Source: Bacteroidota bacterium
GTDB taxonomy: Bacteria; Bacteroidota; Bacteroidia; Bacteroidales; FEN-979
Direction of reading: 5' to 3'
Length of the DNA: 64,000 bases
Assembly: GCA_037134895.1 (NCBI GenBank)
Contig: JBAXLI010000013.1
Coordinates: 8,668 to 72,667, forward strand
In this document: in pieces, positions 1 through 64,000 of the stretch
How positions within the stretch are numbered: position 1 is the first letter of the stretch
Layout: every line of letters starts with the position of its first letter
Translations under genes and position numbers: made by a program
The notes under the pieces: generated by a model
The model's input: the letters and a program-made list of their open reading frames with translations, nothing else
What the model was told of the DNA's origin: nothing
Databases searched by the model: none

Positions 1-258
1 CTGTATGAGACCTGCCCGTTTAAGCTCATTCAGGTGTTCCGACAAGGTTGACCTGGCTATAGGGAGTTCTTCGGCCATATCGCCGCTGTAACAGCATTTA
101 TCAATATTACCGGCCAGGAAATCCAGGATAAAAACCCTTGCCGGGTGAGATAATGCTTTTGCGTACCTTGCTGTTTTCTCCTGGATCTCAGTATATGATT
201 TCTTAAGCTGGGTCACTTCATTTAGTATTTCGTAAAACAACGAAACGAAATTACACAA
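1..258 (-). CDS. ArsR/SmtB-family HTH transcriptional regulator, partial (3' end runs off the left edge)
   Basis: Not in the ORF track (no ATG, edge-truncated). My minus-strand translation reads NEVTQLKKSYTEIQEKTARYAKALSHPARVFILDFLAGNIDKCCYSGDMAEELPIARSTLSEHLNELKRAGLIQ. This shows the ALSHPxR helix, a CC pair at the alpha3 sensing-site position and the STLSxHLxxLxxAGL recognition helix. There is an in-frame stop at 262-264. The start is probably TTG at 258 or 240. Confidence 0.7.
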   Translation of the reverse strand, partial: MCNFVSLFYEILNEVTQLKKSYTEIQEKTARYAKALSHPARVFILDFLAGNIDKCCYSGDMAEELPIARSTLSEHLNELKRAGLIQ

Positions 259-299
259 TTTTTAATCACAGTAATATTTTTTTACAGAATTTTGTGCGG

Positions 300-1655
300 A
301 TGAGTAAACTTCGGGTGGCAGTAACTTGGCAGGTTATCTTTTTACAATTGGTTATTTATACAGCCGGGGTCAACATTTACGCCAGCCCTCGTGATTTCCC
401 GGATTATAGCATTGCAAGATGGCGGGGATTTAAAAAGGCTGCCTATTCCATAACTTTTGATGACAATTACCGCTTCCAGGTTCTTTATGCCGCCCCGGTT
501 CTCAACCAGCATAATTACAAAGCCACATTTTTTCTTGTGACCAATCGGGTGGGCCAGGGATGGGCGCCTGGATGGGATACAGTGAACATGCTTGCCTCCC
601 AGGGCCACGAAATTGCCAGTCATTCAAAAAACCATCCCAATTTTATCACCTTGTCTCAGCATCCTGAATGGACCGACAGCATGGTTCATGAGTTCAGGGA
701 CTCGCGTGACACGATTAATTCCAGGGTCCCTTCACAGTCCTGCGAGACTTTTGCATGGCCCGGAGGGTATGTGAACCAGGTGGCCGGTAATGCAAGCAAG
801 GATTATTATATGGCATGCAGGGGTTCAGTCAATGGATTTGAAGGCCCTTTGCCGTTTGATTTTTATGACATTAACAGCCAGTTCATATATCACGACACCC
901 AACTCCAGGTGGTCGACGGCTACATCGACACGATTCTCTCAAGAAAAGGCTGGCTTGTCGAGCGCTGGCACGGATTTCAGTACGGCAATGATACCAATGG
1001 GTACGAGCCTGTACCAATAACCATTTTCATCAATCATATAAACCATGTCGCCCTGTTTGAAGACAGCCTCTGGATCACTACCCTCGACAGTGTGGTTAAG
1101 TATATCAGGGAACGTCAATCCTCTGTTGTATCATTGGTTGATTCAAGCGGAAGTACTATACTTTTAAGCCTGTCCAATGATCTGCAGAATATTCCTTACA
1201 ATTATAATGTTCCTCTTTCGCTGAAACTCAGAATGTACGGTAAAATGCAGGGAGTGACCCAGGTAATCCAGGCAGGCAATGTTATTCCTTTTATTGTTAC
1301 ACATGAAAACGGATGTAACTATATGAATTTTGATGCCATACCAAACATAGGGCTCATAGAATTACACCTTTTTCCGGTCGGTCTCCCCAAAGGAGTGGAT
1401 CTGCAGGATCACGCCATCTGCTATCCCAACCCATTTCAGCTTTCCTCTGACTTGCTTTTTGATATCACTGAGCCTCAGAATGTCGAAATACTGCTATTTA
1501 GCCCGGCAGGACTGAAAGTACAGACTTATAAAAGATATTGTCTGAAAGGCCTGAACAGCCTGCGTATCGATGGGAACCTGCTATTTTCCGGAACATATAC
1601 CTGCCTGATCAGAACTTCCCGCCGGACAATGACTTTAAAAATGATCAGGAAGTAA
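300..1655 (+). CDS. Secreted polysaccharide deacetylase (NodB/CE4-like) with T9SS C-terminal sorting domain
   Basis: Signal peptide. NodB motifs are present: YSITFDDNY and HEIASHSKNH. The C-terminal ~80 aa (ICYPNPF...GTYTCLIRT...LKMIRK) look like a Por/T9SS type A sorting domain. The track starts at GTG 294; ATG 300 is preferred. Confidence 0.75.
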   Translation: MSKLRVAVTWQVIFLQLVIYTAGVNIYASPRDFPDYSIARWRGFKKAAYSITFDDNYRFQVLYAAPVLNQHNYKATFFLVTNRVGQGWAPGWDTVNMLASQGHEIASHSKNHPNFITLSQHPEWTDSMVHEFRDSRDTINSRVPSQSCETFAWPGGYVNQVAGNASKDYYMACRGSVNGFEGPLPFDFYDINSQFIYHDTQLQVVDGYIDTILSRKGWLVERWHGFQYGNDTNGYEPVPITIFINHINHVALFEDSLWITTLDSVVKYIRERQSSVVSLVDSSGSTILLSLSNDLQNIPYNYNVPLSLKLRMYGKMQGVTQVIQAGNVIPFIVTHENGCNYMNFDAIPNIGLIELHLFPVGLPKGVDLQDHAICYPNPFQLSSDLLFDITEPQNVEILLFSPAGLKVQTYKRYCLKGLNSLRIDGNLLFSGTYTCLIRTSRRTMTLKMIRK

Positions 1656-1789
1656 GAATCATTTGCACAAGCCCTTACCGCTGCCATACTATTACAGTCT
1701 CCCCGATATAAATAAAAGTACTATTTTCGCGCTTCAGAAAAAGAAAAACAAGGATAAATTTAATTCAGAACTATCACCAAATCCGAAAC

Positions 1790-2731
1790 ATGAAAATCAT
1801 TACCACCGCTGTTTTATTGGTTGTCACGCTTCTCGCCCTGCCTTTGTTCTCTTACTTTTTCGGAACTTCGCCCGGTCCATCTGAATGGCAGGCCATGCAT
1901 ACGCTCATGATTATTGTAGCAGCAGTCATAGCCTTTTCATTCATCACGGGTGAACTTACAGGCAACAACAGCCAGGTTGATAAACTCTGGAGCATTCTTC
2001 CCATAGTGTATACCTGGATGGTAACAGTTTATGGCGGGTATTCTCCAAGGCTTTTACTGATGAGTGTTTTGGTTACGCTTTGGGGAGTCAGGCTGACTAT
2101 TAACTTTGGAATGAAAGGCGCTTATCAGTGGCGTTTCTGGACCGGTGAAGAAGATTACCGCTGGCAGGTACTCCGTCAGAAGCCCGAGTTCAATCCAAGC
2201 TGGAAATGGACCCTGTTTAATCTCTTCTTTATTTCAGGATACCAGAATATGCTTATCCTGTTGTTCACATTGCCTGTCATTATTGCAATGCAGTTCAATT
2301 CCCAACCCCTTGGAATTATAGATTATATCGCAGCCGGACTTATGATCTTCTTTATACTCCTCGAAACCCTGGCCGACATCCAGCAGTGGAACTTTCAGAG
2401 TAAAAAGTGGGCTATGATAAAAGCCGGGAAGGAATTATCAGGAGATTACAAAAAAGGCTTCCTTGACAAAGGATTATGGGCACTCAGCCGGCATCCGAAC
2501 TACTTCGCAGAACAGGCAATATGGATAAGCTTCTACCTGTTCAGTATAGCTGCCAGCGGTGAATGGTTTAACTGGAGTATTGCAGGCTGCCTTCTGCTGG
2601 TTGTACTTTTCCAGGGCAGTTCAAACTTCAGTGAAGAAATAAGTGCAGATAAATACCCTGAATATGAGACTTACCAGAAAAATGTACCGAGATTTTTACC
2701 TGTTGGAGCTAAAAAGAAAAATAACACTTAA
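1790..2731 (+). CDS. DUF1295 / steroid 5-alpha-reductase-like membrane protein
   Basis: Multi-TM protein with the SRHPNYFAEQAIW motif characteristic of DUF1295/ICMT-like enzymes. Confidence 0.65.
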   Translation: MKIITTAVLLVVTLLALPLFSYFFGTSPGPSEWQAMHTLMIIVAAVIAFSFITGELTGNNSQVDKLWSILPIVYTWMVTVYGGYSPRLLLMSVLVTLWGVRLTINFGMKGAYQWRFWTGEEDYRWQVLRQKPEFNPSWKWTLFNLFFISGYQNMLILLFTLPVIIAMQFNSQPLGIIDYIAAGLMIFFILLETLADIQQWNFQSKKWAMIKAGKELSGDYKKGFLDKGLWALSRHPNYFAEQAIWISFYLFSIAASGEWFNWSIAGCLLLVVLFQGSSNFSEEISADKYPEYETYQKNVPRFLPVGAKKKNNT

Positions 2732-2732
2732 A

Positions 2733-2782
2733 AATACCGAGTAATGAGTATAATTATTCCATTTTCTTTTTTGTTACATTTG
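2733..2782 (+). promoter_or_regulatory. Candidate operator plus -7 box (site S6): AATACCGA-GTAA-TGAGTATA, then 22 nt, then TACATTTG
   Basis: The palindrome is at 2733-2752 and a TAnnTTTG-type box at 2775-2782, upstream of the OMP/DUF4136 gene cluster. It shares its architecture with six other sites in this window. Confidence 0.4.
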
Positions 2783-2951
2783 CACTACAATCAAAGTATT
2801 AAAATTGTCCAGAAAGCGTTTATTCATAAACAACATCAACACTCTATCAATAAATTTAACTGATACATGTTTTGCCCATTGAATTAATTACATTTGGTCC
2901 ATTCAATCCAGACAACATATTAAACCATGTCTCATAACTAAAATCGATACT

Positions 2952-3608
2952 ATGAAACAACGATTACTTTTATTAATAACTGCGGTGTGCACCACACTGA
3001 TTGTTGGGGCTCAAACAGTTGAAATTACTCCCATGGGCGGATATGTATTTGCATCGAAAATGAGCGGTGCCGATGGTTATATCCGGTTCAAAGACAATGC
3101 TATTTATGGGGGAATGGTCTCTATCGGGGTAAGCCGGGCTTTTGATGTTGACCTTATTTACAACCGTATCGACACCAAAGCCGAGGTGAACCTTTATAAT
3201 GCCATTGCCGGTAGCACATACAAGGAATCTCCACTCAGCATAAATTACATGAACGTTGGTTTTACTAAGAATTTCAGGATTAACAATACAATCGCACCTT
3301 TTATTGGCTTCAGTCTGGGCGCCTGCCTGATGGCTCCGAAAACAGATAACAGTTATGATTATTGGTTCTTTGATTTCGGTATCAGCGGTGGTGCCAAAGT
3401 TTATTTCGGTAAACGTATTGGTTTACGACTACAGGCGCAGATGTTTGTTCCTATGCAGGCCGCTGGTTATACTTTCTATTTCGGAACCAATGGTTACAAT
3501 AATGGTGTTTCGGTTTATTCAACCATGGTTCAGTTCGGTTTTACAGGCGGCCTCATTTTCAGACTGGGCCATGTTCCCGACATGAACAGTCCAAGGGTAA
3601 ATTATTAA
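2952..3608 (+). CDS. Outer-membrane beta-barrel protein (OmpW/porin-like small barrel)
   Basis: Signal peptide, alternating Gly/aromatic beta-strand pattern, and a C-terminal aromatic-rich strand. Confidence 0.55.
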   Translation: MKQRLLLLITAVCTTLIVGAQTVEITPMGGYVFASKMSGADGYIRFKDNAIYGGMVSIGVSRAFDVDLIYNRIDTKAEVNLYNAIAGSTYKESPLSINYMNVGFTKNFRINNTIAPFIGFSLGACLMAPKTDNSYDYWFFDFGISGGAKVYFGKRIGLRLQAQMFVPMQAAGYTFYFGTNGYNNGVSVYSTMVQFGFTGGLIFRLGHVPDMNSPRVNY

Positions 3609-3645
3609 ATTAATCACAATTAATTATAATCTAAACTCACAAATT

Positions 3646-4254
3646 ATGAAAGTTTTAAAACTATCATTTATCGCTTTGGGGATCTTTGCCATGGTTTCAT
3701 GTTCAAAGTATCCCGATGCTTCCAGCCGTCTGCTTGAGGACCTGACCGTTGTCACTCAGTATGATACGAAAGCTGATTTCGGGACCTACAAAACCTACAG
3801 TATTGCCCCCACTATCAAAAAAGTAACTGACAAAGACACCACCAACATCACGGGTTCCACAGCTACCGCAATCCTGCAACAAATCGAAGGGAATATGAAT
3901 GCAAGGGGGTATGTCAAGGCCGCTTCAGGTGACACAGCCGACCTGGGAATCACAGTAACCTACTACGAGAATACCTATGTATACACGTATTATTACAATT
4001 ATTGGGGGTATTATTATCCTTATTATCCTTACTACCCTTATTATCCAACAACCTATTATGCATCCTATACAGCAGGCCTGGCCATGATCGAGATGCAGGA
4101 CCTGAAGAATTACAATCCTACTACTCAGAAACTATATATCAGGTGGACGGCATTTATCAGGGGACTTCTCACCGGGACTCATTCAACAGGGGATATCACG
4201 AATGCAATTAACCAGGCATTTACTCAGACACCCGCTATAAAGACAAGCTTATAA
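3646..4254 (+). CDS. Lipoprotein, DUF4136-like, with an extreme Tyr-rich tract
   Basis: Lipobox (AMVSC). The overall layout resembles DUF4136 lipoproteins. Contains the tract YYENTYVYTYYYNYWGYYYPYYPYYPYYPTTYYASY. Confidence 0.5.
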   Translation: MKVLKLSFIALGIFAMVSCSKYPDASSRLLEDLTVVTQYDTKADFGTYKTYSIAPTIKKVTDKDTTNITGSTATAILQQIEGNMNARGYVKAASGDTADLGITVTYYENTYVYTYYYNYWGYYYPYYPYYPYYPTTYYASYTAGLAMIEMQDLKNYNPTTQKLYIRWTAFIRGLLTGTHSTGDITNAINQAFTQTPAIKTSL

Positions 4255-4276
4255 TTAATATTAAACTGTACAAGCT

Positions 4277-4936
4277 ATGAAGAAAATATTTATAATGCTT
4301 ATGATAGGCTTGCTTTTTGCAGCGGCTGTCAATGCACAGGAAGAAACCCAAAAATCATCTTTCGGATATAAACCATCATCATATTATTCCTTTGGCTGGA
4401 ACACTCTCTGGAGTGTAGGTAATTTCAATAAATGGGTTGCCAACGGCAGTCCTGCCGGTTTTAACCTCGGCGGACGTTATTTCATTCCCGGCACTAACCT
4501 GGCAGCCGGTTTCAACATTCAGTGGCAAAACGTATGGCAGGAATATCCTGCCCAGACATATTATGGAAGTAATGGCCTTGCCATTACGGCGATGAACTAC
4601 CGTTCAACCTGGATGGTACCCTTCCAGGCTGCTATCGATTATTATTTTATACCGTCCAAAATGATTTCCCCTTATATCAGTCTTGGTATAGGTGGAGATT
4701 ACATGGAACATCACCTGCTTATCCAGGAATTTGACATTTATAAAAGCACCTGGGATTTCTCACTTACGCCTGAGATCGGAGCCCTCATTAAGTTCGGGGC
4801 TTTCAGCAACTGGGGTGCAAATGTCGCATTCAACTATAAATGGACAACCAACAAAATCGAGTTTTATAATGGTAACTCATTAAAAAACCTGTCTATGATA
4901 CAGCTCAGGGTTGGGCTGTGCTACATCCTCAGGTAA
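4277..4936 (+). CDS. Outer-membrane beta-barrel protein
   Basis: Signal peptide (AAAVNAQ), beta-strand periodicity, aromatic-rich C-terminal strands. Confidence 0.5.
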   Translation: MKKIFIMLMIGLLFAAAVNAQEETQKSSFGYKPSSYYSFGWNTLWSVGNFNKWVANGSPAGFNLGGRYFIPGTNLAAGFNIQWQNVWQEYPAQTYYGSNGLAITAMNYRSTWMVPFQAAIDYYFIPSKMISPYISLGIGGDYMEHHLLIQEFDIYKSTWDFSLTPEIGALIKFGAFSNWGANVAFNYKWTTNKIEFYNGNSLKNLSMIQLRVGLCYILR

Positions 4937-4954
4937 GCTTTTTTTCCTGTTTAA

Positions 4955-4995
4955 AAAGCGCCTTCAGATTTTGCTTTTGAAGGCGCTTTTATTTT
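4955..4995 (+). terminator. Rho-independent terminator
   Basis: Stem AAAGCGCCTTCA (4955-4966) pairs with TGAAGGCGCTTT (4978-4989) and is followed by TTTTATTTT. Confidence 0.75.
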
Positions 4996-5038
4996 AATTT
5001 CGTTCCCTGCTACAAAGAACTTGTTTACAAAAAACCTC

Positions 5039-6967
5039 ATGAAGATCTTGCTGATCAGCCCCGGCACCTCTGAAGATATAGATGGAAAGATAACCCGGGA
5101 GATTCCCTACCTTTTCGCCAAAACCCTCTTTGCTCCGCATGCGGTTGCTGCCGTGGCAGCCCTCACACCCGATGGTTATGAAGTGGATATCCATGATGAA
5201 TATGCCAGGGGGCCTGCCGATCCTGTGCTTCAAAAGAACGGGCATGACATTATCGGGATTTCCATTACATCCAACCAGTTAAAAAGATCCCTTCACCTCG
5301 CAAGTGTCGCTAAAAAAAGTAATCCTAAGGCCCTGGTTGTCGTTGGTGGTATTGGTGTTGAACACCTGGTCACCAAAAATCCTGAAGATATAGATGTTGT
5401 CTTTCACGGTGAAGCAGAAGATACCTGGCCGGTATTTCTGGAGGACCTTAAAACAGGAAAATGGCTGCCTGTTTACAAGCATCATTCGAAACCGGATATG
5501 ACTAAGACGCCTGCACCGCGATGGGACCTGATGAAAGAAGACCTTGCATCCTATACTGCAGCCCTGGTTCAGACAACCCGGGGATGCCCGTTTGATTGCA
5601 GCTTTTGCGATGTTATTTATACTTATGGGCGGAAACCAAGGAGTAAAACCATCCCCCAGGTGCTCGAAGAGGTCAGGAAATTGAATGATCTTGACACCCG
5701 TTTGATTTTTATTGCTGACGACAATTTTGCCGGTGATAAAAAATACACAAAAGCACTTCTGAAGGAACTCATTGTGCTTAATAATTCCTTTGCCATTCCT
5801 ATAGGTTATCTTACCCAGATCGATATTACCATTGCCACGGATGAAGAACTCCTTAAGATGCTGGCTGACTGCAACTTTCAGGCCGTGATGATAGGTATAG
5901 AATCTGTGAGTGAAGCCTCGCTTAAGGATCTTAACAAACAACAGAACCTTCGTATTTCGATATGCGAGGCAGTTCGCAAGATCCAGTCATACGGCATAGT
6001 CGTTCTGGCACATATGATCATCGGCGCTGATTCCGATGATAAAAATGTGTTTAAACTGACTGCGGATTTCATTGCCGAGGCCAACATCGTACACCATCTT
6101 TGCCATCCGCTTGCTGCGCCTTACGGCACAAAAATGTGGTACGACCTTAAGCGTAAAGGCAGAATCATCTCCACTGAAAACGAGGAGATTAAGGACAAAC
6201 TCGATATTGTCACCAACATTATCCCGAAACAATTAAGCCGTGTAGAGCTTTTTGAAGGGCTGGCTGATTATTGGGAAGGGATATATGACCTGGAAAAGTT
6301 CAGGCAAAGGGCTTTATCTTTCATAAAGGATATAAAGTATAAGCCGAAGATCAAAACAGGAGGAATAGCAGCGCTCAGGGCACAATATAAAATGTTGTGG
6401 AGGGTTTTCACCTTCTTTATGTTTGATGCCGGGAAAGCACACCGAAAGACCTTTTTCTCAGTACTATTCGCTGCCGGACGAAAAGGAATGTACCTCCTGC
6501 CAAAGATCATATATATTTACAGCTGTTACCTTGTAGATTCAAAACGCTCTCTTCATGATGCTGGAGTGGCCCGCCAACATGCAAAATGGGAACGCGAAAA
6601 TTCAGAAAAGATCCTTATCGATACGGCAGAAATTCCTGTTTCGGAAACGATTAGGGAAGAAGCTTCTCCCCTGTTTACTTTTGCCTACAATCATATCCGC
6701 AAACAGTTCTCAAAAAAAGAAGATGTGTATGCGGCTGTAATATCTGCCATGGTCGATTTTAATGACAGGTTTGGAAAAACCTTTATGCAATTCAACAAGG
6801 CAGAGGAAGACCATCTTTTGAATAGCTGCGACAGGGTTATGTCATCAATGGGGGTGACTGTTACCGACACTTCCGCAGACCTTCCTCAAACCCCTCCTCC
6901 GGGATTCGTGCGTGAGATCCTCGATGCACTTGACAATGCGGTGCGATACAGGAATATGAACAATTAA
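5039..6967 (+). CDS. B12-binding-domain radical SAM protein (C-terminal DUF4070-like region)
   Basis: N-terminal Rossmann-like B12-binding region (KILLISPG...VVVGG). Radical SAM motif TTRGCPFDCSFCDV (CxxxCxxC). Long helical C-terminal domain. The track starts at TTG 5021; ATG 5039 is preferred. Confidence 0.75.
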   Translation: MKILLISPGTSEDIDGKITREIPYLFAKTLFAPHAVAAVAALTPDGYEVDIHDEYARGPADPVLQKNGHDIIGISITSNQLKRSLHLASVAKKSNPKALVVVGGIGVEHLVTKNPEDIDVVFHGEAEDTWPVFLEDLKTGKWLPVYKHHSKPDMTKTPAPRWDLMKEDLASYTAALVQTTRGCPFDCSFCDVIYTYGRKPRSKTIPQVLEEVRKLNDLDTRLIFIADDNFAGDKKYTKALLKELIVLNNSFAIPIGYLTQIDITIATDEELLKMLADCNFQAVMIGIESVSEASLKDLNKQQNLRISICEAVRKIQSYGIVVLAHMIIGADSDDKNVFKLTADFIAEANIVHHLCHPLAAPYGTKMWYDLKRKGRIISTENEEIKDKLDIVTNIIPKQLSRVELFEGLADYWEGIYDLEKFRQRALSFIKDIKYKPKIKTGGIAALRAQYKMLWRVFTFFMFDAGKAHRKTFFSVLFAAGRKGMYLLPKIIYIYSCYLVDSKRSLHDAGVARQHAKWERENSEKILIDTAEIPVSETIREEASPLFTFAYNHIRKQFSKKEDVYAAVISAMVDFNDRFGKTFMQFNKAEEDHLLNSCDRVMSSMGVTVTDTSADLPQTPPPGFVREILDALDNAVRYRNMNN

Positions 6968-7028
6968 CGTCCTCTTACCCGTGCCCGTCAAAGTTTAAAA
7001 ATTAAAGCTGATTATAAGCAGTCAGGAT

Positions 7029-8510
7029 TTAAATTGGCATACCGAATCCGAAAAAGAAACCATTGGTCCCAATGGAGGTGAAGGCATATTCGAAACGGAT
7101 AACCATGTCATAATAGGTGACAAAGTCAATGCCCAGCCCCCAACTCAACAGGAATCTATTGTTATAAGGGTTATCGGTGGTGAATTTGTTTACAACATAT
7201 CCGGCATCCGCAAATGCGTTAAGATAAAAGGCGTACTGAAGAGCCTTGAATTTGTTCTTTTCCTGCCCTTCCTTCACTTTTTTTACATTTGGCTTAACAA
7301 GTTCATATTTGATGTTGTTCCTTGTGTAGTACATCTGGTCTCCCTTGAGAGTGTAAAGGTCATAACCACGTATGAAATTCTTTCCCTGGGTCATGTTCAG
7401 CTGATAATAGTACGGGGCGTCTTCTCCTGCAGAGTTTTCAGCCTTGAACATTTCGGCCACATACCATTTTCGCCCTATGGTTTGGTAAAAATGAAAATCT
7501 ACACCATAATAAAACAGGTTCACGTCTTTGGAAAAGATGCCAAGACCAAGCTTATTCACGAAAACCTTAAGCATATTTCCTTTAAGCGGATAACTTTTCG
7601 AGTTTCTTGAATCATAATAGTAATCAGCATAAAGACTTACTGAAGTATTGGTATGCTGCTTTCCTGCCAGATAGTTCGAATCCAGTTTATACATAGTATC
7701 GGATAAGGCAATATATTCACCTGTCAGCTGAACAGTTCCATAATGATATAGTCCGGGCCTGAGTGTGAGCTTTGCGGTAAGTTTTACTGTTTGCTGACTG
7801 TTCGGATAATAAAGCATCTGGCGCTTATTCTCAACCGAGGCATATTCGACCGTGTACATATTTGCATAGCCTGCCCCTAAGAGTAAGCCCATTTTCTTGC
7901 CATGGCCGATCCAGGGGATCTTGTACCCGGCCGTAATAGCCCAGGATTTACCTAACAGCACGATGATGGATGTCTGATGATTAAGCCCGAAAAGATTATT
8001 ATGGCTGAAGAAAAGACCCATGCTCAGGTCCGACCACTGTATGTCGCGCAGCCATTCGTTAAAATTTGGGGCATTCAGTTTCGCAATGGGGAACAGCCAC
8101 CAGTAATGCCTCTCAGTCACATCGATGAGCAGGATGTATTCTTTATCGGTCACCTTTTTAAGGGACAGGTTCACAGTAAGAAAAAGCTTTGTATTTATCA
8201 GGTTTTCACGGCTGTAATTCATCCGCAGCCTTAATTCACTCGAATCTCCCGGGTAAAAATTCCTGTCGTTGAAGTTGCCGCCTTTACCCTGTTTAAAAGT
8301 AGCCAGTGAATCGTTCACCTTGAAATCAAGTTCCCTGATCAGGATCGGGGCCTTGGTGAGCTTGTTTCCTGTTATCTCAACTCCTGAGATTTTAATATAC
8401 GGAGCGTTGAGTGTATCAGGGACATGGATGGCACCGTCCTTGTTCTGAGCCCGGATTTGCATGGTAATTCCAAGCAAACAAACAGTTAGTAAAGCAAAAA
8501 TAAATTTCAT
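7029..8510 (-). CDS. Omp85/BamA-family outer-membrane protein with N-terminal POTRA domain
   Basis: Signal peptide, POTRA-like segment (IKISGVEITGNKLTKAPILIRELDFKVNDSL), a large C-terminal barrel, and a terminal ...FFFGFGMPI. Confidence 0.65.
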   Translation of the reverse strand: MKFIFALLTVCLLGITMQIRAQNKDGAIHVPDTLNAPYIKISGVEITGNKLTKAPILIRELDFKVNDSLATFKQGKGGNFNDRNFYPGDSSELRLRMNYSRENLINTKLFLTVNLSLKKVTDKEYILLIDVTERHYWWLFPIAKLNAPNFNEWLRDIQWSDLSMGLFFSHNNLFGLNHQTSIIVLLGKSWAITAGYKIPWIGHGKKMGLLLGAGYANMYTVEYASVENKRQMLYYPNSQQTVKLTAKLTLRPGLYHYGTVQLTGEYIALSDTMYKLDSNYLAGKQHTNTSVSLYADYYYDSRNSKSYPLKGNMLKVFVNKLGLGIFSKDVNLFYYGVDFHFYQTIGRKWYVAEMFKAENSAGEDAPYYYQLNMTQGKNFIRGYDLYTLKGDQMYYTRNNIKYELVKPNVKKVKEGQEKNKFKALQYAFYLNAFADAGYVVNKFTTDNPYNNRFLLSWGLGIDFVTYYDMVIRFEYAFTSIGTNGFFFGFGMPI

Positions 8511-8652
8511 TTTTCCCTTTCAAATAAATCAGCCGGATCCGGCTTGACAAAAATAAATTCCCAACCTGGCATTATGCCTTTTCCTTAAATCAGCGGGTCC
8601 TGAATTCACTCAACAAATATATTTCATTAATCCTGCCAAATACAAATTATAG

Positions 8653-8702
8653 TATACCTACCAATGAGTATTTTTAAACGAAATTATCATACAGATGATT
8701 TG
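8653..8702. promoter_or_regulatory. Candidate operator (site S5): TATACCTA-CCAA-TGAGTATT, with a weak box ATGATTTG 22 nt downstream
   Basis: The palindrome is at 8653-8672 in the divergent region between the Omp85 gene and the paralog-pair/sulfatase genes. The -7 box is imperfect and the orientation is ambiguous. This is the weakest of the seven sites. Confidence 0.3.
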
Positions 8703-8862
8703 ATTCATGCTTTTATACGCTAACTTTAAACTTTTAATCAACAACTTCATTATAAACAATAATCAAATAATTCCTGTCCTGCTAATTCTTGCAGGCCATT
8801 TATGACTTTATAAGTATTCCGGATGACCGATTTGATAAAATAATAACCATAACTGATGAAGC

Positions 8863-9528
8863 ATGAAAACTCTGATCAATTTAATCTTAATCATGGTATG
8901 CCTGGTCCCGGAATCTTTCAGCCAGGTTGATAAAACACAGATGAGCCTGGACGTATCAAAAAAGTACGCTCAAAACATCGGACTGCTGTCACAACTTACA
9001 TGGAAAAGAAAGACCGAAGGGTATGTTGGTGGGAATCTTGCGACAATGTCAGTAAGCTCGGTTACTTTGGGCCCTGATGGCAAAATGCAGGCCATTGTGA
9101 TCAGTCAGCAATCTTACACTGAAAAGAAACGCGGCATAAGGGGAGCTATACAGGCTGGTGTTGTTTCTGACATCAATGCGTATGTAAAGTCTGCCGTTGA
9201 ACTGGTAGGGAAATACATTTTCCTCAGCCAGGGCCAAATGGTTGACCTTTTTAATAAAGGTACTCTTTCAATCCTGGGTAGCTCGCTTCAGGCCGAAGGG
9301 TTCAACCTCCTGGTCCAGGGCGACCATCTCAATTATAAGTTTGACCAGTCAACTCTCCTTTACCAATCTCAGGATATATCGACCGTGCTTGGAGGTGAAG
9401 CGGTGACCGCCAAGGTCCAGTATGAAACGTCGAACGGGGTGAACCGTGTGACTTCAGTGACGATAAACATGGCAGGACCAAAAGTGACAATTAAATTAGT
9501 GAACTTTGAATGGGCCAAAAAAATATAA
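8863..9528 (+). CDS. Secreted hypothetical protein, tandem paralog 1
   Basis: Signal peptide. It is colinear with the next gene and shares blocks such as GQMVDLFNKGTLS and GDHL.Y.FD. Confidence 0.6.
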   Translation: MKTLINLILIMVCLVPESFSQVDKTQMSLDVSKKYAQNIGLLSQLTWKRKTEGYVGGNLATMSVSSVTLGPDGKMQAIVISQQSYTEKKRGIRGAIQAGVVSDINAYVKSAVELVGKYIFLSQGQMVDLFNKGTLSILGSSLQAEGFNLLVQGDHLNYKFDQSTLLYQSQDISTVLGGEAVTAKVQYETSNGVNRVTSVTINMAGPKVTIKLVNFEWAKKI

Positions 9529-9556
9529 TCTGTAACCTAAATTAAATGATATACTT

Positions 9557-10198
9557 ATGAAAAAATTATTCTTATTATCCATTGCAGGCTTTGTTTGTTT
9601 ATCAACCTATGCACAGTTAGACAAAACCAAGTTAAGCCTGGAAGTATCAAAAACCAATGATCATAATATTAAACTTCTTTCTTCTTACACCTGGAAAAGA
9701 ACAATTGAAGGGTTCTCTGAAGGGAACCAGGTTGTTTCAATCCTCAGCTCCGTAACAATGGGGCCTGACGGGAAACCTGTAAACCAGATCATCGAGAAAT
9801 CAGGAGCAGGCCAGAAAAAACCATCAAAAAAACAGGCGGAAGCTGCTGAATACATTAAAAATGCTGTAGAACTTATTGGAAAATATGTTTTTATGTCAAC
9901 AGGCCAGATGGTTGACTTGTTCAACAAAGGGACCTTATCGTTGCTGAATGATAATCTGAATGCCGAAGCATTCAATTTTATCACTAAGGGTGACCATTTA
10001 AAATATTCTTTTGATAAAACTTCATTACAATACAAAGGCCAGGAGATTTCTACTATGCTCAACGGTGAGCCTGTTAAAGCAACGGTTACATTTAAGTTTG
10101 TGGATGATGTGAACACGGTGGACAAGGTTGTACTTGACCTCCCTGCAAAGAAAATCAAGGTCAACATGACCAACACGGATTTTGCAAAGAAGCTCTGA
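9557..10198 (+). CDS. Secreted hypothetical protein, tandem paralog 2
   Basis: Signal peptide. Clear paralog of 8863-9528 (QLDKTKLSLEVSK vs QVDKTQMSLDVSK; KYVFMSTGQMVDLFNKGTLS vs KYIFLSQGQMVDLFNKGTLS). Confidence 0.6.
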   Translation: MKKLFLLSIAGFVCLSTYAQLDKTKLSLEVSKTNDHNIKLLSSYTWKRTIEGFSEGNQVVSILSSVTMGPDGKPVNQIIEKSGAGQKKPSKKQAEAAEYIKNAVELIGKYVFMSTGQMVDLFNKGTLSLLNDNLNAEAFNFITKGDHLKYSFDKTSLQYKGQEISTMLNGEPVKATVTFKFVDDVNTVDKVVLDLPAKKIKVNMTNTDFAKKL

Positions 10199-10241
10199 TA
10201 ACAGGATAACTCTGTAAAAAATTCAGTAAACAACACATGAT

Positions 10242-12605
10242 ATGAAACATTTGTTTATACTTATTTTCATTGCCGGGCTCTTAATGTCCTGCAATCAAAA
10301 TCCGGGGGCCGGATCAACGGACTCCCAAAAGATCACTGAAAACAATCTTGACCGCACTGTTCTCCCGATCAAAGAACCTATCCGGCCCACATATAAAGAA
10401 CTTGATGCCCGGAATGCGACACCACCTCCGCGCTTTCATGTTACTGCCCCGAAAGGCGCTCCAAATGTGGTGATTATCTTAATTGACGATATGGGTTTTG
10501 GTGTATCCGAAGCTTTTGGCGGACCAATCACTACTCCAAACATGGACAAACTGGCAGATAACGGTTTAAAGTATAATTGTTTTCACACCACTTCGCTTTG
10601 CTCGCCTACAAGGGTGGCATTGCTTACCGGGTATAACCATCACAGCAACAATATGGGTTGTATCGGGGAAGCTGCTACAACCTTTCCCGGGAATACTTCG
10701 GTAAGGCCTCAGACCATTACACCAATGGCTGAAGTGCTTCGCCAGAACGGGTATAATACGGCAGCCTTCGGAAAATACCATGAAACCCCGCCCTGGGAAA
10801 TATCGAATTCGGGGCCCCAGGACCGCTGGCCGACACGTTCGGGTTTTGAGAAATTTTATGGTTTCATCGGCGGTGAAACCAACCAGTATTCCCCATTGAT
10901 CTATGACGGGGTGACACTTGTTGAAACGCCTGAAGATCCGAATTATCATTTTACCACCGATATGACCAACCAGGCAATTTCATGGGTCAGGTTCCAGCAG
11001 GCTTTATCGCCTGACAAACCATTCTTCCTGTATTATGCTCCCGGTGCTACACATGCACCTCACCATGTTCCAAAAGCCTGGGCCGAAAAATACAAGGGAA
11101 AGTTTGACCAGGGCTGGGATAAATTGCGTGAAATGACTTTGGAACGCCAGAAAAAACTGGGTATAGTTCCTCAAAACACTAAACTTGCACCAAAACCTCA
11201 AGATATCAAAGATTGGGACAAACTGTCGGCCGATGAAAAGAAATTGTTTGCCCGCCAGATGGAAGTGTATGCAGGCTTTGCCGAACAAACCGATTACGAA
11301 GCAGGGAGACTGATTTCGACTATCAAAGATCTTGGTGTTATGGATAACACCGTAATTATATTCATTGCCGGTGATAACGGGGCAAGCGCTGAAGGACAGA
11401 TGAACGGCCTGTACAATGAAATGACTTATTTCAATGCTGTGCCCGAAACCATTGAGGATATGTTAAAGCATTATGACGAATGGGGCGAACCAAGCACCTA
11501 TCCGCACTTTTCTGCAGGATGGGCTGTAGCCCTTGATGCTCCTTTCTCTTATACCAAGCAGGTCGCATCTGATTTCGGAGGTACCCGTAACGGAATGATC
11601 ATCCAATGGCCCGCCGGCATCAAGGCTAAAGGCGAGGTACGCTCGCAGTTCGCCCATGTCATCGATATTGCTCCTACCGTTTATGAAATTTCGAAAATAC
11701 CTCCTCCAAAAATGGTGAACGGTATTCAGCAGGATCCGATTGAGGGAACAAGCCTGGCATATTCATTCGATGATGCTAAAGCAGCCGGGCAACATAAAGT
11801 ACAGTATTTCGAAATGTTCGGCAACAGGGCTGTTTACCAGGATGGCTGGTTTGCCCGCACAATTCACAGGCCGGCATGGAGCCTGAAAATATCCCATCCG
11901 CTAAAGGAAGATCAGTGGGAACTTTACAATACTACTGATGATTTCAGCCTGGCTAATGATTTATCAGCGCAAAATCCTGACAAACTGAAAGACATGCAGG
12001 CATTGTTCATGAAAGAAGCTGAAAAATATCATGTTCTGCCCCTGGATGACCGCCTCCTCGAAAGAACCAATGCCGAGCTGATGGGCAGGCCGACGGTTAT
12101 GGGTAAAAGAACATCCGTCACATACGGAGAAGGTATGAAAGGGATGGGGACTGATATATTCATTGACCTGAGGAACAAATCCTACACCATTACTGCCGAA
12201 GTAACGGTCGATACCAAAGGAAACGGTGTAATAGTATGCCAGGGCGGCCGCTTTGGCGGCTTGTCATTCTATCTTAAAGACGGTAAACCTGCCTTTACTT
12301 ATAATTACCTGGGGCTGCAGTCGACACGGATAATGTCTTCTGAGGCTCTTAAACCTGGAAATTATCTGCTGGTTTATGACTTTAAATATGATGGCGGCGG
12401 CCCTGGCAAGGGAGGCCTTGGAATACTTACCGTAAATACTAAAAAGGTTGCGGAAGTCCGGATTGAAAAAACCCAGCCTGGTATTTTCTCTGTTGACGAC
12501 CTGGCCGACATCGGAATGGATGAAGGTACCCCTGTTGCCGATTACGGAAAATCCTCGAAGTTCAATGGCAAGATTGCAAGAGTGACCATTGAGCAAAAGA
12601 AATAA
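10242..12605 (+). CDS. Arylsulfatase (type I, Cys-type formylglycine sulfatase), lipoprotein
   Basis: Lipobox LLMSC. Sulfatase signature SLCSPTRVALLTGYNHH (C-x-P-x-R), IILIDDMGFG metal site and GKYH motif. 787 aa. Confidence 0.85.
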   Translation: MKHLFILIFIAGLLMSCNQNPGAGSTDSQKITENNLDRTVLPIKEPIRPTYKELDARNATPPPRFHVTAPKGAPNVVIILIDDMGFGVSEAFGGPITTPNMDKLADNGLKYNCFHTTSLCSPTRVALLTGYNHHSNNMGCIGEAATTFPGNTSVRPQTITPMAEVLRQNGYNTAAFGKYHETPPWEISNSGPQDRWPTRSGFEKFYGFIGGETNQYSPLIYDGVTLVETPEDPNYHFTTDMTNQAISWVRFQQALSPDKPFFLYYAPGATHAPHHVPKAWAEKYKGKFDQGWDKLREMTLERQKKLGIVPQNTKLAPKPQDIKDWDKLSADEKKLFARQMEVYAGFAEQTDYEAGRLISTIKDLGVMDNTVIIFIAGDNGASAEGQMNGLYNEMTYFNAVPETIEDMLKHYDEWGEPSTYPHFSAGWAVALDAPFSYTKQVASDFGGTRNGMIIQWPAGIKAKGEVRSQFAHVIDIAPTVYEISKIPPPKMVNGIQQDPIEGTSLAYSFDDAKAAGQHKVQYFEMFGNRAVYQDGWFARTIHRPAWSLKISHPLKEDQWELYNTTDDFSLANDLSAQNPDKLKDMQALFMKEAEKYHVLPLDDRLLERTNAELMGRPTVMGKRTSVTYGEGMKGMGTDIFIDLRNKSYTITAEVTVDTKGNGVIVCQGGRFGGLSFYLKDGKPAFTYNYLGLQSTRIMSSEALKPGNYLLVYDFKYDGGGPGKGGLGILTVNTKKVAEVRIEKTQPGIFSVDDLADIGMDEGTPVADYGKSSKFNGKIARVTIEQKK

Positions 12606-12613
12606 ATTTGGCA

Positions 12614-12652
12614 GTAATACTCAGGCTTTTCGATGCAAAGCCTGAGTATTAC
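12614..12652. terminator. Perfect 16-bp stem-loop after the sulfatase gene (putative terminator or RNA-stability hairpin)
   Basis: GTAATACTCAGGCTTT, loop TCGATGC, then AAAGCCTGAGTATTAC. No clear U-tract on either strand. Confidence 0.5.
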
Positions 12653-12670
12653 AAAGGCCAGTACTACTTT

Positions 12671-12880
12671 TTATGCTTTTTCCTTCCTGAACTTTTTAAA
12701 AACTGCAGGGTCCTTAGCCCTTCCAGGAAGATGGATTTTAATACCCAGGTCAAAACCATAAAACACAGTAGTCAGTCCGATTGGTCTGTCGTGTAACGTT
12801 TTAGTTTGGTAATTAAATCCGTATACATTAAAACCCGCAATTAGATCAATTGCACGTGAAATCGTATAACCTGCAAACAA
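12671..12880 (-). pseudogene. Possible remnant of an outer-membrane beta-barrel gene
   Basis: The 69-aa ORF has beta-strand-like composition (GFNVYGFNYQ, TVFYGFDLGIKIHL) but no signal peptide and no full barrel. Confidence 0.2.
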
Positions 12881-12951
12881 GGATGTGGTTCAGGATATTT
12901 TAGAACCTGCTCCAAACCATCACACATCTGCTCTGAGTGACAAAGCTCCTC

Positions 12952-14694
12952 TTAAGTTCCTTTCCGAAGTGTTTTATTTGCGAGTTCGGGATTAATACTT
13001 GAAACAGCTTCAAATTGAGACAGGTGAACTTTGCCTGTAAGCTCATCGAGAAAATGGGAACGCTTTAACAGATCCATCACCGGTCCCTTGACCTCTGAGA
13101 GATGAAAAGTAATTCCTCCGTCTTTGAGCCTGTGATTTATAGCTTCAAGGCTTTCGAGTGCAGAACTGTCGATTGTATTCACTGCCGGACATTCAAGTAT
13201 TATATGGCGGATGGCAGGGTTCGCTGCCACTGAATCGTTAATAAGATCTTCAAGAAAACGGGCATTCGGAAAATACAGGCTTTCGTCTACTCTCAGCGAT
13301 AGTATCTCCGGATCGGTTATCACCGTATGGCGACTAACGTTTCGAAAACTGGTGGTCCCGGGGATCTGACCAACGACTGCAACATGCGGACGGGAGGTTT
13401 TATAAAGGTGGAGTAAAATTGACAGTCCGACTCCCGCAACCAATCCAATTTCAACACCTTCAACCCAGGTCATGAGGATGGTTGCAGCCATTGCTGCAAA
13501 GTCGGTCTTTGAATAAGCAAATGTTTTCTTCAGTGCTTTCAGATCGACCAGTGAAAACACGGCAACGATAATTGTTGAGGCAAGGACTGCTTTAGGAAGA
13601 AAAAAAAGCAAGGGCGTCAGGAACAAGGTGGCAAGAGCTACACCGATCGCAGTATAGGCGCCGGCTGCCGGCGTTTGTGCTCCTGCATCAAAATTAACAA
13701 CTGAACGGGAAAGAGCGCCGGTTACCGGGAAACTTCCTGATATTGATGATCCGACGTCTGAAATTCCGAGAGCGATCATTTCCTGGTTAGGATCGACCCT
13801 TTGCCTGCGCTTGGCAGCGAGAGTCAAAGCAACCGATATAGATTCTACATAACCCACGATGCAAATCAGGAGTGATGGAACAAGAAGTTTGCTCCAGAGC
13901 ACAGGTTCCAAAGGAGGTATTGAAATCTTAGGTAATCCCTTCGGGATAAGCCCAATAATTGCGACACCCTGGCTGGAAAGACCGAAACCCCAAACGGCGA
14001 GTGTTGTAATAAGTATGGCTAATGCCGGTCCCACTTTTGACAGGATATCGGCCAGTTTCTCATTTATTCCTATTCCAAGTAAAAAAGGCTTGAGCCCCTT
14101 TCTCCCCCAGAAAAGGAAGATCAAAGCAGCGAGTCCTATCCCGGCTGTATATGGATTGATCTTAATAAGATTTGGTCCCATCGAGATCAGCAGATCCAAA
14201 AGATTCTCCCCGCTTCCACGGATGCCAAGCAGAGGTGCAAACTGACCAATACCTATCTGCACTGCAGCAGCAGTAATAAAACCTGAAATAACCGGGTGAC
14301 TGAGAAAATTAGCCAGGAAACCCAGGCGCAACACCCCCATCACGATTAGCAAGAGTCCCGTGACCATGCTTAATGCAATCACTGCTCCCAGATATTCAGG
14401 GGTTCCCTGGGTTGCCACAAGCCCTGCAGCAGCCGCTGTCATGAGGCTGGCGACTGCAACAGGACCAACGGCAAGGGCTCGGGATGTACCGAAAATCGCA
14501 TACAGAAGCAAAGGTGCCATTGAAGCATAAAGACCGACTTGTGCCGGCAGCCCAACCAGCATCGCATAAGCCAGGGACTGGGGGATCAGCATGATCGTGA
14601 CGATCACGGCAGCAATCAGATCGCTGACAAGGATCTGCCGGGAATATGAAGCCCCCCAGTCAAAAATCGGAAAATAGCGGCGAAGCAAACGCAT
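12952..14694 (-). CDS. SulP-family inorganic anion (sulfate) transporter with C-terminal STAS domain
   Basis: 580 aa. N-terminal SulP signature region (DLIAAVIVTIMLIPQSLAYAMLVGLP), multiple TM segments and a C-terminal STAS fold (ILSLRVDESLYFPNA...IDSSALESL). Confidence 0.85.
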   Translation of the reverse strand: MRLLRRYFPIFDWGASYSRQILVSDLIAAVIVTIMLIPQSLAYAMLVGLPAQVGLYASMAPLLLYAIFGTSRALAVGPVAVASLMTAAAAGLVATQGTPEYLGAVIALSMVTGLLLIVMGVLRLGFLANFLSHPVISGFITAAAVQIGIGQFAPLLGIRGSGENLLDLLISMGPNLIKINPYTAGIGLAALIFLFWGRKGLKPFLLGIGINEKLADILSKVGPALAILITTLAVWGFGLSSQGVAIIGLIPKGLPKISIPPLEPVLWSKLLVPSLLICIVGYVESISVALTLAAKRRQRVDPNQEMIALGISDVGSSISGSFPVTGALSRSVVNFDAGAQTPAAGAYTAIGVALATLFLTPLLFFLPKAVLASTIIVAVFSLVDLKALKKTFAYSKTDFAAMAATILMTWVEGVEIGLVAGVGLSILLHLYKTSRPHVAVVGQIPGTTSFRNVSRHTVITDPEILSLRVDESLYFPNARFLEDLINDSVAANPAIRHIILECPAVNTIDSSALESLEAINHRLKDGGITFHLSEVKGPVMDLLKRSHFLDELTGKVHLSQFEAVSSINPELANKTLRKGT

Positions 14695-14725
14695 AATTGA
14701 AAATCTAAATAACTAATGCTTAAGT

Positions 14726-16414
14726 TTAATCCTGGCTGCAATGTGAACGTGAAAGCATTCCGCCGGAGATATTCTTTGCTTTGAACCCCTTCTGTAAAAG
14801 GATTCTTGTGGCATAGTAAGCTCTCTGTGCCGAACGGCAGATCACGAGTATTTCACGGTCGCGTGGGAGTTCGCCGATTCGCGAACGGAGCTCTGGCAGC
14901 GGAATGTTTAAGGCTCCGGGAACTGATTCAACAGCCAATTCCTGGGGATTGCGAACATCGAGGAGGAAACCATCGCCCAAATTGTCCCAATGAGTGAGAG
15001 GCATATCACCATTAAGTACATCAACGGCAACCATCCCGGCAAAGTTGACAGGATCTTTTGCGCTTCCGTAAGGTGGTGCATAGCTCAGTTCCGATTCTTC
15101 GAGATCGTAAATTGTACAACCCATCTGAATGGCCATCGCAAATGAATCTATACGTTTGGCAACACCATCCTCCCCAAGCACCTGGGCTCCTAAAAGACGC
15201 CCATTGGATTTCCGGAAGAGTACTTTGATGATGAGCATCTTTGCCCCGGGGTAATATCCGGCATGAGAATTAGGATATAAATATATTTTTTCATAGTCGG
15301 TATCTCCGAGCTGCTTTAGTACTTTTTCGCTTACACCGGTTTGCGAGATCGTTGCATCAAAGATCTGGCAGATTGAAGTCCCCTGGGTCCCGCGATAATG
15401 TGCATTGCGACCGGCAATCACATCAGCGACTATGCGTCCCTGCCGGTTTGCAGGTCCTGCAAGAGGAATAAGCGCCCATTGTCCGGTCACAAAATCCTTT
15501 ACTTCAATAGCATCTCCAACTGCAAAAATATCAGGATCGGAAGTATGCATCTGATCATCCACGCGAATCCCACCCCTTTTACCTATCTCGAGACCGGCAG
15601 ACTTTGCCAGCGCCGTTTCAGGGCGCACACCTATTGCCATGATCACAATATCGGCCGGATGCGCTTTGCCTGATTCTGTTAAAACCTCAAGCGAACCTTT
15701 GGCCGACTTCCTGAATCCGGCAACTCCGTCGTTCAGTTCGACATGAATACCGTGCTTTGTCATATAACGCTCAACCAGTCGCGCCATCTCGCGATCCAGC
15801 GGAGGCATAACCTGGTCGAGCTTCTCTATCAGCGTCACTTCCAGGCCACGGTGGACAAGGTTTTCGGCCATCTCCAGTCCGATGAATCCTCCACCTACCA
15901 CAACTGCACGTTTTGGTTTTGATACCGTATCGATGCCGGAGTATGGGTTCGTGACCTCATTACGGTCTGAATCCCTTTCAAGCCATTCACGTATATGCCT
16001 TGCATCAGGCACAGTCCTCACCGAGAAGATACCCGGAAGATCAATACCGGGCAAGGGAGGACGGATCGGAGCTGCCCCGGGAGAAAGCACGAGTTTGTCA
16101 TATTTTTCTGTACTGACTTCACCTGTAATATGGTTTTTCAACTCTATAGTTTTCTTTTCCGGCGAAATACTGATCGCTTCACAATTCGTTCTGCAGTCTA
16201 TGGCAAACTGGTTCCGAAACAATTGTTCCGTGGCAACCAGGAGAGAAGATTCCTTTTCAATCGAACCGCCAACATGATAAGGCAATCCGCAGTTCGCATA
16301 AGAAACATAGGGTCCGCGTTCCACCATCAGGATTTCGGCCTTTTCATCCAGCCTCCGCAGCCGTGCAGCACAGGAGGCGCCACCTGCTACTCCGCCAACA
16401 ATAATTACTTTCAT
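14726..16414 (-). CDS. CoA-disulfide/persulfide reductase-like flavoprotein fused to a C-terminal rhodanese domain
   Basis: GxGxxG (IIVGGVAGGASCA), redox Cys motif SYANCGLPYHVGG, a second dinucleotide fold (VVVGGGFIGLE), and a C-terminal rhodanese loop ILVICRSAQRAYY. Confidence 0.8.
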   Translation of the reverse strand: MKVIIVGGVAGGASCAARLRRLDEKAEILMVERGPYVSYANCGLPYHVGGSIEKESSLLVATEQLFRNQFAIDCRTNCEAISISPEKKTIELKNHITGEVSTEKYDKLVLSPGAAPIRPPLPGIDLPGIFSVRTVPDARHIREWLERDSDRNEVTNPYSGIDTVSKPKRAVVVGGGFIGLEMAENLVHRGLEVTLIEKLDQVMPPLDREMARLVERYMTKHGIHVELNDGVAGFRKSAKGSLEVLTESGKAHPADIVIMAIGVRPETALAKSAGLEIGKRGGIRVDDQMHTSDPDIFAVGDAIEVKDFVTGQWALIPLAGPANRQGRIVADVIAGRNAHYRGTQGTSICQIFDATISQTGVSEKVLKQLGDTDYEKIYLYPNSHAGYYPGAKMLIIKVLFRKSNGRLLGAQVLGEDGVAKRIDSFAMAIQMGCTIYDLEESELSYAPPYGSAKDPVNFAGMVAVDVLNGDMPLTHWDNLGDGFLLDVRNPQELAVESVPGALNIPLPELRSRIGELPRDREILVICRSAQRAYYATRILLQKGFKAKNISGGMLSRSHCSQD

Positions 16415-16463
16415 CTTTATGAGAATTTATTTGTTTAATGCATTTCTTTATAACATCAGAAAA

Positions 16464-16493
16464 GGAAGCTAAACCGCTAAGGGTTCAGCTTCC
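16464..16493 (-). terminator. Stem-loop with U-tract downstream of the 155-aa gene (minus strand)
   Basis: GGAAGCT..AACC pairs with GGTT..AGCTTCC. On the minus strand the hairpin is followed by TTTTCT. It sits between the 155-aa gene and the reductase gene. Confidence 0.5.
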
Positions 16494-16512
16494 ATAATCA
16501 ACGGTAAGAGAA

Positions 16513-16980
16513 TTATTGTTTTTTCTCCAGAAATGGAATATTCTGGAGCAGTCGGGCACGAATTGCCGTTAAAATGTAATTTTCGATCTGGTAGAATTGG
16601 GTTGCAACCAAACCGTCTGATATTGCTTTTACCTTCGTATAACAAGTTACAATCAGTGCATCAGTTTTTTTCTGGAGGTCAATCACCTTCATTGTCCAGG
16701 CATCAGCCTGTGCCGCAGTCATTGTCTGGTATTGGCTGGCATACTGCTTTAACAGTTCGATCCTCTGTTTCCCCAGGTTTTTCCGTTGTGTTTCATATTG
16801 GTCATACAACTTCCAGAAAGCATCTTTTTGCGTGGCTGAAGGTTTTACAAAATCGGCTACAACTGCCTTTTTATCCATCCCGAATGCGGCCTGCATCAGG
16901 TCAATCTCTTCCTTATCCGATTGAGTATACGCAAACGATGAAAGGAATAATGCTGCAATAATAAAAATGTACTTTTTCAT
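16513..16980 (-). CDS. Periplasmic helical hypothetical protein
   Basis: Signal peptide (SSFAYTQ) and predicted all-helical composition. Two xTxxQ motifs faintly recall CpxP/Spy-type proteins; I make no firm family call. Confidence 0.45.
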   Translation of the reverse strand: MKKYIFIIAALFLSSFAYTQSDKEEIDLMQAAFGMDKKAVVADFVKPSATQKDAFWKLYDQYETQRKNLGKQRIELLKQYASQYQTMTAAQADAWTMKVIDLQKKTDALIVTCYTKVKAISDGLVATQFYQIENYILTAIRARLLQNIPFLEKKQ

Positions 16981-17016
16981 GATTAAGAGAATTTAGTTAA
17001 ACAATTGTTAGAGATT

Positions 17017-17065
17017 CAAAAATACGCGCATATCAAGTCATGAGCAATAGTTAACGATGAGTATT
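17017..17065 (-). promoter_or_regulatory. Candidate operator plus -7 box (site S1). Minus strand: AATACTCA-TCGT-TAACTATT G, then 20 nt, then TATTTTTG
   Basis: The box is at 17017-17024 (plus strand CAAAAATA) and the palindrome at 17046-17065. It lies about 37 nt upstream of the 155-aa gene start at 16980. Confidence 0.5.
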
Positions 17066-17090
17066 TTATCAAGGGCATCGAATATCACTT

Positions 17091-18053
17091 CTATCCTGCT
17101 GATCCGTCAGTCCGTCCAAAAGCCTCGTCAATCATAACCTGAAAGCGCTGAACAACTTCATTCGAAGGTGTTTTGTAATCGTCAAGTTCGTAAACTACAC
17201 CGAGCGATTCATACTTGCCAAGTCCAAAACGGTGATAGGGCAGCAGTTCATAATCAATCACATTCTTGTGCGGCTTGATAAATTCCAGTACACCCAGGAT
17301 ATGTTCATCATCGGCATTCACACCGGGAATCAAAGGCGTACGGGCAATAAAATCGATGTGAGGAAACGTTTCGTAGGCTTTTTTAAAATTGGCCAGAATA
17401 CGCTCGTTACCTACGCCTGTCCATTTTTTATGCCTTTCGGAATCCATCAATTTCAGGTCGTGAAGCATGGTATCAACATGTGGAAGTACTTTCTCGAGGA
17501 AGGACCAGGGAGCGTTACACGCTGTTTCGACGGCTGTATTGATTCCCCGGCTATGGGCTTCCTGCAGCAAAGCTGCTGCGAAGTCGGGTTGCAGCATAAC
17601 TTCACCTCCGCTTATCGTCATGCCGCCTCCGGTATTGCGATAGAAGGAAGCATCTTTTTCTACTTCTTCCATTACTTCGCCAACCGTCATTGTTTTGCCA
17701 AACATTTCGAGGGCGCCGGTGGGGCAAAGTGAGGTGATTTCTTCCGTAATGCCTTTGGCCAGCTGCCAGTTGACTTTTACCTTTGAATCGTCTCCCTCCA
17801 CAAAATAAAAAGCGCCTTCAGGAAATGGAGACTTAAGGCATATGCTGCATTCTTTTCCTTTGCACTTTTTGGGATCATAAGAAACCTCAGGCTTCATCCC
17901 TATGCTTTCAGGATTGCCGCACCATTTGCAACGCAGGGAACAACCTTTTATGAACACATTTGTGCGGATACCGGGGCCGTCGTGGCTGCAATACCGCTGG
18001 ATATTTAGTACACGGCCTGTTATATCCAATCTGTTATTTGTCTGATTTGTCAT
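17091..18053 (-). CDS. Glycyl-radical enzyme activating protein (radical SAM activase with ferredoxin-like insert)
   Basis: N-terminal GRE-activase fingerprint CSHDGPGIRTNVFIKGCSLRCKWCGNPES (CxxxCxxC). Extra Cys-rich region (KCKGKECSIC ... LCPTGAL). ATG 18053 is preceded by GGAGGG with a 7-nt spacer. The track starts earlier, at 18089. Confidence 0.9.
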   Translation of the reverse strand: MTNQTNNRLDITGRVLNIQRYCSHDGPGIRTNVFIKGCSLRCKWCGNPESIGMKPEVSYDPKKCKGKECSICLKSPFPEGAFYFVEGDDSKVKVNWQLAKGITEEITSLCPTGALEMFGKTMTVGEVMEEVEKDASFYRNTGGGMTISGGEVMLQPDFAAALLQEAHSRGINTAVETACNAPWSFLEKVLPHVDTMLHDLKLMDSERHKKWTGVGNERILANFKKAYETFPHIDFIARTPLIPGVNADDEHILGVLEFIKPHKNVIDYELLPYHRFGLGKYESLGVVYELDDYKTPSNEVVQRFQVMIDEAFGRTDGSAG

Positions 18054-18066
18054 GATTCTTCCCTCC

Positions 18067-19224
18067 TTATTTTCCAAGGTAAATACCAAGTGAATCCGCT
18101 ACCTGGAAAAACATGCTTTCAGAGGGTATCGTTCTTACTTTGTTGATGGCCTCGGCAAGTGGAACGAACTTAATATCCGGAGGAACAAACGCCACCATTA
18201 CCCCGTTTTTACCGGCTTCGAGCGCCTGAATGGCTCCTGCGCCGTAAGCCACACCCAACTGGCGATCGACTGCCGATGGTGCGCCACCCCTGACCCAGGG
18301 GCCGATTACCATTGGAAAAGTTTCTTCGGCTATCCTCAGTTGCAAGCCATCGGCAACTGCCTGTGCTGCCTGGCCTGACTTATGAATAACGAATTCACTA
18401 TTGGAATCACTGGATGCCAAAGGCGATAAAGAAGCTTTGAGAGAGGATACTTTTTCTTCTTGTTTCTTCTGATTCAAAATTTTTGCACCTTGAGCCACTA
18501 CTACCAGGCCCCAGGATTTTTTACCAAGCATTTTATTTTTAAGATGTGTTGCCACATTTTTCAAATCCACCGGAATTTCAGGAATCAGCACTGCATCGGC
18601 AGCAACGGCAATACCGGCCTGTAAGGCAATCCATCCGGCTTCCTCTCCCTGCACTTCGACCACTGCAATTTTATGGGCGGCCTTTGCTGCCAAACGCGCA
18701 CGGTCGAGCATGTCGATAGTAAAAGTAAGCGCCGTGTTGAACCCGAATGACACCGAAGTGGATGCAATTTCATTTTCGATAGAGCGTGGTACGCACACCG
18801 CATTCAATCCTTTTTTGTGAAGCTGGTAAAGAATACTCAGTCCTCTTCCGCCAACTATCGAAATTACAGCATCAATATTTTCTGCTTTTAATTTTACCAG
18901 CAATTCATCCGACATGTCAACTTCCTCCACCATTTCAAGTTCATTGATGGTGCGGACATTGAACGGATCTATCCTGGAAGACTGGCCGAGAACACTGCTT
19001 GTGTTCGGATCCATATTCAATACCCGCGGATCGATTGGAATTAATCCGCCATTGGGGTATTTTTCGGGATGAAGCAAGCCTTCAAATCCATCGCGGATGC
19101 CGACAAGTTCCCATCCCAATTTTCCGGCAGCAAGAGAGGCTCCTGCAACAACGGCATTTATCCCGGGAATGTAGCCGGCGCCTACCATAATGGCAATGCG
19201 TTTTTGTCCTGTATCTGTACTCAT
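18067..19224 (-). CDS. Phosphofructokinase-fold (PfkA family) protein with substituted catalytic residues
   Basis: Colinear with PfkA, but GGDAPGMN is GAGYIPGIN, GGDGS is GGRGL, GTIDND is RSIENE, MGR is QGE and GHxQRGG is GPWVRGG. The comparison is made from memory of E. coli PfkA. Confidence 0.7.
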   Translation of the reverse strand: MSTDTGQKRIAIMVGAGYIPGINAVVAGASLAAGKLGWELVGIRDGFEGLLHPEKYPNGGLIPIDPRVLNMDPNTSSVLGQSSRIDPFNVRTINELEMVEEVDMSDELLVKLKAENIDAVISIVGGRGLSILYQLHKKGLNAVCVPRSIENEIASTSVSFGFNTALTFTIDMLDRARLAAKAAHKIAVVEVQGEEAGWIALQAGIAVAADAVLIPEIPVDLKNVATHLKNKMLGKKSWGLVVVAQGAKILNQKKQEEKVSSLKASLSPLASSDSNSEFVIHKSGQAAQAVADGLQLRIAEETFPMVIGPWVRGGAPSAVDRQLGVAYGAGAIQALEAGKNGVMVAFVPPDIKFVPLAEAINKVRTIPSESMFFQVADSLGIYLGK

Positions 19225-19260
19225 AATTATTTATGATTGATTACTTCTCGTTCTTATGAA

Positions 19261-19293
19261 AAGTAAGGCATGACATATGGTCATGCCTTACTT
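19261..19293 (-). other. Intercistronic perfect 14-bp stem-loop between the GRE and PFK-like genes
   Basis: AAGTAAGGCATGAC, loop ATATG, then GTCATGCCTTACTT. Only a weak U-tract (TTTCAT) follows on the minus strand. Confidence 0.6.
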
Positions 19294-19311
19294 GTAAATC
19301 CTGGTTTTATT

Positions 19312-21729
19312 CTATTCACAACGCTGCAGGGTACGATCGATGATCTCGTTTTGTACACCTACGTGCAGTTTGGTGAAGAATGCGCTGAAACCGGCAACCC
19401 TGACCACGAGATCGCGGTATTTTTCGGGGTGTTTCTGTGCATCCCTGAGGATTTCGGTGTTCAGTACATTGAACTGGATATGGTATCCACCGTTATCAAA
19501 CAGCGTCTTGACCAGACGCAGCACATTATCCCGGCCTTTGCGGGTATCGAGCTGATCCGGTGGAAGCTTCATGTTCATGTGCGTTGCACAATATGCAACT
19601 GCATCAATTCCTTTTGCTCCAGACATTACCAATGCAGTCGGTCCGTTGACATCGGTGCCCGGCATGGCCGAGATACTTCCGTCGGTGAGCGCCACACCGG
19701 CCTTCTTGCCGTTCGGCAGCGCCCCGGTCACCATACCAAATGGGTTGTGGGCACTCTTGGTATAGGCATCGAGCGAGGTCTTGATGTCCTTGCTGATGTG
19801 GTTACCACCGCCATCCACATTGTTAAATGCATGCAAGATGGTGTTGTAAATCCGGCGGACAAACTTGTTTACTTCAGGGATGTCGTTGCCATGCTTGGGT
19901 GCTTCAAAACACATCTTCCCTATTTTAGCATATTCTCCCTCGAAGTTGGCAGCCAGGGCTTTTTTTAGTTCGGCCATAGTCACCTTCTTGTCGTCGTACA
20001 CCAGTTTCTTCACTGCCATCAGCGAGTTGGCCGCATCCACGCCTCCGATGGAGATCTGGGCAACCGTGTAGTAGTTGGCCCCGCCCTCCCAGACCTCTTT
20101 ACCGGTCTCGAGGCATCCGCCGGTCAGGACGGAGCGCCAGGCGCAAGGGAGGAAATCTGCCTGAAGGATGCTTGCAATCCAGGCTGAACGACGAAGCGTG
20201 TCCTCGCAGGCTTGAAGTTGCTTCTCGAATGCGGTATATAGTTCTTCGAAGCTTTTGAAGCTCTCAGGATCCCCGCTCTTGGGTCCTATCTGCTTCTTGG
20301 TGCGGGGATCGAAGCCGTTGTTCATCGTCAACTCGATGATCTTGCCGAGGTTGGGTTGGCCCTCCACCGGGTGACCAGTCTCATAAGGGATGTAGCTTCC
20401 CACACAGGCTCCGACGCAAGTACGTCGGGCTTTCTCTAACGGGAGATAACCATTCCTTTCGGTCCAGCCCCAAAGGTTCAGGGCCCGCTTCAACATCACT
20501 TCGGCATTCACGAACTGAGGCATGCCCATACCAGTACCTATAACATCGAGTACTTTTTCCAGGAATTTGCCGCTCATCTGCTCTGTATAGGCACACGAAA
20601 GCGGAGGTTGCGGCAGAGCGAGATAGGCTGCTGAATCCAGAATCACGTAGTCCATTTCGGCAGTGGCATCTTCACCATTCCCGGTATAACCGCCGAGGGT
20701 GATGCTCTGTCCCAGATCGGCGGAGTTCTGCTTAGCGATTCTCTCGCCATAGTAGTAGCCGATTTCATTCAGCTTGATGGAGAGATTCTGGAACATGTAG
20801 ACAGCATCGTCATAAGTAACAAGCCCGGCGGCCTTGTCGGCCTGATAGAATGGCTCCAGATTCTGTCCCAGGAAGGCTTCAGAGTACCCGCAGCCGATCT
20901 GCTCGAGTTCTGCCACGAGGTGACTGAAGAAGTGACTTTGGATTGCCTCCCTCAGATTCCGGGCAGGATGCTCGGGAACCCATTCGCAGGTTTCTGCAAT
21001 CGCGATCAACTCGGCTTTCCGGGCTTCATTTTTCTCTTTAGCAGCCATCTCCCTTGCCAACCCGGCATAACGATGGGCAAACCGGATCGCTGCTCTCATC
21101 ACGATGAGGGTTCCCTCATAGAAGTAGAACTTGGACATGTTTGGCATACGCATCTCGAGAGCCATCTGCCGTTCCTCTACCTCCTTGATTATGCTGGCAA
21201 GCCCCTCCCGGTAAACCCGCGGGTAGTTAAGATTGCCACCGCCGGCCGGCCAGTCAGAGAACGATCCAAAAAGGCCGGCGTCGGTAGATAGCTTTGGGTC
21301 GTATCCATATCGCTTCTGAAAAATCTCGTCGACCCGGGGTTTCATCGCACGTTTGCCCCAGTAGTCGAGCGCCCACTGGTTGGCCTTCTTATCTTCCGGA
21401 GTCGGCGACTTTTCTACCGTATTCTCTTCTATCATCCAATCCACCTGCCATTCGGGATAGGGGTACATGGCATTGGTCTTGCCGGCCATGGCGCCGACAA
21501 AGAGGTTGTCGTCGATATACAGTTTCTTACGATCCAGAACGGCTGCCAGGAATTTGGCACGTCGGAGTACCTGGTTATCTCCAGTGGTTTCCCCATAGAC
21601 ATCATGCATGATCCTAACCCGCTCGAAGTCGAGTTCAGGCTCCGTGCTCCTGAGTTGTTCTTTCAGCCGGTCGATACGCTTCGTATCGGTGTTGACCTTT
21701 GCTGTGAAAATGTTGCTTTCATTTGTCAT
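19312..21729 (-). CDS. Glycyl radical enzyme (PFL-fold), unassigned subfamily
   Basis: 805 aa from ATG 21729, with AGGAG 8 nt upstream. C-terminal fingerprint VVRVAGFSAFFTK. Candidate thiyl Cys in RRTCVGACVGSYIPYE. N-terminal IDRLKEQL...RAKFLAAVL...LYIDDNLFVG is typical of non-PFL GREs. The track ORF begins 32 codons earlier (21825). Confidence 0.9.
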   Translation of the reverse strand: MTNESNIFTAKVNTDTKRIDRLKEQLRSTEPELDFERVRIMHDVYGETTGDNQVLRRAKFLAAVLDRKKLYIDDNLFVGAMAGKTNAMYPYPEWQVDWMIEENTVEKSPTPEDKKANQWALDYWGKRAMKPRVDEIFQKRYGYDPKLSTDAGLFGSFSDWPAGGGNLNYPRVYREGLASIIKEVEERQMALEMRMPNMSKFYFYEGTLIVMRAAIRFAHRYAGLAREMAAKEKNEARKAELIAIAETCEWVPEHPARNLREAIQSHFFSHLVAELEQIGCGYSEAFLGQNLEPFYQADKAAGLVTYDDAVYMFQNLSIKLNEIGYYYGERIAKQNSADLGQSITLGGYTGNGEDATAEMDYVILDSAAYLALPQPPLSCAYTEQMSGKFLEKVLDVIGTGMGMPQFVNAEVMLKRALNLWGWTERNGYLPLEKARRTCVGACVGSYIPYETGHPVEGQPNLGKIIELTMNNGFDPRTKKQIGPKSGDPESFKSFEELYTAFEKQLQACEDTLRRSAWIASILQADFLPCAWRSVLTGGCLETGKEVWEGGANYYTVAQISIGGVDAANSLMAVKKLVYDDKKVTMAELKKALAANFEGEYAKIGKMCFEAPKHGNDIPEVNKFVRRIYNTILHAFNNVDGGGNHISKDIKTSLDAYTKSAHNPFGMVTGALPNGKKAGVALTDGSISAMPGTDVNGPTALVMSGAKGIDAVAYCATHMNMKLPPDQLDTRKGRDNVLRLVKTLFDNGGYHIQFNVLNTEILRDAQKHPEKYRDLVVRVAGFSAFFTKLHVGVQNEIIDRTLQRCE

Positions 21730-21805
21730 TTTGTTTTCTCCTTTGAATGTTTTTCTTATTTTTTTAAGGATTCTATTGCTTTTTAACTGCTTACTTTGGA
21801 TTTCA

Positions 21806-22345
21806 TCATCTGAGCAATTCTTCAAAATGGATGGCTGTTTGAGCCTGTTTCTCCAGAAGAGTATTTAATTCATTGGCCGTTCTGATCCGCCTTGCAACAA
21901 CCTCGGTCAACCCTTTACGGAAACTCTGGATGGTGTATTTGAAATTATTTTGATCGAAAATTTCGCACTTTACTATATGATCGGTTGGATTATCGCTTTC
22001 CTGTTTACATTCGTGACATGCCCCGTAAAGAGTTGTTATTTCATCTTTAACCGTCTGTGAAGTCCACGTGATCTCTCCATAACCTCCGAATTCATTGTGC
22101 CATAACTGGACCCACCTGCGGAGATCACAGCGCCAGCCTGAAATGGCTACCTGTATAGTATCGTCGATAACTCCTTCCCCCACAGGGACAATCAATCCAG
22201 GTTCGGTTCCCAGGGATGAAAATGTTCCCTGTGTTTTCGGCCAGTTGAAAACAACCTCACGCTGAAATTCCCCGTTTTTGGTAAGTTTGGCAATCCAGCT
22301 TCCCCCAAAAAAGTCACGAAATAATTTTGCCGTTAATTCAGCCAT
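21806..22345 (-). CDS. Hypothetical 179-aa protein with four Cys, first gene of the GRE operon
   Basis: Best start is MAELTAKLF at 22345; the track ORF extends to 22486 across the promoter region. Cys are at residues 73, 110, 113 and 127 (GACHEC). I recognise no family. Confidence 0.5.
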   Translation of the reverse strand: MAELTAKLFRDFFGGSWIAKLTKNGEFQREVVFNWPKTQGTFSSLGTEPGLIVPVGEGVIDDTIQVAISGWRCDLRRWVQLWHNEFGGYGEITWTSQTVKDEITTLYGACHECKQESDNPTDHIVKCEIFDQNNFKYTIQSFRKGLTEVVARRIRTANELNTLLEKQAQTAIHFEELLR

Positions 22346-22398
22346 AATCCTGTATTTATCATGTGTAATCGTAAAAAACAGTATCGATTCCCTTTTGT

Positions 22399-22447
22399 CA
22401 AATGTACCGTGATCTAATACCAGGAACAATACTGACAGTTCTGTATT
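22399..22447 (-). promoter_or_regulatory. Candidate operator plus -7 box of the GRE operon (site S7). Minus strand: AATACAGA-ACTG-TCAGTATT G, then 20 nt, then TACATTTG
   Basis: A perfect TAnnTTTG box is at 22399-22406 (plus strand CAAATGTA) and the palindrome at 22428-22447. Spacing is identical to S1-S4. It lies 54 nt upstream of ATG 22345. Confidence 0.5.
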
Positions 22448-22452
22448 TTTAT

Positions 22453-22460
22453 TACATTTG
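22453..22460 (+). promoter_or_regulatory. Candidate -7 box (TACATTTG) for the LuxR-family regulator gene
   Basis: Matches the Bacteroidota TAnnTTTG consensus. It lies 37 nt upstream of ATG 22497 and only 5 nt from the S7 palindrome. Confidence 0.4.
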
Positions 22461-22496
22461 CAAGAAGTCAAAAGTAGAATAGGCAAATTTCATCTT

Positions 22497-23255
22497 ATGC
22501 ATAATACTCCCTATAGTTACAGCATATTTTTTGATTTTATTGAATCCTACCTGCCATCGGGGTTCCTTGATATTCATGCTGACGATCCTATCATGCTGAA
22601 GCTCGGGAATCTCATGGAAGAGAATGACCAGTTCTTCACTGTTTCAGATCTGGGGCAGATTAAATTCCTGTTTGCCAGTGAACGGATCCGGCAAATGATC
22701 GGGGTAGAGCCAAAAGAGCTTAATCCAGGGCATTTTGTGGAAGTCACCCACCCGGATGATCTGAGCCGGATGGGTTTGTTAAGGGCACAGACATTCATTG
22801 TGGAAAAGGAGGTATTGCAATCAAACAAGGGGAGTGCATTGGTGTCATTCACAATCAGGTTGCGCAATCCGGCCGGAATTTATTCTAATCATCTATGCCA
22901 GGCCTATTTTTTTTATTCTCCGGTTCCACGCCAGGTAGTTTATCTGATCCAGGTTATCAGCAATGTTGGCTGGTTCAAAATGAAAAAACAGGACTATCAC
23001 TATTATAAAGGAAAGGACTTATCCTATTTTAAATATCCTGATGAGGAATTGTTGAAGATGGGACCTCCTTTTTCCCAACGCGAGCTGGAAATCATCAAAT
23101 TGATTGAGGCGGGCCTTAGCAGTAAACAAATCGGGGAAAAATTATTCCTGAGCATGCACACCGTGAATACACATCGTTCCAATATTTTGGAGAAGTCAGG
23201 TAAATCACAAATTTCGGATCTGATTTACCACCTTAAGGAACAGGGACTGCTTTAA
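22497..23255 (+). CDS. LuxR/GerE-family transcriptional regulator with N-terminal PAS-like sensor domain
   Basis: C-terminal HTH: FSQRELEIIKLIEAGLSSKQIGEKLFLSMHTVNTHRSNILEKSG. The N-terminal ~170 aa have a PAS-like pattern (HPDDL...). The track starts at TTG 22458, inside the -7 box; ATG 22497 is preferred. Confidence 0.8.
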   Translation: MHNTPYSYSIFFDFIESYLPSGFLDIHADDPIMLKLGNLMEENDQFFTVSDLGQIKFLFASERIRQMIGVEPKELNPGHFVEVTHPDDLSRMGLLRAQTFIVEKEVLQSNKGSALVSFTIRLRNPAGIYSNHLCQAYFFYSPVPRQVVYLIQVISNVGWFKMKKQDYHYYKGKDLSYFKYPDEELLKMGPPFSQRELEIIKLIEAGLSSKQIGEKLFLSMHTVNTHRSNILEKSGKSQISDLIYHLKEQGLL

Positions 23256-23276
23256 CTATACTCAGTTTTAAAATAA

Positions 23277-24338
23277 TCAGGCTTGCTTCACTTCATTATT
23301 CGAATTAATCCATCCGACAAATAATCTGTATCCAAGCGACATCACAATTGCTCCTGTAAAGAGCCCGATAAATCCGGAGAATATGAATCCGCCGATCACA
23401 CCGATGAAAATTACCACCATGGGAACCGGAGCGCCTTTGCCAAGCATTATAGGAGTAAGTACGTTGTCTGAAAGGGCAACCAGCACCAGGGCAATAGTCC
23501 ATAATATGGCCGGCAGAATGGCTTTCACTGCGAAAAAATAAATAATGATGGGTACCGTGACAATGAATACAGGTAGTTGAAGGACTGCAAAAATAAATGC
23601 GATCAATGCCCATATCCCGGCATAGGGAACCCCTGCCAGAAAGAACACTATTCCATTTAACAAGCCCATCACGAGAGACTCTCCAAGGATCCCTTTTACA
23701 ACGCTTGATACTGTCTTCAGGGTCAAATCAGCAAATTCATCCCCCCTGTCACCTCCAACTTTCCTGAAAAATTTACGAATATTCTCACCTGTGCCACCAA
23801 TCGCCAGCAGAATCCCTGCAATGAAAAGCGAAACCATGATCTGGATTATGCTGCTAAAAGCGCTTAGGAGACCTTGTGCCATTTTTTTACCGAATTCCAG
23901 AAGCTGGTCCTGGTATTTTAGCACGATTGGTTTGATGTCGGTGTCTACATCCTTCCAGAAAGCATAAAATTTTTCCCCGATGACCGGCCATTCTTTTACC
24001 TTTTCTGGTGGGGGAGGAATGCTCAGAGTACCGCTATCATAGCTTACTTTGAGTGCTTTCACTTCATCAAAAAGAGAATCTACCAGTAACCAGGTGGGAA
24101 GGATAATAATGACAAGGATAGAAAAAACAATAATGAAAGAGGCCAGTTTAGGCTTTTCTCCCATCTTCTTTGAAAGACTGCTGTGGAGCGGATAAAGCGC
24201 AAGGGCGAGTACCATACTCCACAGCATGATACTTACAAACGGATACATAATCGCCAGGCACCAGGCAATGATGAGCAAAAGGATGAAAAGCCTGATTGTG
24301 GTGTCGTAAACGGAATTATTTGAAGATTGATTATTCAT
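23277..24338 (-). CDS. AI-2E family transporter (PerM/UPF0118 permease)
   Basis: 353 aa with about 8 TM segments. The characteristic layout has a soluble insertion between TM clusters, and the N-terminal LFILLLIIAW...PLHS region is typical of the family. Confidence 0.7.
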   Translation of the reverse strand: MNNQSSNNSVYDTTIRLFILLLIIAWCLAIMYPFVSIMLWSMVLALALYPLHSSLSKKMGEKPKLASFIIVFSILVIIILPTWLLVDSLFDEVKALKVSYDSGTLSIPPPPEKVKEWPVIGEKFYAFWKDVDTDIKPIVLKYQDQLLEFGKKMAQGLLSAFSSIIQIMVSLFIAGILLAIGGTGENIRKFFRKVGGDRGDEFADLTLKTVSSVVKGILGESLVMGLLNGIVFFLAGVPYAGIWALIAFIFAVLQLPVFIVTVPIIIYFFAVKAILPAILWTIALVLVALSDNVLTPIMLGKGAPVPMVVIFIGVIGGFIFSGFIGLFTGAIVMSLGYRLFVGWINSNNEVKQA

Positions 24339-24444
24339 AAATGCAAGATCAGGTTTCAGGGTTAAATCATTCTTTTATCAGTCCTTTTTGTATCAGTTCA
24401 CTGCGGATGGCTATTATGATTTCATCATTTGTGAATACTACCGG

Positions 24445-25665
24445 CTATCCAATCCGCATTCCAGATGCCAAAGGATCTGCTGCCTGTGGAAGTTTCGATG
24501 TAGTCCTCTTCTTCCATTCATCTTCCAGCAGTTCCCTGGCAGCCTGTTCCAGGAATTCGGGTGCGGACCATTTTCGCACATCGAAATTGTTCTTAATGTA
24601 ACCGTGACTCAGCATGAAGTCCTTCCCTATCTCAACTGAAACCAGGTTCTGCGATGACAGGTTCGGCACCATATCGACAAGCCTGATCCCTTCATAGGTA
24701 TCTTCAACATCACGATAGAAGGTCTGTTTGTCCAGGATGGCTGCTGCAGCATGTTTGTGCTCATTGGCCCAGCGCCCGACTTTGATCATGCCTTTCAGGA
24801 AGGCAACAGCTAATTCAGGGTGCTTTTCTGCCATAACATCGCTGCAGGTGATGGCAGCAGGGATATTGGCCACCTGCAAGGTCCAGTCAGGATACCTCGA
24901 GAGGTCTTCAATGGATTTAAATTTTCCTGTTGTTTCGGAGAGTATACTAAGCACCTTGCTCTGGCTGTACATGGCATCGATTACTCCTTTTTCAAGAGCT
25001 GTTTCCAATGGGCGGAATGCCAGGTCATGTTTATGATCGCGGCGAAGCCATAATTCTGACGGATTTTCCATTTCAGGGCCCATCATTTCAGGTATGTCAT
25101 ACCAATCATCCGGATAAGGGAATTCAACGATCTGAACATCATTCCTTGTCATACCATTTACTCTCAGCATCAGCTCGATTCCCTGCTCTTCCTGGATGCC
25201 CCACCAGTCGGTCTTTATTTTATTCTGGCTCCTGGATAAACCTATCTTTTTACCTTTCAGGTCAGCCATGCGGTATATATCGTCCCTTGAGCGTACGATC
25301 ATCACTCCGCCTTCTTTTGGCACATGTGTCACTCCTAAAAGCCTGGTTCTGCGAATATCTGCCTGTACGTGAATCGGAGGGAACAAGCCGCCAAAGCGGA
25401 TAATATTATCCATATTATGTATGTAGTGAGGATACCAGTCGTTTTCTTTGCGAGCCCGCAGATAAAGGTACTTCACATCCATCTTCTTATATATTTCCTT
25501 GGTCCAGCCCAGTTCCTGGTCTACATTGCTTGCTGAAACCAGCGGACAATTAGTGTAATAAACCTCATTCCAATCCAGCGGCACTGTTTTGAGTTTGCCT
25601 GCCTTTTTCGCATTGGCAATAATTTCTTCCATGGTCGGAGCCGTTCTTGTTGTTTCGTTTGCCAT
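24445..25665 (-). CDS. Cytoplasmic NMT1/SsuA-fold protein resembling DszB (2'-hydroxybiphenyl-2-sulfinate desulfinase)
   Basis: No signal peptide. Blocks match my recollection of Rhodococcus DszB: YTNCP vs YSNCP (catalytic Cys), HYIHNMDNIIRFGG vs HFTYDQPAYTRFGG (His...Arg with the same spacing), RTRLLGVT vs RTRLLGIT, ADLKGKKIGLS vs ADLAGRRIGVS, and WSAPEFL vs WAAPEFL. Confidence 0.6.
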   Translation of the reverse strand: MANETTRTAPTMEEIIANAKKAGKLKTVPLDWNEVYYTNCPLVSASNVDQELGWTKEIYKKMDVKYLYLRARKENDWYPHYIHNMDNIIRFGGLFPPIHVQADIRRTRLLGVTHVPKEGGVMIVRSRDDIYRMADLKGKKIGLSRSQNKIKTDWWGIQEEQGIELMLRVNGMTRNDVQIVEFPYPDDWYDIPEMMGPEMENPSELWLRRDHKHDLAFRPLETALEKGVIDAMYSQSKVLSILSETTGKFKSIEDLSRYPDWTLQVANIPAAITCSDVMAEKHPELAVAFLKGMIKVGRWANEHKHAAAAILDKQTFYRDVEDTYEGIRLVDMVPNLSSQNLVSVEIGKDFMLSHGYIKNNFDVRKWSAPEFLEQAARELLEDEWKKRTTSKLPQAADPLASGMRIG

Positions 25666-25736
25666 AACTGCTTTGCTAGATAATTAGTTACTATATCTTA
25701 TAATACATTGTAATAGTCCACAAACTTTTCCAAAGA

Positions 25737-25785
25737 TAAAAATACGCTCATATGCTGTCATTGACAATACTTAACACTCAGTATA
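25737..25785 (-). promoter_or_regulatory. Candidate operator plus -7 box (site S2). Minus strand: TATACTGA-GTGT-TAAGTATT G, then 20 nt, then TATTTTTA
   Basis: The box is at 25737-25744 and the palindrome at 25766-25785, upstream of the DszB-like gene. About 50 nt are nearly identical to S1. Confidence 0.5.
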
Positions 25786-25832
25786 TTTCTAAATCTTTGA
25801 CAGTCAAACCTATGTAAAAACCATAACAATGA

Positions 25833-28343
25833 TCATTCAGGGGACCTTTTGATTATATGATCTCCATCTTCTTTTTTATCTCCCTTGCCGTTAACTTCCT
25901 TGCGAATATGTACATCCTGCTGAGGAAAAGGTATGATGATCCCTCGTTCCCTGAAGAGGCTGTCAATTGAAACAATCAGATCACTCCTCACATCGAAGCC
26001 GATATCGAAATGCGGCACCCAGAATTTTAAGCTGATGTGTACCGAACTGCTGCTGAATTTGGTTACAAATGCAAGAGGTTGCGGATCCTTCAAAATCCGG
26101 GAATCATTTTGCATCAGGTCAAGTAAAAGGCGTTTTGTCTTGTCAAGATCCGTTCCATAGGCAACACCGAGTAGCAGTTCAAATCTCCTGTGACTGCTTC
26201 CCAATGTCCAGTTCACAAGGTGCTGGTTTAATAAATCACCATTGGGAATTATGACGTCGGCACCATCCCAGGTAGTGACGACGCTGCTTCGGATCCCGAT
26301 CGATTTCATCCTCCCTGTCTGCCCTGCAAATTCCACGATGTCTCCAACATTTACAGGCTTTTCAAAGGCAATGACAAGCCCGCTTATCAGGTTATTGACC
26401 AGGGTCTGTAAGCCAAAACCGATACCTACACTCACAGCTCCCAGGATTATGGCAAAACGGTCCATGGGGAATCCTGCTGCAATAAATGCCACCAAAACCC
26501 CTGCAGTGATTATGGCAATCCGAATCAGTACCAGCCAACTGCCAAGTCCACCTTTTTTAGAGTTTTTATGTATAGACATATTATCAGACGACAGGAACAG
26601 GACAATCCGGGAAATCAAGGCTGAAAGGAAGATAACCAGCATGAAGATGAGAATACTTTGGTAATTGAAAGAAAACATGCCAATCGTGCGGGTTGTTGTC
26701 AATGAATCTCGAAATGGCAGGAACAAAGTTTGAAAATAATAGGTACTCCGTAAGATCAGGACAAACCAGCCGGCGAAACAGATCAAATAATAGAAGAATG
26801 GTAGATCTTTACTGGCTTTTTCATCGGGTAATAAGCGTGTTTTTCCTTCAGATCCCTGGTAAAAATAAAAGGAGATAAGCAGGGTTTCGTTTACAAAGCG
26901 GGCAGTCCAAAAGAGTAAAACAACAATGAAAGTAAATATTCCATTGGTCATGAAGATTTTGGCTAGGTTAAAACCGCCGGTAAGATTAAAATAGATAGCC
27001 GGAATCTGAAGCAAGGCCAGCAATCCGATTAGCACAAAAATGATCCTGTCTTTGATTTCCTTTTTTTTCTTTGATACAAGGAAGAAGATACCTGCTGAAA
27101 CTCCTGAAAAACTCAGTAAAAGCATGCTACACAATTCGAATGATGAATGCCGTAAAATCAAATTACTGATCAGGGCAAGAAGGAATAAAAGAATGAAAAA
27201 CAACCAGGTTTTGAACAAGAACGGTGTGAACGATTTTTTTAAAATCAAAATAAGCGAAAATGTGATGAGAATCCAGATAACACAATTGAAAATAAAAGGT
27301 GGCAATGGAAGAAAAAACTGTGAAATGGTCAGGGAGATCAGGATTGCAGACGCCAAGGGGTTTCCTAACACATGTCCGCTACCGGTGAGGTGCCCATGGG
27401 ATCCCTCGTTGTTCACTTTTCGCCTCAGCATGAGCAGGTACAAGTAGAGTCCTAAGGCAAAAACAAGTATCAGAATAATTTTATCACGATGATTTACGCT
27501 ATAAAAAAATATTGCAAGTTTAGCCTTTCCGTATGAATAGGTAATGATCTGACCGAAAGGCCTGTCATTGATGAGGTTTTCTCCAAAAAAGCCGAGTTCG
27601 TTTGTCCTGAATTGCTGAAATACTTTTGAATGTAATGATTCCGTTTCAATAATATCTGATTCAAGTTCGAATTTAAGCAGGTTTACCTGGATCTCAAGTT
27701 TCTGAATGCTATCCAATGAAGTCTTGAGTTTCGTGTTAACGGGGTTGATATCCCGGGTCAGAAAGAGGAGTTTCTGCAGATAACTTGTCATGGAAGCTGA
27801 ATCGACCGGGACCTGGTATATTATACTATCCATGGCAAGAGAATCAAGCCTGGACTGTGAGTGACCTAATGATCTGTGGTAAGCCAATATTTGCTGCAGG
27901 CGGTTGTCCGTTCTCTTCAACAATTCGTTCAGGAGGCGGCTGGTTGTCGTAAGGTTAGGCACCGTCTGAATTTTGTCCTCATTTGTAATAACGCCATCAA
28001 CAGCCTGCTCTCTCCAGCGCGTTAACTGAATTAATTCATCCCTGATCTCATGATATTTAAAGCCGATCCTGAGAAAATTCCTTGCTTTCTCGATTTCATT
28101 TTTAAGCAGAAAGAAATTCCTGCTTTGTTTAAGAACCAACTGGTGTTGCCGGTAGTTTGCCTGGCTTTGTTTTAAACCCAGGTCAGCCAGATCTTTAGCC
28201 TTGCTTTGTTTGGCGTGCATTTCAAAATCCAGGGCATGGACCGAATCCACAAGAGGGATGCTTACCTGAGCAAAGCAAGTGAAGCAGTAAAATGCAAGAC
28301 AGAATGCGAAAATGCTGAAAAATAATTTACCAGGCTGGCTCAT
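25833..28343 (-). CDS. Large mechanosensitive channel, MscS family (MscK/KefA-like)
   Basis: 836 aa. Signal/periplasmic coiled-coil N-terminal domain and about 11 TM segments. C-terminal MscS core: LISGLVIAFEKPVNVGDIVEFAGQTGRMKSIGIRSSVVTTWDGADVIIPNGDL. Confidence 0.85.
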   Translation of the reverse strand: MSQPGKLFFSIFAFCLAFYCFTCFAQVSIPLVDSVHALDFEMHAKQSKAKDLADLGLKQSQANYRQHQLVLKQSRNFFLLKNEIEKARNFLRIGFKYHEIRDELIQLTRWREQAVDGVITNEDKIQTVPNLTTTSRLLNELLKRTDNRLQQILAYHRSLGHSQSRLDSLAMDSIIYQVPVDSASMTSYLQKLLFLTRDINPVNTKLKTSLDSIQKLEIQVNLLKFELESDIIETESLHSKVFQQFRTNELGFFGENLINDRPFGQIITYSYGKAKLAIFFYSVNHRDKIILILVFALGLYLYLLMLRRKVNNEGSHGHLTGSGHVLGNPLASAILISLTISQFFLPLPPFIFNCVIWILITFSLILILKKSFTPFLFKTWLFFILLFLLALISNLILRHSSFELCSMLLLSFSGVSAGIFFLVSKKKKEIKDRIIFVLIGLLALLQIPAIYFNLTGGFNLAKIFMTNGIFTFIVVLLFWTARFVNETLLISFYFYQGSEGKTRLLPDEKASKDLPFFYYLICFAGWFVLILRSTYYFQTLFLPFRDSLTTTRTIGMFSFNYQSILIFMLVIFLSALISRIVLFLSSDNMSIHKNSKKGGLGSWLVLIRIAIITAGVLVAFIAAGFPMDRFAIILGAVSVGIGFGLQTLVNNLISGLVIAFEKPVNVGDIVEFAGQTGRMKSIGIRSSVVTTWDGADVIIPNGDLLNQHLVNWTLGSSHRRFELLLGVAYGTDLDKTKRLLLDLMQNDSRILKDPQPLAFVTKFSSSSVHISLKFWVPHFDIGFDVRSDLIVSIDSLFRERGIIIPFPQQDVHIRKEVNGKGDKKEDGDHIIKRSPE

Positions 28344-28378
28344 GCATCAATTGTTGGCATATAATCCTCTGTCTTTTA

Positions 28379-28903
28379 TCAGGCCGACGGCTTTCCCTTC
28401 AGAAAAATGTCGAGAACCACTTTGGGCCCAAGCACTCTGGAAAGTTCGTGAATGGCAAAAAAAGGAATAAAGGCGGTGAACACGATCAGTGAACCACCGA
28501 AGTACTCGTAAGTTCCGATATGAGATAAGGAATCCGTAATACCCTGCATTGTGTAGGTATGAAAAAAACCTTTTACCGATAATTCTATTGCATTAAAAAT
28601 TGCAAGCCAGACTGTAAACATTAATGATCTGCCAAGTATTGACCAGATCAGCGGCCTGTTTTCAAACCAATGGCCAAGCCTCATCATACTGCCTATTGAA
28701 ACAACTTTACCAAGTACCAATGCATTGATAAGCCCGAAACCCCATTCTGTATAAACAATGTTTTGTTCAGCAAGGACCAGACGTTTATAAGTGATAAATA
28801 CCGCAAAAAAAACCGCAAGGTATGCCACGTTGATCCAATATTCAATAAATTCTTTTTTAAATTTTTCTTTAAAGGTTTTCTTTGTTTTGACTTCTGCATC
28901 CAT
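28379..28903 (-). CDS. Hypothetical integral membrane protein (about 4 TM)
   Basis: Lys-rich N-terminus followed by four hydrophobic segments. No recognised family. Confidence 0.45.
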   Translation of the reverse strand: MDAEVKTKKTFKEKFKKEFIEYWINVAYLAVFFAVFITYKRLVLAEQNIVYTEWGFGLINALVLGKVVSIGSMMRLGHWFENRPLIWSILGRSLMFTVWLAIFNAIELSVKGFFHTYTMQGITDSLSHIGTYEYFGGSLIVFTAFIPFFAIHELSRVLGPKVVLDIFLKGKPSA

Positions 28904-28926
28904 TGTTTTAAATATTTAAAACACAT

Positions 28927-28975
28927 TAAAAGTACATTCTTTCCTTACAATGTACAATACTTAATACTGAGTATT
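28927..28975 (-). promoter_or_regulatory. Candidate operator plus -7 box (site S3). Minus strand: AATACTCA-GTAT-TAAGTATT G, then 20 nt, then TACTTTTA
   Basis: The box is at 28927-28934 and the palindrome at 28956-28975, 24 nt upstream of ATG 28903. Confidence 0.5.
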
Positions 28976-28990
28976 GTATGCCATCTGATT

Positions 28991-29932
28991 TTATTTCCTT
29001 TTTAACAAGTCCCTGCCCCAGCGATATTGCCAGGCTATTCCTATCGTATTGAAATCACTTCCTGTGCGTGTTGAAACACCGGTACTAAGGTATAATTTCA
29101 GTGAGTTGTGGATGTTTAACGGCAGTGCAAAGGTAAGGCCGAGGCGGGTGTTCTTCTGCATAGCGTTTCCCTCAGCGCCATTCACTGAAGGCCGGCCACC
29201 CCAATAATAGGTGCCATCAATTGCTGCCCAGATGCCAGACCTGAAGTTGTAAATCACATGTCCCTGGATATATCCTATTGGAGATAAGGACAAGGAATTC
29301 CCCTGGTAAAATTCATGGTCAACAGTGTAAAATGAAGCTCCTACAGCCAATTCCATAAACAGGGGGCCGAATTTTTTGGATGCGCCTATTTCGGGTTTAA
29401 AGGTAAACCTGTTCGTTCCGATGTTAACAAGTCTTTCAGGATCGTATTGACTGAAAGGCAAATTAATCTGAAGGCTCGCACCAACGACTAGATTCTGTTT
29501 ATAATTCTTAAAGCCAGATAAAGGCAATGCCGGAGCTCCAATGAAATTCACTGTTATCCGAACACGGGGATCAGCAAATCCTTCAACATTCCGGGTTAAC
29601 TGTTGTCCCTGGAAATCTGCAGAACCACTAAGCCATGCAAAGGGTATGATCACGTCGATCTTGCCTGAAATACCTCCAAAATCAATGGAACGGGCATAAG
29701 CTAATACAGGACCATGAACCTGAATATGTGCATTTTCAAGTTGAATTGCAGGGTCAAATAAAACACTTCCCTCCTGGTATATATAACCAGCGATCAAAAA
29801 ATTCAATCCGACTGGGGTGTTTGAATAGGCTCTGGGCTCAAGATCCTGGGCCCGGACAAGGGATGATTTTGAAACAAAAAAGATAGCAACGAATAGAATT
29901 AAACACTTTATCTTAAATCCTTGCAGGGTCAT
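28991..29932 (-). CDS. Outer-membrane channel of the 'MetA-pathway of phenol degradation' transporter family
   Basis: Signal peptide, then QDLEPRAYSNTPVGLNFLIAGY, the typical N-terminal motif of this barrel family. Terminal ...WQYRWG. Confidence 0.6.
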   Translation of the reverse strand: MTLQGFKIKCLILFVAIFFVSKSSLVRAQDLEPRAYSNTPVGLNFLIAGYIYQEGSVLFDPAIQLENAHIQVHGPVLAYARSIDFGGISGKIDVIIPFAWLSGSADFQGQQLTRNVEGFADPRVRITVNFIGAPALPLSGFKNYKQNLVVGASLQINLPFSQYDPERLVNIGTNRFTFKPEIGASKKFGPLFMELAVGASFYTVDHEFYQGNSLSLSPIGYIQGHVIYNFRSGIWAAIDGTYYWGGRPSVNGAEGNAMQKNTRLGLTFALPLNIHNSLKLYLSTGVSTRTGSDFNTIGIAWQYRWGRDLLKRK

Positions 29933-29938
29933 ATTCCA

Positions 29939-30721
29939 TCAGGATTTGGTTCTTCGCAACAAGGCATCACCATCGCTGTGGCTGTCGAAATAATACAGTT
30001 TGGCTACGGTTATGCGCTTTGCGAGAAGGCTGCAGGCAAGGCTTGCAAGGAAGGCGCCTGCAAACGGACCGATCCAATAGATCCACCATCCCGTCCACTC
30101 ACCGGATATAATTGCCGGGCCAAGACTACGTGCAGGATTTGTACTGGTTCCTGAGATTGCTGCTTCCAGGGGAACCATTATCGCATAGAGAAACGGAATC
30201 ATAAACGGAGTAAACTGCCGGAGGTGTCTGAATCCAATAAAAATTACAAGAAGTGAGACCAAGGCAAAAGTTGTGATAACCTCGCCAAACAAAACGGTAT
30301 AAACGGAGTATCCTTCTCCCGGCACGGTTGCACCGAACAAAACACTCCGCCCCATATCACCCCAGAGGAGGAGGGGCAGACAGCCAGCAACAGCACCGGT
30401 CAATTGTGCCAGTATGTATGTGATTGCCAGGCGTGGTTCAATCTTACGAAACAACAGGAATACCATTGTAACTGCCGGGTTGATATGCGCCCCGCTGACT
30501 TTTCCTATCGGGGATAGTGCAATCGATGCGCCTATAGATCCAAAAAGGAAACCGGTGATCATTTGTCTTACTTTAACATTCGGGATCAGCTGCCCTAAAG
30601 GACTACCATTCCCGAACATAATAATAACGAGTGACAGGCCGCCCAGCAATAACAGAGCAGTACCAATGAATTCGGCAACAAAAAACTGAACGCGGTATCT
30701 TAGATCATTTACATCATTCAT
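29939..30721 (-). CDS. MIP-family channel (aquaporin/aquaglyceroporin-like)
   Basis: Two NPA boxes (SGAHINPAVT and GTSTNPARSLGPA) and six TM segments. Confidence 0.85.
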   Translation of the reverse strand: MNDVNDLRYRVQFFVAEFIGTALLLLGGLSLVIIMFGNGSPLGQLIPNVKVRQMITGFLFGSIGASIALSPIGKVSGAHINPAVTMVFLLFRKIEPRLAITYILAQLTGAVAGCLPLLLWGDMGRSVLFGATVPGEGYSVYTVLFGEVITTFALVSLLVIFIGFRHLRQFTPFMIPFLYAIMVPLEAAISGTSTNPARSLGPAIISGEWTGWWIYWIGPFAGAFLASLACSLLAKRITVAKLYYFDSHSDGDALLRRTKS

Positions 30722-31868
30722 ACAATGTAAAATTTATGCAAACAGGAGAAACTATTTTGACCGTTTGAGATGTTTGACTCAACTGGCCGCTGGCCTGATC
30801 GATCCTGAAGAGAACAATATTATCCGAGTTCTGGTTTGCTACAAAGAGCCAGTGACCTGTTGGATCGATTTCAAAACTGCGCGGGGTCTCACCCCCGGTT
30901 GAAACCCATTCGACCGGTGTCAGGCTTCCATTTTTTGAATTAATACTGAAGAGTCCGATATTATCAGCCCCCCTGTTCGAAACATAAAGAAATTTTCCTG
31001 TGGCGTCCAGAGCTATCTCCGCCGCAGTATTTTCACCGTGGAAGATTTTGGGAAGCGTTGAGATGGTTTGCTTCGCCAGCATCCTACCGGTTTCTGATTC
31101 ATATGAAAAGCTGGTAATTGTTGAGCTTAACTCATTCAATACGTAAATAAATTTCCCTGATGGTGGAAACGCAATATGTCTTGGACCTGAGCCGGGATCC
31201 AACTTTACAAACCCTGAGTCTATGGGGAAAAGAGAACCATTGCCGGCATCGAACCGGTATTTTAAGATTTTGTCAATTCCAAGATCGGCTATCATGACAT
31301 ACAGGTTGTCGTTGGTCACCCTGATATAATGAGCATGCGGTCCGGTCTGCCGTTTAGGGTTAGGACCTGACCCCGTATTTTGAATGAATGCTGTATGCTC
31401 ACCAAGTTTACCATCCCTTCCTACCGGGAACACAACTGAATTACCACCGTTGTAATTTGCGACCATCAGGTATCGGGCTGATTTGTCAAGTGACAAATGT
31501 GCCGGAGCTGCTCCCAGTGAAGAAATCTGCTGAAGCAATGTCAGCTTACCCGACTCCTTGTTGATTGCAAATACACTAACTGCCCCGCTTTGCTTATTAT
31601 GAAAAGAATCTGTCTCATTAACTGTATATAGGAATCGTCCTTTTGAATCAATGGTGATAAAGGATGGGTTTTCCGTTTTTGCGACAAGCCCTAAAGGTTT
31701 CATGTTCCCTTTTGCAGGATTGAAACTGTAGGCATAAATTCCTTCACTGCCCTTCCCGGTATACGTTCCTACAAAAACAAGGCATTTATGATGGGGTTCG
31801 GAGCACGCATGTAGAAACAGGATCGGAAATAGTATAAATGCCAGATTTAAAATCCGATTGTGCTTCAT
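30714..31868 (-). CDS. Lactonase, 7-bladed beta-propeller family (6-phosphogluconolactonase-like), lipoprotein
   Basis: Lipobox (LHAC). Repeated propeller motifs include GAAPAHLSLDKSARYLMVANY, GPRHIAFPPSGKFIYVLNE and PRSFEIDPTGHWLFVANQ. Confidence 0.75.
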   Translation of the reverse strand: MKHNRILNLAFILFPILFLHACSEPHHKCLVFVGTYTGKGSEGIYAYSFNPAKGNMKPLGLVAKTENPSFITIDSKGRFLYTVNETDSFHNKQSGAVSVFAINKESGKLTLLQQISSLGAAPAHLSLDKSARYLMVANYNGGNSVVFPVGRDGKLGEHTAFIQNTGSGPNPKRQTGPHAHYIRVTNDNLYVMIADLGIDKILKYRFDAGNGSLFPIDSGFVKLDPGSGPRHIAFPPSGKFIYVLNELSSTITSFSYESETGRMLAKQTISTLPKIFHGENTAAEIALDATGKFLYVSNRGADNIGLFSINSKNGSLTPVEWVSTGGETPRSFEIDPTGHWLFVANQNSDNIVLFRIDQASGQLSQTSQTVKIVSPVCINFTLYE

Positions 31869-31920
31869 TCTCTTGGGGATAATGTTAAAATCTTCTTTTG
31901 AAATACCTTAAAAAAAACTG

Positions 31921-32976
31921 CTATATTTCCGAGAACTGGATGACAACTTTGATGTCCTCAGGCCGTCTTTGCAAGGCAAGCGTAAAATCCTCAGGTTTTT
32001 CCCGCCTGCTGATGAGTTTTGCCAGCCAGTTTTTATCAGCTTTTGCAAGCGTTTGACCGGCTCGGTACCATTGGCGCTTATTTGCATTCACACTACCAAC
32101 GATTACAGTATTTCTTAAGACTGCGGAAGCAGCCATATCAGCAGTTGCGGCCTTTGTCATATGACCTCCATGGCCGACGCCTGTCAGACATAAAATTCCA
32201 TTTGCAGCTAATTGCTGGATACAAGCTTCAATTACTGGTCCCACTCCCGTACATTCTACAATTGCATCCGGTTCAAATCCGATATCAGCGACATTGCCAG
32301 AGTGATAGATAGCACCCAGTTCTCTAACCAGGTCAGGTTTGGACCCTGACTCCATCCTGTCAAGGACATGGATTTCTTCTATCCCCCAGATCTTCAAACT
32401 GAGGGCCGCCAGCAGTCCTATCGGACCTGCACCTGTAACCAGCACTCTGGAAGGCTCCCAGAAAGAACGGCGGCTTATCATACCTATCTGCTCCAATGCT
32501 TTAGTTACAACCGTTGTAGGTTCAAGGAGAACACCCAGGATACCCAGTGAAGAATCGACTTTAATAGCGTATTCAGGCTCTATCCTCCATCGTTCCGACA
32601 TATATCCGTGGATCTCTTTGATCCCCCGTTCTGTATAAAGTCCGTTACGGCACATGTCCCATTCCCCCACCGCACAATTCGGACAAGGGACAGGATCGGG
32701 ACGGCGCACGATCCCTACAACCAGGTCCCCTTTTTTGAAACCGCCTGCAGTGCCGGGATCTATTACCCGGCCCAGGGATTCATGCCCCAAAATAAGATAC
32801 TGCTGGCCCGGAGGGGCCCAGCCATACTTCCCTTCGACAATTTCGACATCTGTACCGCATACTCCGACGGCAATAGCCTCCACGAGGATTGACCCATCCC
32901 TCAAATCCGGCTCCGGCATATCCATAAGCCTCGCCGTTCCCGGCTTTTTAGGTTCGACAGTAATTGCTTTCATCAT
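31921..32976 (-). CDS. Zn-dependent MDR-family dehydrogenase, glucose 1-dehydrogenase-like
   Basis: MKAITVEP...VGVCGTDVEIVEGKYG...LGHESLG, a structural-zinc Cys cluster (PDPVPCPNCAVGEWDMC) and a GAGPIGLL Rossmann motif. Resembles archaeal-type glucose dehydrogenases. Confidence 0.65.
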   Translation of the reverse strand: MMKAITVEPKKPGTARLMDMPEPDLRDGSILVEAIAVGVCGTDVEIVEGKYGWAPPGQQYLILGHESLGRVIDPGTAGGFKKGDLVVGIVRRPDPVPCPNCAVGEWDMCRNGLYTERGIKEIHGYMSERWRIEPEYAIKVDSSLGILGVLLEPTTVVTKALEQIGMISRRSFWEPSRVLVTGAGPIGLLAALSLKIWGIEEIHVLDRMESGSKPDLVRELGAIYHSGNVADIGFEPDAIVECTGVGPVIEACIQQLAANGILCLTGVGHGGHMTKAATADMAASAVLRNTVIVGSVNANKRQWYRAGQTLAKADKNWLAKLISRREKPEDFTLALQRRPEDIKVVIQFSEI

Positions 32977-33006
32977 GACGCTTAACGTTTGTATTGATAA
33001 AGATTC

Positions 33007-34482
33007 CTAAACACCAATCTCAAAGATGTGATACCCCCATGCAGGCAGATCAATAAAAATACCTTTTGACACTACCTCACTGCCTTCCCAATCATAAAAA
33101 GCAGGGCTCATCATTTCACTGAACCTGACCGGTTTGCCTCCCAGCTCAGAAAAGGGCAGACGGACAAGGCACTGACCGGCATGGCATGAATAGTTTATTA
33201 CAACCAGGACCCGATCGTTATCCTTTCCCTCCCAGGCAAATGCCAGGAAGAAATCCGAACTTCCATTCCCGTCCCAGGCCGATTTGCATTCGAGCTGTTG
33301 CCAATGTCCGTCTCGAAAAACAGGTTTTTTTATTAGAGAAAGAAAGTTTGTGTAAAACTTATGCAATGCCGGTTCTGTTGGTTCCTGCGGGGCTCGCACC
33401 AGGTGAGGGGAAATCCGTTTTTTCCGCCCTTCAAATTGTCCCTGGTGGAAAAACCTTAAGCCGGGTGATAAGAATGTTATCACGGCTGCAGCTTCATGCT
33501 TTTTCAGATCGAACGTTGCAGCCGCGCGCGGTTCGTCATGATTTTCAAGGAAGCGGGCAAGTTTATCCTGGTAATCCGGTACTGCAAACAAATGTTCTCG
33601 TACAGCTTTCGTATGGCCTTCTCTCAAACGGTCATATAGCCGTTTATCATAAGCATAATCAAACCCCAGTTGCTGCATGTCCCACTCCATTTCCCAATAT
33701 ACTTCGGCCATGAAGCAGAAACCGGGAACTTTTTCGCGAACTGCTTTTATAGCGGATGACCAGAAGGCTTGAGCCTTGCGTCCCCATGTCTTTTCAAAAA
33801 CCTCGGGGAGGATAAGCATCGCCATATCGCAACGTACGCCGTCACACTGTCCTGAGATCCGAAGAAGTTCCTTGGTCATTGCTTTCACGGTTGCAGGATT
33901 ACTATAATCCAGCTGAAGAGTATCGGGCCATCCTGCAAAATAAGGGTCCCTGCCGTATGCGAGTATCAATTCACCCTGATTACGTTTTACCCTTATGTAA
34001 TTCTGCGGATAATGTTCAAGGTCACTCTCAGTTCCTGAAACAAAATAATCAGGGTGGTCCTCAAGCCAGGGATGGTCGGGTCCCATATGATTCGGTACAA
34101 AATCGAGCATGAGTTTAAGTCCACGCTTTTTTAACCTGGCACGGAGTTTCTTCAGGGCGGGATCTCCGCCAAGTTCAGGATGTACATGATAAGCTGCGAT
34201 TGCAAATCCGGAACCAGCTATATCCTCCTCGTGAAGATCCGGCAATGTATTCTCAAAATCACCAAGCCATTCAGGGTTTTCGCGGGAAATTTTCCGCCCA
34301 AGCTCACCTGTGGTCCACACGCTAAGAAACCAGATCCAGTCAAAACCCAGATTTGCCAAGCGATCCAGTTCGATATCGGGGATATCATCAAGAGTGGCTT
34401 TCCGGCCAAGGTCCTGTGACAGTTCTGTGAGCCAAACCCTGGTGTTCACCTGGTACAAAGATGGATACTTCGGTCTCTTCAT
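33007..34482 (-). CDS. GH13 alpha-amylase-family glycoside hydrolase/transferase (GlgE-like catalytic core)
   Basis: KLMLDFVPNHMGPDHPW (region II-like), DGVRCDMA (nucleophile region), FMAEVYWE and FLENHDEPR motifs. Start MKRPKYPSLYQVN at 34482 is preferred over the track start 34542. Confidence 0.75.
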   Translation of the reverse strand: MKRPKYPSLYQVNTRVWLTELSQDLGRKATLDDIPDIELDRLANLGFDWIWFLSVWTTGELGRKISRENPEWLGDFENTLPDLHEEDIAGSGFAIAAYHVHPELGGDPALKKLRARLKKRGLKLMLDFVPNHMGPDHPWLEDHPDYFVSGTESDLEHYPQNYIRVKRNQGELILAYGRDPYFAGWPDTLQLDYSNPATVKAMTKELLRISGQCDGVRCDMAMLILPEVFEKTWGRKAQAFWSSAIKAVREKVPGFCFMAEVYWEMEWDMQQLGFDYAYDKRLYDRLREGHTKAVREHLFAVPDYQDKLARFLENHDEPRAAATFDLKKHEAAAVITFLSPGLRFFHQGQFEGRKKRISPHLVRAPQEPTEPALHKFYTNFLSLIKKPVFRDGHWQQLECKSAWDGNGSSDFFLAFAWEGKDNDRVLVVINYSCHAGQCLVRLPFSELGGKPVRFSEMMSPAFYDWEGSEVVSKGIFIDLPAWGYHIFEIGV

Positions 34483-34516
34483 GATGTTTTCTACGGTTTC
34501 TGACCGTATCTCCCTG

Positions 34517-37249
34517 TTATTGAATCTTCTTTGTGCCGGCACCCTTTACGAATGCCGCATTTCTCCCGACTTCAAGCGCTTTCCCGGGATCCATAATCCC
34601 ATAAAGCTCTATGATCTTCGCAACTACCCCGGTCCAGCCTGTCTGGTGGCTGGCCCCAAGCCCTGCTCCATTGTCGCCATGAAAGTACTCATAAAACAAG
34701 AGGTAGTCTTTCCAGTGAGGATCAGCCTGGAACTTCTCAGTACCGCCATATACCGGTCTGCGGCCATGTTCATCGCGAAGAAAGGTACTTGCAATACGGT
34801 TGGCAATCTCCTTACTTACCTCGAAAAGGTTCATCAGTTTACCTGAACCTGTTGGGCATTCGATCTTGAAATTGTCTCCATAATAGAGATAGAACTGTTG
34901 GAGCGCTCTTATGATCATGGTATTCACCGGCATCCATACAGGTCCCCTCCAGTTTGAGTTGCCTCCGAACATGCCGTTATTCGATTCGGCAGGCAGGTAA
35001 TCGACCCTGTATTCCTGTCCCCCGAAATGGAGGACGTAAGGATTCTTTTCATGGAACTTTGAAAGGGAGCGAATACCGTGAGGGCCGAGGAATTCGTTCT
35101 CGTCGAGCATCTTTGTAAGAATTCTGCGGAGCCGTTCAGGGTTTACCAGGGCAATGATCCCCCGTTCCGCCACACCAAAGTGGCCAGGTCCCGTGGGATG
35201 GATTGTTTGGAGCAGTTCGGGCATCCTTCGCAAACGTTCCCTGAGACGTGCCATTGCCTGGGGTACCTGCTCCCGTTGCGCTTTCTCTATCACGGTTGTA
35301 GCGCATAACGGCAGCAGCCCAACCATGGACCGTACCTTTAGCCTAGCCGCCCTGCCATCGGGAAGCCTCAGAAGATCATAATAGAAGCCGTCCTCTTCGT
35401 CCCACATGCTGTCTTCACCGGGATGGTTCATGGAGGCTGCAATATAATAGAAATGCTCCATGAATTTTATGACCATGCCCTCGTAGTTGGGATCATGAAC
35501 TGAAAGTTCCGCTGCAAGTTCTAACATATTCTGGCTGAAAAGAGCCATCCAGGCTGTTCCATCGGCCTGTTCAAGATGACCACCGGTAGGAAGGGGAGCA
35601 GAGCGGTCGAAAACCCCGATGTTATCGAGACCAAGAAATCCGCCTTCAAACACATTCTTGCCAAAGCGGTCCTTCCGGTTCACCCACCATGTGAAATTCA
35701 GCAGAAGTTTATTGAAAGTGGTTTTCAGGAAATCCACATCAGTTTCCCCTGTCAATGCCTTTTGTGAGAAATGAAGGAAAAGTGTAGCCCAGGCATGTAC
35801 GGGAGGATTCACATCACTGAAGTTCCATTCATAAGCAGGCATCTGCCCGTTTGGGTGAAGGTATAAGCCGCTGAGCATAAGCTGCATCTGGTCCTTGGCA
35901 AAATCAGGATCAACGATTGCGATCGGGAGAGTGTGAAAGGCCAGGTCCCAGGCAGCATACCAGGGGTACTCCCATTTATCAGGCATGGAAATGATGTCCT
36001 CGTTAAGCATATGGTACCATTCAAAGTTCCTGCTTTGACGGAATCCTTTATGCAGGGGGTTGGATTTATGCTCGTCAAGCCAGTTGTCACCATCGAAGAA
36101 AAAGAATTGCTTGCTCCATAGCATGCCGGCTATGGCCTGCCGCATCACGTTGGCTGCATCTTCACTGACTGAAGGAGGAGTGACGGACTTGTAAAATTCA
36201 TCGGCTTCACGCAGCCTGTCGGCAAATACTTCATCAAATGTTTTACCAAAAGGCCTGGCCTTTTTGCCATCAGCCATTTTAGTTAATCTAAGACGGACCA
36301 CTGCGGACTTACCTGCGTCGATACTTATGTTATAATGCGCAGAGACTTTGGTGCCCTGTTTCTCGGGATTTATTGATTGCTGATTACCCTGTACGATAAA
36401 ATCATTGATACCGTCCTTCGCATGAGGACTTTCATTTTTTGTCCCTAGGAAAAGCCTTTCATGGTTTGTCTCGTTCTCGGTGAAGAGCAGGGGCACATCT
36501 CCTTCACAGGAAAAAATGAATTCACCAAGCAATTTATGAGCAGCAGAAACAACGCTTGAACCTGCCCCGGCCTTTACCTGTTCCAACTTCGGTTTTACTG
36601 AAGCCCTGTTCGATTCATCGATCCAGGACGACCAGTCATTCCTGAACCAGAGGGTTGGCAGTATATGCAATCCGGCCTCCTCAGGTCCGCGGTTGAATGC
36701 AGTGATCTTTACAAGGATGTCTTCCGGTCCGTCTTTGGCATATTCTACAAAGACGTCGAAATAGCGGTCCTCATTGAAGACCCCGGTGTCGAGTAGTTCA
36801 TACTCCATCTCCTCCCGGGAACGCTGACCGTTCGTTTTTACAAGATCTTCATATGGATAGGCTGCCTGAGGGTACTTATATAGGTACTTCATGTAAGAGT
36901 GGGTGGGCGTGGAATCAAGATAGAAGTAATACTCCTTGACATCCTCTCCGTGATTGCCCTGGCTGTTGGTCAGTCCGAAAAGCCTTTCCTTCAGAATGGG
37001 ATCCTTCCCATTCCAGAGTGCAAGAGCAAAACAAAGCCGCTGTTTGTCGTCAGATATACCAGCGATCCCGTCTTCTCCCCAACGATATGCTCTTGACCTG
37101 GCATGATCATGGGTAAAAAAATTCCAGGCATCTCCGCCTTCACTATAGTCTTCGCGAACAGTTCCCCATTGGCGTTCGCTTAAATAGGGTCCCCATTTTT
37201 TCCACGGGCTTGTATTTTCCCTGGCTTCCTTTAATCTGATCTTTTCCAT
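34517..37249 (-). CDS. GH63-like (MGH1/glucosidase-type) glycoside hydrolase
   Basis: About 910 aa. The N-terminus (PWKKWGPYLSERQWGTVREDYS...AWNFFTHDHARSRAYRWGEDGIAG) is typical of the large bacterial GH63-like glucosidases. It has a C-terminal (alpha/alpha)6-type region. Start MEKIRLKE at 37249 is preferred. Confidence 0.65.
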   Translation of the reverse strand: MEKIRLKEARENTSPWKKWGPYLSERQWGTVREDYSEGGDAWNFFTHDHARSRAYRWGEDGIAGISDDKQRLCFALALWNGKDPILKERLFGLTNSQGNHGEDVKEYYFYLDSTPTHSYMKYLYKYPQAAYPYEDLVKTNGQRSREEMEYELLDTGVFNEDRYFDVFVEYAKDGPEDILVKITAFNRGPEEAGLHILPTLWFRNDWSSWIDESNRASVKPKLEQVKAGAGSSVVSAAHKLLGEFIFSCEGDVPLLFTENETNHERLFLGTKNESPHAKDGINDFIVQGNQQSINPEKQGTKVSAHYNISIDAGKSAVVRLRLTKMADGKKARPFGKTFDEVFADRLREADEFYKSVTPPSVSEDAANVMRQAIAGMLWSKQFFFFDGDNWLDEHKSNPLHKGFRQSRNFEWYHMLNEDIISMPDKWEYPWYAAWDLAFHTLPIAIVDPDFAKDQMQLMLSGLYLHPNGQMPAYEWNFSDVNPPVHAWATLFLHFSQKALTGETDVDFLKTTFNKLLLNFTWWVNRKDRFGKNVFEGGFLGLDNIGVFDRSAPLPTGGHLEQADGTAWMALFSQNMLELAAELSVHDPNYEGMVIKFMEHFYYIAASMNHPGEDSMWDEEDGFYYDLLRLPDGRAARLKVRSMVGLLPLCATTVIEKAQREQVPQAMARLRERLRRMPELLQTIHPTGPGHFGVAERGIIALVNPERLRRILTKMLDENEFLGPHGIRSLSKFHEKNPYVLHFGGQEYRVDYLPAESNNGMFGGNSNWRGPVWMPVNTMIIRALQQFYLYYGDNFKIECPTGSGKLMNLFEVSKEIANRIASTFLRDEHGRRPVYGGTEKFQADPHWKDYLLFYEYFHGDNGAGLGASHQTGWTGVVAKIIELYGIMDPGKALEVGRNAAFVKGAGTKKIQ

Positions 37250-37355
37250 AGTTCTTACGGTTTTCCCTGACAAATACATAAGACAAATAGAAGAGAATGT
37301 AAAAACATCCTCTTCTATCTGCAAGGTTTAAAAAACAATGTGTATAATTGAATAT

Positions 37356-37913
37356 TTACTTTTTCTTGGCAGTATCTGCCTTTTTTGGTTGTTCCTTTTT
37401 AACAGCAGCAGTGTCAGTCTTCTGAGGTACAACTGCAGGCACGGCAGCGGCCAATTTCATCTGGAACTTCCCTTCTTTATCAAACAGAAGTGATTGGGCA
37501 TCATTACCTTTTATGATTTTAACTTCATATGCTTCATCGTAGGCATAGGCCTCCGTAAGCTTATACTCCATCTTTTTAATATATTTCGAAATGTCATTAT
37601 CAACATCCTTGACAGCCATAGTGGTTCTGATCTGCACCGGATTTTTTGCCTTATCAGCTTCTGTTTCCGATTTCAGAAACTTCCCCTTCTGATCAAAGAT
37701 AAACCATTCTGAAGCATTACCCTTCTGAGCTTTCATTTCAAAGAAAGGCAGATGCTTGTATGCTTCCACTGCTTTGTATCCATCAAAATTTTTCTTAATG
37801 TATTTCTCAATCTTTGAGTCTAGGTCCTTTAAATTCATGGTTACTTTTTCCTGAGCCTGGATAAGCCCGGTTAACAGAATACCCAAAACGAATAATGTAA
37901 ATGCTTTTTTCAT
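37356..37913 (-). CDS. Periplasmic PepSY-like two-repeat protein
   Basis: Signal peptide and an internal duplication (KYIKKNFDGYKAVEAY...WFIFDQKGKF / KYIKKMEYKLTEAYAY...SLLFDKEGKF). Lys-rich tail. Confidence 0.5.
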   Translation of the reverse strand: MKKAFTLFVLGILLTGLIQAQEKVTMNLKDLDSKIEKYIKKNFDGYKAVEAYKHLPFFEMKAQKGNASEWFIFDQKGKFLKSETEADKAKNPVQIRTTMAVKDVDNDISKYIKKMEYKLTEAYAYDEAYEVKIIKGNDAQSLLFDKEGKFQMKLAAAVPAVVPQKTDTAAVKKEQPKKADTAKKK

Positions 37914-38048
37914 AATTTTTGTATTTAAGGTTTAGTTTATTGTAAAGTTCCAAAAAATCAAGTTCCATTCAGCATACCTGGTAAAATATTTCCTTAGACT
38001 CAAAGGATCATAAACCGAAGAGGACGAGAAAATGAAAAATATTCAAGT

Positions 38049-38097
38049 CAAAGGTATTCCCGCATTGAAGCAGGCACAATACTGATAAATGAGTATT
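38049..38097 (-). promoter_or_regulatory. Candidate operator plus -7 box (site S4). Minus strand: AATACTCA-TTTA-TCAGTATT G, then 20 nt, then TACCTTTG
   Basis: The box is at 38049-38056 and the palindrome at 38078-38097, upstream of the PepSY-like/GH63/GH13 gene string. The flank CAGGCACAATACTGA is nearly identical to S7 (CAGGAACAATACTGA). Confidence 0.5.
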
Positions 38098-38259
38098 TTT
38101 AAAGAACTTTTGTCATATGGCAATATCAAAAAAAATTCATATACTACAGATAATTAAGACGGTACGGATTACAAATTATTCCTTAAGTTCATTGAGACCT
38201 ATACCCCGCCCAGATTCAATGGAACAAATTTTTAATTACATTTACATATAATTTGCAAA

Positions 38260-39543
38260 ATGACCTGGCTTCAGCGATATCGTATTCTAAATTATTTCAG
38301 GAATTCAATCTGGATTCTTCCTTCCCTTGGAATGCTGGTTGCGATGGCAACAGTTCGCATTCTTAACGGAATTGAAGTGGAAATGGGATGGATAGCTGAA
38401 TTCGATCCATCAACCTCCATGACAGTAATGGGTACCCTTGCGGCATCCATGTTCACACTCATTGTATTTGTTTGTTCCGCTTTGCTGATATCGGTGCAAT
38501 TAGCCAGCGCTTCTCTCACACCCCGCTTCATCAGCCTGGTGTTCCGTAACCCTTCCATCAAACTTTCTTTGACCTTATTTGTTTTTACATTCACTCTCAC
38601 ATTGGCTGCTTTGCTGAGAATTAAAAGCACCGTTCCTATGCTTACTGCATATGTTGCTTGTTACAGTTGTGTTCTGAGCCTGGGGGTTTTTATTTATCTG
38701 GTAGATGAGGTTGGAAGAGCCCTCCGTCCAAGCGGGGCTTTGACCCTGGTAGCAAGGATGGGCCGTGATGTTATAAAAAATGTTTATCCACGACTCCTTT
38801 CCAATTTATCCGGAGCTGCACTTCAGCCTCTGCAAATCTTTGACAAGGGACCAAGGGCCACCATTCTGAATCCAAGGGAAGGGGTCATACTGGCTTTTGA
38901 TATTAAAGGACTTGTTTCCTTAGCTCAAACCAACGACTGTGTAATTGAGATGGTACCCCAGGTAGGTGATTTCGTTGCGGCCGACCAACCCCTGTTCAGG
39001 ATTTACGGAGAAGGTGAAATGCCGGCCTCCAAATCACTTTACCAATCGGTTGCTGTAGGGCCCGAGCGAACCTTACAGCAAGACCCCGGCTTTGCGTTCC
39101 GCATTATCGTCGATATTGCATCAAAGGGACTCTCGCCGGCAATCAACGACCCGACTACCGCTGTGCAGGCCATTGACCAGATTCAATACCTGCTTCGCCA
39201 CCTGGGCGGCCGTCGTCTGGATGAGGGATTGAGAATGGATGCAAAAGGCTCATTAAGACTTGTTTACCAGACCCCCGATTGGGAAGATTTCGTTGGGCTG
39301 GCAGTAACCGAAGTACGTCATTTCGGAGGGACAAGCATACAGATCGCACGACGATTAAGGGCAATGCTTGAATCACTTATTATGACGTTAACCGAAAAAA
39401 GAGCTGCTGTTCTTCAACTGGAATTAAGCCTGCTGACGAGATCCGCAAGACGTTTTTTCCCTGACACCGAAGATCAGGAAATGGCTGATGTTAGTGATTT
39501 ACAGGGGGTGGGTAGCAAAAAGTCTTTTAAACACAAAACATAG
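38260..39543 (+). CDS. DUF2254-domain membrane protein
   Basis: N-terminus LQRYRILNYFRNSIWILPSLGML, four TM segments and a large cytoplasmic C-terminal domain, as in DUF2254. Confidence 0.6.
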   Translation: MTWLQRYRILNYFRNSIWILPSLGMLVAMATVRILNGIEVEMGWIAEFDPSTSMTVMGTLAASMFTLIVFVCSALLISVQLASASLTPRFISLVFRNPSIKLSLTLFVFTFTLTLAALLRIKSTVPMLTAYVACYSCVLSLGVFIYLVDEVGRALRPSGALTLVARMGRDVIKNVYPRLLSNLSGAALQPLQIFDKGPRATILNPREGVILAFDIKGLVSLAQTNDCVIEMVPQVGDFVAADQPLFRIYGEGEMPASKSLYQSVAVGPERTLQQDPGFAFRIIVDIASKGLSPAINDPTTAVQAIDQIQYLLRHLGGRRLDEGLRMDAKGSLRLVYQTPDWEDFVGLAVTEVRHFGGTSIQIARRLRAMLESLIMTLTEKRAAVLQLELSLLTRSARRFFPDTEDQEMADVSDLQGVGSKKSFKHKT

Positions 39544-39625
39544 ACAGGTTTCCCGAGATAAAATAATTTCCGGATATTATTATTTTTGACTCCTTTAAGT
39601 TGTTCACTTTACACAGTCAGAAGAG

Positions 39626-40957
39626 ATGAAAGAAACTACAACTAAAGTTTTCAAAGTGGCATCATCTGCCTTCTGTAATTTTGTACTGACGATTACATTC
39701 CTTTTAACAACCTTCCCGATATCCGCCCAGAAAAGCGAAAAAACATTTAAACAGGACGATGTTTTCAGCATTTTTGTTAAAAAAGCGAATCGGGCAAAAC
39801 GCGACAGCATTACGTTTCTGCCTCCTGTAATCAAGAAGCCATATTTTGCCACAACTCCGTTCATTGGCTACAATCCTGCCTATGGAATGCTGATCGGCGT
39901 GGGAACAACCATGGCAATTCACCTGGGTGATTTCAGCACGACGCCAGTCTCTTCAGTATGCGCTGCCATTAACCTTACTACTGCCGAGCAAACAATAATT
40001 ACAGTCCGAAGCAACATAATTACCGAGGATTCAAAATTTATTTTACGCGGTGACTGGAGATACCTGATTTTTTCACAGCCTACTTACGGGCTGGGAACGG
40101 GCATCAAAATGCATACAAACCGTGGGATAATTTTTAATGACGGCGGACAAACTGCCTCACTGCCTCCTGATGCCCAACCTCTTAATTATGAATACATCAG
40201 GCTTTATGAAACATTTTTTATCAGGTTTGCAAAGAACTGGTATTTTGGAATAGGATACTGCCTGGATGATTTTTGGAATATCGTGGATCACAACCTGCAC
40301 CTTGACAGTGTCCCCCCTCAACTCACAAGTCACTACCAATACAGCATTGATAACGGTTTTGATGCGACAAGCTATGTCATGTCAGGACTCAGTTTTGAAG
40401 TTTTGCTGGATAGCAGGGACAATACCATCCGCCCCACAAAAGGATACATGGCAAACATCGCTGTAAGGCCTAATTTCACATTCCTGGGAAGCTCAAAGAG
40501 CAGCTGGATGCTGAATACAGAATTCAGAACCTATATCAGTTTTTCAAAACGTCGTCCTGATCATCTTATCGGGTTCTGGTACCTTGGCCAGTTCAATCAG
40601 AAAGGAGCAGTTCCTTACCTGGGATTGCCTGCTCTTTGCTGGGATATGTATAACCGGGCGGGAAGAGGGTACATCCAGGGTAGTATCAGGGGTGTGAATT
40701 TCGTTTATGGTGAGACAGAATACAGGTTTCCTATCAGTCCGTATTCAGGAATTTTAAGCGGGGTCGTATTTGTGAATGCGACTACAGCCAGCTCTGGTGA
40801 CGATACCCGGAAACTTTTTCAGTATTTTGATCCGGCTGCCGGATTTGGATTACGTATCATGTTCAGCAGGAAGACCCTGTCAAACCTGTGTGTTGACTTT
40901 GGTTTTGGGGCGGATGGCACCAAGGGGATATTCTTCAATCTCAACGAGACTTTCTGA
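39626..40957 (+). CDS. Omp85/surface-antigen-like outer-membrane beta-barrel protein (no obvious POTRA)
   Basis: Signal-like N-terminus. Barrel motifs (GYNPAYGMLIGVG, RGYIQGSIRG, GETEYRFPI, GFGLRIMF) and a terminal ...FFNLNETF. Confidence 0.55.
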   Translation: MKETTTKVFKVASSAFCNFVLTITFLLTTFPISAQKSEKTFKQDDVFSIFVKKANRAKRDSITFLPPVIKKPYFATTPFIGYNPAYGMLIGVGTTMAIHLGDFSTTPVSSVCAAINLTTAEQTIITVRSNIITEDSKFILRGDWRYLIFSQPTYGLGTGIKMHTNRGIIFNDGGQTASLPPDAQPLNYEYIRLYETFFIRFAKNWYFGIGYCLDDFWNIVDHNLHLDSVPPQLTSHYQYSIDNGFDATSYVMSGLSFEVLLDSRDNTIRPTKGYMANIAVRPNFTFLGSSKSSWMLNTEFRTYISFSKRRPDHLIGFWYLGQFNQKGAVPYLGLPALCWDMYNRAGRGYIQGSIRGVNFVYGETEYRFPISPYSGILSGVVFVNATTASSGDDTRKLFQYFDPAAGFGLRIMFSRKTLSNLCVDFGFGADGTKGIFFNLNETF

Positions 40958-40983
40958 TTGTGCCGAACCAGCGATACTGATGC

Positions 40984-42708
40984 TTATTCGTTATCGGTTA
41001 TTTCATTCAAAGAAGCCCTCACCAGCTCATCCAGTGAATCTTTCCTGCTGATATGTCCGAATAGCACTTCCACATCTTCGGCACGAAGCATATCACGCAC
41101 CTGGGCATGGGCCTCGGCAAGCCTCAAAACAACACCCATATTCCTTAAATCCTGGTAAAGGCGCATAATTATTTTCGCCCCTTCCCTGTCAACATAGGGC
41201 GAAGTGCTCATATCCCAGATCACAGTTTTAAGCGATCCGTCAAGGCTCTGGATCCTGGCCATGATCAACTTCCTGAGGTTTTCGGCGTTAAAATAGAGCA
41301 CCGAAGACTCTACCCTGAATAAAAGCATGCCAGGGATCTCCTGGTTATCGGGATGCCTGACCATATCTGAATATCTGTTTGTACCTGGGATTCGGCCAAG
41401 AAACGCGACATACGGGCTTGAGACTGATTTAATAAGTAAAACCAAGGTCATTACTGCAGCAATCAATACTCCTTCGAGTATTCCGAAAACGATAACCCCT
41501 GTAAAGGCGACTATAGCAATAAGGAAATCGAGACGGTGGAATTTCCAGAGATGAACGAATTCTTTTACATCGACCAGGCCCCTGATGGCAACGAGAACAA
41601 CAGAAGCCAGGATGACATTCGGAAGATTCTTCAGTAACCCGGTTAAAAACAGCAGGCAAAATGCGATGGTGACTGATGCCAGGACCAATGCCAGAGGTGT
41701 TTTTGCACCTGCTTTTTCGTTGACTGCCGATTGTGACAGACCTCCGCTCACAGGGTAACCCTGTCCGAGGGCAGTAGCCAGGTTCGCCGCGCCAAGGGCA
41801 AGCAGTTCCTGTCGTGCATCGATGTCATACCCGTTTTTTCGCGCAATCGCCCGGGCTGCAGAAACTGATTCAATATAGGCCAGGAGAAAACAGGCAAACG
41901 CAAGAGGAATTATCCCTTTAACATCGCCTATGTGTAAAGTTGGCAGCCGAAACTGTGGCAGTCCACTGGGAATTATCCCTACCGTTTTAAAACCTTCTTC
42001 TCCCAGTGATGTAAGAGAAACAAGAATTATTGATATGATTACAACGATTATAGCTACAGGTCTTCCCGGCAGGGCTTTCTCCCCTGCGATCAGCACAGCA
42101 ATTGCTGAGATCCCGAATATTAAAACAGCAAGGTTGGTTTGCGGCAACTGGGAGATAACAGCAATGATCCTCTCAAAAAAATTCTCTCCACCTCCGGGGA
42201 CTCCGAAGAGCTTTGGTAGCTGGGTGAGTCCAATAGCCACTGCAGCCCCTGCCTTAAACCCAAGTAAAACCGTCTCACTGATAAAATTAATAATACCGCT
42301 CAGCCTGAGCAAATAGGCAAGAAAACTCATAAAAGCAAATACGATTGCAGTAAGTGAGGCTATTTCGGCCCAGCGCTGGGGATCTCCGTTGGCCATTCCT
42401 GCGATTGTTGTCCCAATCAGAAGGGAAATAGCAGAAGTGGGGCCAATGGCAAGCTGCCTTCCACTTCCAAGCATGGCGTAAAACAGTCCGCCGAGGAGAT
42501 AACCATATATACCATACTGCGGGGGCAAACCGGCAAGCATTGCATAAGCGAGTGAAACCGGGATAGCATAAGCGGCAAGTGTGACCCCGGCGATTGAATC
42601 GCTTGCGAAAGTCTTCAAAGTATACCCTTTCAGCCATTCAGCTGCAGGAAAAAGACTTTTTAACCTGAACTTTGAATTCATATCACAAACAAATTTGTGA
42701 ATACCCAT
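40984..42708 (-). CDS. SulP-family anion transporter with STAS domain (second copy)
   Basis: LKSLFPAAEWLKGY...DSIAGVTLAAYAIPVSLAYAMLAGLPPQYG, multiple TM segments and a C-terminal STAS domain. An alternative start is at 42681. Confidence 0.85.
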   Translation of the reverse strand: MGIHKFVCDMNSKFRLKSLFPAAEWLKGYTLKTFASDSIAGVTLAAYAIPVSLAYAMLAGLPPQYGIYGYLLGGLFYAMLGSGRQLAIGPTSAISLLIGTTIAGMANGDPQRWAEIASLTAIVFAFMSFLAYLLRLSGIINFISETVLLGFKAGAAVAIGLTQLPKLFGVPGGGENFFERIIAVISQLPQTNLAVLIFGISAIAVLIAGEKALPGRPVAIIVVIISIILVSLTSLGEEGFKTVGIIPSGLPQFRLPTLHIGDVKGIIPLAFACFLLAYIESVSAARAIARKNGYDIDARQELLALGAANLATALGQGYPVSGGLSQSAVNEKAGAKTPLALVLASVTIAFCLLFLTGLLKNLPNVILASVVLVAIRGLVDVKEFVHLWKFHRLDFLIAIVAFTGVIVFGILEGVLIAAVMTLVLLIKSVSSPYVAFLGRIPGTNRYSDMVRHPDNQEIPGMLLFRVESSVLYFNAENLRKLIMARIQSLDGSLKTVIWDMSTSPYVDREGAKIIMRLYQDLRNMGVVLRLAEAHAQVRDMLRAEDVEVLFGHISRKDSLDELVRASLNEITDNE

Positions 42709-42723
42709 GCTTTATCTGAACCG

Positions 42724-43722
42724 CTACAGTCCTTGAAACTGAGGGTCGATCTTTTTACACAGATTCAGTGATTCATTCCACAATTTTTCACCTTCAGCCT
42801 CATCATAAACCTTCTTATCCATCTGCTTGAGTTTGAACATATGCAGGTATTCGGCCGTTTTCCCTTCATAATCAGGTGAAATGCTCATATAGATCACAGG
42901 AAGGGCAGCCTTGCCGGGTGATCTGAAGATCAGGCTGAATATCAGGTTGAGCACCATACGTAAGGCAAATGGAGCTGCACGGGTGATATTGGAATGTACA
43001 GGACCCGGACAGATCACGTTCACTCCTACCCTCACCTTATCTTTGTTTATCCTTCTCGACAGTTCCACAGCATAGGTATTCAGAACCAGTTTAAAATAGC
43101 TGTAATTCTCAATCCCTTTGGATACGCCATAATCGTAATAGCGCCCAAATTCACTATAGTCAATAGCTGAACTTCCCTGGTGAGAATCTGAAGAGATAAA
43201 TATTATCCGGGGAAGAAAAACTGAGGCTTTTTCAAAAGGTATAACCCCTTTTTTAAGCATCGCATTTGTAAGGATCACATTCGAGAGATAATTTACCTGG
43301 AACATTTCTTCCTGACCCGATTCCATCTTCCTGGGTTTGGGAAGAGCAACTCCTGCATTCAGAACAGTCGCATCGGGTCTTATACCTTCATTCGAAAGTG
43401 CGTCAACAAAATCATGAATGCTGCTAATCCTTGTCATATCAATGTATCTCAGCTCAACCTTATCGGAACCGCTGAGCCGGCGAACACGTTCGAGGGCTTC
43501 ATTACTCCTGTTGCGGTTGGCCATTATAACCCTCGCACCCCTCCTGGCAAATTCAACGGCCAGGGCAAACCCCAGACCCGAATTGGCTCCTGTGACAATA
43601 CATGTTTTGTTTTCAAAACGATCGGCAGAGCTAAAGCGTGAAGCCCTTTCCTGCTTCCTGAAAAGATCGAGAAAGCCGGCAAGGGAAGCAATTACCGGGT
43701 TATCAAAACGTCCATGCGACAT
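42724..43722 (-). CDS. SDR-family oxidoreductase
   Basis: CIVTGANSGLGFALAVEFARRGARVIMANRN (TGxxxGxG), NAG motif, and a YxxxK-type region (YGVSKGIENY). Confidence 0.75.
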   Translation of the reverse strand: MSHGRFDNPVIASLAGFLDLFRKQERASRFSSADRFENKTCIVTGANSGLGFALAVEFARRGARVIMANRNRSNEALERVRRLSGSDKVELRYIDMTRISSIHDFVDALSNEGIRPDATVLNAGVALPKPRKMESGQEEMFQVNYLSNVILTNAMLKKGVIPFEKASVFLPRIIFISSDSHQGSSAIDYSEFGRYYDYGVSKGIENYSYFKLVLNTYAVELSRRINKDKVRVGVNVICPGPVHSNITRAAPFALRMVLNLIFSLIFRSPGKAALPVIYMSISPDYEGKTAEYLHMFKLKQMDKKVYDEAEGEKLWNESLNLCKKIDPQFQGL

Positions 43723-44005
43723 AGTGAAAATAGTTTTATCAGTTAGTGAAGACCGAACGCAAAAGTAGGCATTCTTGCAAATTAAATTGTATTTTTGGAA
43801 TCACTTGATTACACAGGAAGTAAAATCAAAAAAACAAACGTATGTTCGAAAAACTCAACAAACACAAATGGTGGATCATTATTCCCATAGGAATTGCAAT
43901 AATTCTTTATATCGTTTTTACATGATTTTATTCAGATGAAACCAACAAACGATTATATTGCCGACTTCATTTGTTGTTGCCTGAAATCATGTAACATAGC
44001 GGACT

Positions 44006-46507
44006 ATGGATCAGGATGAAAAAAACACAGTAAAGTCTGAGAACCTGAATGACATCAGGGTTGAAGAGCTTTTCGACCTTGACGACATTCAGCGGATGCA
44101 GGATTTATTCTCAGGAGCTGCTGGCGTTGCGTCATTGATTACTGCTGTTGACGGAAGACCATTGACAAGGCCCAGTAATTTCTGCAGGTTTTATACAAAC
44201 TATATCCTGACTCAGGAAAACGGTCTGACCAAAAACTTCAGACTTCAGCCCCAGGATGAACCACTTTCGGCATCTTTAAAAGAAAAGACTATTTCAAACG
44301 ACCATGGGTTTCTTGACGCCATTGCCCGGATAACAGTGAGAGGATGCCATGTGGCCAATTGGCTTATCGGCCAGGTGCGGACCAAAGATGTGAATTTGCA
44401 ATGGATGATGGAATTCTCCGATAATCTCGGGGCCGACCGTAACAAAGTCATTGAGGCTTTGAATGAAGTCCCGGTGATGACGATACAACAATTTGGAAAG
44501 GTGTCGGAGATGCTTGTCGCCTTTGCCAATGAGCTTGCACGAAACGCAACTGCCACCCAGTTGCTGAAACTTCAGGTTGCCGAGAAGGAGAAAGCAGTTA
44601 AATCACTTAACGAAAGTTTCCAGAGGAACAAAGCACTTCTTGATGCCATTCCCGACCTGATATTTATGTTTGATTCTGACGGCAGGTTTTTAGATTTCCA
44701 TGCCGAAAAGACTGATACTTTATTTGTCGACCCGGAGTTTTTCCTAGGAAAAAAGCCCGATGAAGTTCTCCCACATGAGCTTGCCATGCTTGCTAACAGA
44801 AGCATTAAAGCAGTGCATGAAAGTGGCAAACCTGATTATTGGACTTATAAGCTCGAGATAAGGGGCGACCTCCGCTATTACGAATCCAGAAGCGTTCCAT
44901 ACAGTAACGGGCAGGTGTTATGCATTGCCCGCGACATCACCGATCTGAGGAGATCCACAGAGCAGAAGAGAGAGAGCGAAGAAAGGTACCTGACTGTATT
45001 AAATGCTTCTCCCGATAATATCACGATAACCGACCTTGAAGGAAGAGTCACAATGTTCTCACCGGTTGCGATAAAGATGTTCGGTTATATCCATGAAGAA
45101 GACTATTTAGGTCACCCGGTCTTTGAGTTTATCCATCCCGAACACAGGGAACGTGCAGCCAATAATGTTGCGCTTATGTTTCAGGGAACTATGACTGGTC
45201 CGGCAGAATACCTGGGCCTTCGCAATGACGGCAGTACGTTTTATATTGAGGTAAACGCAGAGTTCATCCGCGGAGCAGATAAGCTTCCAAAACAGATTGT
45301 ATTTATCTGCCGTGATGTTACTGAGCGGAAAAATGCAGAGCTCAGGCAGGCAGAGATGTTTATTAAAATTGAGGAAGCGCGCGAAAAAGCCGAAGCCGGG
45401 AATCGTTTGAAAACTGCTTTCATGAATAATATCTCGCATGAGATCAGGACTCCGCTTAATGGAATCCTTGGTTTTACCGACCTGGTCACACAGCCTGATA
45501 TTAGCGAAGAGGAAAAGGAGAGGTTTTGTTCACTTATTAAAGCGAGCAGCAACAGGCTTCTTGGCACTATCACAAATTACATGGATATCTCCCTTATTGC
45601 TTCCGGGACCACGGAGGTTAAGAGTAAACCATTTAATCTGAACCGCTTTCTGAATCTCTTATTTGAACAATCAAAGCCTGTCTGCAATGAGAAGAACCTG
45701 GATCTCAGGCTTAAAATCCCTGTCCAGGCTAAAGCAGTGATCATTGACTCCGATCCTGAAATCATCCACAAGATAATGTCGCACCTGATTGATAATGCTG
45801 TCAAATTCACGCAGAGGGGAGAAATTTCATTTGGCTATGAGTTAAATAAAGGGATCTGTACATTGTTTGTAAAAGACAGCGGGATTGGAATCGGTAAGGA
45901 TTCACTTTCAGCCATTTTTGAGAGTTTCGTACAGGAAAAACTCTCATCCACAAGCGGCCATGAAGGCAGTGGTTTGGGATTATCGATTGCACAGGGAATG
46001 GTTAACCTGCTTGGGAGCAAGATAGAAGTTGAGTCAGAAAAGCATTCAGGTTCAAGGTTCTTTTTTAAACTTCCATTCAATGAATCTGCAGATGAACAAT
46101 TAAGCAAGCCTGCTGTCAATCACGCAATGACTTCTGCAAGGTCTCAACTCATCCTTATTGCTGAAGATGACGATGCAAATTTTGAATTAAGTCATGCTAT
46201 GCTCCGGAAAAGTAATGTGAAAGTTATAAGGGCAAGGAACGGTTCAGAAGCTGTCGCTCAATGTCGTGCCAATCCTGAAATTTCACTGGTTCTTATGGAT
46301 CTTAAAATGCCGGGACTGGATGGCTTGCAGGCCACCCGCGAGATCAAGTTGTTCAGAAAATCTCTCCTGATTATAGCAATCACTGCCTTTGCCCTCAGCG
46401 GCGATGAAAAAAGAGCTATTGAAGCAGGTTGCGACGATTATATTGCCAAACCCGTCGTGAAGGAAGTTCTGCTCGGAAAACTTAGAAGATACGGCATCGG
46501 TATGTAA
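44006..46507 (+). CDS. Hybrid sensor histidine kinase/response regulator with N-terminal PocR-type sensor domain
   Basis: PocR-like N-terminus (LDDIQRMQDLFSGAAGVASLITAVDGRPLTRPSNFCRF), two PAS regions, H-box FMNNISHEIRTPLNGI, HATPase (GSGLGLSIAQ) and a C-terminal REC domain (LIAEDDD...DLKMPGLDG). Confidence 0.85.
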   Translation: MDQDEKNTVKSENLNDIRVEELFDLDDIQRMQDLFSGAAGVASLITAVDGRPLTRPSNFCRFYTNYILTQENGLTKNFRLQPQDEPLSASLKEKTISNDHGFLDAIARITVRGCHVANWLIGQVRTKDVNLQWMMEFSDNLGADRNKVIEALNEVPVMTIQQFGKVSEMLVAFANELARNATATQLLKLQVAEKEKAVKSLNESFQRNKALLDAIPDLIFMFDSDGRFLDFHAEKTDTLFVDPEFFLGKKPDEVLPHELAMLANRSIKAVHESGKPDYWTYKLEIRGDLRYYESRSVPYSNGQVLCIARDITDLRRSTEQKRESEERYLTVLNASPDNITITDLEGRVTMFSPVAIKMFGYIHEEDYLGHPVFEFIHPEHRERAANNVALMFQGTMTGPAEYLGLRNDGSTFYIEVNAEFIRGADKLPKQIVFICRDVTERKNAELRQAEMFIKIEEAREKAEAGNRLKTAFMNNISHEIRTPLNGILGFTDLVTQPDISEEEKERFCSLIKASSNRLLGTITNYMDISLIASGTTEVKSKPFNLNRFLNLLFEQSKPVCNEKNLDLRLKIPVQAKAVIIDSDPEIIHKIMSHLIDNAVKFTQRGEISFGYELNKGICTLFVKDSGIGIGKDSLSAIFESFVQEKLSSTSGHEGSGLGLSIAQGMVNLLGSKIEVESEKHSGSRFFFKLPFNESADEQLSKPAVNHAMTSARSQLILIAEDDDANFELSHAMLRKSNVKVIRARNGSEAVAQCRANPEISLVLMDLKMPGLDGLQATREIKLFRKSLLIIAITAFALSGDEKRAIEAGCDDYIAKPVVKEVLLGKLRRYGIGM

Positions 46508-46545
46508 TTTCTAACCCTCTAACCCCGGTTAACAGGAAAACTTTT

Positions 46546-46926
46546 ATGCTCAGATTGGTTCTCATTATAGGCAGCGGCAGTTTTGCAGGAGGCGTGGCCA
46601 GGTTTCTGATGTCGAGGTATATTCATAACATTACCGACAGCAGTTTCCCTCTTGGGACTTTAACTGTGAACATCCTCGGGTGTTTTTTAATAGGTATTTT
46701 TTATGGCATTTCGGAAAGGGGCAATTTTTTCAGTCCTGAAATGCGGATGTTTCTGACAGTTGGATTTTGTGGTGGATTTACGACATTTTCATCCTTTGCC
46801 GCCGAAAACATGGTACTTCTTAAGGATGGAAATATCCTGTATTTTTCACTCTATACCGGCCTCAGCGTATTTCTGGGCCTGATTGCAGTATTCATGGGAA
46901 ACATGGTTATCAATAAAATGCTTTGA
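46546..46926 (+). CDS. crcB: Fluoride ion channel CrcB
   Basis: 126 aa with 4 TM segments. Motifs GSFAGGVARF, GTLTVNILGCFLIG and GFCGGFTTFSSF. Confidence 0.9.
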   Translation: MLRLVLIIGSGSFAGGVARFLMSRYIHNITDSSFPLGTLTVNILGCFLIGIFYGISERGNFFSPEMRMFLTVGFCGGFTTFSSFAAENMVLLKDGNILYFSLYTGLSVFLGLIAVFMGNMVINKML

Positions 46927-46929
46927 TAT

Positions 46930-47283
46930 ATGGAGATCCTCGGAGAAGGCAGGCTTTTAAAAATTTTTATCAGTTCCACCGACATGTTCAGGCACAAGCC
47001 TTTATACGAAGTGATAGTGTATGCCGCTAAAAGATACGGACTATCAGGGGCAACTGTTCTTAAAGGATTTATGGGTTATGGCTCAAGCAGTGTTGTTTAT
47101 TCGATGAGGCTTTGGGAAATTTCCGAAAAGCTGCCTGTCGTTATCGAGATCATTGACGAAGAAGCGAAAATCGACGGGTTCCTCGAGACAATCCTTCCAT
47201 ATTTTGAGAAGGTACCTAAAGGAGGATTGATCACTGTTGAAAAAACAACAGTTATCCTGCACAAAACCGGAGGCGTCAAATAA
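46930..47283 (+). CDS. DUF190 (PII-like) protein commonly paired with crcB
   Basis: LKIFISSTDMFRHKPLYEVIVYAAKRYGLSGATVLKGFMGYG...PVVIEIID. Begins 4 nt after crcB. Confidence 0.75.
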   Translation: MEILGEGRLLKIFISSTDMFRHKPLYEVIVYAAKRYGLSGATVLKGFMGYGSSSVVYSMRLWEISEKLPVVIEIIDEEAKIDGFLETILPYFEKVPKGGLITVEKTTVILHKTGGVK

Positions 47284-47330
47284 TCCGTGTCCAGATGCAA
47301 CTAAGTTTAGGCATCAGATACCGGTCCTCA

Positions 47331-49238
47331 TCACAACTGTTTCCTGCCAAAATAATGTCTCCAGTCGAAACCCAGCCTTAATCCCACGAACCAGACCGTC
47401 CTCACCTCAGGTGCTACAGTACTATTTTCGGGGAGGACCACTTTTACCTTACCAGGAATATCAAACCCGCCGAAAATCTGAACAACCAGGCTTGCTGTCT
47501 GATTGGTTGAGAAAGTATGGAATGGCCGGTATTCCACTATTGGAAATTCAAGCTGTGTTGATCTCATGGCAATGAGGGCCTGGTCAGGCAGGTCATTCAC
47601 AGTCATAGGCATAATATACCTGTCAGGATCCTTGGGGAATCCGTACAGATAAACCCCAACTTCCCTTCCCAGGATAAACTGGAACCTCCCGATCGAAGTG
47701 ACAATACCTGATTGCCAGGGGATCAGCCCTCCATTAGCGGCAGTTGTGACCATTTTATTCATTGAGTTCTTGTCGAACAGGTATAGAAAAGGAGCAATCA
47801 GCAGGAGGTCTCCTGGTATTAGGTAGAAGGGGAGCCTCAGGCGAAGAAAGAATGCATCCCTGCTGGGGATGGCCGAGAGTATGCTTCCGTATTGCTTCAG
47901 GTCGGGGTCTGATTCGAGTTTCATTGAAGAGGCCCCGTCCTGCCTCCATCCGAAGTCGAGAAATATTAGTCCATCCCCTGCTTCATTCAGTACACCTTCT
48001 AATCCCAGGCCTACCCTGACAGCAAGCCCCAGTCCTCCAATCATACCTGCCTGGTTCTGCAGTGATCCGAAACCGCTGAAAACCGGGAACGCTCTTGCAT
48101 CGGCTGTAAGCCCAATGAATGGCCCAACCTCGGCCCTGAACCTTGGTAATTGCCCGAGACCTTTTGCCAGTCCCGGAACCGCGGTCGGAAGCAGTATGTT
48201 CTTGTACCAGTCTGCCGAAATGGTATCAATCTTGCGCGAAGGCATGTAATTTGTTGTTGACACATTGAATGTGTCAGGTGTGCTGGGTACAACTTCGGAG
48301 GTCCGGAGAAAGATCCTGCCTCTGCCGGATGCCGCATCGATGATTTCCTCAAGGCTTTTACGAATGGTAATAGCTGCAGTCTCTGCATCTTCAGGTCTCA
48401 TATAGGCATCCCCCATAAGGACCATCTTATGGCCATCCCAGGTTGAAACTTCAAGTCCTTTTTCATCATAATAATCATGGGTTCCTTTTCTCTGTGCTGC
48501 ATTCCCCCATGTTCCGGCCACATGCCCTGATGCAAACATATCCTCAAGAAAATGGATTGCGAATGCTTCATCAGCTAAAGCAGAAAGAATCAACTCTGAA
48601 GATTGCGCTCCCTTTGCTGTGTCTTGTGCGTACTTTTCGGCTTTTAACAAAGCGCTTATATGATACCAGCTATAGGTACCCATGGCATTAAGCTCACAGC
48701 CCGGGGCGAGGCAGGTATTGAAATACTGATCGAGCATTGTATTTACATCAGGCCGGGCAAGCATGAAGTGCACATTATTGGAACCCGCCCTGGTAACGTA
48801 TTCGGGGTCGACACGAAGCAGTTTCAGGTCCGAATCCCTTAGTTTATTAAGTCTTTCACTGTTGTCTCTTGCAGTTGCAATGCCATATTTCAGCTCAGCT
48901 GCCACATCAGAAACCTTCATAATCCAGTTTGTCTCAAGGATATTATGCAGCATATTGGCAGATGAGGTTGAATGGTCTCCTGCAATACCAGGCCAGGATG
49001 CGTAATCAAGATAATTTTGTGTAAGCGAAAGGCTTGTATCAATTGATAATGGATAAAGCCTTAACTCATGCCCTTTACGTGCAATTGCCCAGAACTGCTC
49101 AAGTGCAGAACGATGAGCCGGATCCATCTTCCGAATAGCAAGAACAGCGATGTCCCTGTGCTCAGGATAGATCCACCCGAGAACATAACTATTCGAAAGA
49201 AGTAGTAGAAATATTCCAAGTGACACTTTTTTTAACAT
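47331..49238 (-). CDS. Secreted protein with an N-terminal zinc-phospholipase-C/P1-nuclease-like motif set and a beta-rich C-terminal half
   Basis: Predicted signal cleavage leaves an N-terminal Trp (VLG/WIYPEH). HFLEDMFASGH has the same H-x3-D-x5-H spacing as the HYLGDVNQPMH zinc site of Bacillus PLC (from memory). The C-terminal ~300 aa are Gly/aromatic beta-like. Confidence 0.45.
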   Translation of the reverse strand: MLKKVSLGIFLLLLSNSYVLGWIYPEHRDIAVLAIRKMDPAHRSALEQFWAIARKGHELRLYPLSIDTSLSLTQNYLDYASWPGIAGDHSTSSANMLHNILETNWIMKVSDVAAELKYGIATARDNSERLNKLRDSDLKLLRVDPEYVTRAGSNNVHFMLARPDVNTMLDQYFNTCLAPGCELNAMGTYSWYHISALLKAEKYAQDTAKGAQSSELILSALADEAFAIHFLEDMFASGHVAGTWGNAAQRKGTHDYYDEKGLEVSTWDGHKMVLMGDAYMRPEDAETAAITIRKSLEEIIDAASGRGRIFLRTSEVVPSTPDTFNVSTTNYMPSRKIDTISADWYKNILLPTAVPGLAKGLGQLPRFRAEVGPFIGLTADARAFPVFSGFGSLQNQAGMIGGLGLAVRVGLGLEGVLNEAGDGLIFLDFGWRQDGASSMKLESDPDLKQYGSILSAIPSRDAFFLRLRLPFYLIPGDLLLIAPFLYLFDKNSMNKMVTTAANGGLIPWQSGIVTSIGRFQFILGREVGVYLYGFPKDPDRYIMPMTVNDLPDQALIAMRSTQLEFPIVEYRPFHTFSTNQTASLVVQIFGGFDIPGKVKVVLPENSTVAPEVRTVWFVGLRLGFDWRHYFGRKQL

Positions 49239-49360
49239 AAATACGGGATATCAGTTTAAGAAAATAAAGATAGCAAATCCGGACTAACTGGTATTTTTAT
49301 ATTTTTGTGATGGTTATTAAATTTTGTAAAAATCCGGATATTGATTTTCATACCTGATTA

Positions 49361-52015
49361 ATGGAATACGCACCTGGAATGTTTGACGAGCAAACTGACA
49401 TTATAATCGGAGGAATTCAGTTTTCTGACCTCTTTGACCTTAATGAACTTCAGAAAATCCAGGATCTTTTTTCGGATGCCACAGGCGTTGCTTCAATTAT
49501 TACAAGGCCCGACGGAACACCAATCACCAGACCCAGCAACTTTTGCAGGCTTTGTAACAATATTATCCGTCAGACCGAAAAAGGATTACATAACTGCTTC
49601 AAATCAGATGCCGTGATCGGGCGTCAAAGTACTTCCGGACCTGTTATCATGCCATGCCTGAGCGGAGGCTTATGGGATGCAGGAGCCAGCATTACTGTCG
49701 GAGGCCAGCATGTTGCGAACTGGCTTATTGGCCAGGTCAGGAACCAGGAGCTGGATAAAGAGAAGATCCTGCATTATGCCGATGAGATCGGTATTGAGCG
49801 TGCTGTTTTCATGAATGCCCTGGAGGAAGTCCCTATGATGTCACTGGAGCGGTTTACAAAGATCGCCCACATGCTTTATGCCTTTGCCGCAGAACTGTCG
49901 TCAAAAGCATACCAGACCAAGAAGCTTGAGCAGTTCATAGGTTTCAGGCAGCAGGCTGAGAAAAGCATTTCACGGCTTGAAAGTCGTTTCAGGGCACTTA
50001 TTGAGAATTCTACCGAAGGAGTTGTACTTGTAAGCGCCGGGGGAAAATTTGAATATGTGAGCCCGACGGCCCTTAGACTTTTCGGATATGCTTCCGATGA
50101 CATATTACACAGTGATCCTGATGCAATGACACATCCGGAGGATTTACCGATGGTTCTTCAAACCCTGAATTACCTGCTTCAGAATCCATTAAAAGTTCCA
50201 ACAATACATTACCGCTTCAGGCATCGTGACGGGAGGTGGATCTGGATTGAGAGTACCTTCGGAAACATGCTTCATATTCCTGAAATCAATGCTATTGTAA
50301 TTAACTTCAGGGATATTTCTGAACGTAAGCGCAGTGAGAAGATCCAGGAGATACAATATAATATTGCGAGTGCAGTGGTCACTTCGGGAAATCTCGAAGA
50401 GCTTCTCACTATTGTGCGCCGCGAATTAAACCAGGTCATCGATACTACAAATTTCTTTATCGCGCTTTACGACAAGCAAAAAGACATGCTTTCGAAGGCG
50501 ATATGGGTTGATGAGAAAGATGCCTACACCCGATGGAAAGCCGAAAACTCGTTGTCGGGCCAGGTTGTGAGGAAAGCCCGCACAATATTACTGAACAGGC
50601 AGCAGATCAGAGAATTTGCCGTAACTGAGAATCTGAACCTTATCGGCACAACTGCCGAAAGTTGGCTTGGTGTTCCCTTATGGCAGTCGGGACAGGTGGC
50701 AGGAGTCATGGTTGTCCAAAGCTACACCGATCCTCAGGCATATGATAAAAGCAGTGCCGCGCTCATGGAACTGATCGCCCATGAGTTGAGCATTTTTATT
50801 GAAAAGAAAAAAACTGAAGACGAGCTGGTCAGAGCGAAAGAAAAAGCAGAAGACAGCGACAGGCTGAAATCGACTTTTCTTGCAAACATGTCGCATGAGA
50901 TCAGAACACCCATGAATGCGATTATTGGTTTCTCTGGTATGATTGCCGATTCGGACCATTCTCAGGATGAAAGGATCAAATTCGCCAACATAGTACAATC
51001 CAGGTCAGACGACCTGATGCATATCATCAATGACCTGCTTGAGATATCACGCATTGAATCAGGGAATGCAACTGTAGTCAAAGGAACAGTTGTTCTTAAT
51101 GACCTTATCGATGACCTTGAATCTGAGTTCCGGAGAAGGATTCTTCTGAACAAGGCTGAAACTATCAGGCTGATTGCCGATAAGCCGCTTGACTCTGCTC
51201 AGACCAGGATCTTAACCGACTCGTATATCCTGAAACAGGTATATTCAAACCTGGTCGAGAATGCGATTAAATACACTGATTCGGGTCATATCATTTTCGG
51301 CTACCGCCCGCCTGAGAATGGCACCATCACCTGCTTCGTGAAAGACACCGGGATCGGGATCTCCCCCGAAAACCAGGCTGTGATCTTTGAACACTTCAGG
51401 CAGGCCGACATTTCGGATCCTCACCGTTACGGAGGAACAGGCCTTGGCCTGGCAATCTGCAAAGGCTCGCTGGAACTTCTCGGCGGGACGATCTGGGTTG
51501 AATCCAAACCAGGTGCAGGAAGCACGTTTTACTTTGCATTTCCTTTTGAACCTGCCCCGGCACAGGAGCACAAGCCGGCTCCGAAAGGTATTCAACTTAA
51601 AAAAACACCCGGTTATTCATGGAAAGGCAAGAGGTTGCTGATCGTTGAAGACGAAAGTGCAAATATGGAATTCCTGATGATCATCCTCAGGAACACTGGA
51701 GCCGAAACTGTAGGCGTTACATCAGGCGCAGAACTCAGGAAACATTACAACTCTCTACATTTGTTTGATCTTGTGCTTCTGGATGTGAGATTACCGGATG
51801 CAAACGGATGGGAACTGGCAAGTGAAATCAAGGCGGTCAGACTTGATATCCCGGTTATCGCGCAAACCGCATTCGCCATGTCAGGCGACAGAAGAAAAAG
51901 CGAGGAAGCCTCCTGTGACAATTACATTTCAAAGCCTATTGCCAAACATGCCTTGCTTAAGATGCTCGACGGCTACCTTGATGACGGAGTCAACAAATCC
52001 ACTATTCCTGCCTGA
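49361..52015 (+). CDS. Hybrid sensor histidine kinase/response regulator with PocR, PAS and GAF domains
   Basis: PocR-like N-terminus with Cys motif (LNELQKIQDLFSDATGVASIITRPDGTPITRPSNFCRLCNNIIRQTEKGLHNCFKSD), then PAS and GAF (WLGVPLWQSGQVAGVMVVQSY), H-box FLANMSHEIRTPMNAI, HATPase and REC. Confidence 0.85.
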   Translation: MEYAPGMFDEQTDIIIGGIQFSDLFDLNELQKIQDLFSDATGVASIITRPDGTPITRPSNFCRLCNNIIRQTEKGLHNCFKSDAVIGRQSTSGPVIMPCLSGGLWDAGASITVGGQHVANWLIGQVRNQELDKEKILHYADEIGIERAVFMNALEEVPMMSLERFTKIAHMLYAFAAELSSKAYQTKKLEQFIGFRQQAEKSISRLESRFRALIENSTEGVVLVSAGGKFEYVSPTALRLFGYASDDILHSDPDAMTHPEDLPMVLQTLNYLLQNPLKVPTIHYRFRHRDGRWIWIESTFGNMLHIPEINAIVINFRDISERKRSEKIQEIQYNIASAVVTSGNLEELLTIVRRELNQVIDTTNFFIALYDKQKDMLSKAIWVDEKDAYTRWKAENSLSGQVVRKARTILLNRQQIREFAVTENLNLIGTTAESWLGVPLWQSGQVAGVMVVQSYTDPQAYDKSSAALMELIAHELSIFIEKKKTEDELVRAKEKAEDSDRLKSTFLANMSHEIRTPMNAIIGFSGMIADSDHSQDERIKFANIVQSRSDDLMHIINDLLEISRIESGNATVVKGTVVLNDLIDDLESEFRRRILLNKAETIRLIADKPLDSAQTRILTDSYILKQVYSNLVENAIKYTDSGHIIFGYRPPENGTITCFVKDTGIGISPENQAVIFEHFRQADISDPHRYGGTGLGLAICKGSLELLGGTIWVESKPGAGSTFYFAFPFEPAPAQEHKPAPKGIQLKKTPGYSWKGKRLLIVEDESANMEFLMIILRNTGAETVGVTSGAELRKHYNSLHLFDLVLLDVRLPDANGWELASEIKAVRLDIPVIAQTAFAMSGDRRKSEEASCDNYISKPIAKHALLKMLDGYLDDGVNKSTIPA

Positions 52016-52064
52016 TAAAGAAGCAAAAAATAACAGTACTTTTGCTGTCTTAAAAAAGTTTCGC

Positions 52065-52586
52065 ATGTATACAAAAACTTTCAAACAGCTTGTATTTTTC
52101 ATTTTTGCTATTCTGATATTTCAAAATCTTTCAGCCCAGACGGCCAGGATCAGGGTGGGTACATTCGACTCGAGACTTGTAGCCCTTGCTTATTACAATT
52201 CGAAAGACTACGATAAATTCATTTCTGATTTCAACCGGCAGTATAAAGTTGCAGAATCAAAGAAAGATTCAGTTACTATTAAAAAAATGCTGGTCAGGGG
52301 ACCTGTTTTGCAGAGGATGATGAACGACAGGATCTTCGGTAAAGGCTCAATCAATCTTATCCTTGATAACTATAAAGACAAGCTGGATGCTATTGGAAAA
52401 GCCAATAATGTGATCATGGTAGTTTCAAAATGGGAGGTCGGGTATAAAACTCCTGGGTTAGAATTCGTTGACCTCACCTGGAAGATCATGGCCATTTGGA
52501 ACCCAAGTGAACAGGTCATCAAATGGGCTAAAAACGGAGAAAAAGAGCTCCCGATCAAAGATGCTATCTTCGATAAAGTCGATTAA
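52065..52586 (+). CDS. Secreted hypothetical protein
   Basis: Signal peptide from MYTKTFKQLVFFIFAILIFQNLSAQ. The track ORF start (51798) overlaps the kinase gene and is rejected. Confidence 0.5.
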   Translation: MYTKTFKQLVFFIFAILIFQNLSAQTARIRVGTFDSRLVALAYYNSKDYDKFISDFNRQYKVAESKKDSVTIKKMLVRGPVLQRMMNDRIFGKGSINLILDNYKDKLDAIGKANNVIMVVSKWEVGYKTPGLEFVDLTWKIMAIWNPSEQVIKWAKNGEKELPIKDAIFDKVD

Positions 52587-52588
52587 AT

Positions 52589-53233
52589 TCAGGGAGCCAG
52601 TATTTCGGTAATCCAAACCTTCCCCGATTTCCTGTAAAGAATCCTTTCATGCAGGCGGTTTTCCCTCCCGGTCCAGAACTCCATCCTATTGGGTATAAGG
52701 ACGAATCCCCCCCAGTTGGCCGGCCTTTTCGGTTCATTCTGATTGAGGTCCCGTTGAAAAGCTTCCGCCATAGCTTCAATGAACAACCTGTCGGGGATCA
52801 CAGCACTCTGTGGTGAGACACTGGCGCTGATGCGTGAGCCAAGCGGACGTGAATTGAAATAATTGTCGGAGATCCTTGAAGGACATTTTTTTATGTTTCC
52901 TTCAATCCTGACCTGCCGGTAAAGCCCGGGCCAGTAAAACAACAGGGAGGCATTGGGATTTGATAAAATCTCTATGCCTTTACGACTCTCGTAATTGGTG
53001 AAAAAGCAGAACCCTGAGGGGAGAACATCCTTATAGAGCACCATCCTCAATGATGGCTTCCCCTGGATGTCAGCAGTAGCAAGGGCCATTGCCTCAGGTT
53101 CATGTTCTCCTGATGATTTCGCAAGATGATACCATGATCTGAACAGTTTCAACGGATCCGCAGGTTGTTTTTCACCTGTAATGTTCTGCTGGATTCCTGG
53201 AAGTGATGACTTTATAATGGCTTTTGTTTTCAA
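52589..53233 (-). CDS. pdxH: Pyridoxamine 5'-phosphate oxidase
   Basis: PSLRMVLYKDV, FCFFTNYESRKG, LLFYWPGLYRQVRIEG, NYFNSRP and WGGFVLIPNRMEFWTGRENRLHERILY motifs. Confidence 0.9.
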   Translation of the reverse strand: MKTKAIIKSSLPGIQQNITGEKQPADPLKLFRSWYHLAKSSGEHEPEAMALATADIQGKPSLRMVLYKDVLPSGFCFFTNYESRKGIEILSNPNASLLFYWPGLYRQVRIEGNIKKCPSRISDNYFNSRPLGSRISASVSPQSAVIPDRLFIEAMAEAFQRDLNQNEPKRPANWGGFVLIPNRMEFWTGRENRLHERILYRKSGKVWITEILAP

Positions 53234-53306
53234 TGTATATTCTGCCTTTGAAAATTAAACCAAAAATAATTAATTCCTATCTTTACACAAATTTAAATTT
53301 CCTGGC

Positions 53307-53798
53307 ATGACCAATAAAATCACCAAACCGGAACTCAGTGAAATCAAGGAAAAGAACAAAGGCAGCCGTTCATATACCAATGGTGAGATCACTGTATACT
53401 GGAGACCTGATCATTGCATTCATTCTGCAAACTGCCTGATTGGGTTGCCTAAGGTGTTCAACAACACGGTCAGGCCATGGATCAACCCCCAGGGTTCAAC
53501 AAGTGATGAGATTATCAGGGTTGTAAACACATGTCCTTCAAGAGCGCTTACGTATATGAAAAACTGTGGCAGTGCGGCTTCAGGCACTGAAAAAGCGCAG
53601 CCTGCCAGGGAGCCCGAAGTTAAAATTCAGATCCTTAAAAACGGGCCTGCACTTATCCGTGGCAACTATATCATTACCGGCACTGACGGCACTGAGATCA
53701 AATCTCCTAACCAGGTTGCCGCCATATGTCGTTGCGGAGCATCCAAAAAGAAGCCTTTCTGCGACGGAACCCATCATAAAATAGGATTCATTGACTAA
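53307..53798 (+). CDS. Iron-sulfur protein: divergent 4Fe-4S mono-cluster (DUF1271-like) domain fused to a CDGSH domain
   Basis: ITVYWRPDHCIHSANC...CPSRAL in the N-terminal half. CRCGASKKKPFCDGTH (CDGSH 2Fe-2S motif) in the C-terminal half. Confidence 0.7.
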   Translation: MTNKITKPELSEIKEKNKGSRSYTNGEITVYWRPDHCIHSANCLIGLPKVFNNTVRPWINPQGSTSDEIIRVVNTCPSRALTYMKNCGSAASGTEKAQPAREPEVKIQILKNGPALIRGNYIITGTDGTEIKSPNQVAAICRCGASKKKPFCDGTHHKIGFID

Positions 53799-53847
53799 AA
53801 TATGCTTCTTCCCGGCAGAAGGCATATAGCAGCTAAATTTAGAATTT

Positions 53848-54972
53848 ATGATCATAGGATTACTTAAGGATGAATTGCCCGAACGAAGGGTTGCTCTCTT
53901 ACCTGAAGCTGTCAAGACTCTGACTGATATGAAAGTTACAGTGATAGTCGAGACTGATGCAGGGATGAATGCATTTGCTTCAGACAGGGATTATGAGGCC
54001 GCAGGTGCTTCTGTTAAGCAAAAGGAAGATATCCTGAGCTCCGCTGACGTCCTGATCAAGGTACAGGGGCCAGGTAAGGCTGAACTCGAGAGACTGAAGG
54101 CCGGACAGGTGTTCCTGGGGGTATTCAGTCCTCTGATCAACACAGGCCTGGTCAAGGAATTATGTTCCAAAAGTATAACCAGTTTCAGTCTTGACATACT
54201 GCCTCGTACCACCCGTGCACAGGCAATGGACATTCTTTCATCCATGGCAACTGTTGCAGGATATAAAGCCGTGCTGACTGCTGCAAACAACCTGCCCAAA
54301 TTCTTCCCCATGTTCATGACTGCTGCAGGTACCATTATTCCAGCCAAGGTCCTGATTCTTGGAGCCGGTGTTGCAGGACTTCAGGCACTTGCCACCTCCA
54401 GGAAGCTGGGTGCTGTGGTCGAGGTGTTTGATGTACGTGCAGCGGTAAAGGAAGAGGTCGTGGGGCTGGGCGGAAAATTCATAGATGTTGAAGGAGCTGT
54501 AGAAGATAAATCTGCCGGGGGATATGCCGTTGAACAGGGTGAGGAATTCAGGAAAAGACAGGCGCAGGCTATACATGATCATGCTCTGAAGTCTGACGTT
54601 GTGATTTGCACAGCCCAAATCCCAGGGTGTAAAGCACCTCTTTTGCTGCGCAGGGAGACTGTCGAAGGAATGAAGGCCGGAGCAGTGATTATCGACCTCG
54701 CCTCATCGACCGGGGGGAACTGTGAACTGACAAGGGATAATGAATCCATTGTTCACGGGCAGGTCAGGATAATCGGGAATTCAGCATTTCCGGCCGAGAT
54801 GCCCTCTGATTCCAGCAAGATGTTCGGAAAAAACGTGATCAATTTCCTTAAACTGATGATCAGCAGCAAGGGAGATTTCAATCTGAACTGGGACGATGAC
54901 CTCATAAAGGGAACATGTGTAACCCATAATGGGGAAATCATTAGCGAACGAGTCAAATCTGTTATGAAATAA
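53848..54972 (+). CDS. pntAA: NAD(P) transhydrogenase subunit alpha part 1
   Basis: Alanine-dehydrogenase/PNT fold. E.RVAL.PE start, and ILGAGVAGLQALATSRKLGAVVEVFDVR Rossmann motif. Confidence 0.9.
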   Translation: MIIGLLKDELPERRVALLPEAVKTLTDMKVTVIVETDAGMNAFASDRDYEAAGASVKQKEDILSSADVLIKVQGPGKAELERLKAGQVFLGVFSPLINTGLVKELCSKSITSFSLDILPRTTRAQAMDILSSMATVAGYKAVLTAANNLPKFFPMFMTAAGTIIPAKVLILGAGVAGLQALATSRKLGAVVEVFDVRAAVKEEVVGLGGKFIDVEGAVEDKSAGGYAVEQGEEFRKRQAQAIHDHALKSDVVICTAQIPGCKAPLLLRRETVEGMKAGAVIIDLASSTGGNCELTRDNESIVHGQVRIIGNSAFPAEMPSDSSKMFGKNVINFLKLMISSKGDFNLNWDDDLIKGTCVTHNGEIISERVKSVMK

Positions 54973-54986
54973 TAAAACTCTTGACA

Positions 54987-55298
54987 ATGACCGAAATCTT
55001 GAAATTTTTCATGGAGTACAGGGAGGCAATATTCATCATTATCCTGTCGATATTCCTGGGCATAGAAGTGATTTCTCATGTTCCTTCCGTCCTTCACACC
55101 CCTCTGATGTCTGGTGCCAATGCCATCCACGGAGTGGTCATCATAGGGGCAATCATCGTGATGGGGCATGCACAGAATACTCTTTCAATGATCCTGGGTT
55201 TTATTGCCGTGATCCTTGGTACTCTCAACGTTGTCGGTGGCTTCGTAGTCACCGACCGCATGCTTGAGATGTTCAGCAAGAAGAAAAAACAAAAGTAG
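54987..55298 (+). CDS. pntAB: NAD(P) transhydrogenase subunit alpha part 2 (membrane)
   Basis: About 100 aa with 3 TM segments. HTPLMSGANAIHG motif. Located between pntAA and pntB. Confidence 0.85.
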   Translation: MTEILKFFMEYREAIFIIILSIFLGIEVISHVPSVLHTPLMSGANAIHGVVIIGAIIVMGHAQNTLSMILGFIAVILGTLNVVGGFVVTDRMLEMFSKKKKQK

Positions 55299-55306
55299 GA
55301 GGAGAA

Positions 55307-56779
55307 ATGGGAACTTTGGAAACCTTGACACGAACCTTTGAATTTTCGGAATATATTTCAATTCTTGAGATCTCCTATATTCTTGCCTCAATCCTGTTTA
55401 TCCTGGGGCTGAAAAAACTAAGCCATCCTGATACTGCAAGAAGCGGCAACCTCTGGGCTGCAGCCGGTATGGGACTTGCCATACTCTTCACTATTCTTTT
55501 TCATAAGACTAAGACTGCGGATGGCACATACCAGGGCATCCATAATATCGGCTGGATCTGCGCGGCACTGGTTACAGGCAGCATCGTTGGCTGGATGGCT
55601 GCAAAGAAGGTAAAAATGACTGCTATGCCCCAGATGGTTTCCCTGTTCAACGGCATGGGAGGTGCCTGCGCAGCCCTTATTTCACTGATGGAATTCCCGA
55701 AAATGCAAAACATGCTTGCTGGTACAGGGGCCACAACTATGTTTAATGGTGAAGCCCTTGCCATTTTGCTTGGACTCATGATCGGGGGCGTTTCTTTCGC
55801 TGGCAGCATGATTGCATTCGGCAAACTGGATGAACGCATTGGTGATATCAAAACCCCTCTTCTCAGATACATCAACCTGTTTCTCCTTTTTCTTCTCCTG
55901 GGAATGGTTGTGTATATAATGACCATGACCCCTCAGAAAGACAGCAACATGATGATCTATATTCTGGCTTTGCTTGCTCTGCTTTACGGAATCACCTTTG
56001 TAATGCCTATCGGAGGAGCCGACATGCCCGTAGTAATATCCCTGCTCAATTCATTTACAGGAGTTGCAGCAGCGATGGGAGGTTTTCTATACAGTAACCA
56101 GGCTATGCTAACCGGTGGTATACTGGTCGGATCCTCGGGAACCATCCTTACCATACTCATGTGCAAGGCCATGAACCGTTCACTTCTAAATGTAATCATC
56201 GGAGCCTTCGGCGGAAGCTCAGCAGGGGCTGGTGAAGCAGGAGACAAAGCCGTTAAGGAAATTTCATTGAGCGACGCAGCTGTTCTGCTTAGTTATTCTC
56301 AAAAGGTACTGATTGTTCCTGGTTACGGACTGGCTGTTGCCCAGGCCCAGCATCTATGTCATGAGCTTGAAAATCTCCTCCAGGCCAAGGGTGTTGAAGT
56401 AAAATACGGAATTCATCCGGTTGCAGGCCGCATGCCCGGACATATGAACGTGTTGCTTGCTGAAGCTGATGTGGCCTATGAAAAACTTATGGAAATGGAA
56501 GATGCCAACAATGAAATGAACAATACCGATGTGGTCATTGTGATTGGTGCCAACGACGTTGTAAACCCCGCAGCTGAAGACGACCCCTCCTCTCCTATCG
56601 CAGGAATGCCAGTCATAAGGGTGTGGGAGGCAAAAAACACTATTGTAATGAAACGCAGCATGGCCAAGGGATATGCCGCTATCGAGAATAATCTCTTCTT
56701 CATGCCTAAAACAAGGATGCTTTTCGGGGATGGCAAAACTACAATGCAGAAGCTTGTAGCTGAGATTAAAAACCTCTGA
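55307..56779 (+). CDS. pntB: NAD(P) transhydrogenase subunit beta
   Basis: N-terminal TM domain plus C-terminal NADP(H) domain (VPGYGLAVAQAQH...GIHPVAGRMPGHMNVLLAEA...VIGANDVVNPAA). Confidence 0.9.
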   Translation: MGTLETLTRTFEFSEYISILEISYILASILFILGLKKLSHPDTARSGNLWAAAGMGLAILFTILFHKTKTADGTYQGIHNIGWICAALVTGSIVGWMAAKKVKMTAMPQMVSLFNGMGGACAALISLMEFPKMQNMLAGTGATTMFNGEALAILLGLMIGGVSFAGSMIAFGKLDERIGDIKTPLLRYINLFLLFLLLGMVVYIMTMTPQKDSNMMIYILALLALLYGITFVMPIGGADMPVVISLLNSFTGVAAAMGGFLYSNQAMLTGGILVGSSGTILTILMCKAMNRSLLNVIIGAFGGSSAGAGEAGDKAVKEISLSDAAVLLSYSQKVLIVPGYGLAVAQAQHLCHELENLLQAKGVEVKYGIHPVAGRMPGHMNVLLAEADVAYEKLMEMEDANNEMNNTDVVIVIGANDVVNPAAEDDPSSPIAGMPVIRVWEAKNTIVMKRSMAKGYAAIENNLFFMPKTRMLFGDGKTTMQKLVAEIKNL

Positions 56780-56800
56780 TTCCTACTGTTTGAAAAGATA

Positions 56801-56838
56801 AAAAAAAAGCCGCTCTAACAGGGCGGCCTTTTTTTTAA
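56801..56838. terminator. Bidirectional rho-independent terminator between convergent genes
   Basis: A-tract, then GCCGC, loop TCTAACAGG, GCGGC, then T-tract (AAAAAAAAAGCCGC...GCGGCCTTTTTTTT). Confidence 0.65.
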
Positions 56839-56848
56839 TTGAGTAAGC

Positions 56849-57124
56849 TTACTTTTTCTTAGGAGCTTTAGGAGCTTTTGCTTTCTTGATCAGACCTTTC
56901 TTGATCGAATCTTCGTGTGCAATTGAATCAGCTTTCTTCTTTTCATCAGCTGCCTTTGCAATTGAATCAGCAATTCTCTGCTGTTCAGCCTGGACCATTG
57001 CTAATGAATCAGCTACGCGGATAGAGTCAGCAATTCTTTTTTCTTCCAGTTCTTTTGCGCTTGGGCCGCAAGCATACATGAAAGCTACAGCACCTACTAC
57101 TAATAATGTTGCAAATTTTTTCAT
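56849..57124 (-). CDS. Small lipoprotein with repeated ADSI motifs
   Basis: Lipobox (MYAC). Helical Lys/Ala-rich body with five (I/V)ADS(I/L)-type repeats. Confidence 0.5.
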   Translation of the reverse strand: MKKFATLLVVGAVAFMYACGPSAKELEEKRIADSIRVADSLAMVQAEQQRIADSIAKAADEKKKADSIAHEDSIKKGLIKKAKAPKAPKKK

Positions 57125-57330
57125 CGTTTCGTTTGTTTTTGAATTTGATGCAAAGATAAAGCAACAATATCATACGGACCAAATTTTTGGGTCACTTTTT
57201 TTTAACATTTTTTAACATTTGGCTTATTCCACTGAAAATCAACATGAATAATTTTAACATTTTTTAAGATATTAACAATTATTCATGCGAATAAAGGCGT
57301 TTAGAAGGCATAATTGTACATTTGTTCATT

Positions 57331-58599
57331 ATGCTAATCCCCCTTGCCGAACAATTACGCCCCAATTCCCTTGATGAATACCTCGGGCAGGATCATCTTG
57401 TAGGGCAGGGGGCAATACTGCGGAAAGCGATTGAATCGGGGAATATTCCATCGATGATATTGTGGGGCCCTCCGGGTGTTGGAAAAACAACCCTGGCCTC
57501 AATAATCTCAAAGCAACTATCCAGGGATTTCTATACTCTCAGCGCAGTAAGCTCGGGTGTAAAAGAAGTGAGGGAGGTAATCGCCAGGGCAAAGGAGACC
57601 GGGACCAGTCCGTTCCTTTTCATTGACGAAATCCACCGTTTCAGCAAATCCCAGCAAGATGCTCTTCTCGGCGCAGTTGAGAAAGGGGTGATCACCTTCA
57701 TTGGAGCGACCACTGAGAATCCCTCGTTTGAGGTCATTTCACCCCTGCTCTCACGTTGCCAGATATATATCCTCAAGCCCCTGGAGGAACCTCAGCTTCT
57801 TGCGCTGATGGAGGAAGGACGGAAGATGTTAGAGCGTCAGCTTGGAAAAGAGATAAGCATAGCCGAACCTGAAGCGATCCTGCGCATCTCGGGCGGCGAT
57901 GCCCGCAAATTGCTGAATGCTCTTGAACTAATCGCCACATCCCTGAGCCATGGGGAAGATTCCATCCGCATTGACAATAAAAATTCAATAGGGATCATTC
58001 AGCAAAACCTCGCCATGTATGATAAAACCGGCGAGATGCATTACGACGTGATATCAGCTTTCATCAAATCACTCAGGGGGTCCGACCCGAATGCAGCTGT
58101 ATACTGGCTTGCCAGGATGGTTGAAGCCGGCGAAGACCCGAAGTTCATTGCAAGGCGAATGCTGATACTTGCTTCGGAAGACATTGGCAATGCGAATCCG
58201 AACGCCTTATTGCTCGCGAATACTTGTTTTCAGGCAGTGGATGTGATCGGTTATCCTGAATCCGACCTGATCCTTTCCCAGACGGCCATTTACCTCGCCA
58301 CATCGGTAAAAAGCAATGCATCCTACCTTGCCATCCGCAGTGCACAGAAGGCATGCAGGGAGAAGGGCGACCTGCCGGTTCCTCTACACATCAGGAACGC
58401 GCCTACCAAACTGATGAAAAAGATAGGATACGGCAAAGATTATAAGTACGCTCATGATTTTGACAATAACTTCGCTGAACAGGAATTCCTTCCCGACAAG
58501 ATCAGTGGTTCTGTGTTTTATAAGCCGCAGGAAAACCCGAAGGAGAAAGAAATAAGGGCGAGGTTGAGAGCGCTGTGGAAGGAAAAATACAAATATTAA
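57331..58599 (+). CDS. rarA: Replication-associated recombination protein A (AAA+ ATPase, MgsA/RarA)
   Basis: PLAEQLRPNSLDEYLGQDHL, Walker A LWGPPGVGKTT, Walker B FIDEIHRF, and a C-terminal MgsA domain (HYDVISAFIKSLRGSDPNAAVYWLARM). Confidence 0.9.
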   Translation: MLIPLAEQLRPNSLDEYLGQDHLVGQGAILRKAIESGNIPSMILWGPPGVGKTTLASIISKQLSRDFYTLSAVSSGVKEVREVIARAKETGTSPFLFIDEIHRFSKSQQDALLGAVEKGVITFIGATTENPSFEVISPLLSRCQIYILKPLEEPQLLALMEEGRKMLERQLGKEISIAEPEAILRISGGDARKLLNALELIATSLSHGEDSIRIDNKNSIGIIQQNLAMYDKTGEMHYDVISAFIKSLRGSDPNAAVYWLARMVEAGEDPKFIARRMLILASEDIGNANPNALLLANTCFQAVDVIGYPESDLILSQTAIYLATSVKSNASYLAIRSAQKACREKGDLPVPLHIRNAPTKLMKKIGYGKDYKYAHDFDNNFAEQEFLPDKISGSVFYKPQENPKEKEIRARLRALWKEKYKY

Positions 58600-58664
58600 T
58601 TACGAGTGACGAGTGACAAGTGACAAGTGACAAGTGACAAGTGACGAATGACGAGTGACGAATG
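58600..58664 (+). repeat. Heptanucleotide tandem array A, about 9 units of TGACRAR (TGACGAG/TGACAAG/TGACGAA)
   Basis: Read directly: it starts immediately after the rarA stop codon. Units begin at 58600, 58607, 58614, ... 58656. Confidence 0.9.
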
Positions 58665-58713
58665 TAATTTTAACTTGCATCTATAATTCGTAACTTAGTT
58701 AACTTTACCCATT

Positions 58714-58769
58714 AATTCGCAATTCGTAATTCGTAATTCGTAATTCGTAATTCGTAACTCGTAACTCAT
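58714..58769 (+). repeat. Heptanucleotide tandem array B, 8 units of AATTCGT (= CGTAATT phase), ending at the kdsA ATG
   Basis: AATTCGC, then AATTCGT x5, then AACTCGT and AACTCAT, followed directly by ATG at 58770. The unit is about the reverse complement of array A's ACGAATG units. Confidence 0.9.
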
Positions 58770-59582
58770 ATGATTCCCTCAAACATTCCCCATCTAACCG
58801 TCAAGGACCCGAATATGTTCTTCCTGATTGCTGGTCCGTGTGTAGTAGAAAACGACACAATGCCGTATGAGGTAGCTTCCCGCATAAAACAAATATGTGA
58901 GAGGCTAAGCATACCATATATATTTAAATCATCCTATAAAAAAGCCAACCGTTCACGCAAGGATTCCTTTACAGGGATCGGAAATGAAAAAGCGATGAGT
59001 ATAATAGCATCGGTTGGGAAAAGCCTTCATATCCCCACCCTGACTGATGTGCATACTGAGGAAGAAGCTGCATTCGCGGCTGAGTACGTTGATGTACTTC
59101 AGATCCCTGCTTTCCTTTGCAGGCAAACCGATCTTCTGCTGGCTGCAGGGAGAACAAAAAAAGCGGTCAACATAAAAAAAGGGCAATTTTCTTCACCTTC
59201 ATCCATGAAGTATGCAGTGGAAAAAATACTTAGTACAGGTAATGTAAACGCAATGCTTACCGAAAGGGGCACGACATTCGGATACCAGGATCTTATCGTG
59301 GATATGCGCGCAATTCCTGAAATGCAGAAATTCAATGTACCTGTTATCCTTGATGTAACGCACTCCCTGCAGCAGCCAAACCAGGCCGACGGTGTGACAG
59401 GAGGAAAACCCGAACTTATTGGAACCCTGGCCTGTGCAGGAATTGCTGCAGGAGTCGATGGTATTTTCATTGAAACCCATCCCAAACCTGCTACAGCAAG
59501 ATCAGACGGAGCAAACATGCTAAGGCTCGATCTGCTCGAGGGCCTGCTTGAAAGACTTGTGAAAATCAGGAAAGCCCTTTAG
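58770..59582 (+). CDS. kdsA: 3-deoxy-8-phosphooctulonate (KDO8P) synthase
   Basis: FLIAGPCVVE, FKSSYKKANRS, QIPAFLCRQTDLL, NIKKGQF, DVTHSLQ and GIFIETHP motifs. Confidence 0.9.
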   Translation: MIPSNIPHLTVKDPNMFFLIAGPCVVENDTMPYEVASRIKQICERLSIPYIFKSSYKKANRSRKDSFTGIGNEKAMSIIASVGKSLHIPTLTDVHTEEEAAFAAEYVDVLQIPAFLCRQTDLLLAAGRTKKAVNIKKGQFSSPSSMKYAVEKILSTGNVNAMLTERGTTFGYQDLIVDMRAIPEMQKFNVPVILDVTHSLQQPNQADGVTGGKPELIGTLACAGIAAGVDGIFIETHPKPATARSDGANMLRLDLLEGLLERLVKIRKAL

Positions 59583-59587
59583 CAAGG

Positions 59588-60781
59588 CTATTCAATGCTG
59601 AGACTCTTGATACCCCCGGTTTCCTTATGATATAAGACTTTCCAGTTTGAAGACGGCAGGTTGGTAATAAGGCCTAACTGGCTTATCAGGCATTGCTGCT
59701 CTTCCTGTGTATTCTCGTCCACTTTTACTGTCACCCTTGCATATTCAGGGATACGATAGAAAAACCCATTTGATTTCTCAAATTTCCCTGCTTTCTGAAG
59801 GTAAGCCGAAACTGAATTGGTATTACCCACTCTCTGAATTTTAATGGTAATCACCTTTCCTCCGCCAGCAGCGTCAAGATCCTGAACTCCCTTAGATTTG
59901 TTGAATTTCAGGACAGGGATCTCGGTATTGATCTGATTCGGTGTAGGGATATACTTGTATGAGAACGTCATGGTTTTATGAATCCTCACCCCAGTAAACA
60001 GTTTAAGGTATTCTCTTTCGAGATTTTTCAGCTGGGCATCCATGAACTCAAGGGTTTCCTTATTGTAATTCACTTCCTGGAAACCGGTGATCAGGTTAAA
60101 GCGGTTATCCTTGATCTTCGAAAGAAAGTCGGCTGCTTCCTTTGCCTTCTGTTCCGGGGTTTTTTCCACCATGGTTTTCTTCAGATACTGCCTTTCGAGG
60201 GTCATCGTATCTATGTTGACTTTACGGCGGATGGTATCGATCTTTTCAAACACGCTTACATCGGTATAATTTCTGAATAGTTCACCAAAAGCATCTTTAT
60301 CAAGCTCCAGCGGAGGTTCCTCAGAATTAAGCAGCTTATTCACCAACGTGACTGTATCGGCAGGTACCGGCAAAGTTCCCAGAATGATCCCCGCATCAGT
60401 GAGGGAGAGCAGCCCCGCCTTGACTCCCTTGCTTGCTTTACTGCCCAGTTCCACAAAATAATACTGATCGGGATCAGGCTCAAACGAGGTAGAGATGTTA
60501 ATGTCTGAAATTTTATATTCAATGGTATTGGCCTGAACAACATTCTTCAGGCCCAGGTACCTTAGTGCATAATCGGCATAAGGGCCCTGGTAGTTCTCGA
60601 TTCGGTCGATCTTCACAGTAATGTTGACAACGGTTCTGGGAAGACTGTAGAAGATACCCTCATTGGTCTGGGGGAAAGTATTATTGTCGATATGAACAAC
60701 GCTGATCTGCGCATAAGCAATACTACTTCCAAGCAGCATTAAAACGAGCGTAATCCTTTGAAAAAAAACTCTGAAAGACAT
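59588..60781 (-). CDS. Secreted hypothetical protein (possibly DUF4831-like)
   Basis: Signal peptide (SSIAYAQ) and a 397-aa soluble body. The family assignment is from weak memory only. Confidence 0.4.
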   Translation of the reverse strand: MSFRVFFQRITLVLMLLGSSIAYAQISVVHIDNNTFPQTNEGIFYSLPRTVVNITVKIDRIENYQGPYADYALRYLGLKNVVQANTIEYKISDINISTSFEPDPDQYYFVELGSKASKGVKAGLLSLTDAGIILGTLPVPADTVTLVNKLLNSEEPPLELDKDAFGELFRNYTDVSVFEKIDTIRRKVNIDTMTLERQYLKKTMVEKTPEQKAKEAADFLSKIKDNRFNLITGFQEVNYNKETLEFMDAQLKNLEREYLKLFTGVRIHKTMTFSYKYIPTPNQINTEIPVLKFNKSKGVQDLDAAGGGKVITIKIQRVGNTNSVSAYLQKAGKFEKSNGFFYRIPEYARVTVKVDENTQEEQQCLISQLGLITNLPSSNWKVLYHKETGGIKSLSIE

Positions 60782-60796
60782 AGCTTCGGAATAAAA

Positions 60797-62986
60797 TTAA
60801 TGTATAAATAACAACTCCCTGTACTTCGGCAATGGCCATACTTCATCATCGACCATCAGTTCAAGTTTATCGGAATGATAACGGATCTTCTCAAAATACG
60901 GGAACACATGGTGGCAGTATGATTTGGCTTTTTCTTCGGGATCCTGCACCCTGTTGGCTGTTTTACGGGCTTCAGTCATATCATTCACATAGGTCATGAT
61001 TTTATCGATATGTTCGGATATCTCGGTGATCTGCTCCATCTGGTTCTGGGAGATCTTGCCATACGTCTTCAGGTCAAGCACAAGTTTAAGTCCTTTTACA
61101 TTGTCGACCAGGATATTCTGGTACCTGATCGCCACCGGGATCACATGGTTTGAAACCAGGTCGCCAAGCACCCTGGATTCGATCTGGATCTTTTTAGTGT
61201 AATTTTCCAGTCCGATCTCATAATGGGCATGCACTTCCCTTGGTGTAAGAACCTGTGTACGTTCAAAAACATCAACGAATGTCTGATGTATAAAGGCTTT
61301 AAGAGCATCGGGTGTGTTTTTATGGTTTGAGAGTCCGCGTTTTGCGGCTTCCTTCAGCCATTCAGCACCGTAATTATTCCCTTCGAAGCGGATAGCTTTG
61401 GATTCCTTGATATACTTCTTGAGCAGGCCGATTATAACCTCATCCACCTGGGCCCTTTTCTTCATTGCTGTCTTGAGGTCTTTCATGAAATTATTCAGCT
61501 GGTCGGCAACGATCATGTTCAGAACGATCATGGCCGGGGCGCAGGAATGGGATGAACCTACAGCGCGGAATTCAAATTTGTTTCCCGTGAACGCAAAAGG
61601 TGAAGTCCTGTTGCGATCGGTATTGTCGAGAAGTATCTCGGGGATCTTCGGAAAATTCTTGAGAAGACCAGTATCACTGTCAAGGTTGAATTTAAAGTTT
61701 TTATCACTTTTTTCGATTGTATTCAGCCAGTGAGTAAGCTGGGCACCGATGAACACCGATATAATTCCCGGGGGAGCTTCGTTGGCTCCAAGACGATGGT
61801 CATTGCCGGGTGTAGCGATAATTGCCCTGAGAAGGTCAGCGTTTTCATGCACCGCTTTGACAATGTTGACAAGGAAGATTAAAAATCTCAGTTCTGATTT
61901 CTGGGTGTCGCCCGGACTAAGAAGATTTTCCTTGGTATTGGTTGCCAGGGACCAGTTATTATGCTTGCCTGAGCCATTTACACCGCTGAATGGTTTTTCA
62001 TGGAGCAGGACGGTAAAATTATGACGGCTGGCAACTTTCTCAATAAGGTGCATCATTAGCTGGTTGTGGTCAACCGAAAGGTTGGCTTCCTCGAACACAG
62101 GAGCACATTCAAACTGGTTAGGCGCAACTTCGTTGTGTCTTGTCTTTACCGGGATCCCAAGCCGGTGTGCCTCGAGTTCGAACTCCTGCATAAATGCAAT
62201 GACCCTCTGGGGGATAGTCCCGAAATAATGATCTTCAAGCTGCTGGTCTTTGGCCGAAGAATGTCCGAACAAAGTGCGGCCTGTAAGAACGAGGTCAGGA
62301 CGGGCGCTGAACAAAGCCTTGTCAACCAGAAAATACTCCTGTTCCCACCCCAGGGTGGAGAATACCTTGGATACGCTTTTGTCAAACAGCTGGCAAACTT
62401 CAACAGCAGCCTTATCAACTGCATGAAGGGAACGCAGCAATGGAGTTTTATAATCAAGGGCTTCACCGGTATAGGAGATGAAAACCGAAGGTATGCAGAG
62501 GGTCCTGTCCATGATAAAAGCCGGTGACGAAGGATCCCAGGCTGTATATCCCCTTGCTTCGAATGTGCTTCGTATCCCCCCGCTTGGGAAGCTTGAGGCA
62601 TCCGGTTCTTGTTGGGTAAGTTCGATACCCCTGAATTTCTCTATTCCCGATCCGCCCTCAACCGGGCTCACGAATGCATCATGCTTTTCAGCTGTGGCCC
62701 CGGTAAGTGGAAGAAACCAATGTGTATAATGGGTAGCTCCCTTGCTCATAGCCCAGGCTTTCATTCCTGCGGCTACCTGGTCGGCAATGCGCCTGTCAAT
62801 CTTCTCACCTTTTTCAATAGAATTTATTACTGCTGTATATGCTTCTTCGGTAAGGAATTCCTTCATGGCAGCCCTGTTAAACGTAAGTTCGCCAAAATAC
62901 TCCGAAGCTTTTTTATCGGGGAACGGGACAGCCCTGGGTACTCTGTCCATCGTCAATTCCAATGCTCTGAACCTGATATTTTCCAT
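60797..62986 (-). CDS. glnN: Glutamine synthetase type III
   Basis: 729 aa, the length and architecture of Bacteroides-type GS-III. Motifs: N-terminal FGELTFNR..M, HYTHWF.PLTG, EQEYFL and NGSGKHNNWS. Confidence 0.9.
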   Translation of the reverse strand: MENIRFRALELTMDRVPRAVPFPDKKASEYFGELTFNRAAMKEFLTEEAYTAVINSIEKGEKIDRRIADQVAAGMKAWAMSKGATHYTHWFLPLTGATAEKHDAFVSPVEGGSGIEKFRGIELTQQEPDASSFPSGGIRSTFEARGYTAWDPSSPAFIMDRTLCIPSVFISYTGEALDYKTPLLRSLHAVDKAAVEVCQLFDKSVSKVFSTLGWEQEYFLVDKALFSARPDLVLTGRTLFGHSSAKDQQLEDHYFGTIPQRVIAFMQEFELEAHRLGIPVKTRHNEVAPNQFECAPVFEEANLSVDHNQLMMHLIEKVASRHNFTVLLHEKPFSGVNGSGKHNNWSLATNTKENLLSPGDTQKSELRFLIFLVNIVKAVHENADLLRAIIATPGNDHRLGANEAPPGIISVFIGAQLTHWLNTIEKSDKNFKFNLDSDTGLLKNFPKIPEILLDNTDRNRTSPFAFTGNKFEFRAVGSSHSCAPAMIVLNMIVADQLNNFMKDLKTAMKKRAQVDEVIIGLLKKYIKESKAIRFEGNNYGAEWLKEAAKRGLSNHKNTPDALKAFIHQTFVDVFERTQVLTPREVHAHYEIGLENYTKKIQIESRVLGDLVSNHVIPVAIRYQNILVDNVKGLKLVLDLKTYGKISQNQMEQITEISEHIDKIMTYVNDMTEARKTANRVQDPEEKAKSYCHHVFPYFEKIRYHSDKLELMVDDEVWPLPKYRELLFIH

Positions 62987-62995
62987 ATGATAAGG

Positions 62996-63058
62996 ATTTA
63001 CGAATTACGATTTACGATTTACGAATTACGAATTACGAATTACAATTTACGATTTACG
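62996..63058 (-). repeat. Heptanucleotide tandem array C, 9 units (minus-strand reading CGTAATT/CGTAAAT), just upstream of glnN
   Basis: Plus strand reads ATTTACG AATTACG ATTTACG ATTTACG AATTACG AATTACG AATTACA ATTTACG ATTTACG. It ends 9 nt from the glnN ATG (62986) and overlaps the symporter stop codon (63054-63056). Confidence 0.9.
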
Positions 63059-64000
63059 GCTCATGGTTCACGACTAATGTTTTCCGGCTAACCATAAGCA
63101 GTCCAACAAATGTAATAAATCCGTTAAGAATCAGCAGCTCAAAACCGAATTTATATCCACCAAATATCAACACCGAGTAGTTGCTGAGTACATAGCAGAT
63201 GCAAGGCGAAAGTACGGCTATACACGGGACCATTTTATCCCTGACCTGCCTGTGAGTAAAGAGCCCGAAGGCATATAAACCTAACAGAGGGCCATAGGTA
63301 TACCCCGCGACAGTGAACAGTTTATCGATAACTGCCCTGTCATTTATCGCCCTGAAAAGGATTATCACGCCAAGCAGGACCAGGGCAAAGGATACATGGA
63401 CCAGATACCTGATATTCTCCTTTTTTTTCTCATTGAGATTCTCTTTTTTCGGTAGACCAAGGAAGTCAATGCAGAAGGAGGTAGTAAGCGATGTGAGCGC
63501 ACCGTCAGCGCTTGGGTAAGCTGCAGAAATCAGCCCGATAATAAAGATAAGTGCAGCAGCCGGACCCAGATAATTAATGGCGACCATCGGGAACAGCTCA
63601 TCAGATCGGGCAGGCAGGGTTATTCCCCTGAAATCGGCGAAAAGAAAGAGTGTTGCACCGAGAAACAGGAAAATGAAATTAACGATCACGAGTACCCCGC
63701 TGAAAGTAAACATATTTTTCTGCGCATCTCGAAGGTTGCGGCAACTCAGGTTTTTCTGCATCATCTCCTGGTCAAGGCCGGTCATTACTATGGTGATGAA
63801 CATGCCGCTGAAAAACTGTTTCACGAAAAACCGGCGGTCACTCCAGTCATAATTGAAGATTTTTGTAAAGCCGTGGTCGACGGCTTTCTGAAAAAGCCCT
63901 GGCAGACTCAGGTCCATATTCCTGGCAATCAGGAAAACAGACAGGATCACGGCAAGTAACATAAAGGTGGTCTGAACTGTATCAGTCCAGATGATGGTCT
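63054..64000 (-). CDS. Sodium:solute symporter family protein, partial (5' end beyond the right edge)
   Basis: Multi-TM C-terminal portion. The reading frame stays open upstream of the track Met to position 64000 (...TIIWTDTVQTTFMLLAV). Confidence 0.7.
   Translation of the reverse strand, partial: TIIWTDTVQTTFMLLAVILSVFLIARNMDLSLPGLFQKAVDHGFTKIFNYDWSDRRFFVKQFFSGMFITIVMTGLDQEMMQKNLSCRNLRDAQKNMFTFSGVLVIVNFIFLFLGATLFLFADFRGITLPARSDELFPMVAINYLGPAAALIFIIGLISAAYPSADGALTSLTTSFCIDFLGLPKKENLNEKKKENIRYLVHVSFALVLLGVIILFRAINDRAVIDKLFTVAGYTYGPLLGLYAFGLFTHRQVRDKMVPCIAVLSPCICYVLSNYSVLIFGGYKFGFELLILNGFITFVGLLMVSRKTLVVNHEP

Follow-up and report, generated by a model that had tools for sequence, protein, structure and literature searches.

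A 20-bp palindrome at a fixed promoter distance as the probable operator of PAS-LuxR-type regulators in Bacteroidota

LuxR and TraR act as dimers through a GerE-type helix-turn-helix (HTH) and recognize palindromes of 18-20 bp that are centred some 42 bp ahead of the start, overlap the -35 element and place the protein in a class II-type position. The locus described here would follow the same general plan, but the sequence of the operator is different, the promoter is of the Bacteroidota -33/-7 type, and the candidate regulator carries a PAS_3 sensor, with neither an autoinducer-binding domain nor a LuxI partner. The 7-2-7 sites of NarL and the 20-bp palindromes of DosR consist, as here, of inverted heptamer-like half-sites 2 bp apart, and the form TACTCAT-NN-ATGAGTA found in this work resembles the NarL heptamer TACYYMT. 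NarL and DosR are phosphorylated response regulators, however, whereas the present family is made up mostly of one-component PAS proteins.

Among solved structures, the best match to the regulator encoded in the window (the whole 64-kb stretch of DNA that was analysed) is PDB 3CLO, a 'transcriptional regulator' of 258 aa, with E = 3.6e-8 over the HTH region only; it falls in the same length class and has the same helix signature, ISVNTVNRHRQNILEKL. We take 3CLO to be a structural-genomics entry from Bacteroides thetaiotaomicron, and we know of no function or DNA target for it. EL222, a light-activated LOV-HTH protein, is likewise small and of the one-component type, with a LuxR-type HTH fused to a PAS-type sensor (E = 1.2e-4), but the window protein, as read from its sequence, is devoid of the LOV flavin-cysteine motif NCRFLQ.

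The PAS-LuxR regulators of Streptomyces, including PimM and CfaR, have the same architecture of a PAS domain and a LuxR HTH as the family in the window, and their palindromic operators lie in the -35 region of the targets, as the palindrome does here relative to the predicted boxes (PMC9774167). The operator of these proteins is the 16-bp sequence CTVGGGAWWTCCCBAG, which wATACTsA-N4-TsAGTATw, the operator proposed here, does not fit (PMC9774167). These proteins, found in Actinobacteria, control antibiotic clusters in a pathway-specific manner, and they are likened to the present family by shared Pfam domains. Within the Bacteroidota, CdhR (PG1237) of Porphyromonas gingivalis is a LuxR-family regulator encoded beside a hemerythrin-like gene, and its binding site was not defined in that study (PMC11018363). 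Our literature search found no description of the palindrome or of any operator or regulon of a Bacteroidota PAS-LuxR protein; the literal motif string occurs in a paper on the operator of the TetR-family protein FadR of Bacillus, which is unrelated. The operators of CRP/FNR, NtcA, CsoR/CstR, ArsR and Rrf2 are not known to share this half-site or the gene linkage.

Seven palindromes and their promoters

An earlier note on this DNA had listed seven palindromes, and its coordinates are all correct. The consensus wATACTsA-N4-TsAGTATw is present exactly seven times in the 64-kb window, where 0.21 occurrences are expected, and AATACTNANNNNTNAGTATT with at most two mismatches retrieves sites at 2733, 8653, 17046, 22428, 25766, 28956 and 38078, and no others. 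Shuffled controls contain 0.21 sites on average, and none of 100 shuffles reaches seven. A position weight matrix (PWM) built from the seven sites scores them at 21.4-26.4 bits, with the runner-up among all 20-mers of the window at 12.0 bits; beyond 38.1 kb no 20-mer exceeds this value, in agreement with the claim that the remaining 26 kb are free of copies. All seven palindromes are intergenic, and intergenic DNA represents 5.1 kb of the 64 kb. The genes that they precede, assigned with Pfam and NCBIfam, are those previously proposed for the seven operons. The features are as follows, with palindromes and boxes in gene orientation and operons predicted.

22428-22447, minus strand: S7 palindrome, AATACAGAACTGTCAGTATT, common to two divergent promoters
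22399-22406, minus strand: S7 -7 box, TACATTTG, for the 180-aa gene and glycyl radical enzyme (GRE) operon, 21 nt from S7
22453-22460, plus strand: -7 box of the PAS-LuxR gene itself, TACATTTG, 5 nt from the S7 palindrome
22497-23255, plus strand: regulator with PAS_3 and GerE (LuxR-type) domains, 252 aa, recognition helix SMHTVNTHRSNILEK
17091-22345, minus strand: S7 operon, with the 180-aa protein (21806-22345), the GRE (19312-21729), a PFK-like gene (18067-19224) and the GRE activase (17091-18053)
17046-17065, minus strand: S1 palindrome, AATACTCATCGTTAACTATT
17017-17024, minus strand: S1 -7 box, TATTTTTG, 21 nt from the palindrome
12952-16980, minus strand: S1 operon, with a 155-aa protein, a CoA-disulfide-reductase/rhodanese and SulP
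25766-25785, minus strand: S2 palindrome, TATACTGAGTGTTAAGTATT
25737-25744, minus strand: S2 -7 box, TATTTTTA, 21 nt from the palindrome
23277-25665, minus strand: S2 operon, with an NMT1/SsuA-like protein of 406 aa and an AI-2E family transporter
28956-28975, minus strand: S3 palindrome, AATACTCAGTATTAAGTATT
28927-28934, minus strand: S3 -7 box, TACTTTTA, 21 nt from the palindrome
25833-28903, minus strand: S3 operon, with a 174-aa membrane protein and an MscS-like channel
38078-38097, minus strand: S4 palindrome, AATACTCATTTATCAGTATT
38049-38056, minus strand: S4 -7 box, TACCTTTG, 21 nt from the palindrome
28991-37913, minus strand: S4 operon, with a 185-aa protein, GH63, GH13, a glucose-dehydrogenase-like protein, a lactonase, MIP and an outer-membrane channel
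2733-2752, plus strand: S6 palindrome, AATACCGAGTAATGAGTATA, starting 1 nt past the stop codon of a DUF1295 gene
2775-2782, plus strand: S6 -7 box, TACATTTG, 22 nt from the palindrome
2952-4936, plus strand: S6 cluster, with an outer-membrane beta-barrel protein, a DUF4136 protein and a 219-aa OMP-like protein
8653-8672, plus strand: S5 palindrome, TATACCTACCAATGAGTATT

The sigma-A promoter of Bacteroidota combines a -7 box, TAnnTTTG, with a -33 element, TTTG, 19-21 nt upstream. Predicted -7 boxes near this consensus are found at six of the seven sites. At S1, S7, S2, S3 and S4, which head five consecutive operons comprising 18 genes (12952-37913), the box fits TAnnTTT[G/A] and lies 21 nt from the palindrome, as the fixed spacing claimed in the earlier note requires, and the intervening 21 nt start with G. 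Where this G follows the palindrome, at these five canonical sites, the -33 position reads ATTG, a match to TTTG at three of four positions. The end of the palindrome coincides with a -33-type TTG, 20 nt before the predicted -7 box, and, if the predicted box is taken to span about -12 to -5, the centre of the palindrome falls at about -43.5, close to the position near -43, overlapping or abutting the -33 element, that had been proposed. In symmetry and size, the motif would suit a dimer that binds inverted half-sites spaced by roughly one helical turn.

The two plus-oriented sites depart from this pattern to different degrees. Both had been described as one nucleotide longer, with a weak box at S5; S6 does have 22 nt before its box, and is near-canonical, whereas S5 is atypical, neither side offering an acceptable box at a distance of 21 or 22 nt. 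A second TACATTTG occurs in the S6 promoter region, nearer the gene, 63 nt ahead of the ATG. S5 is flanked by an Omp85-like gene on the minus strand and by a paralogue pair and a sulfatase gene on the plus strand, and TATATTTG is found 31 nt from it on the Omp85 side.

Conservation and linkage to LuxR-type genes

The palindrome recurs with its spacing and box upstream of orthologous genes in related metagenome-assembled genomes and in many orders of Bacteroidota. Carriers of the module among the matches listed include species of Draconibacterium, Pedobacter and Prevotella. The S7-equivalent site is kept between the PAS-LuxR and 180-aa genes in nine loci. Sites equivalent to S1 precede CoADR-rhodanese genes in two loci, and sites equivalent to S2 precede the orthologue of the 406-aa NMT1-like gene in six, while orthologous OMP/DUF4136 clusters have canonical sites with a spacer of 21 nt in one locus and of 20 nt in two others. 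The connection drawn earlier between S7 and the GRE operon stands in that the site precedes the operon, but it is the 180-aa gene that accompanies the regulator with strict conservation, and the GRE gene comes after it only in some genomes. The GRE itself scores below every NCBIfam equivalog cut-off.

The spacing is also conserved in samples that were not selected for it. Ten of 17 additional PWM sites in the fetched loci have TAnnTTT at exactly 21 nt, all other offsets being singletons. The metagenome scan used the palindrome alone; the pattern of the genome scan included the box, to which the Bacteroidota bias of that scan is partly due. Among the metagenome matches listed, a perfect TAnnTTTG lies at offset 21 in 19 of 115 palindromes, whereas each of the other offsets from 0 to 41 holds 0-2 such boxes; with boxes matching at five or more of six positions, offset 21 accounts for 33 of 115 sites against about three. 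About two thirds of the perfect palindromes among these matches have no box at 21 nt; some belong to unrelated repeats, and one separate repeat family contains the same 20-mer. Positions left free in the genome-scan pattern also show a signal among the matches listed: of 120, 76 have complementary bases at positions 7 and 14, 61 have a G directly after the palindrome, and 75 have one after TAnnTTT. The base flanking the palindrome on the box side is G in 14 sites and T in eight, and that on the opposite side is T in 20 of 22.

The product of 22497-23255 is the only GerE-family protein encoded in the window (PF00196, E = 9.4e-15, residues 191-242). Its PAS_3 domain, at 23.2 bits, is just below the cut-off of 25.6 and is clear in homologues; Pfam assigns GerE, PAS_3 and HTH_23 only, and no Autoind_bind domain. 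The earlier note had put forward this neighbour as a candidate regulator, and comparative evidence ties its family to the palindrome. Among the matches listed, a GerE homologue is present in 34 of 118 genome-scan loci, and a ~250-aa GerE/LuxR-type gene, mostly of the PAS-LuxR type, has a boundary within 132 nt of the palindrome in 27 of 120 matches. All 18 motif-adjacent regulators in this set match GerE, 13 match PAS_3 and 13 also match the Sigma70_r4_2 model, and they have in common the helix S-x-[HN]-T-V-x-T-H-R despite an overall identity of 16-24%. Hemerythrin-GerE fusions adjoin copies of the motif in Prevotella-type loci, and a single REC-type protein is found beside a site among the matches listed. 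Of 22 divergent cases, again among the matches listed, 13 have the box of the regulator gene itself at offset 5-7; none of the 18 non-divergent cases does. As judged from sequence, these occurrences indicate a phylum-wide operator class common to numerous LuxR-type paralogues that differ in their sensor domains. Of the local regulon proposed earlier, the promoter-coupled, putative protein-binding site is retained, but the palindrome is not peculiar to the locus.

Base 7 of the half-site covaries with the helix residue that follows H-R. Among the matches listed, Arg at this position pairs with C7 in 33 of 42 half-sites, and for other residues (Gln, Ser or Gly) the base is G7 in 25 of 30 half-sites; Fisher's test, uncorrected for phylogeny, gives p = 5e-10. 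In a Smith-Waterman alignment this residue corresponds to NarL K192, which we take to be a base-contacting residue in NarL-DNA structures; BLASTP of the HTH region against an approximate C-terminal sequence of NarL returned no alignment. The window regulator has Ser after H-R, for which the covariation predicts a preference for G7. G7 is present in both halves at S7 only; at the remaining six sites, C, G and T all occur in this position, in mixed combinations. Because S7 alone has the predicted half-sites, one regulon under the neighbouring regulator is not established.

Proposed mechanism and competing readings

The palindrome is probably the operator of a Bacteroidota-wide LuxR/GerE subfamily, one member of which is encoded at 22497-23255, with its centre at about -43.5. 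The members, mostly of ~250 aa with an N-terminal PAS domain, would bind as dimers to a single face of the DNA, where the half-sites (core TACTsA) are separated by roughly one helical turn. The palindrome would form part of a sigma-A promoter: its end on the promoter side makes up a -33-like TTG together with the next G, and TAnnTTTG, the -7 box, comes 20 nt after that G, an arrangement that places the centre of the palindrome near -43.5. The bound dimer would then sit beside sigma region 4 and might bring about class II activation when the PAS domain is in its signalling state; a LuxR-type dimer at about -43 is a conventional mechanism. We infer that this particular protein may serve all seven sites in response to a signal, and that it would activate rather than repress the target promoters, as the geometry suggests. 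The S7 palindrome would cover about -37 to -18 of the divergent promoter of the regulator, and its distance of 5 nt from that -7 box suggests autorepression of the PAS-LuxR gene, so that the regulator would activate the 180-aa/GRE operon and repress itself through one site.

That the covariation singles out S7 may also be read otherwise. Several paralogous PAS-LuxR regulators might divide the sites, the neighbour controlling only S7 and itself; S1-S6 would fall to paralogues of the Arg type or another type whose genes lie elsewhere in the genome, and the seven sites would then be a common promoter class and not one regulon. This is a real possibility, if on the whole a doubtful one. Base 7 does follow the helix residue across regulator-site pairs, and the window regulator is of the Ser type, yet G7/G7 is confined to S7; in related genomes, moreover, the 406-aa gene and small genes of 85-103 aa each have their own adjacent paralogue of the regulator, and paralogues occur in tandem arrays. 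In the window genome, by contrast, no paralogue adjoins the 406-aa gene, and the seven sites are centred on the single GerE gene of the window. The other six sites are hybrids rather than clean Arg-type sites, which relaxed recognition by one protein would also explain, and seven sites in 38 kb near the regulator far exceed the 12 extra sites found in ~0.9 Mb around unlinked sites.

The direction of regulation might be the reverse of the activation favoured above. The palindrome could be a repressor operator of intrinsically active promoters, at which the dimer blocks sigma region 4 until it is released by a ligand, and GerE-family proteins can repress. A -33-like TTG, completed by the G selected on the promoter side of the palindrome, and a near-consensus -7 box could confer intrinsic activity, with which repression is as compatible as activation, and the occlusive geometry is clear at the promoter of the regulator. 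We nevertheless regard repression of the target promoters as unlikely, given that it has no need for single-nucleotide spacing, whereas unselected samples show an offset of 21 nt and almost nothing at neighbouring offsets, and that the site precedes the core promoter instead of covering it. The offsets of 21 nt at target promoters and of 5-7 nt at regulator promoters suggest two outcomes from one site.

Among the matches listed, many of the promoters that bear the motif are not close to any LuxR gene, as would be expected if an unrelated global regulator bound the palindrome and the LuxR-type genes were simply some of its targets. Such a regulator is very improbable, since base 7 of a site covaries with the helix residue of the LuxR-type protein encoded beside it, and since all the proteins that share the helix motif are linked to the palindrome although their sensor domains differ.

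A dispersed REP/MITE-like repeat, which the earlier note had itself raised, or a terminator hairpin of the upstream gene is scarcely credible, even though several copies begin 1-35 nt past an upstream stop codon and the 20-mer is found within a separate metagenome repeat family: all copies in the window are intergenic, conservation is limited to the 20 bp and the box and does not extend into the flanks, and the fixed promoter distance is kept upstream of orthologues across orders, while the sequence itself is conserved beyond mere pairing, with no U-tract required. At six of the seven sites, RNA folding yields minimum free energies between 0 and -2.9 kcal/mol, no better than in shuffles (z-scores of these weak hairpins, -1.6 to +0.8), and no Rfam family matches anywhere in the 64-kb window.

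Meaning for regulation in Bacteroidota

A bolder extension of the operator reading, which we consider rather improbable, starts from the kinship of the GerE fold with sigma region 4. Proteins of a Bacteroidota-specific GerE subfamily, with PAS, hemerythrin, REC or other sensors, might go beyond helping RNA polymerase and themselves supply upstream promoter recognition, through a common box at a fixed position, with paralogues kept apart by one base pair and one helix residue. If true, they would be modular, re-programmable 'sensor-coupled -33 readers', by which many one-component sensors would make use of one promoter architecture.

Transcriptional regulation in Bacteroidota is poorly mapped outside polysaccharide utilisation, and PAS-LuxR proteins are abundant there. 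What is new is a precise candidate operator with a fixed place in the promoter, together with a candidate specificity rule that relates the residue after T-H-R to base 7. These may allow regulons to be predicted from sequence for hundreds of uncultured and cultured Bacteroidota. In the window, the palindromes link an uncharacterised GRE operon to sulfur-related genes (CoA-persulfide-reductase-like, SulP, SsuA/NMT1-like and sulfatase), as well as to osmotic and envelope genes and to a GH63/GH13 sugar operon, which leads to testable hypotheses of a common signal.

The palindrome and its promoter box in the window

The palindrome AATACTNANNNNTNAGTATT, with at most two mismatches, occurs at exactly seven positions in the window (S1 to S7, within 2733-38097), the same seven that an earlier note had picked out; dinucleotide-preserving shuffles gave a mean of 0.21 matches and never reached seven. 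Against a symmetrised position weight matrix (PWM) built from them, these sites score 21.4-26.4 bits and the next best 20-mer of the window 12.0; in the last 26 kb, the PWM scan found no 20-mer better than 12.0 bits. All seven are intergenic, and intergenic DNA makes up 5.1 of the 64 kb. The fixed spacing to a -7 promoter box (TAnnTTTG) that the note had described holds for S1, S7, S2, S3 and S4, which read, in gene orientation, palindrome, G, 20 bases and TAnnTTT[G/A], a spacer of 21 nt. The spacer of S6 is 22 nt, and at S5 neither side shows an acceptable box 21-22 nt away. On the Omp85-like gene side of S5 (8653-8672), TATATTTG is found at 8614-8621, 31 nt (21 + 10) away, that is, one helical turn beyond the canonical box position. 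The 21-nt spacers of S1 and S2 (17025-17045 and 25745-25765) are identical at 14/21 positions (G..-ATGAC...ATATG.GCG), which exceeds the likeness of the other spacers and may reflect a second, local element or chance.

The stretch 12952-37913 comprises five consecutive operons, eighteen genes on the minus strand in all, with the motif at the head of each operon; the sole interruption is a plus-strand gene (22497-23255) for a 252-aa protein with PAS_3 and GerE (LuxR-type) domains, called here the window regulator. The gene annotations of the earlier note were upheld. The glycyl radical enzyme (GRE; operon 17091-22345) falls far under every NCBIfam equivalog cut-off (e.g., HypD 446 vs 1100; likewise HpsG, CutC and other models), and its constant companions are a PFK-family gene and an activase (window, L004, L005, L124, L248 and L249; L-numbers denote loci from other genomes or metagenomes carrying regulator homologues or the palindrome). 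The first gene of this operon, of 180 aa, has no family match; alone among the neighbours of the window regulator, it is strictly conserved.

Elsewhere in the window, two adjacent paralogous secreted proteins of ~215 aa without family assignment (8863-9528 and 9557-10198) precede a sulfatase gene. Intergenic tandem 7-nt arrays lie at 58602-58661 (ACGAGTG x8.6), 58713-58764 (TAATTCG x7.4) and 62998-63058 (TTACGAA x8.7); reverse-complemented, the TTACGAA unit is a rotation of TAATTCG, so the genes at 58.8-63.0 kb are flanked by similar, oppositely oriented arrays. The gap at 56780-57330, at 551 nt unusually long, includes 2.4 copies of a 39-nt repeat unit (56918-57013); its only ORF is of low complexity. 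Rfam returned no match for this gap or for the window as a whole.

Spacing and conservation in other genomes

Among 17 further PWM matches in fetched loci, TAnnTTT stands at exactly 21 nt in 10, all other offsets being singletons. When metagenomes were scanned with the palindrome alone, 19 of the 115 evaluable sites among the matches listed had a perfect TAnnTTTG at offset 21, every other offset between 0 and 41 having 0-2 such boxes, and 33 of 115 matched the box at five or more of six positions at offset 21, against about three. The 21-nt spacing is thus kept without being selected by the search. Only 16 of 124 metagenome palindromes, among the matches listed, lie inside long ORFs. On the box side, the base following the palindrome in this unbiased set is G in 14 cases and T in 8, and on the other side T in 20 of 22, a promoter-side asymmetry that creates a -33-like TTG.

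Searching one genome per species for the palindrome, 21 nt and TAnnTTT gave at least 118 stretches, those listed being mostly from Bacteroidota of many orders (Pedobacter, Prevotella/Segatella, Bacteroidales, Cytophagales, Flavobacteriales, Saprospiraceae and Chitinophaga). This bias comes partly from the box in the pattern; an independent signal is provided by the positions that the pattern leaves free. Among the matches listed, positions 7 and 14 are complementary in 76/120 sites, a G directly follows the palindrome in 61/120, and a G completes the box in 75/120. Two contigs from MAGs labelled Brevundimonas (L040) and Thalassovita (L079) carry a PAS-LuxR gene, the palindrome, TAnnTTTG and a TonB-dependent-receptor-like gene, a module typical of Bacteroidota and near-identical to those of L036, L094 and L109; they are probably mis-binned.

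The window stems from a MAG of an uncultured member of the Bacteroidota. The window regulator has homologues in more than 100 90%-identity clusters, at 69-86% identity. In every relative examined at the DNA level its gene is divergent from the 180-aa orthologue, which is followed by the GRE in some relatives only. The intergenic region between the two carries the palindrome, with [T/G]AnnTTTG 20-21 nt off on the 180-aa side (L004, L124-L127, L248-L251); at the corresponding place in L005, the scan gave no site reaching 9 bits. Further canonical sites lie upstream of orthologues of the 406-aa NMT1/SsuA-like gene that heads the S2 operon (L004, L124, L125, L061, L097, L099), CoA-disulfide-reductase-rhodanese genes (L055, L248) and the OMP/DUF4136 cluster (L005, L015, L249). 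In L004 (10001-20083), L005 (5910-10982), L124 and L125, three to five PAS-LuxR paralogues stand in tandem or in clusters, each beside its own motif-headed target; in this region, the window genome has just one.

The LuxR-type regulators beside the motif

With an HMM derived from 120 homologues of the window regulator, a GerE-family ORF was detected in 34 of 118 eight-kb loci among the matches listed, and at 27 of the 120 motif matches listed no more than 132 nt separate the palindrome from the boundary of such a gene, typically of 245-269 aa. In 14 cases this gene lies upstream on the same strand and stops 5-76 nt before the palindrome; it is divergent in 9-12 (a range set by three ORFs that overlap the palindrome) and is itself the downstream target in three. 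Among 18 sampled adjacent regulators, GerE was found in all, PAS_3 in 13 and a hemerythrin domain in two; by sequence inspection, one is receiver-type response-regulator-like and one a 760-aa multidomain protein. At an overall identity of only 16-24%, their recognition helices all follow the pattern S-x-[H/N]-T-V-x-T-H-R-x-x-[I/M/L]. Among solved structures, 3CLO matches best, an uncharacterised regulator of 258 aa that carries this helix signature too; EL222, VpsT, GerE and NarL come next.

The residue after H-R in this helix covaries with base 7 of the adjoining palindrome: with Arg, base 7 is C in 33/42 half-sites, and with Gln, Ser, Gly, Thr or Cys it is G in 25/30 (Fisher p = 5e-10, uncorrected for phylogeny), switches being seen inside the orthologous group. 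This residue aligns with NarL K192, one of the base-contacting residues in NarL-DNA complexes, and the half-site TACTCAT resembles the NarL heptamer TACYYMT in a 7-2-7 arrangement. If an unrelated protein bound the palindrome, the covariation would be hard to explain.

In the window regulator, H-R is followed by Ser. S7, which adjoins its gene, is alone in carrying G as base 7 of each half; in the other sites, base 7 of the two halves is C/T in S1, G/T in S2, C/T in S3, C/G in S4, G/C in S6 and T/C in S5. In relatives, the 406-aa gene lies next to a regulator paralogue of its own, and so do some small genes. Because of these two observations, either the window regulator would recognise hybrid sites beyond S7, or paralogues elsewhere in the genome would use the same promoter class. 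Clustering near the regulator gene is real, since site density there (seven in 38 kb in the window, one to four per 12-20 kb in relatives) is higher than around unlinked sites (~one extra site per 80 kb). The interpretation in the earlier note was largely right in kind, but drawn too locally and with too much confidence in a single regulon.

Proposed mode of action and known systems

If the predicted box covers about -12 to -5, the palindrome would span about -53 to -34, centred near -43.5, which is classical class II geometry. A dimer on the inner 16 bp, as for NarL, would leave free the outer TT and the next G, so that sigma region 4 would find a -33 TTG directly beside the proximal monomer. 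As judged from sequence, the LuxR-type dimer is reasonably likely to activate the target promoter, because a spacing precise to a single nucleotide argues for stereospecific contact; that it represses this promoter is unlikely. Beyond the other edge of the palindrome, a second TAnnTTT follows at 5-7 nt in 13/22 cases with a divergent regulator gene and in 0/18 non-divergent cases. The window holds one such box:

22453-22460, second box TACATTTG, in the window regulator's own promoter, one of the 13 divergent cases

Given the placement of this second box, the operator would lie over positions -37 to -18 in the promoter of the regulator gene itself, so that one bound dimer might both activate the target and repress its own gene.

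Readings of the palindromes as repeats or terminators were rejected. The dispersed REP- or MITE-like unit that the earlier note had named as a refuter is out because the flanks differ, only the 20 bp and the box being common to the sites. Several palindromes begin directly 3' of the upstream gene's stop codon; they are not terminators, as their RNA folds are weak (0 to -2.9 kcal/mol in 6/7) and no better than those of shuffles. Among the metagenome matches listed, the remaining two thirds, without a box, are heterogeneous, and part of them lie in unrelated repeats. The same 20-mer is found within another repeat with AAATAC/GTATTT-rich flanks (L145, L163, L170, L176, L193, L216) or with identical flanks, in three contigs (L140, L155, L195) that are probably a mobile element or phage; the promoter box is absent from both groups.

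The proposed working mode resembles that of LuxR and TraR at lux or tra boxes; the window regulator is a member of the GerE superfamily without an autoinducer domain. The palindrome bound by Streptomyces PAS-LuxR regulators has 16 bp and lies in the -35 region (PMC9774167); these regulators share the architecture of the Bacteroidota system, and its proposed working mode is similar to theirs, whereas their operator consensus is not matched by the Bacteroidota palindrome. In the literature, no earlier description of this palindromic operator was found. The LuxR-family regulator CdhR of P. gingivalis, encoded next to a hemerythrin-like gene and with no defined site (PMC11018363), may be a candidate member of the motif-linked regulator subfamily.

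Follow-up and report, generated by a model that had tools for sequence, protein, structure and literature searches.

A widely distributed glycyl radical enzyme system of an uncharacterised family, with a predicted second active-site cysteine and a PFK-fold partner

The window, a stretch of 64,000 nucleotides from a Bacteroidota bacterium, carries an operon for a glycyl radical enzyme (GRE). The initial annotation had described four co-directional genes on the minus strand, including a GRE with its own activase; all four open reading frames were found where it had placed them and the domain matches agree with it. The features of the locus are as follows.

12952-14694, minus strand: SulP-family anion transporter with a STAS domain, 580 aa (Pfam Sulfate_transp 1.4e-96, and STAS)
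14726-16414, minus strand: CoA-disulfide/persulfide reductase-rhodanese fusion (CoADR-RHD), 562 aa (Pfam Pyr_redox_2 and Rhodanese)
16464-16493, minus strand: terminator-like hairpin, 12 pairs and a T-run, 3' of the 155-aa gene
16513-16980, minus strand: 155-aa secreted protein with a signal-peptide-like N-terminus, last gene of the GRE transcription unit
17091-18053, minus strand: radical-SAM GRE-activating enzyme, 320 aa (TIGR02494)
18067-19224, minus strand: PFK-fold protein, 385 aa (PF00365), catalytically degenerate, obligatory partner gene
19312-21729, minus strand: GRE, 805 aa (Pfam PFL-like and Gly_radical), catalytic subunit, uncharacterised family
19390-19392, minus strand: Gly780 codon, glycyl radical site in RVAGFSAFF, within the Gly_radical match and invariant (n = 121 sequences)
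20395-20412, minus strand: Cys loop G440-A-C442-V-G444-S445, aligned to HypD and glycerol dehydratase; Cys442 codon at 20404-20406
20890-20892, minus strand: Cys280 codon, second Cys predicted in the active site (G-C-G-Y-S), in the alignment column of HypD Asp278
21806-22345, minus strand: 179-aa protein, predicted beta-barrel, lineage-specific, PAS-LuxR-associated
22458-23255, plus strand: PAS and GerE (LuxR-type) transcription regulator, divergent from the operon (Pfam GerE 1e-14, PAS_3)
23277-24338, minus strand: AI-2E/PerM-family membrane transporter, 353 aa (Pfam PF01594 2.2e-31)
24445-25665, minus strand: DszB-like protein, 406 aa, candidate sulfinate desulfinase (best solved relative DszB, 2de2)

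The terminator-like hairpin sits between the GRE unit and the CoADR-RHD and SulP genes. The 155-aa protein, with a weak LTXXQ match as its sole domain match, is not conserved: among the other loci a clear homologue was found in L018 only, and L020 gave a weak match (23.5%). An AI-2E/PerM-family gene also lies near the GRE gene in loci L007 and L036. A tblastn search with PduA (E<=10) found no microcompartment shell gene, a weak negative given the approximate query sequence.

The GRE matched the Pfam PFL-like (1.5e-140) and Gly_radical (1.2e-27) models and fell under the cut-off of every NCBIfam equivalog model. Eliminase/isomerase models gave 340-446 bits against cut-offs of 1000-1150, and the PFL model gave 78 bits against a cut-off of 994, matching the C-terminal part only. 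The best solved relatives were HypD (6vxc, 2e-113) and then glycerol dehydratase (5.5e-108; HMMER), and identity to characterised types was about 30-32% at most. The family set comprised 121 sequences, 74-91% identical, in which 245 positions were invariant, among them G165, C280, C442, G444 and G780. Judged from its sequences, the GRE system is real and widely spread; it was not described in any paper of the literature searched.

Both VVRVAGFSAFF and RRTCVGACVGSYIPYE were found in the GRE, and the earlier hand count of 338 residues between Cys442 and Gly780 holds. In the HMMER alignments 'GACVGS' lies on 'SGCVET' of HypD and 'IGCVEP' of glycerol dehydratase; therefore the Cys encoded at 20404-20406 is the thiyl Cys, as had been proposed, and Cys+2 is Gly and not Glu. 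Gly444 occupies the position of the catalytic Glu and Gly165 that of the catalytic His in these alignments, so that Gly is found at both the general-base Glu and the His/Asp positions of 1,2-eliminases. The loop G-A-C-V-G-S-Y-x-P-Y-E-T-G-H-P, invariant in the 121 sequences, is of neither the PFL (CC) nor the eliminase/isomerase (CxE) type. The initial annotation was thus right that the Glu is absent, but it overstated the rarity of such loops, since 67 of 134 GRE cluster representatives are without Glu at Cys+2. A literal G538-C539-L-E541 string exists in the GRE; it was rejected as a hidden Cys loop because it aligns with a conserved non-catalytic segment, 'DDCIEKG' in HypD and 'DNCIGKG' in glycerol dehydratase. 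In the alignment, W160, G164 and D654 of the GRE stand where IslA and HpsG have their sulfonate-binding Arg/Gln/Arg; this clamp is absent and any sulfonate substrate would therefore be bound in a different way.

Cys280 had gone unmentioned in the initial annotation. It aligns with Asp278 of HypD and His281 of glycerol dehydratase, a position in contact with the substrate in both enzymes, is invariant in the 121 sequences, and is predicted to lie in the GRE active site. Among the 134 representatives, Cys in this column is restricted to the window family and its five nearest clades, all Glu-less. Cys280 and Cys442 are 162 residues apart and come from different strands; the AF2 model of the GRE was poor (pLDDT 58.5). 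Cys804 was found in only 41 of the 121 sequences, and there is no conserved C-terminal Cys shuttle. The traits that distinguish this GRE are the predicted second active-site Cys280 and an obligatory PFK-fold partner, rather than the Glu-less loop.

The PFK-fold protein matched PF00365 (1.6e-58), yet scored under all NCBIfam cut-offs. Its gene proved to be a conserved neighbour, present in all 29 loci having downstream DNA, and the order GRE, PFK-like, activase was strict in these loci, which span Bacteroidales, Balneolaceae, Chloroflexia, four proteobacterial classes, Acidobacteriota and Nitrospiraceae (at least seven phyla). In a 50%-identical sister GRE clade the activase gene lies immediately downstream of the GRE gene, with no PFK-like gene. 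The GGDGS motif has become GG(R/K/Q/H/L/E)GL, with Asp103 lost in all orthologues, Asp12 is replaced by Tyr/Phe and Gly124 by Arg, and Arg171 and His249 are variable; the GxGxxPGxN, SI(E/D)N(D/E) and RGG motifs are kept, and there is no Cys cluster. Because Asp103 of GGDGS is lost, the protein is probably not a kinase, and the loss of key phosphoryl-transfer residues makes a sugar-phosphate kinase role unlikely. The PFK-like and activase genes are separated by 6-30 nt, and over 13 loci, which are related and phylogenetically non-independent, the two rise and fall together in identity to the window (Spearman 0.93). GRE identity correlated with neither of them in these 13 related loci.

The activase scored 317 bits with TIGR02494 (cut-off 174 bits); its nearest equivalog model, that of HpsH, gave 343 bits and thus stayed below the cut-off of 430. 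C38, C42 and C45 form the CX3CX2C motif, and C22, C64, C69, C72 and C110 are also conserved. The initial annotation had described a ferredoxin-like, Cys-rich insert. A Cys-bearing insert is indeed present, but it holds a single conserved four-Cys site (C64, C69, C72 and C110), in contrast to the two ferredoxin-type motifs common among non-PFL activases. Genes for ferredoxin and for FNR-like, MetK and PNP/MTAN-like proteins occur in several loci and were counted as activation support.

The 179-aa protein has four Cys (positions 73, 110, 113 and 127), as had been noted, but only C113 and C127 are kept in homologues. No Pfam or NCBIfam match was found for it, and its 294 homologues are all unnamed. 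The AF2 model (pLDDT 71) shows a helix, about nine antiparallel strands and a helix, forming a lipocalin-like barrel, with the OssO/OlmO barrels, RsfG and lipocalins as closest structural matches. The gene is not a conserved neighbour of the GRE gene: it was present in eight of 32 loci, all of Bacteroidales type, and absent from 24. It recurs instead in a module that also holds PAS-LuxR genes in divergent orientation, and is duplicated with LuxR in loci L003 and L017; Bacteroidales-type loci hold two to four PAS-LuxR paralogues, each beside a copy of this gene or beside the GRE gene. The suggested likeness to the Fe-S small subunits of the HPD and BSS systems was therefore rejected on Cys conservation, the barrel model and patchy occurrence.

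The gene neighbourhood points to organosulfur chemistry. The 406-aa protein matched DszB (2de2) at 3.5e-11 over residues 35-375, and C40, H80, R90 and G93 align with the DszB active-site residues Cys27, His60, Arg70 and Gly73 (PMC12168087), being conserved wherever sequence covers them. It has no signal peptide and is cytoplasmic, and its gene was found in 15 of 32 loci. CoADR-RHD matched 3icr (4.5e-168), Npsr (3nta, 2.8e-158) and CoA-persulfide reductase (8a56, 5.7e-144), carries the redox Cys42 (SYANCGLPY) and the rhodanese Cys526 (CRSAQR), and is encoded within 10 kb of the GRE gene in 16 of 32 loci. The SulP protein exceeded the TIGR00815 cut-off (408 against 380 bits), with sub-threshold matches to the DauA and BicA models; SulP carriers also transport bicarbonate and C4-dicarboxylates. 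Of the 32 loci, 13 have a SulP gene near that of the GRE; in most Chloroflexia loci a distant SulP (30-34% identical) is the only one of these sulfur genes. An SBF transporter, an extra rhodanese, a 380-aa Fe-S protein and ferredoxins also recur. Tandem sister GREs (45-47% identical) lie beside an SsuA-family sulfonate ABC transporter and an HpsG equivalog (1370 bits, cut-off 1000), and a 41%-identical GRE clade adjoins a gene of the TauE family and one for an amino-acid permease. This context fits the earlier listing of organosulfur compounds, sulfinates included, as candidate substrates, and the GRE substrate is probably a sulfur-containing anion. The sulfur work-up genes are accessory, since the DszB-like and CoADR-RHD genes each occur in about half of the loci and Chloroflexia have mostly the distant SulP only.

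The explanation that we prefer, though tentatively as a whole, is that the locus encodes a working GRE system of a family so far uncharacterised, in which the GRE would cleave a C-S bond with sulfur work-up partners and a non-catalytic PFK-fold protein. The activase would put the glycyl radical on the GRE, and C-S cleavage would need no acid/base residue, proceeding by beta-scission, by use of Cys280 as a second radical or hydrogen relay, or by both. Of the departing sulfur, sulfinate may be turned into sulfite by the co-transferred DszB-like desulfinase, and sulfane sulfur could be released as H2S by the CoA-persulfide reductase-rhodanese. The PFK-fold protein may be a ligand-binding or scaffolding subunit, tied more closely to the activase than to the GRE, and the 179-aa barrel protein part of a PAS-LuxR sensing module in the Bacteroidales version. 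To our knowledge, there is no reaction in which a GRE yields sulfinate, which counts against this explanation, as do the missing sulfonate clamp, the accessory nature of the sulfur genes and the wider substrate range of SulP carriers.

The two invariant Cys at substrate-contacting positions, together with the loss of both acid/base residues, could also fit a radical epimerase or isomerase, in which Cys442 takes H from one face and Cys280 gives an H back on the opposite face or at an adjacent carbon, with elimination prevented by the loss of Glu. A chiral hydroxy- or amino-sulfonate, or else a sugar-like anion, would serve as substrate; the tandem sister GREs adjoining HpsG and a sulfonate transporter agree with this, and that sister clade could convert the wrong DHPS enantiomer. 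GRE isomerases are now a recognised class, but those known all retain CxE (PMC13450708). No conserved downstream catabolic enzyme for an epimerised product was found in the loci, and the model from which the relative geometry of the two Cys would be read was poor; we consider this reading unlikely.

Two active-site Cys are also a feature of PFL, and a PFL-like C-C lyase with a split Cys pair would pass the radical from Cys442 to Cys280 for attack on a 2-oxo-acid, such as sulfopyruvate or another anionic keto acid, with the acyl-enzyme passing its acyl group to CoA and the CoA-disulfide reductase keeping CoA reduced. The conserved CoADR-type neighbour and the sub-threshold similarity of the SulP carrier to the C4-dicarboxylate carrier DauA would suit it. 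The adjacent CC pair is absent, however, and the PFL model matched far below its cut-off; no phosphotransacetylase, acyl-CoA or formate-handling genes recur in the loci, and the rhodanese domain on the reductase suits reduction of a persulfide and not of CoA-disulfide. Such a lyase seems improbable.

A reductive GRE resembling the thioredoxin-type class III ribonucleotide reductase would use the second Cys differently, turnover giving a Cys280-Cys442 disulfide or a Cys280 persulfide that is re-reduced by the adjoining CoADR-rhodanese and Fe-S proteins with NAD(P)H. The conserved NAD(P)H disulfide/persulfide reductase-rhodanese, and the extra rhodanese, 380-aa Fe-S protein and ferredoxins of many loci, are in line with this. 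On the other hand, roughly half of the loci, most of those from Chloroflexia among them, have no such reductase, a conserved C-terminal Cys shuttle is lacking, the ferredoxin genes are explained equally well as activase electron donors, and reductive chemistry is not known from any PFL-like GRE (PMC13450708); we therefore give this reading little credence. In a last scheme the GRE would be a multi-subunit enzyme with the 179-aa protein as its Fe-S small subunit, comparable to HPAD-gamma or BSS-beta/gamma as the initial annotation had inferred, and a sugar or sulfosugar of the same pathway would be phosphorylated by the PFK-fold protein. This scheme draws on gene adjacency in the window and on the PfkA-family sulfofructose kinase SqiK of sulfoglycolysis (PMC9594981), but is scarcely credible given the two of four Cys conserved in a predicted barrel, a gene that follows LuxR copies and is missing from most loci, the catalytic residues lost from all PFK-fold orthologues (Asp103 being replaced by a variable residue) and the lack of a sulfoglycolysis isomerase or aldolase nearby.

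Compared with the GRE 1,2-eliminases and isomerases (HypD, glycerol/propanediol dehydratase, CutC, HpyG/HpzG, HplG and YbiW/PflD), the window GRE has the same fold, domain pair and Gly- and Cys-loop positions, and its activase belongs to the same subfamily as theirs. These enzymes all keep CxE (PMC13450708), and none has a PFK-fold partner. At about 32% identity, the window GRE differs from HypD in having Gly444 at Cys+2, Gly165 for His160 and Cys280 for Asp278. It has the organosulfur context in common with the C-S lyases IslA/IseG and HpsG, and its activase is closest to the HpsH model, but it is without their CxE Glu and Arg/Gln/Arg sulfonate clamp and is 30% identical to an HpsG equivalog. 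PFL (C418/C419) and the class III ribonucleotide reductase (NrdD) rely on a further active-site Cys in addition to the thiyl Cys; in PFL both are adjacent on one loop, whereas the second Cys predicted here would lie on another strand. As in the multi-subunit GREs (HPAD gamma, BSS beta/gamma and MASS delta), an obligatory extra protein is encoded. The small subunits known so far are under 100 aa and of Fe-S or rubredoxin-like type (PMC13450708), whereas the putative partner in the window is a 385-aa PFK-fold protein whose gene is coupled to that of the activase. It has the PF00365 fold in common with the PfkA family, including SqiK, and differs from that family in its degenerate catalytic residues. 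The 4S pathway differs from the window in its DszA/DszC monooxygenases, absent here, where the setting is anaerobic; its 2'-hydroxybiphenyl-2-sulfinate desulfinase, DszB, aligns with the 406-aa protein over about 340 residues at low overall identity, and both are cytoplasmic.

Four co-directional open reading frames were found on the minus strand, as the initial annotation of the operon had described them. They and the end of the transcription unit are as follows:

21806-22345, minus strand, 179-aa protein
19312-21729, minus strand, 805-aa glycyl radical enzyme (GRE)
18067-19224, minus strand, 385-aa protein of phosphofructokinase (PFK) fold
17091-18053, minus strand, 320-aa radical-SAM activase
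155-aa secreted protein, at the end of the GRE transcription unit
16464-16493, strong terminator-like hairpin, ending the transcription unit with the 155-aa gene

A domain search of the 805-aa protein gave matches to PF02901 (PFL-like barrel, 1.5e-140) and, at the C terminus, to PF01228 (glycine-radical domain, 1.2e-27), and the 320-aa protein scored 317 bits with TIGR02494, the GRE-activase subfamily model (cut-off 174). The two proteins certainly form a GRE system, and the locus carries an intact GRE with its cognate activase; formation of the glycyl radical itself is predicted. The Gly780 codon (19390-19392) and the Cys442 codon (20404-20406) are separated by 338 residues, in agreement with the earlier hand count. 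When 5.8 billion proteins were searched, 398 of the 8,000 candidates scored were related to the enzyme at E<=1e-50; the best 120 of them are 75-92% identical to the window enzyme, and their names include 'formate C-acetyltransferase' and 'trans-4-hydroxy-L-proline dehydratase'. Alignment of 121 family sequences revealed 245 invariant positions out of 805, among them Cys442 and Gly780 (RVxG[FY] motif). The invariant motifs include W160-P-x-G-G-G165-N, G279-C280-G-Y-S, A-R-R436, G-A-C442-V-G-S-Y-x-P-Y-E-T-G-H-P and R-V-A-G780-F-S-A-F-F, together with Q458, D654, Y656, K658 and H661.

The window enzyme fell below every curated equivalog cut-off by a wide margin, HypD being the best of the characterised eliminase types:

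Scores of the window enzyme with curated GRE models
TIGR01774 subfamily model: 464 bits, cut-off 678
HypD model: 446 bits, cut-off 1100
IAD model: 424 bits, cut-off 1100
HpsG model: 416 bits, cut-off 1000
CutC model: 379 bits, cut-off 1050
PFL model TIGR01255: 78 bits, cut-off 994

The HpfG and HPAD equivalog cut-offs were likewise missed. By BLAST, a HypD-like representative is 32% and an HpsG equivalog 30% identical to the window enzyme. The initial annotation had proposed a Cys loop outside the known GRE types; this finding stands, since alignment detected no canonical Cys loop elsewhere in the enzyme and identity to characterised GREs is far under 50%.

The active site was analyzed by HMMER alignment with solved structures. 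The sequence GACVGS aligned on HypD SGCVET and glycerol dehydratase IGCVEP, with Cys442 at HypD Cys434 and glycerol dehydratase Cys433, indicating that Cys442 is the thiyl Cys and that Gly444 occupies the position of the catalytic Glu. C442-V-G444 is invariant and no CxE is present at the thiyl Cys, confirming the Glu-less loop. The G-C-L-E string at residues 538-541 (window 20107-20118), the only GCxE string of the enzyme, is invariant in the family and could be confused with a canonical GCxE loop; it was considered as a hidden Cys loop and rejected, as it aligned with the non-catalytic HypD DDCIEKG and glycerol dehydratase DNCIGKG. Other positions of the site are also changed: HypD His160, the His/Asp position of eliminases, corresponds to Gly165, HypD Tyr450 to Gln458, and the substrate-contacting HypD Asp278 (His281 in glycerol dehydratase) to Cys280 (codon 20890-20892). 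The strand that carries the sulfonate-binding Arg in IslA and HpsG reads D654-A-Y656-T-K658 in the window enzyme, and in the alignment with the HpsG equivalog the Arg/Gln/Arg sulfonate ligands are replaced by W160, G164 and D654. Arg, Gln and Arg are the sulfonate-binding residues of the GRE C-S lyases IslA, IseG and HpsG (PMC13450708). This active site is unable to work like those of the eliminases, isomerases, PFL or known C-S lyases.

The distribution of these features was determined by scanning 1.84 billion cluster representatives and aligning the 134 full-length sequences among the best 150 matches. Glu was present at Cys+2 in 67 of the 134 and absent in the other 67, so that lack of the Glu is by itself a common trait of uncharacterised GREs. 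Cys at column 280, on the other hand, was limited among these representatives to the window family and its five nearest clades (50, 45, 41, 40 and 40% identical to the window family), all of them Glu-less. The distinguishing feature would then be the combination of two cysteines in a site that lacks the base, which the initial annotation had missed; the placement of Cys280 in the active site is a prediction from the alignments. An AlphaFold2 model of the enzyme built from a 23-sequence family alignment was discarded as poor (pLDDT 58.5, Cys and Gly loops below 50). Two other cysteine arrangements were rejected. A CxxxC redox pair C438/C442 is not essential, since Ala438 occurs in 8 of the 121 sequences, and a C-terminal shuttle through Cys804 was discarded, Cys804 being present in just 41 of the 121.

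A genome scan identified 29 loci of the family in metagenome-assembled genomes from at least seven phyla (Bacteroidales, Balneolaceae, Chloroflexia, Alpha-, Beta-, Gamma- and Deltaproteobacteria, Acidobacteriota and Nitrospiraceae). Four further loci came from contig look-ups; with one contig that had been counted twice (L001, the same as L009) excluded, 32 loci were compared. The gene order GRE, PFK-like, activase was found in all 29 loci with DNA downstream of the enzyme. Conservation as a neighbour of the enzyme gene thus held for the PFK-like gene (29/29) but not for the 179-aa gene (8/32). The PFK-like gene is absent from the 50%-identical sister clade, where the activase directly follows the enzyme, indicating that the partnership is specific to the window family. 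No other GRE is known to have an obligatory pseudo-kinase partner.

The 385-aa protein matched PF00365 over its full length (1.6e-58). Its residues were analyzed in alignments with solved PFKs and among 22 orthologues and paralogues; the residue roles (Mg-binding Asp103, the Asp12 region, Arg171 and His249) are those of E. coli and Bacillus PFK. In all 22 proteins GGDGS is replaced by GG(R/K/Q/H/L/E)GL, showing that Asp103 was lost and that its position is unconstrained. SGGDAPG became G(A/S/G)G(Y/F)xPG, with Tyr or Phe at position 12, Gly124 became Arg, and the Arg171 and His249 positions are variable; SI(E/D)N(D/E) and RGG were retained. All curated PFK cut-offs were missed, the best scores being 235 bits against 431 for TIGR02483 and 213 against 253 for NF002872. 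The PF00365 fold is thus shared with the ATP- and PPi-dependent 6-phosphofructokinases of the PfkA family, whereas the residues for phosphoryl transfer and fructose 6-phosphate binding were lost or vary, and the partner is very probably not a phosphofructokinase. A protein identical to it stands on public record P0271 as 'MAG: 6-phosphofructokinase [Bacteroidota bacterium]'. The missing catalytic residues make this name doubtful and likewise argue against 'formate C-acetyltransferase' and 'hydroxyproline dehydratase' for the enzyme; metabolic reconstructions relying on these three names may be misled.

The PFK-like gene lies 6-30 nt from the activase gene and 76-420 nt from the enzyme gene. 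In 13 loci, a small and phylogenetically non-independent sample, the PFK-like protein and the activase varied together in their identity to the window copies (Spearman 0.93), but the PFK-like protein and the enzyme did not (-0.09), which suggests a functional tie of the PFK-fold partner to the activase. The related loci L002, L013, L015, L017, L018, L023 and L025 have another PFK-fold gene about 1-3 kb after the activase, whose product shares 55-59% identity with the first paralogue and likewise lacks Asp103. The gene after this one generally encodes a 380-aa Fe-S protein with a CHCCGCCC motif and two ferredoxin motifs, and roughly half of the seven loci then have MetK as well. The window has none of the three.

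The activase gene was present in 28 related loci. The protein has a CX3CX2C motif and an insert of about 65 residues with one conserved four-Cys site (C64, C69, C72 and C110), and its nearest curated model is HpsH, the HpsG activase (343 bits against a cut-off of 430). A 170-aa ORF of the related locus L034 (15766-16278) with no Pfam match was taken at first as a conserved protein of no known family and proved to be a truncated activase paralogue, 58-83% identical to the activases of other loci. Radical-SAM activases need a reductant, SAM and removal of 5'-deoxyadenosine, functions served by ferredoxin, FNR, MetK and MTAN. In the related locus L036 (14619-20528) the activase is followed by genes for a ferredoxin, an FNR-like reductase, a CoA-disulfide/persulfide reductase-rhodanese fusion (CoADR-RHD), a single-domain rhodanese, two SBF carriers and a PNP/MTAN-family protein, a compact kit for activase support and sulfur handling. 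A substrate derived from SAM or MTA was considered on account of the MetK and PNP/MTAN-like neighbours; since these co-occur with ferredoxin and FNR genes, activase support was judged the simpler explanation.

The 179-aa protein had no family match, and its 294 homologues are unnamed. Only Cys113 and Cys127 are near-invariant, C73 and C110 being variable, and the gene, found in 8 of the 32 loci, always accompanies divergently transcribed PAS-LuxR genes; in loci L003 and L017 a second copy lies beside another LuxR gene, distant from the enzyme. The AlphaFold2 model (pLDDT 71) showed about nine antiparallel strands flanked by two helices, with OssO/OlmO barrels, the anti-sigma factor RsfG, designed ligand-binding barrels and lipocalins as closest structures. 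The initial suggestion of a small Fe-S subunit is not supported by these results: the small subunits of GREs (HPAD gamma, BSS beta/gamma) are expected to carry Cys ligands for a [4Fe-4S] cluster, whereas the 179-aa protein has no conserved set. It is best read as part of a lineage-specific sensing and regulatory module.

The regions flanking the operon include an AI-2E-family carrier upstream, a SulP/STAS carrier that follows the fusion gene beyond the hairpin, and the following two genes:

24445-25665, minus strand, 406-aa DszB-like protein, upstream of the operon
14726-16414, minus strand, CoADR-RHD, beyond the hairpin

CoADR-RHD matched solved relatives over its full length (BaCoADR-RHD 3icr, 4.5e-168; Npsr 3nta, 2.8e-158; CoA-persulfide reductase 8a56, 5.7e-144) and has both the redox Cys42 and the rhodanese Cys526, with 474 bits in the equivalog model TIGR03385, under its 579-bit cut-off. 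The only significant solved relative of the 406-aa protein was the desulfinase DszB (2de2, 3.5e-11). The DszB active-site residues Cys27, His60, Arg70 and Gly73 (PMC12168087) correspond to C40, H80, R90 and G93, conserved wherever sequences cover those positions, and the protein is a candidate desulfinase of DszB-like type. An assignment as a periplasmic SsuA/NMT1-type binding protein was dropped because the protein has no signal peptide and conserves the DszB catalytic residues.

Within 10 kb of the enzyme in the 32 loci, genes were found for CoADR-RHD (16), the DszB-like protein (15), SulP (13), the 380-aa Fe-S protein (11), SBF carriers (10), MetK (8) and small ferredoxins (8). The cassette looks self-sufficient and horizontally mobile. 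An arsenic link, considered from the SBF/ACR3 and rhodanese genes, was rejected: no ars genes were present, and the short SBF proteins resemble BASS carriers. No microcompartment shell gene was found by tblastn with PduA, a weak negative. An Rfam search of the window, and of the regions upstream of the enzyme in six loci, revealed neither a riboswitch nor any other RNA and so gave no ligand clue; a sigma-70 scan, whose consensus is not the Bacteroidota promoter type, was at shuffled background (22 sites against 19.7 expected). Further features observed in the window were:

5039-6967, plus strand, B12-binding radical-SAM protein (DUF4070, 642 aa), with no obvious link to the operon
10242-12605, plus strand, sulfatase-family protein (787 aa), directly past the SulP gene and in none of the related loci
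29939-37279, minus strand, carbohydrate cluster (a MIP channel, a 7-bladed lactonase, a protein like Zn-dependent glucose dehydrogenase, a member of the alpha-amylase family and a GH63/MGH1-like hydrolase)
40984-42708, minus strand, second SulP/STAS carrier, 31% identical to the operon-side one

The clades nearest to the window family have neighbours of their own. A 45-47%-identical clade has two tandem GREs with an SsuA-family ABC transporter, two activases and a bona fide HpsG (1370 bits, cut-off 1000), the 41%-identical Cys280 clade adjoins a TauE-family gene and an amino-acid permease, and two other Cys280 clades have either an aldehyde dehydrogenase and a CoA-transferase or a 2-hydroxyacyl-CoA dehydratase component. 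These neighbourhoods place three of the six Cys280 clades in a sulfonate or sulfite context. In locus L032 (1827-12132; same arrangement in L033), the two tandem 790-aa Glu-less Cys280-type GREs, an SsuABC-type transporter, the HpsG equivalog and the two activases make up what looks like an unexplained three-GRE sulfonate locus. In locus L037 (1078-5861) the neighbours of the 41%-identical Cys280 GRE and its activase are the amino-acid permease, a sigma-54 activator and the TauE-family gene, of the sulfite-exporter family.

Cys280 is invariant, the PFK-fold partner obligatory and degenerate, and the sulfur-handling neighbours recurrent. From this context we infer, giving the reading somewhat less than an even chance, that the substrate is a small organosulfur anion. 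Its C-S bond would be cleaved by a radical route with no base, and the DszB-like enzyme and the persulfide reductase would process what is released, whether sulfinate, sulfite or sulfane sulfur. Several points speak against this reading: the sulfur genes are accessory and roughly half of the loci have them, the enzyme lacks the known sulfonate clamp, SulP carriers are not restricted to sulfur compounds, and to our knowledge no GRE reaction yields sulfinate. The invariant pair of Cys442 and Cys280 may instead serve a two-Cys radical epimerase or isomerase. The enzyme may also be a PFL-like lyase with a split Cys pair and CoA; the formate lyases PFL and TdcE have adjacent Cys-Cys, whereas the window loop is A-C-V and the TIGR01255 score is far below its cut-off. 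Reductive turnover like that of RNR, with re-reduction by CoADR-RHD, is a further reaction that the enzyme may carry out. The sugar-kinase picture of the initial annotation is not supported, as the PFK-fold protein lacks Asp103 and its catalytic residues are lost or variable in all 22 sequences.

Taken as a whole, it is possible, if rather unlikely, that the two-Cys base-free site (Cys442 and Cys280) performs a reaction new to GREs (C-S homolysis of non-hydroxylated organosulfur anions, epimerisation or reductive turnover), that the PFK-fold pseudoenzyme is a new obligatory accessory subunit of the enzyme or activase, and that the cassette is spreading horizontally in soil and sediment bacteria of many phyla for anaerobic sulfur acquisition. 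Anaerobes cleave inert C-H, C-C, C-N, C-O and C-S bonds mainly with GREs, and the window family is abundant in environmental metagenomes and very strongly conserved. If the sulfur context is right, it would represent an unknown route of anaerobic organic-sulfur mobilisation in soils and sediments, and a DszB-like desulfinase would for the first time have a role outside the Dsz system. With its wide distribution, extreme conservation, second Cys and pseudo-kinase, the family is a good experimental target.

In the searched literature no paper described a GRE with a PFK-like, DszB-like or CoADR-rhodanese partner. A review of June 2026 recognises seven GRE classes and whole clades without experimental assignment (PMC13450708); the Glu-less trait is not unique and many orphan GRE clades exist. 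The eliminases and isomerases all keep CxE (PMC13450708), whereas the window enzyme has C-V-G and missed all of their equivalog cut-offs. The C-S lyases IslA, IseG and HpsG differ in their Arg/Gln/Arg sulfonate binders, which are absent here. The X-succinate synthases are more distant, TutD/BssA (4pkc, 3e-74) and MasD (3e-81) ranking far under HypD, and no genes for their type of small beta/gamma Fe-S subunit recurred in the 32 loci. Accessory subunits of GREs are known for HPAD, BSS and MASS only and are all small metal-binding proteins (PMC13450708), whereas the window partner is a PFK-fold protein. Both this partner and the make-up of the active site are undescribed, within what is certainly a GRE system.

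Follow-up and report, generated by a model that had tools for sequence, protein, structure and literature searches.

A remodelled phosphofructokinase-fold protein is a candidate partner of a glycyl radical enzyme activase

Why should a gene for a phosphofructokinase (PFK)-like protein lie between a glycyl radical enzyme (GRE) and the enzyme that activates it? We met this arrangement in a 64,000-nucleotide stretch of contig JBAXLI010000013.1 from a Bacteroidota bacterium (hereafter the window), where minus-strand genes encode a GRE (19312..21729), the PFK-like protein (18067..19224) and a GRE-activating radical-SAM enzyme (17091..18053). An earlier note on this DNA had remarked on the same gene order, which holds in the window and at most related loci, and had proposed either a kinase with new chemistry or a non-catalytic scaffold or regulatory subunit of the GRE.

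The PFK-like open reading frame starts with ATG and encodes 385 aa. Pfam family PF00365 matches it over profile positions 1-277 (198.7 bits, cut-off 30.9), and its AF2 model (pLDDT 86.7, pTM 0.85) has the two-domain PFK fold: Foldseek aligned it to PFK structures of B. subtilis, B. stearothermophilus and E. coli (4a3s, 1mto, 1pfk) at target-normalised TM scores of 0.90-0.92. Fold and profile together bear out the fold assignment of the earlier note. All 11 NCBIfam PFK models nevertheless score the protein below cut-off, the best being TIGR02483 (234.7 versus 430.55 bits). Mixed-substrate ATP/PPi PFKs of the TIGR02483 type are also its best relatives outside its own clade, at 33-39% identity. 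They share its fold and domain order, are likewise basic at position 124 and have a similarly long E222-H249 loop. These relatives carry PKTIDND, GGDG, MGR and GHLQRGG, whereas the window protein lacks Asp103, Arg171, Arg243 and His249, replaces Asp127 with Glu and Arg162 with Lys, and has an invariant Cys at 121.

Motifs were compared using phmmer against PDB PFKs and MAFFT alignment with E. coli PfkA from NC_000913.3. These computed alignments sustain the view that the catalytic site has been remodelled: the catalytic Asp/Arg set is not conserved. The PfkA motif GGDAPGMNA corresponds to GAGYIPGINA and IGGDGS to IVGGRG, which does not preserve the Mg2+/phosphoryl-donor motif GGD(103)G/D. PGTIDND corresponds to PRSIENE, the catalytic loop T125-I-D127-N-D129 reading S-I-E-N-E (S-I-E-N-D in the clade consensus). 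MGR has become QGE at the Arg171 motif and GHIQRGG has become GPWVRGG, with His249 lost and Arg252 kept, both as first read by eye. Overall, four residues are lost (the Mg ligand Asp103 together with Arg171, Arg243 and His249), four are conservatively changed (Thr125, Asp127, Asp129 and Arg162), and Arg72 (as Arg84) and Arg252 are retained. The residues that bind the F6P phosphate, Arg162/Arg171/Arg243/His249/Arg252, read Lys/Glu/Phe/Pro/Arg, so that only Arg252 is kept and only Arg162 to Lys is conservative; Lys185, Phe303 and Gln245 are the equivalents of Arg162, Arg243 and Glu222.

Two of the earlier residue assignments needed amendment. Asp103 had been equated with an Arg; the Asp is indeed lost, but the computed register aligns Asp103 with Gly126 and Gly104 with Arg127, and position 103 is Gly, Asn or Ala across the degenerate clade to which the protein belongs. 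Asp127 and Asp129 had both been read as Glu, which is correct for the window protein and, at position 127, for most of the clade, but most members retain Asp129 (34 of 52 'slot' genes, the group that includes the window gene, and 30 of 30 genes linked to Fe-S proteins); Glu129 is peculiar to a Bacteroidales subset. Throughout the clade, Arg72, Ser125, Glu127, Asn128, Asp/Glu129, Lys162 and Arg252 of the cleft are kept or conservatively changed, positions 104 and 124 are basic, and Cys144, the single conserved Cys of the protein, is a new, clade-specific invariant residue. A role of the sulfofructose-kinase type was considered and rejected, since no genes of a sugar pathway occur at the locus and the Asp of the donor site is missing.

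The earlier note had also described a Ser-rich insertion of ~45 aa. An insertion exists, but the stretch from E222 to H249 measures 65 aa, compared with 28 in E. coli and 48-56 in canonical relatives, making it ~37 aa longer than in E. coli and only ~10-17 aa longer than in the nearest canonical PFKs. It largely elaborates a loop that those PFKs already possess. Residues 256-281 (18382..18459, minus strand) are predicted to be disordered (pLDDT <50 in the AF2 model) and include the clade motif LKASLSP, conserved as L[KR]A[SR]LSP even among distant degenerate members.

Judged by codon substitution, the gene is not decaying and is under strong constraint, with dN/dS of 0.06-0.09. Homologues at 59-92% identity span at least 10 phyla, and the remodelled cleft is nearly invariant among them. 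Among representatives of 50%-identity clusters, the closest (39-65% identity) share the degenerate pattern, and nearly all tabulated representatives at ~30-40% identity have fully canonical PFK motifs; the substitutions are therefore attributable neither to chance nor to decay. The clade is not a known active PFK subtype living outside GRE loci. Its members separate cleanly in a tree into activase-linked and Fe-S-linked paralogues, and one cultured carrier is Lutimonas halocynthiae CECT 8444.

We then asked which gene the PFK-like gene accompanies. Its stop codon lies 13 nt before the activase ATG, as previously observed, and the spacer (18054..18066, minus strand) reads GGAGGGAAGAATC and resembles a Shine-Dalgarno sequence. 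A count over 76 genome loci found a gene for an activase, or for an Fe-S protein of 377-395 aa, directly downstream of 112 of the 115 PFK-like genes that could be evaluated, no more than 250 nt away. This co-occurrence sets them apart from canonical PFKs, which had no GRE or activase genes nearby at ~60 loci; the PFK-like protein, in turn, is never seen in a glycolytic context. Gaps to the activase or Fe-S gene range from -4 to ~40 nt. The median is 11 nt for the activase (63 junctions, 19 of them with a 4-nt overlap) and 21 nt for the Fe-S protein, compared with 106 nt between the GRE and PFK-like genes (87 nt in the window). The PFK-like protein and the activase are shown to come from one translationally coupled unit, and the overlap of stop with start codons hints at a complex. 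Co-translation with the GRE system, proposed earlier from the 13-nt spacer, finds support in that the gene is an integral, co-transcribed part of this system.

Between the GRE gene and this unit stands a terminator-like hairpin. In the window, the 87-nt spacer contains the terminator- or attenuator-like structure GUAAGGCAUGAC-CAUAU-GUCAUGCCUUAC followed by UUUU (19259..19291, minus strand; MFE -28.5 kcal/mol, z -5.1). The corresponding spacers are strongly structured at 68 of 71 related loci (median z -4.9), and the hairpin matches no Rfam family.

The activase itself is a 320-aa, HpsH-like protein that scores 316.9 bits to TIGR02494 (cut-off 174.35) and 343 bits to the HpsH-type model NF048010 (cut-off 430). 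Its CX3CX2C motif is C38/C42/C45, and its ferredoxin-like insert holds only four Cys (C64, C69, C72, C110); many activases of these loci have lost one auxiliary cluster. Paralogues of the PFK-like gene, of which there are up to three per locus, are each paired in similar fashion with an Fe-S protein bearing a ferredoxin domain. We rejected homology between these Fe-S proteins and the activase, as they share nothing beyond that domain; the AF2 model of an Fe-S partner (pLDDT 57.5) was too poor for use. In relatives, a 91-aa ferredoxin and one or two PFK-like/Fe-S pairs come right after the activase, in many cases with a SAM synthetase gene behind them, and Fe-S proteins directly follow the activase at several loci. 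In the window, as at many other loci, the set is limited to the GRE, the PFK-like gene and the activase, and no Fe-S pair lies within reach.

Association with the GRE is looser. HpsG-like GREs (852-992 bits to NF048011) are also accompanied by a PFK-like/activase pair, which adjoins the GRE at loci L080 and L081, is separated from it by an SDR gene at L159 and L161 and by four genes at L162, and has no GRE within 7 kb at L160. In a mirror-tree comparison of 22 loci, PFK-like distances correlated with those of the activase at r 0.93 and with those of the GRE at r 0.27 (partial r 0.92 versus 0.02), although co-variation of adjacent genes can arise from linkage rather than contact. A single read-through PFK-like::activase fusion (P0447) lies on an error-prone contig in which the activase is itself frameshifted, and may be an artefact. 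Neither it nor P0207, which joins a GRE C-terminus to a PFK-like protein, was accepted as a Rosetta stone, since both may reflect read-through or assembly.

The 805-aa GRE of the window belongs to an uncharacterised class. It is a clear member of the superfamily (PF02901, 470 bits; PF01228, 97 bits; glycyl motif RVAGFSAFF; Cys442), falls below all NCBIfam equivalog cut-offs and finds its best PDB match in HypD (383 bits). Its Cys loop, G-A-C442-V-G-S, does not contain the CXE glutamate of 1,2-eliminases and isomerases, which is Gly in 44 of 48 members of its clade. It scores only 417 bits to the HpsG model and, having neither this glutamate nor the Arg/Gln/Arg sulfonate triad, was rejected as an HpsG/IslA-type sulfonate lyase. 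Upstream lies a gene for a conserved 179-aa protein (21806..22345, minus strand; start confirmed) that matches no Pfam or NCBIfam family and occurs at 22 loci, all of the Bacteroidales type. Further minus-strand genes make for a sulfur-rich context. A cytoplasmic protein resembling the sulfinate desulfinase DszB (24445..25665; PDB 2de2, E 3.5e-11), in which YTNCPL aligns with the catalytic-Cys motif YSNCPV of DszB, is found at no fewer than 27 related loci. A flavoprotein resembling CoA-disulfide/persulfide reductases by Pfam and NCBIfam, with a C-terminal rhodanese domain (14726..16414), occurs at 38 and is paired with a SulP-family anion transporter (12952..14694; TIGR00815, 408.5 bits) that also recurs among related loci. 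The system as a whole may be an organosulfur-linked GRE pathway.

Our best explanation, to which we give about an even chance, is that the PFK-like protein has ceased to be a sugar kinase using Mg-ATP or PPi, as its residues suggest, and that it serves as a dedicated, non-kinase partner subunit of the radical-SAM activase. Of the two options first proposed, a kinase with new chemistry is the poorer fit, because the protein has lost the Mg-binding Asp103 and three residues that bind phosphate, and a non-catalytic scaffold or regulatory subunit is the better one; the activase, however, is a likelier partner than the GRE, given the 11-nt median gap, the genes that can intervene before the GRE and the distance correlations. 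The protein would form a stoichiometric complex with the activase, probably docking on its ferredoxin-like Fe-S domain, the only feature that the activase shares with the partners of the paralogues. There it may stabilise the activase, gate it or both, controlling electron delivery or radical installation, and its cleft could bind an anionic ligand or act as a thiol-based control site. A bolder and tentative version, which we hold somewhat improbable, is that a PFK-fold family has turned into obligate partner subunits of Fe-S and radical-SAM proteins, whose cleft, with its basic residues and Cys144, senses an anionic metabolite (for example sulfite, a sulfonate or pyrophosphate) or acts as a thiol switch. 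The partner would thereby time the installation or quenching of the glycyl radical, in a very widespread organosulfur GRE system of a new catalytic class. In the literature searched, including a 2026 GRE review, no PFK-like protein was described alongside a GRE or its activase.

Other readings must accommodate the same observations. Accessory subunits are known from three GREs: BSS beta/gamma, HPAD gamma and MASS beta/gamma/delta are additional products of GRE operons, which influence how the radical is installed or how stable it is. All are small Fe-S proteins, similar to HiPIP or rubredoxin, that bind the GRE catalytic subunit (PMC13450708). By analogy with BSS beta/gamma or HPAD gamma, the PFK-like protein could be a stoichiometric, beta-type GRE subunit that gates the substrate channel or the glycyl radical domain, as its usual position between the two genes and its strong conservation together with the system would allow. 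Yet this protein, a PFK fold of 385 aa, has one conserved Cys, lacks a cluster motif and is genetically linked to the activase. The ~100-nt spacer with its terminator-like hairpin implies that it is expressed less than the GRE, its distances do not co-vary with those of the GRE, its paralogues are paired with Fe-S proteins rather than GREs, and at HpsG-type loci the activase always adjoins even where the GRE is displaced or absent. We consider a GRE subunit quite unlikely. The notion that an ordinary glycolytic phosphofructokinase has strayed into the operon draws on the automatic label '6-phosphofructokinase' attached to homologues; with scores below every curated cut-off, key residues lost and a near-universal activase or Fe-S neighbour that canonical PFKs do not have, its probability is close to nil, and the motif tables and gene-context counts exclude chance adjacency.

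More room is left for a genuine enzyme acting on a pathway metabolite, for example by phosphoryl transfer that involves an unusual donor or acceptor, or through a Cys144-dependent sulfur or sulfonate activity, with the activase adjacent for co-regulation only. The near-invariant cleft, including Ser125, Glu127, Asn128, Arg72, Lys162, Arg252, the basic positions 104 and 124, Cys144 and, in most members, Asp129, would also fit such an enzyme, and the surroundings are rich in sulfur functions (the DszB-like protein, rhodanese, CoADR-rhodanese, and SulP and SBF transporters). We still find it unlikely: Asp103, Arg171, Arg243 and His249 are lost, the catalytic base is Glu in most members, the stop/start overlaps suggest a complex, and a single substrate is hard to reconcile with one protein type that accompanies two GRE classes, differing neighbours and up to three Fe-S-tied paralogues. 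Overlapping with the activase-partner explanation, but specifying a redox role, is the idea that PFK-like/Fe-S pairs and the small ferredoxin pass low-potential electrons to the activase cluster, the PFK-like protein being a docking or gating module, possibly nucleotide-driven. The ferredoxin and Fe-S genes that directly follow the activase in relatives, and the auxiliary cluster missing from many activases, speak for it. To this we assign a low probability, considering that the window and many loci lack such a pair, that the PFK-like protein has no evident flavin or nucleotide site and has lost its ATP/Mg ligands, and that no function is known for the family of Fe-S proteins.

One of the nearest known systems is the HpsG/HpsH DHPS sulfite lyase. 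Sister PFK-like/activase pairs accompany near-equivalog HpsG GREs in environmental genomes (982-992 bits, cut-off 1000), but the paper on DHPS in B. wadsworthia reports an hpsGH cluster of four genes and nowhere mentions a kinase, so a PFK-like partner is seemingly no general need of HpsH-type activases. If the PFK-like protein is a dedicated partner here, it could explain why some activases fail alone and help to make them work; GRE activases are often insoluble and hard to reconstitute, a practical bottleneck of GRE biochemistry (GRE review).

More broadly, the locus points to an abundant, cross-phylum class of GREs with a C-V-G Cys loop and sulfur genes, found in soil, sediment and freshwater. 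The PFK fold has served non-catalytic ends elsewhere: the alpha subunit of plant PPi-PFK and the C-terminal half of eukaryotic PFK are regulatory or ligand-binding modules. Those modules regulate a PFK catalytic module, whereas here the partner would be an activase or Fe-S protein, with no catalytic PFK in the locus. If this holds, the PFK-like protein would be a further case of a central-metabolism fold turned into a subunit that is non-catalytic or serves a new purpose, and control through its cleft would add a previously unknown layer to GRE activation.

The phosphofructokinase (PFK)-like gene (18067..19224) is, in line with the earlier note, a real ORF of 385 aa; it has an ATG start and lies on the minus strand. 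It belongs to a minus-strand series comprising, in order, a 179-aa protein without a family match (21806-22345), directly upstream of the glycyl radical enzyme (GRE); the GRE itself (19312-21729; 805 aa, real start ATG at 21729); the PFK-like gene; the GRE activase (18053-17091); a 155-aa protein; a CoA-disulfide-reductase/rhodanese fusion (CoADR-rhodanese); and a SulP transporter. The GRE and PFK-like genes are 87 nt apart. Read directly, the spacer GGAGGGAAGAATC (18054-18066, minus strand) confirms that the PFK-like stop codon lies 13 nt before the activase ATG. It places a strong, Shine-Dalgarno-like GGAGG, unusual in Bacteroidota, ahead of the activase start, which would fit translational coupling or a foreign origin. 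Only in Bacteroidales-type loci is the 179-aa protein conserved at this place ahead of the GRE; it could be another accessory component. A weak Rfam match inside the reductase gene (16240-16395, plus strand) to the Vibrio antisense RNA AS7 scores 28 bits where the gathering score is 90, and is almost certainly chance.

The protein covers the whole Pfam PF00365 domain (198.7 bits) and falls under the cut-off of all eleven NCBIfam PFK models. A confident AlphaFold2 model from 54 sequences (pLDDT 86.7, pTM 0.85) gives target-normalised TM values of 0.90-0.92 against bacterial PFKs. We compared residues using phmmer to PDB PFKs and MAFFT to E. coli PfkA (from NC_000913.3), with literature numbering. 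Gly11, Arg72, Asn128 and Arg252 are kept; conservative changes are seen at Thr125 (now Ser), Asp127 and Asp129 (both now Glu), Arg162 (Lys) and Glu222 (Gln); Asp103, Arg171, Arg243 and His249 are lost, their places taken by Gly, Glu, Phe and Pro; and Gly104, Ser105 and Gly124 become Arg, Gly and Arg. These alignments therefore bear out in substance the earlier motif reading, in which most catalytic residues are substituted, and add Arg72 to those retained. Loss of Asp103 stands with its register moved by one residue, the Arg falling at position 104, and Glu at 129 holds for the window protein while most relatives keep Asp. The Ser-rich insertion, put at ~45 aa, shrinks to ~37 aa relative to E. 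coli and to only ~10-17 aa beyond the corresponding loop of the nearest canonical PFKs. Its loop (residues 256-281) is predicted to be disordered and carries L[KR]A[SR]LSP, kept even in members only 40-50% identical.

Searching 1.84 billion cluster representatives revealed that the degenerate pattern is limited to the closest ones (65%, 50%, 47%, down to ~39% identical). Nearly all more distant tabulated representatives (~30-40% identity) are canonical, with GGDxPGLNA, GGDG[ST], PKTIDND, MGR and GH[LIV]QRGG. Ser125, Glu127, Asn128, Lys162 and Arg252 are near-invariant within the degenerate proteins, and the same goes for position 104, basic or polar, and position 124, Arg or Lys. There are also new invariants, Cys144 the most notable: all subclades have it where the examined canonical PFKs have Gly (residue 121 of E. 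coli PfkA). With dN/dS of 0.06-0.09 against close relatives, the gene is no decayed copy, and the degenerate PFK-likes form a clade.

Scanning the GTDB species, each represented by one genome, yielded 76 loci with the PFK-like protein (59-92% identity), in Bacteroidota, Ignavibacteriota, Acidobacteriota, Verrucomicrobiota, Desulfobacterota, Chloroflexota, Actinomycetota, Nitrospirota, Gemmatimonadota, Proteobacteria and Kiritimatiellia. Most are MAGs from soils, sediments and lakes, with Lutimonas halocynthiae CECT 8444 as a cultured isolate. The window-type GRE is present in 71 of the 76 and the activase in 73. In many loci there are one or two additional PFK-like paralogues, each directly followed by an Fe-S protein of 377-395 aa. 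The N-terminus of this protein is helical, its middle is rich in Cys and a 2x[4Fe-4S] ferredoxin domain forms the C-terminal part; it has ~900 homologues and belongs to no named family. A neighbour-joining tree splits the PFK-likes cleanly by context into an activase-linked group and two Fe-S-linked groups, and an activase or Fe-S protein lies within 250 nt downstream of 112/115 evaluable genes. In relatives (L001 12158-17221), the activase is followed by a ferredoxin, then two PFK-like/Fe-S pairs and a SAM synthetase; all of these are absent from the 64-kb window.

Four lines, namely spacing, a hairpin, portability and co-variation, point to the activase over the GRE as the partner. The PFK-like stop precedes the activase start by a median of 11 nt (n=63; 4-nt overlap in 19, maximum 42 nt) and the Fe-S protein by a median of 21 nt, whereas the GRE and PFK-like genes lie a median of 106 nt apart (60-355 nt). 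The spacer between these two is structured in 68/71 loci and in the window holds a strong hairpin and then a U-run (19259-19291, minus strand; -28.5 kcal/mol, z -5.1), which suggests that the PFK-like/activase unit would be expressed below the GRE. Activase expression below that of the GRE is usual. The conserved hairpin, AAGGCATGnC...GnCATGCCTT, lies directly 3' of the GRE stop codon in the window, where it is terminator-like, and in spacers of L001-L064; an Rfam search matched no family. More distant degenerate PFK-likes (~50% identity) directly precede HpsH-like activases in loci whose GREs are near-equivalogs of the DHPS sulfite-lyase HpsG (852-992 bits, cut-off 1000). There, the three genes may be contiguous (L080/L081), or the PFK-like/activase pair may be separated from the GRE by an SDR gene (L159/L161) or four genes (L162); in L160, where no GRE lies within 7 kb, the pair comes after a Psr-like molybdoenzyme. 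Across 22 loci, pairwise distances of the PFK-like protein correlate with those of the activase (r 0.93; partial 0.92) far more than with those of the GRE (0.27; partial 0.02). One homologue, P0447, is a single read-through PFK-like::activase fusion on an error-prone contig. Canonical PFKs had a GRE or activase nearby in none of ~60 metagenomic loci.

The window GRE has its glycine motif and catalytic Cys. Its Cys loop reads G-A-C-V-G-S, with C-V-G in place of the CXE common to GRE eliminases and isomerases; the Arg/Gln/Arg that binds sulfonate in HpsG and IslA is missing, with a conserved F-x-D-W-P-G-G-G-G at the place of the HpsG Arg/Gln, and the protein scores under the cut-off of all curated GRE equivalogs. 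It therefore belongs to an uncharacterised GRE class, conserved at 60-86% identity over at least 10 phyla. Its similarities are at odds with taxonomy and with the PFK-like/activase tree: against one Bacteroidales GRE, those of Methylobacter and Burkholderiales are 85-86% identical and the window GRE 76%, a pattern that points to lateral transfer, or to recombination in the spacer between GRE and PFK-like gene. A 152-aa ORF in L077 (9347-9805), upstream of a PFK-like/Fe-S pair and a PFK-like/activase pair, is solely the C-terminal glycyl-radical domain of this GRE, a GrcA-like 'spare part' that may be a truncation or a genuine autonomous domain. The activase (17091-18053, minus strand) has just four Cys in its ferredoxin-like insert (C64, C69, C72, C110), predicted to suffice for one auxiliary [4Fe-4S] cluster, not two; related activases have 4 to 8.

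Neighbouring genes suggest organosulfur chemistry. CoADR-rhodanese recurs in 38 loci, an SBF-family transporter in 34 and a DszB-like desulfinase homologue in at least 27; SulP, rhodanese and SAM synthetase are further recurrent neighbours. The window DszB-like protein (24445-25665, minus strand) is cytoplasmic and SsuA-fold, aligning with PDB 2de2 (DszB; E 3.5e-11) including the catalytic Cys motif, and hints at sulfinate chemistry. The CoADR-rhodanese and SulP pair (12952-16414, minus strand) accompanies the system on either side in many genomes and suggests persulfide, sulfite or thiosulfate handling.

How the genes are organised and which kinase residues are lost was observed directly. The most economical reading is that the PFK-like protein would be a non-kinase PFK-fold subunit complexed with the activase, its paralogues complexing likewise with the ferredoxin-domain Fe-S proteins. 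Docking would probably be on the Fe-S domain, the sole feature common to both partners. We give lower weight to a true enzyme with new chemistry, for which the retained Arg252 and near-invariant cleft residues can be set against the lost Asp103 and Arg171, and to an adaptor of a dedicated electron-delivery chain, for which the PFK-like/Fe-S pairs of relatives speak and against which their absence from the window counts. A beta-type subunit of the GRE, also weighted lower, has the gene's position between GRE and activase in most loci on its side and the spacing and co-variation against it. The conserved, basic, Cys-bearing cleft argues that the putative activase subunit has kept the ability to bind something, which makes a gating or sensing role plausible, if unproven.

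Within the limits of the literature searched, this association is undescribed: full-text searches found no report of a PFK-like protein with a GRE or activase, and a kinase is likewise absent from the published account of the HpsGH cluster of B. wadsworthia. A June 2026 GRE review (PMC13450708) mentions no kinase-like component and records accessory subunits for three GREs only, HPAD, BSS and MASS, all HiPIP- or rubredoxin-like. Those subunits all bind the GRE, whereas the evidence for the PFK-like protein favours the activase.
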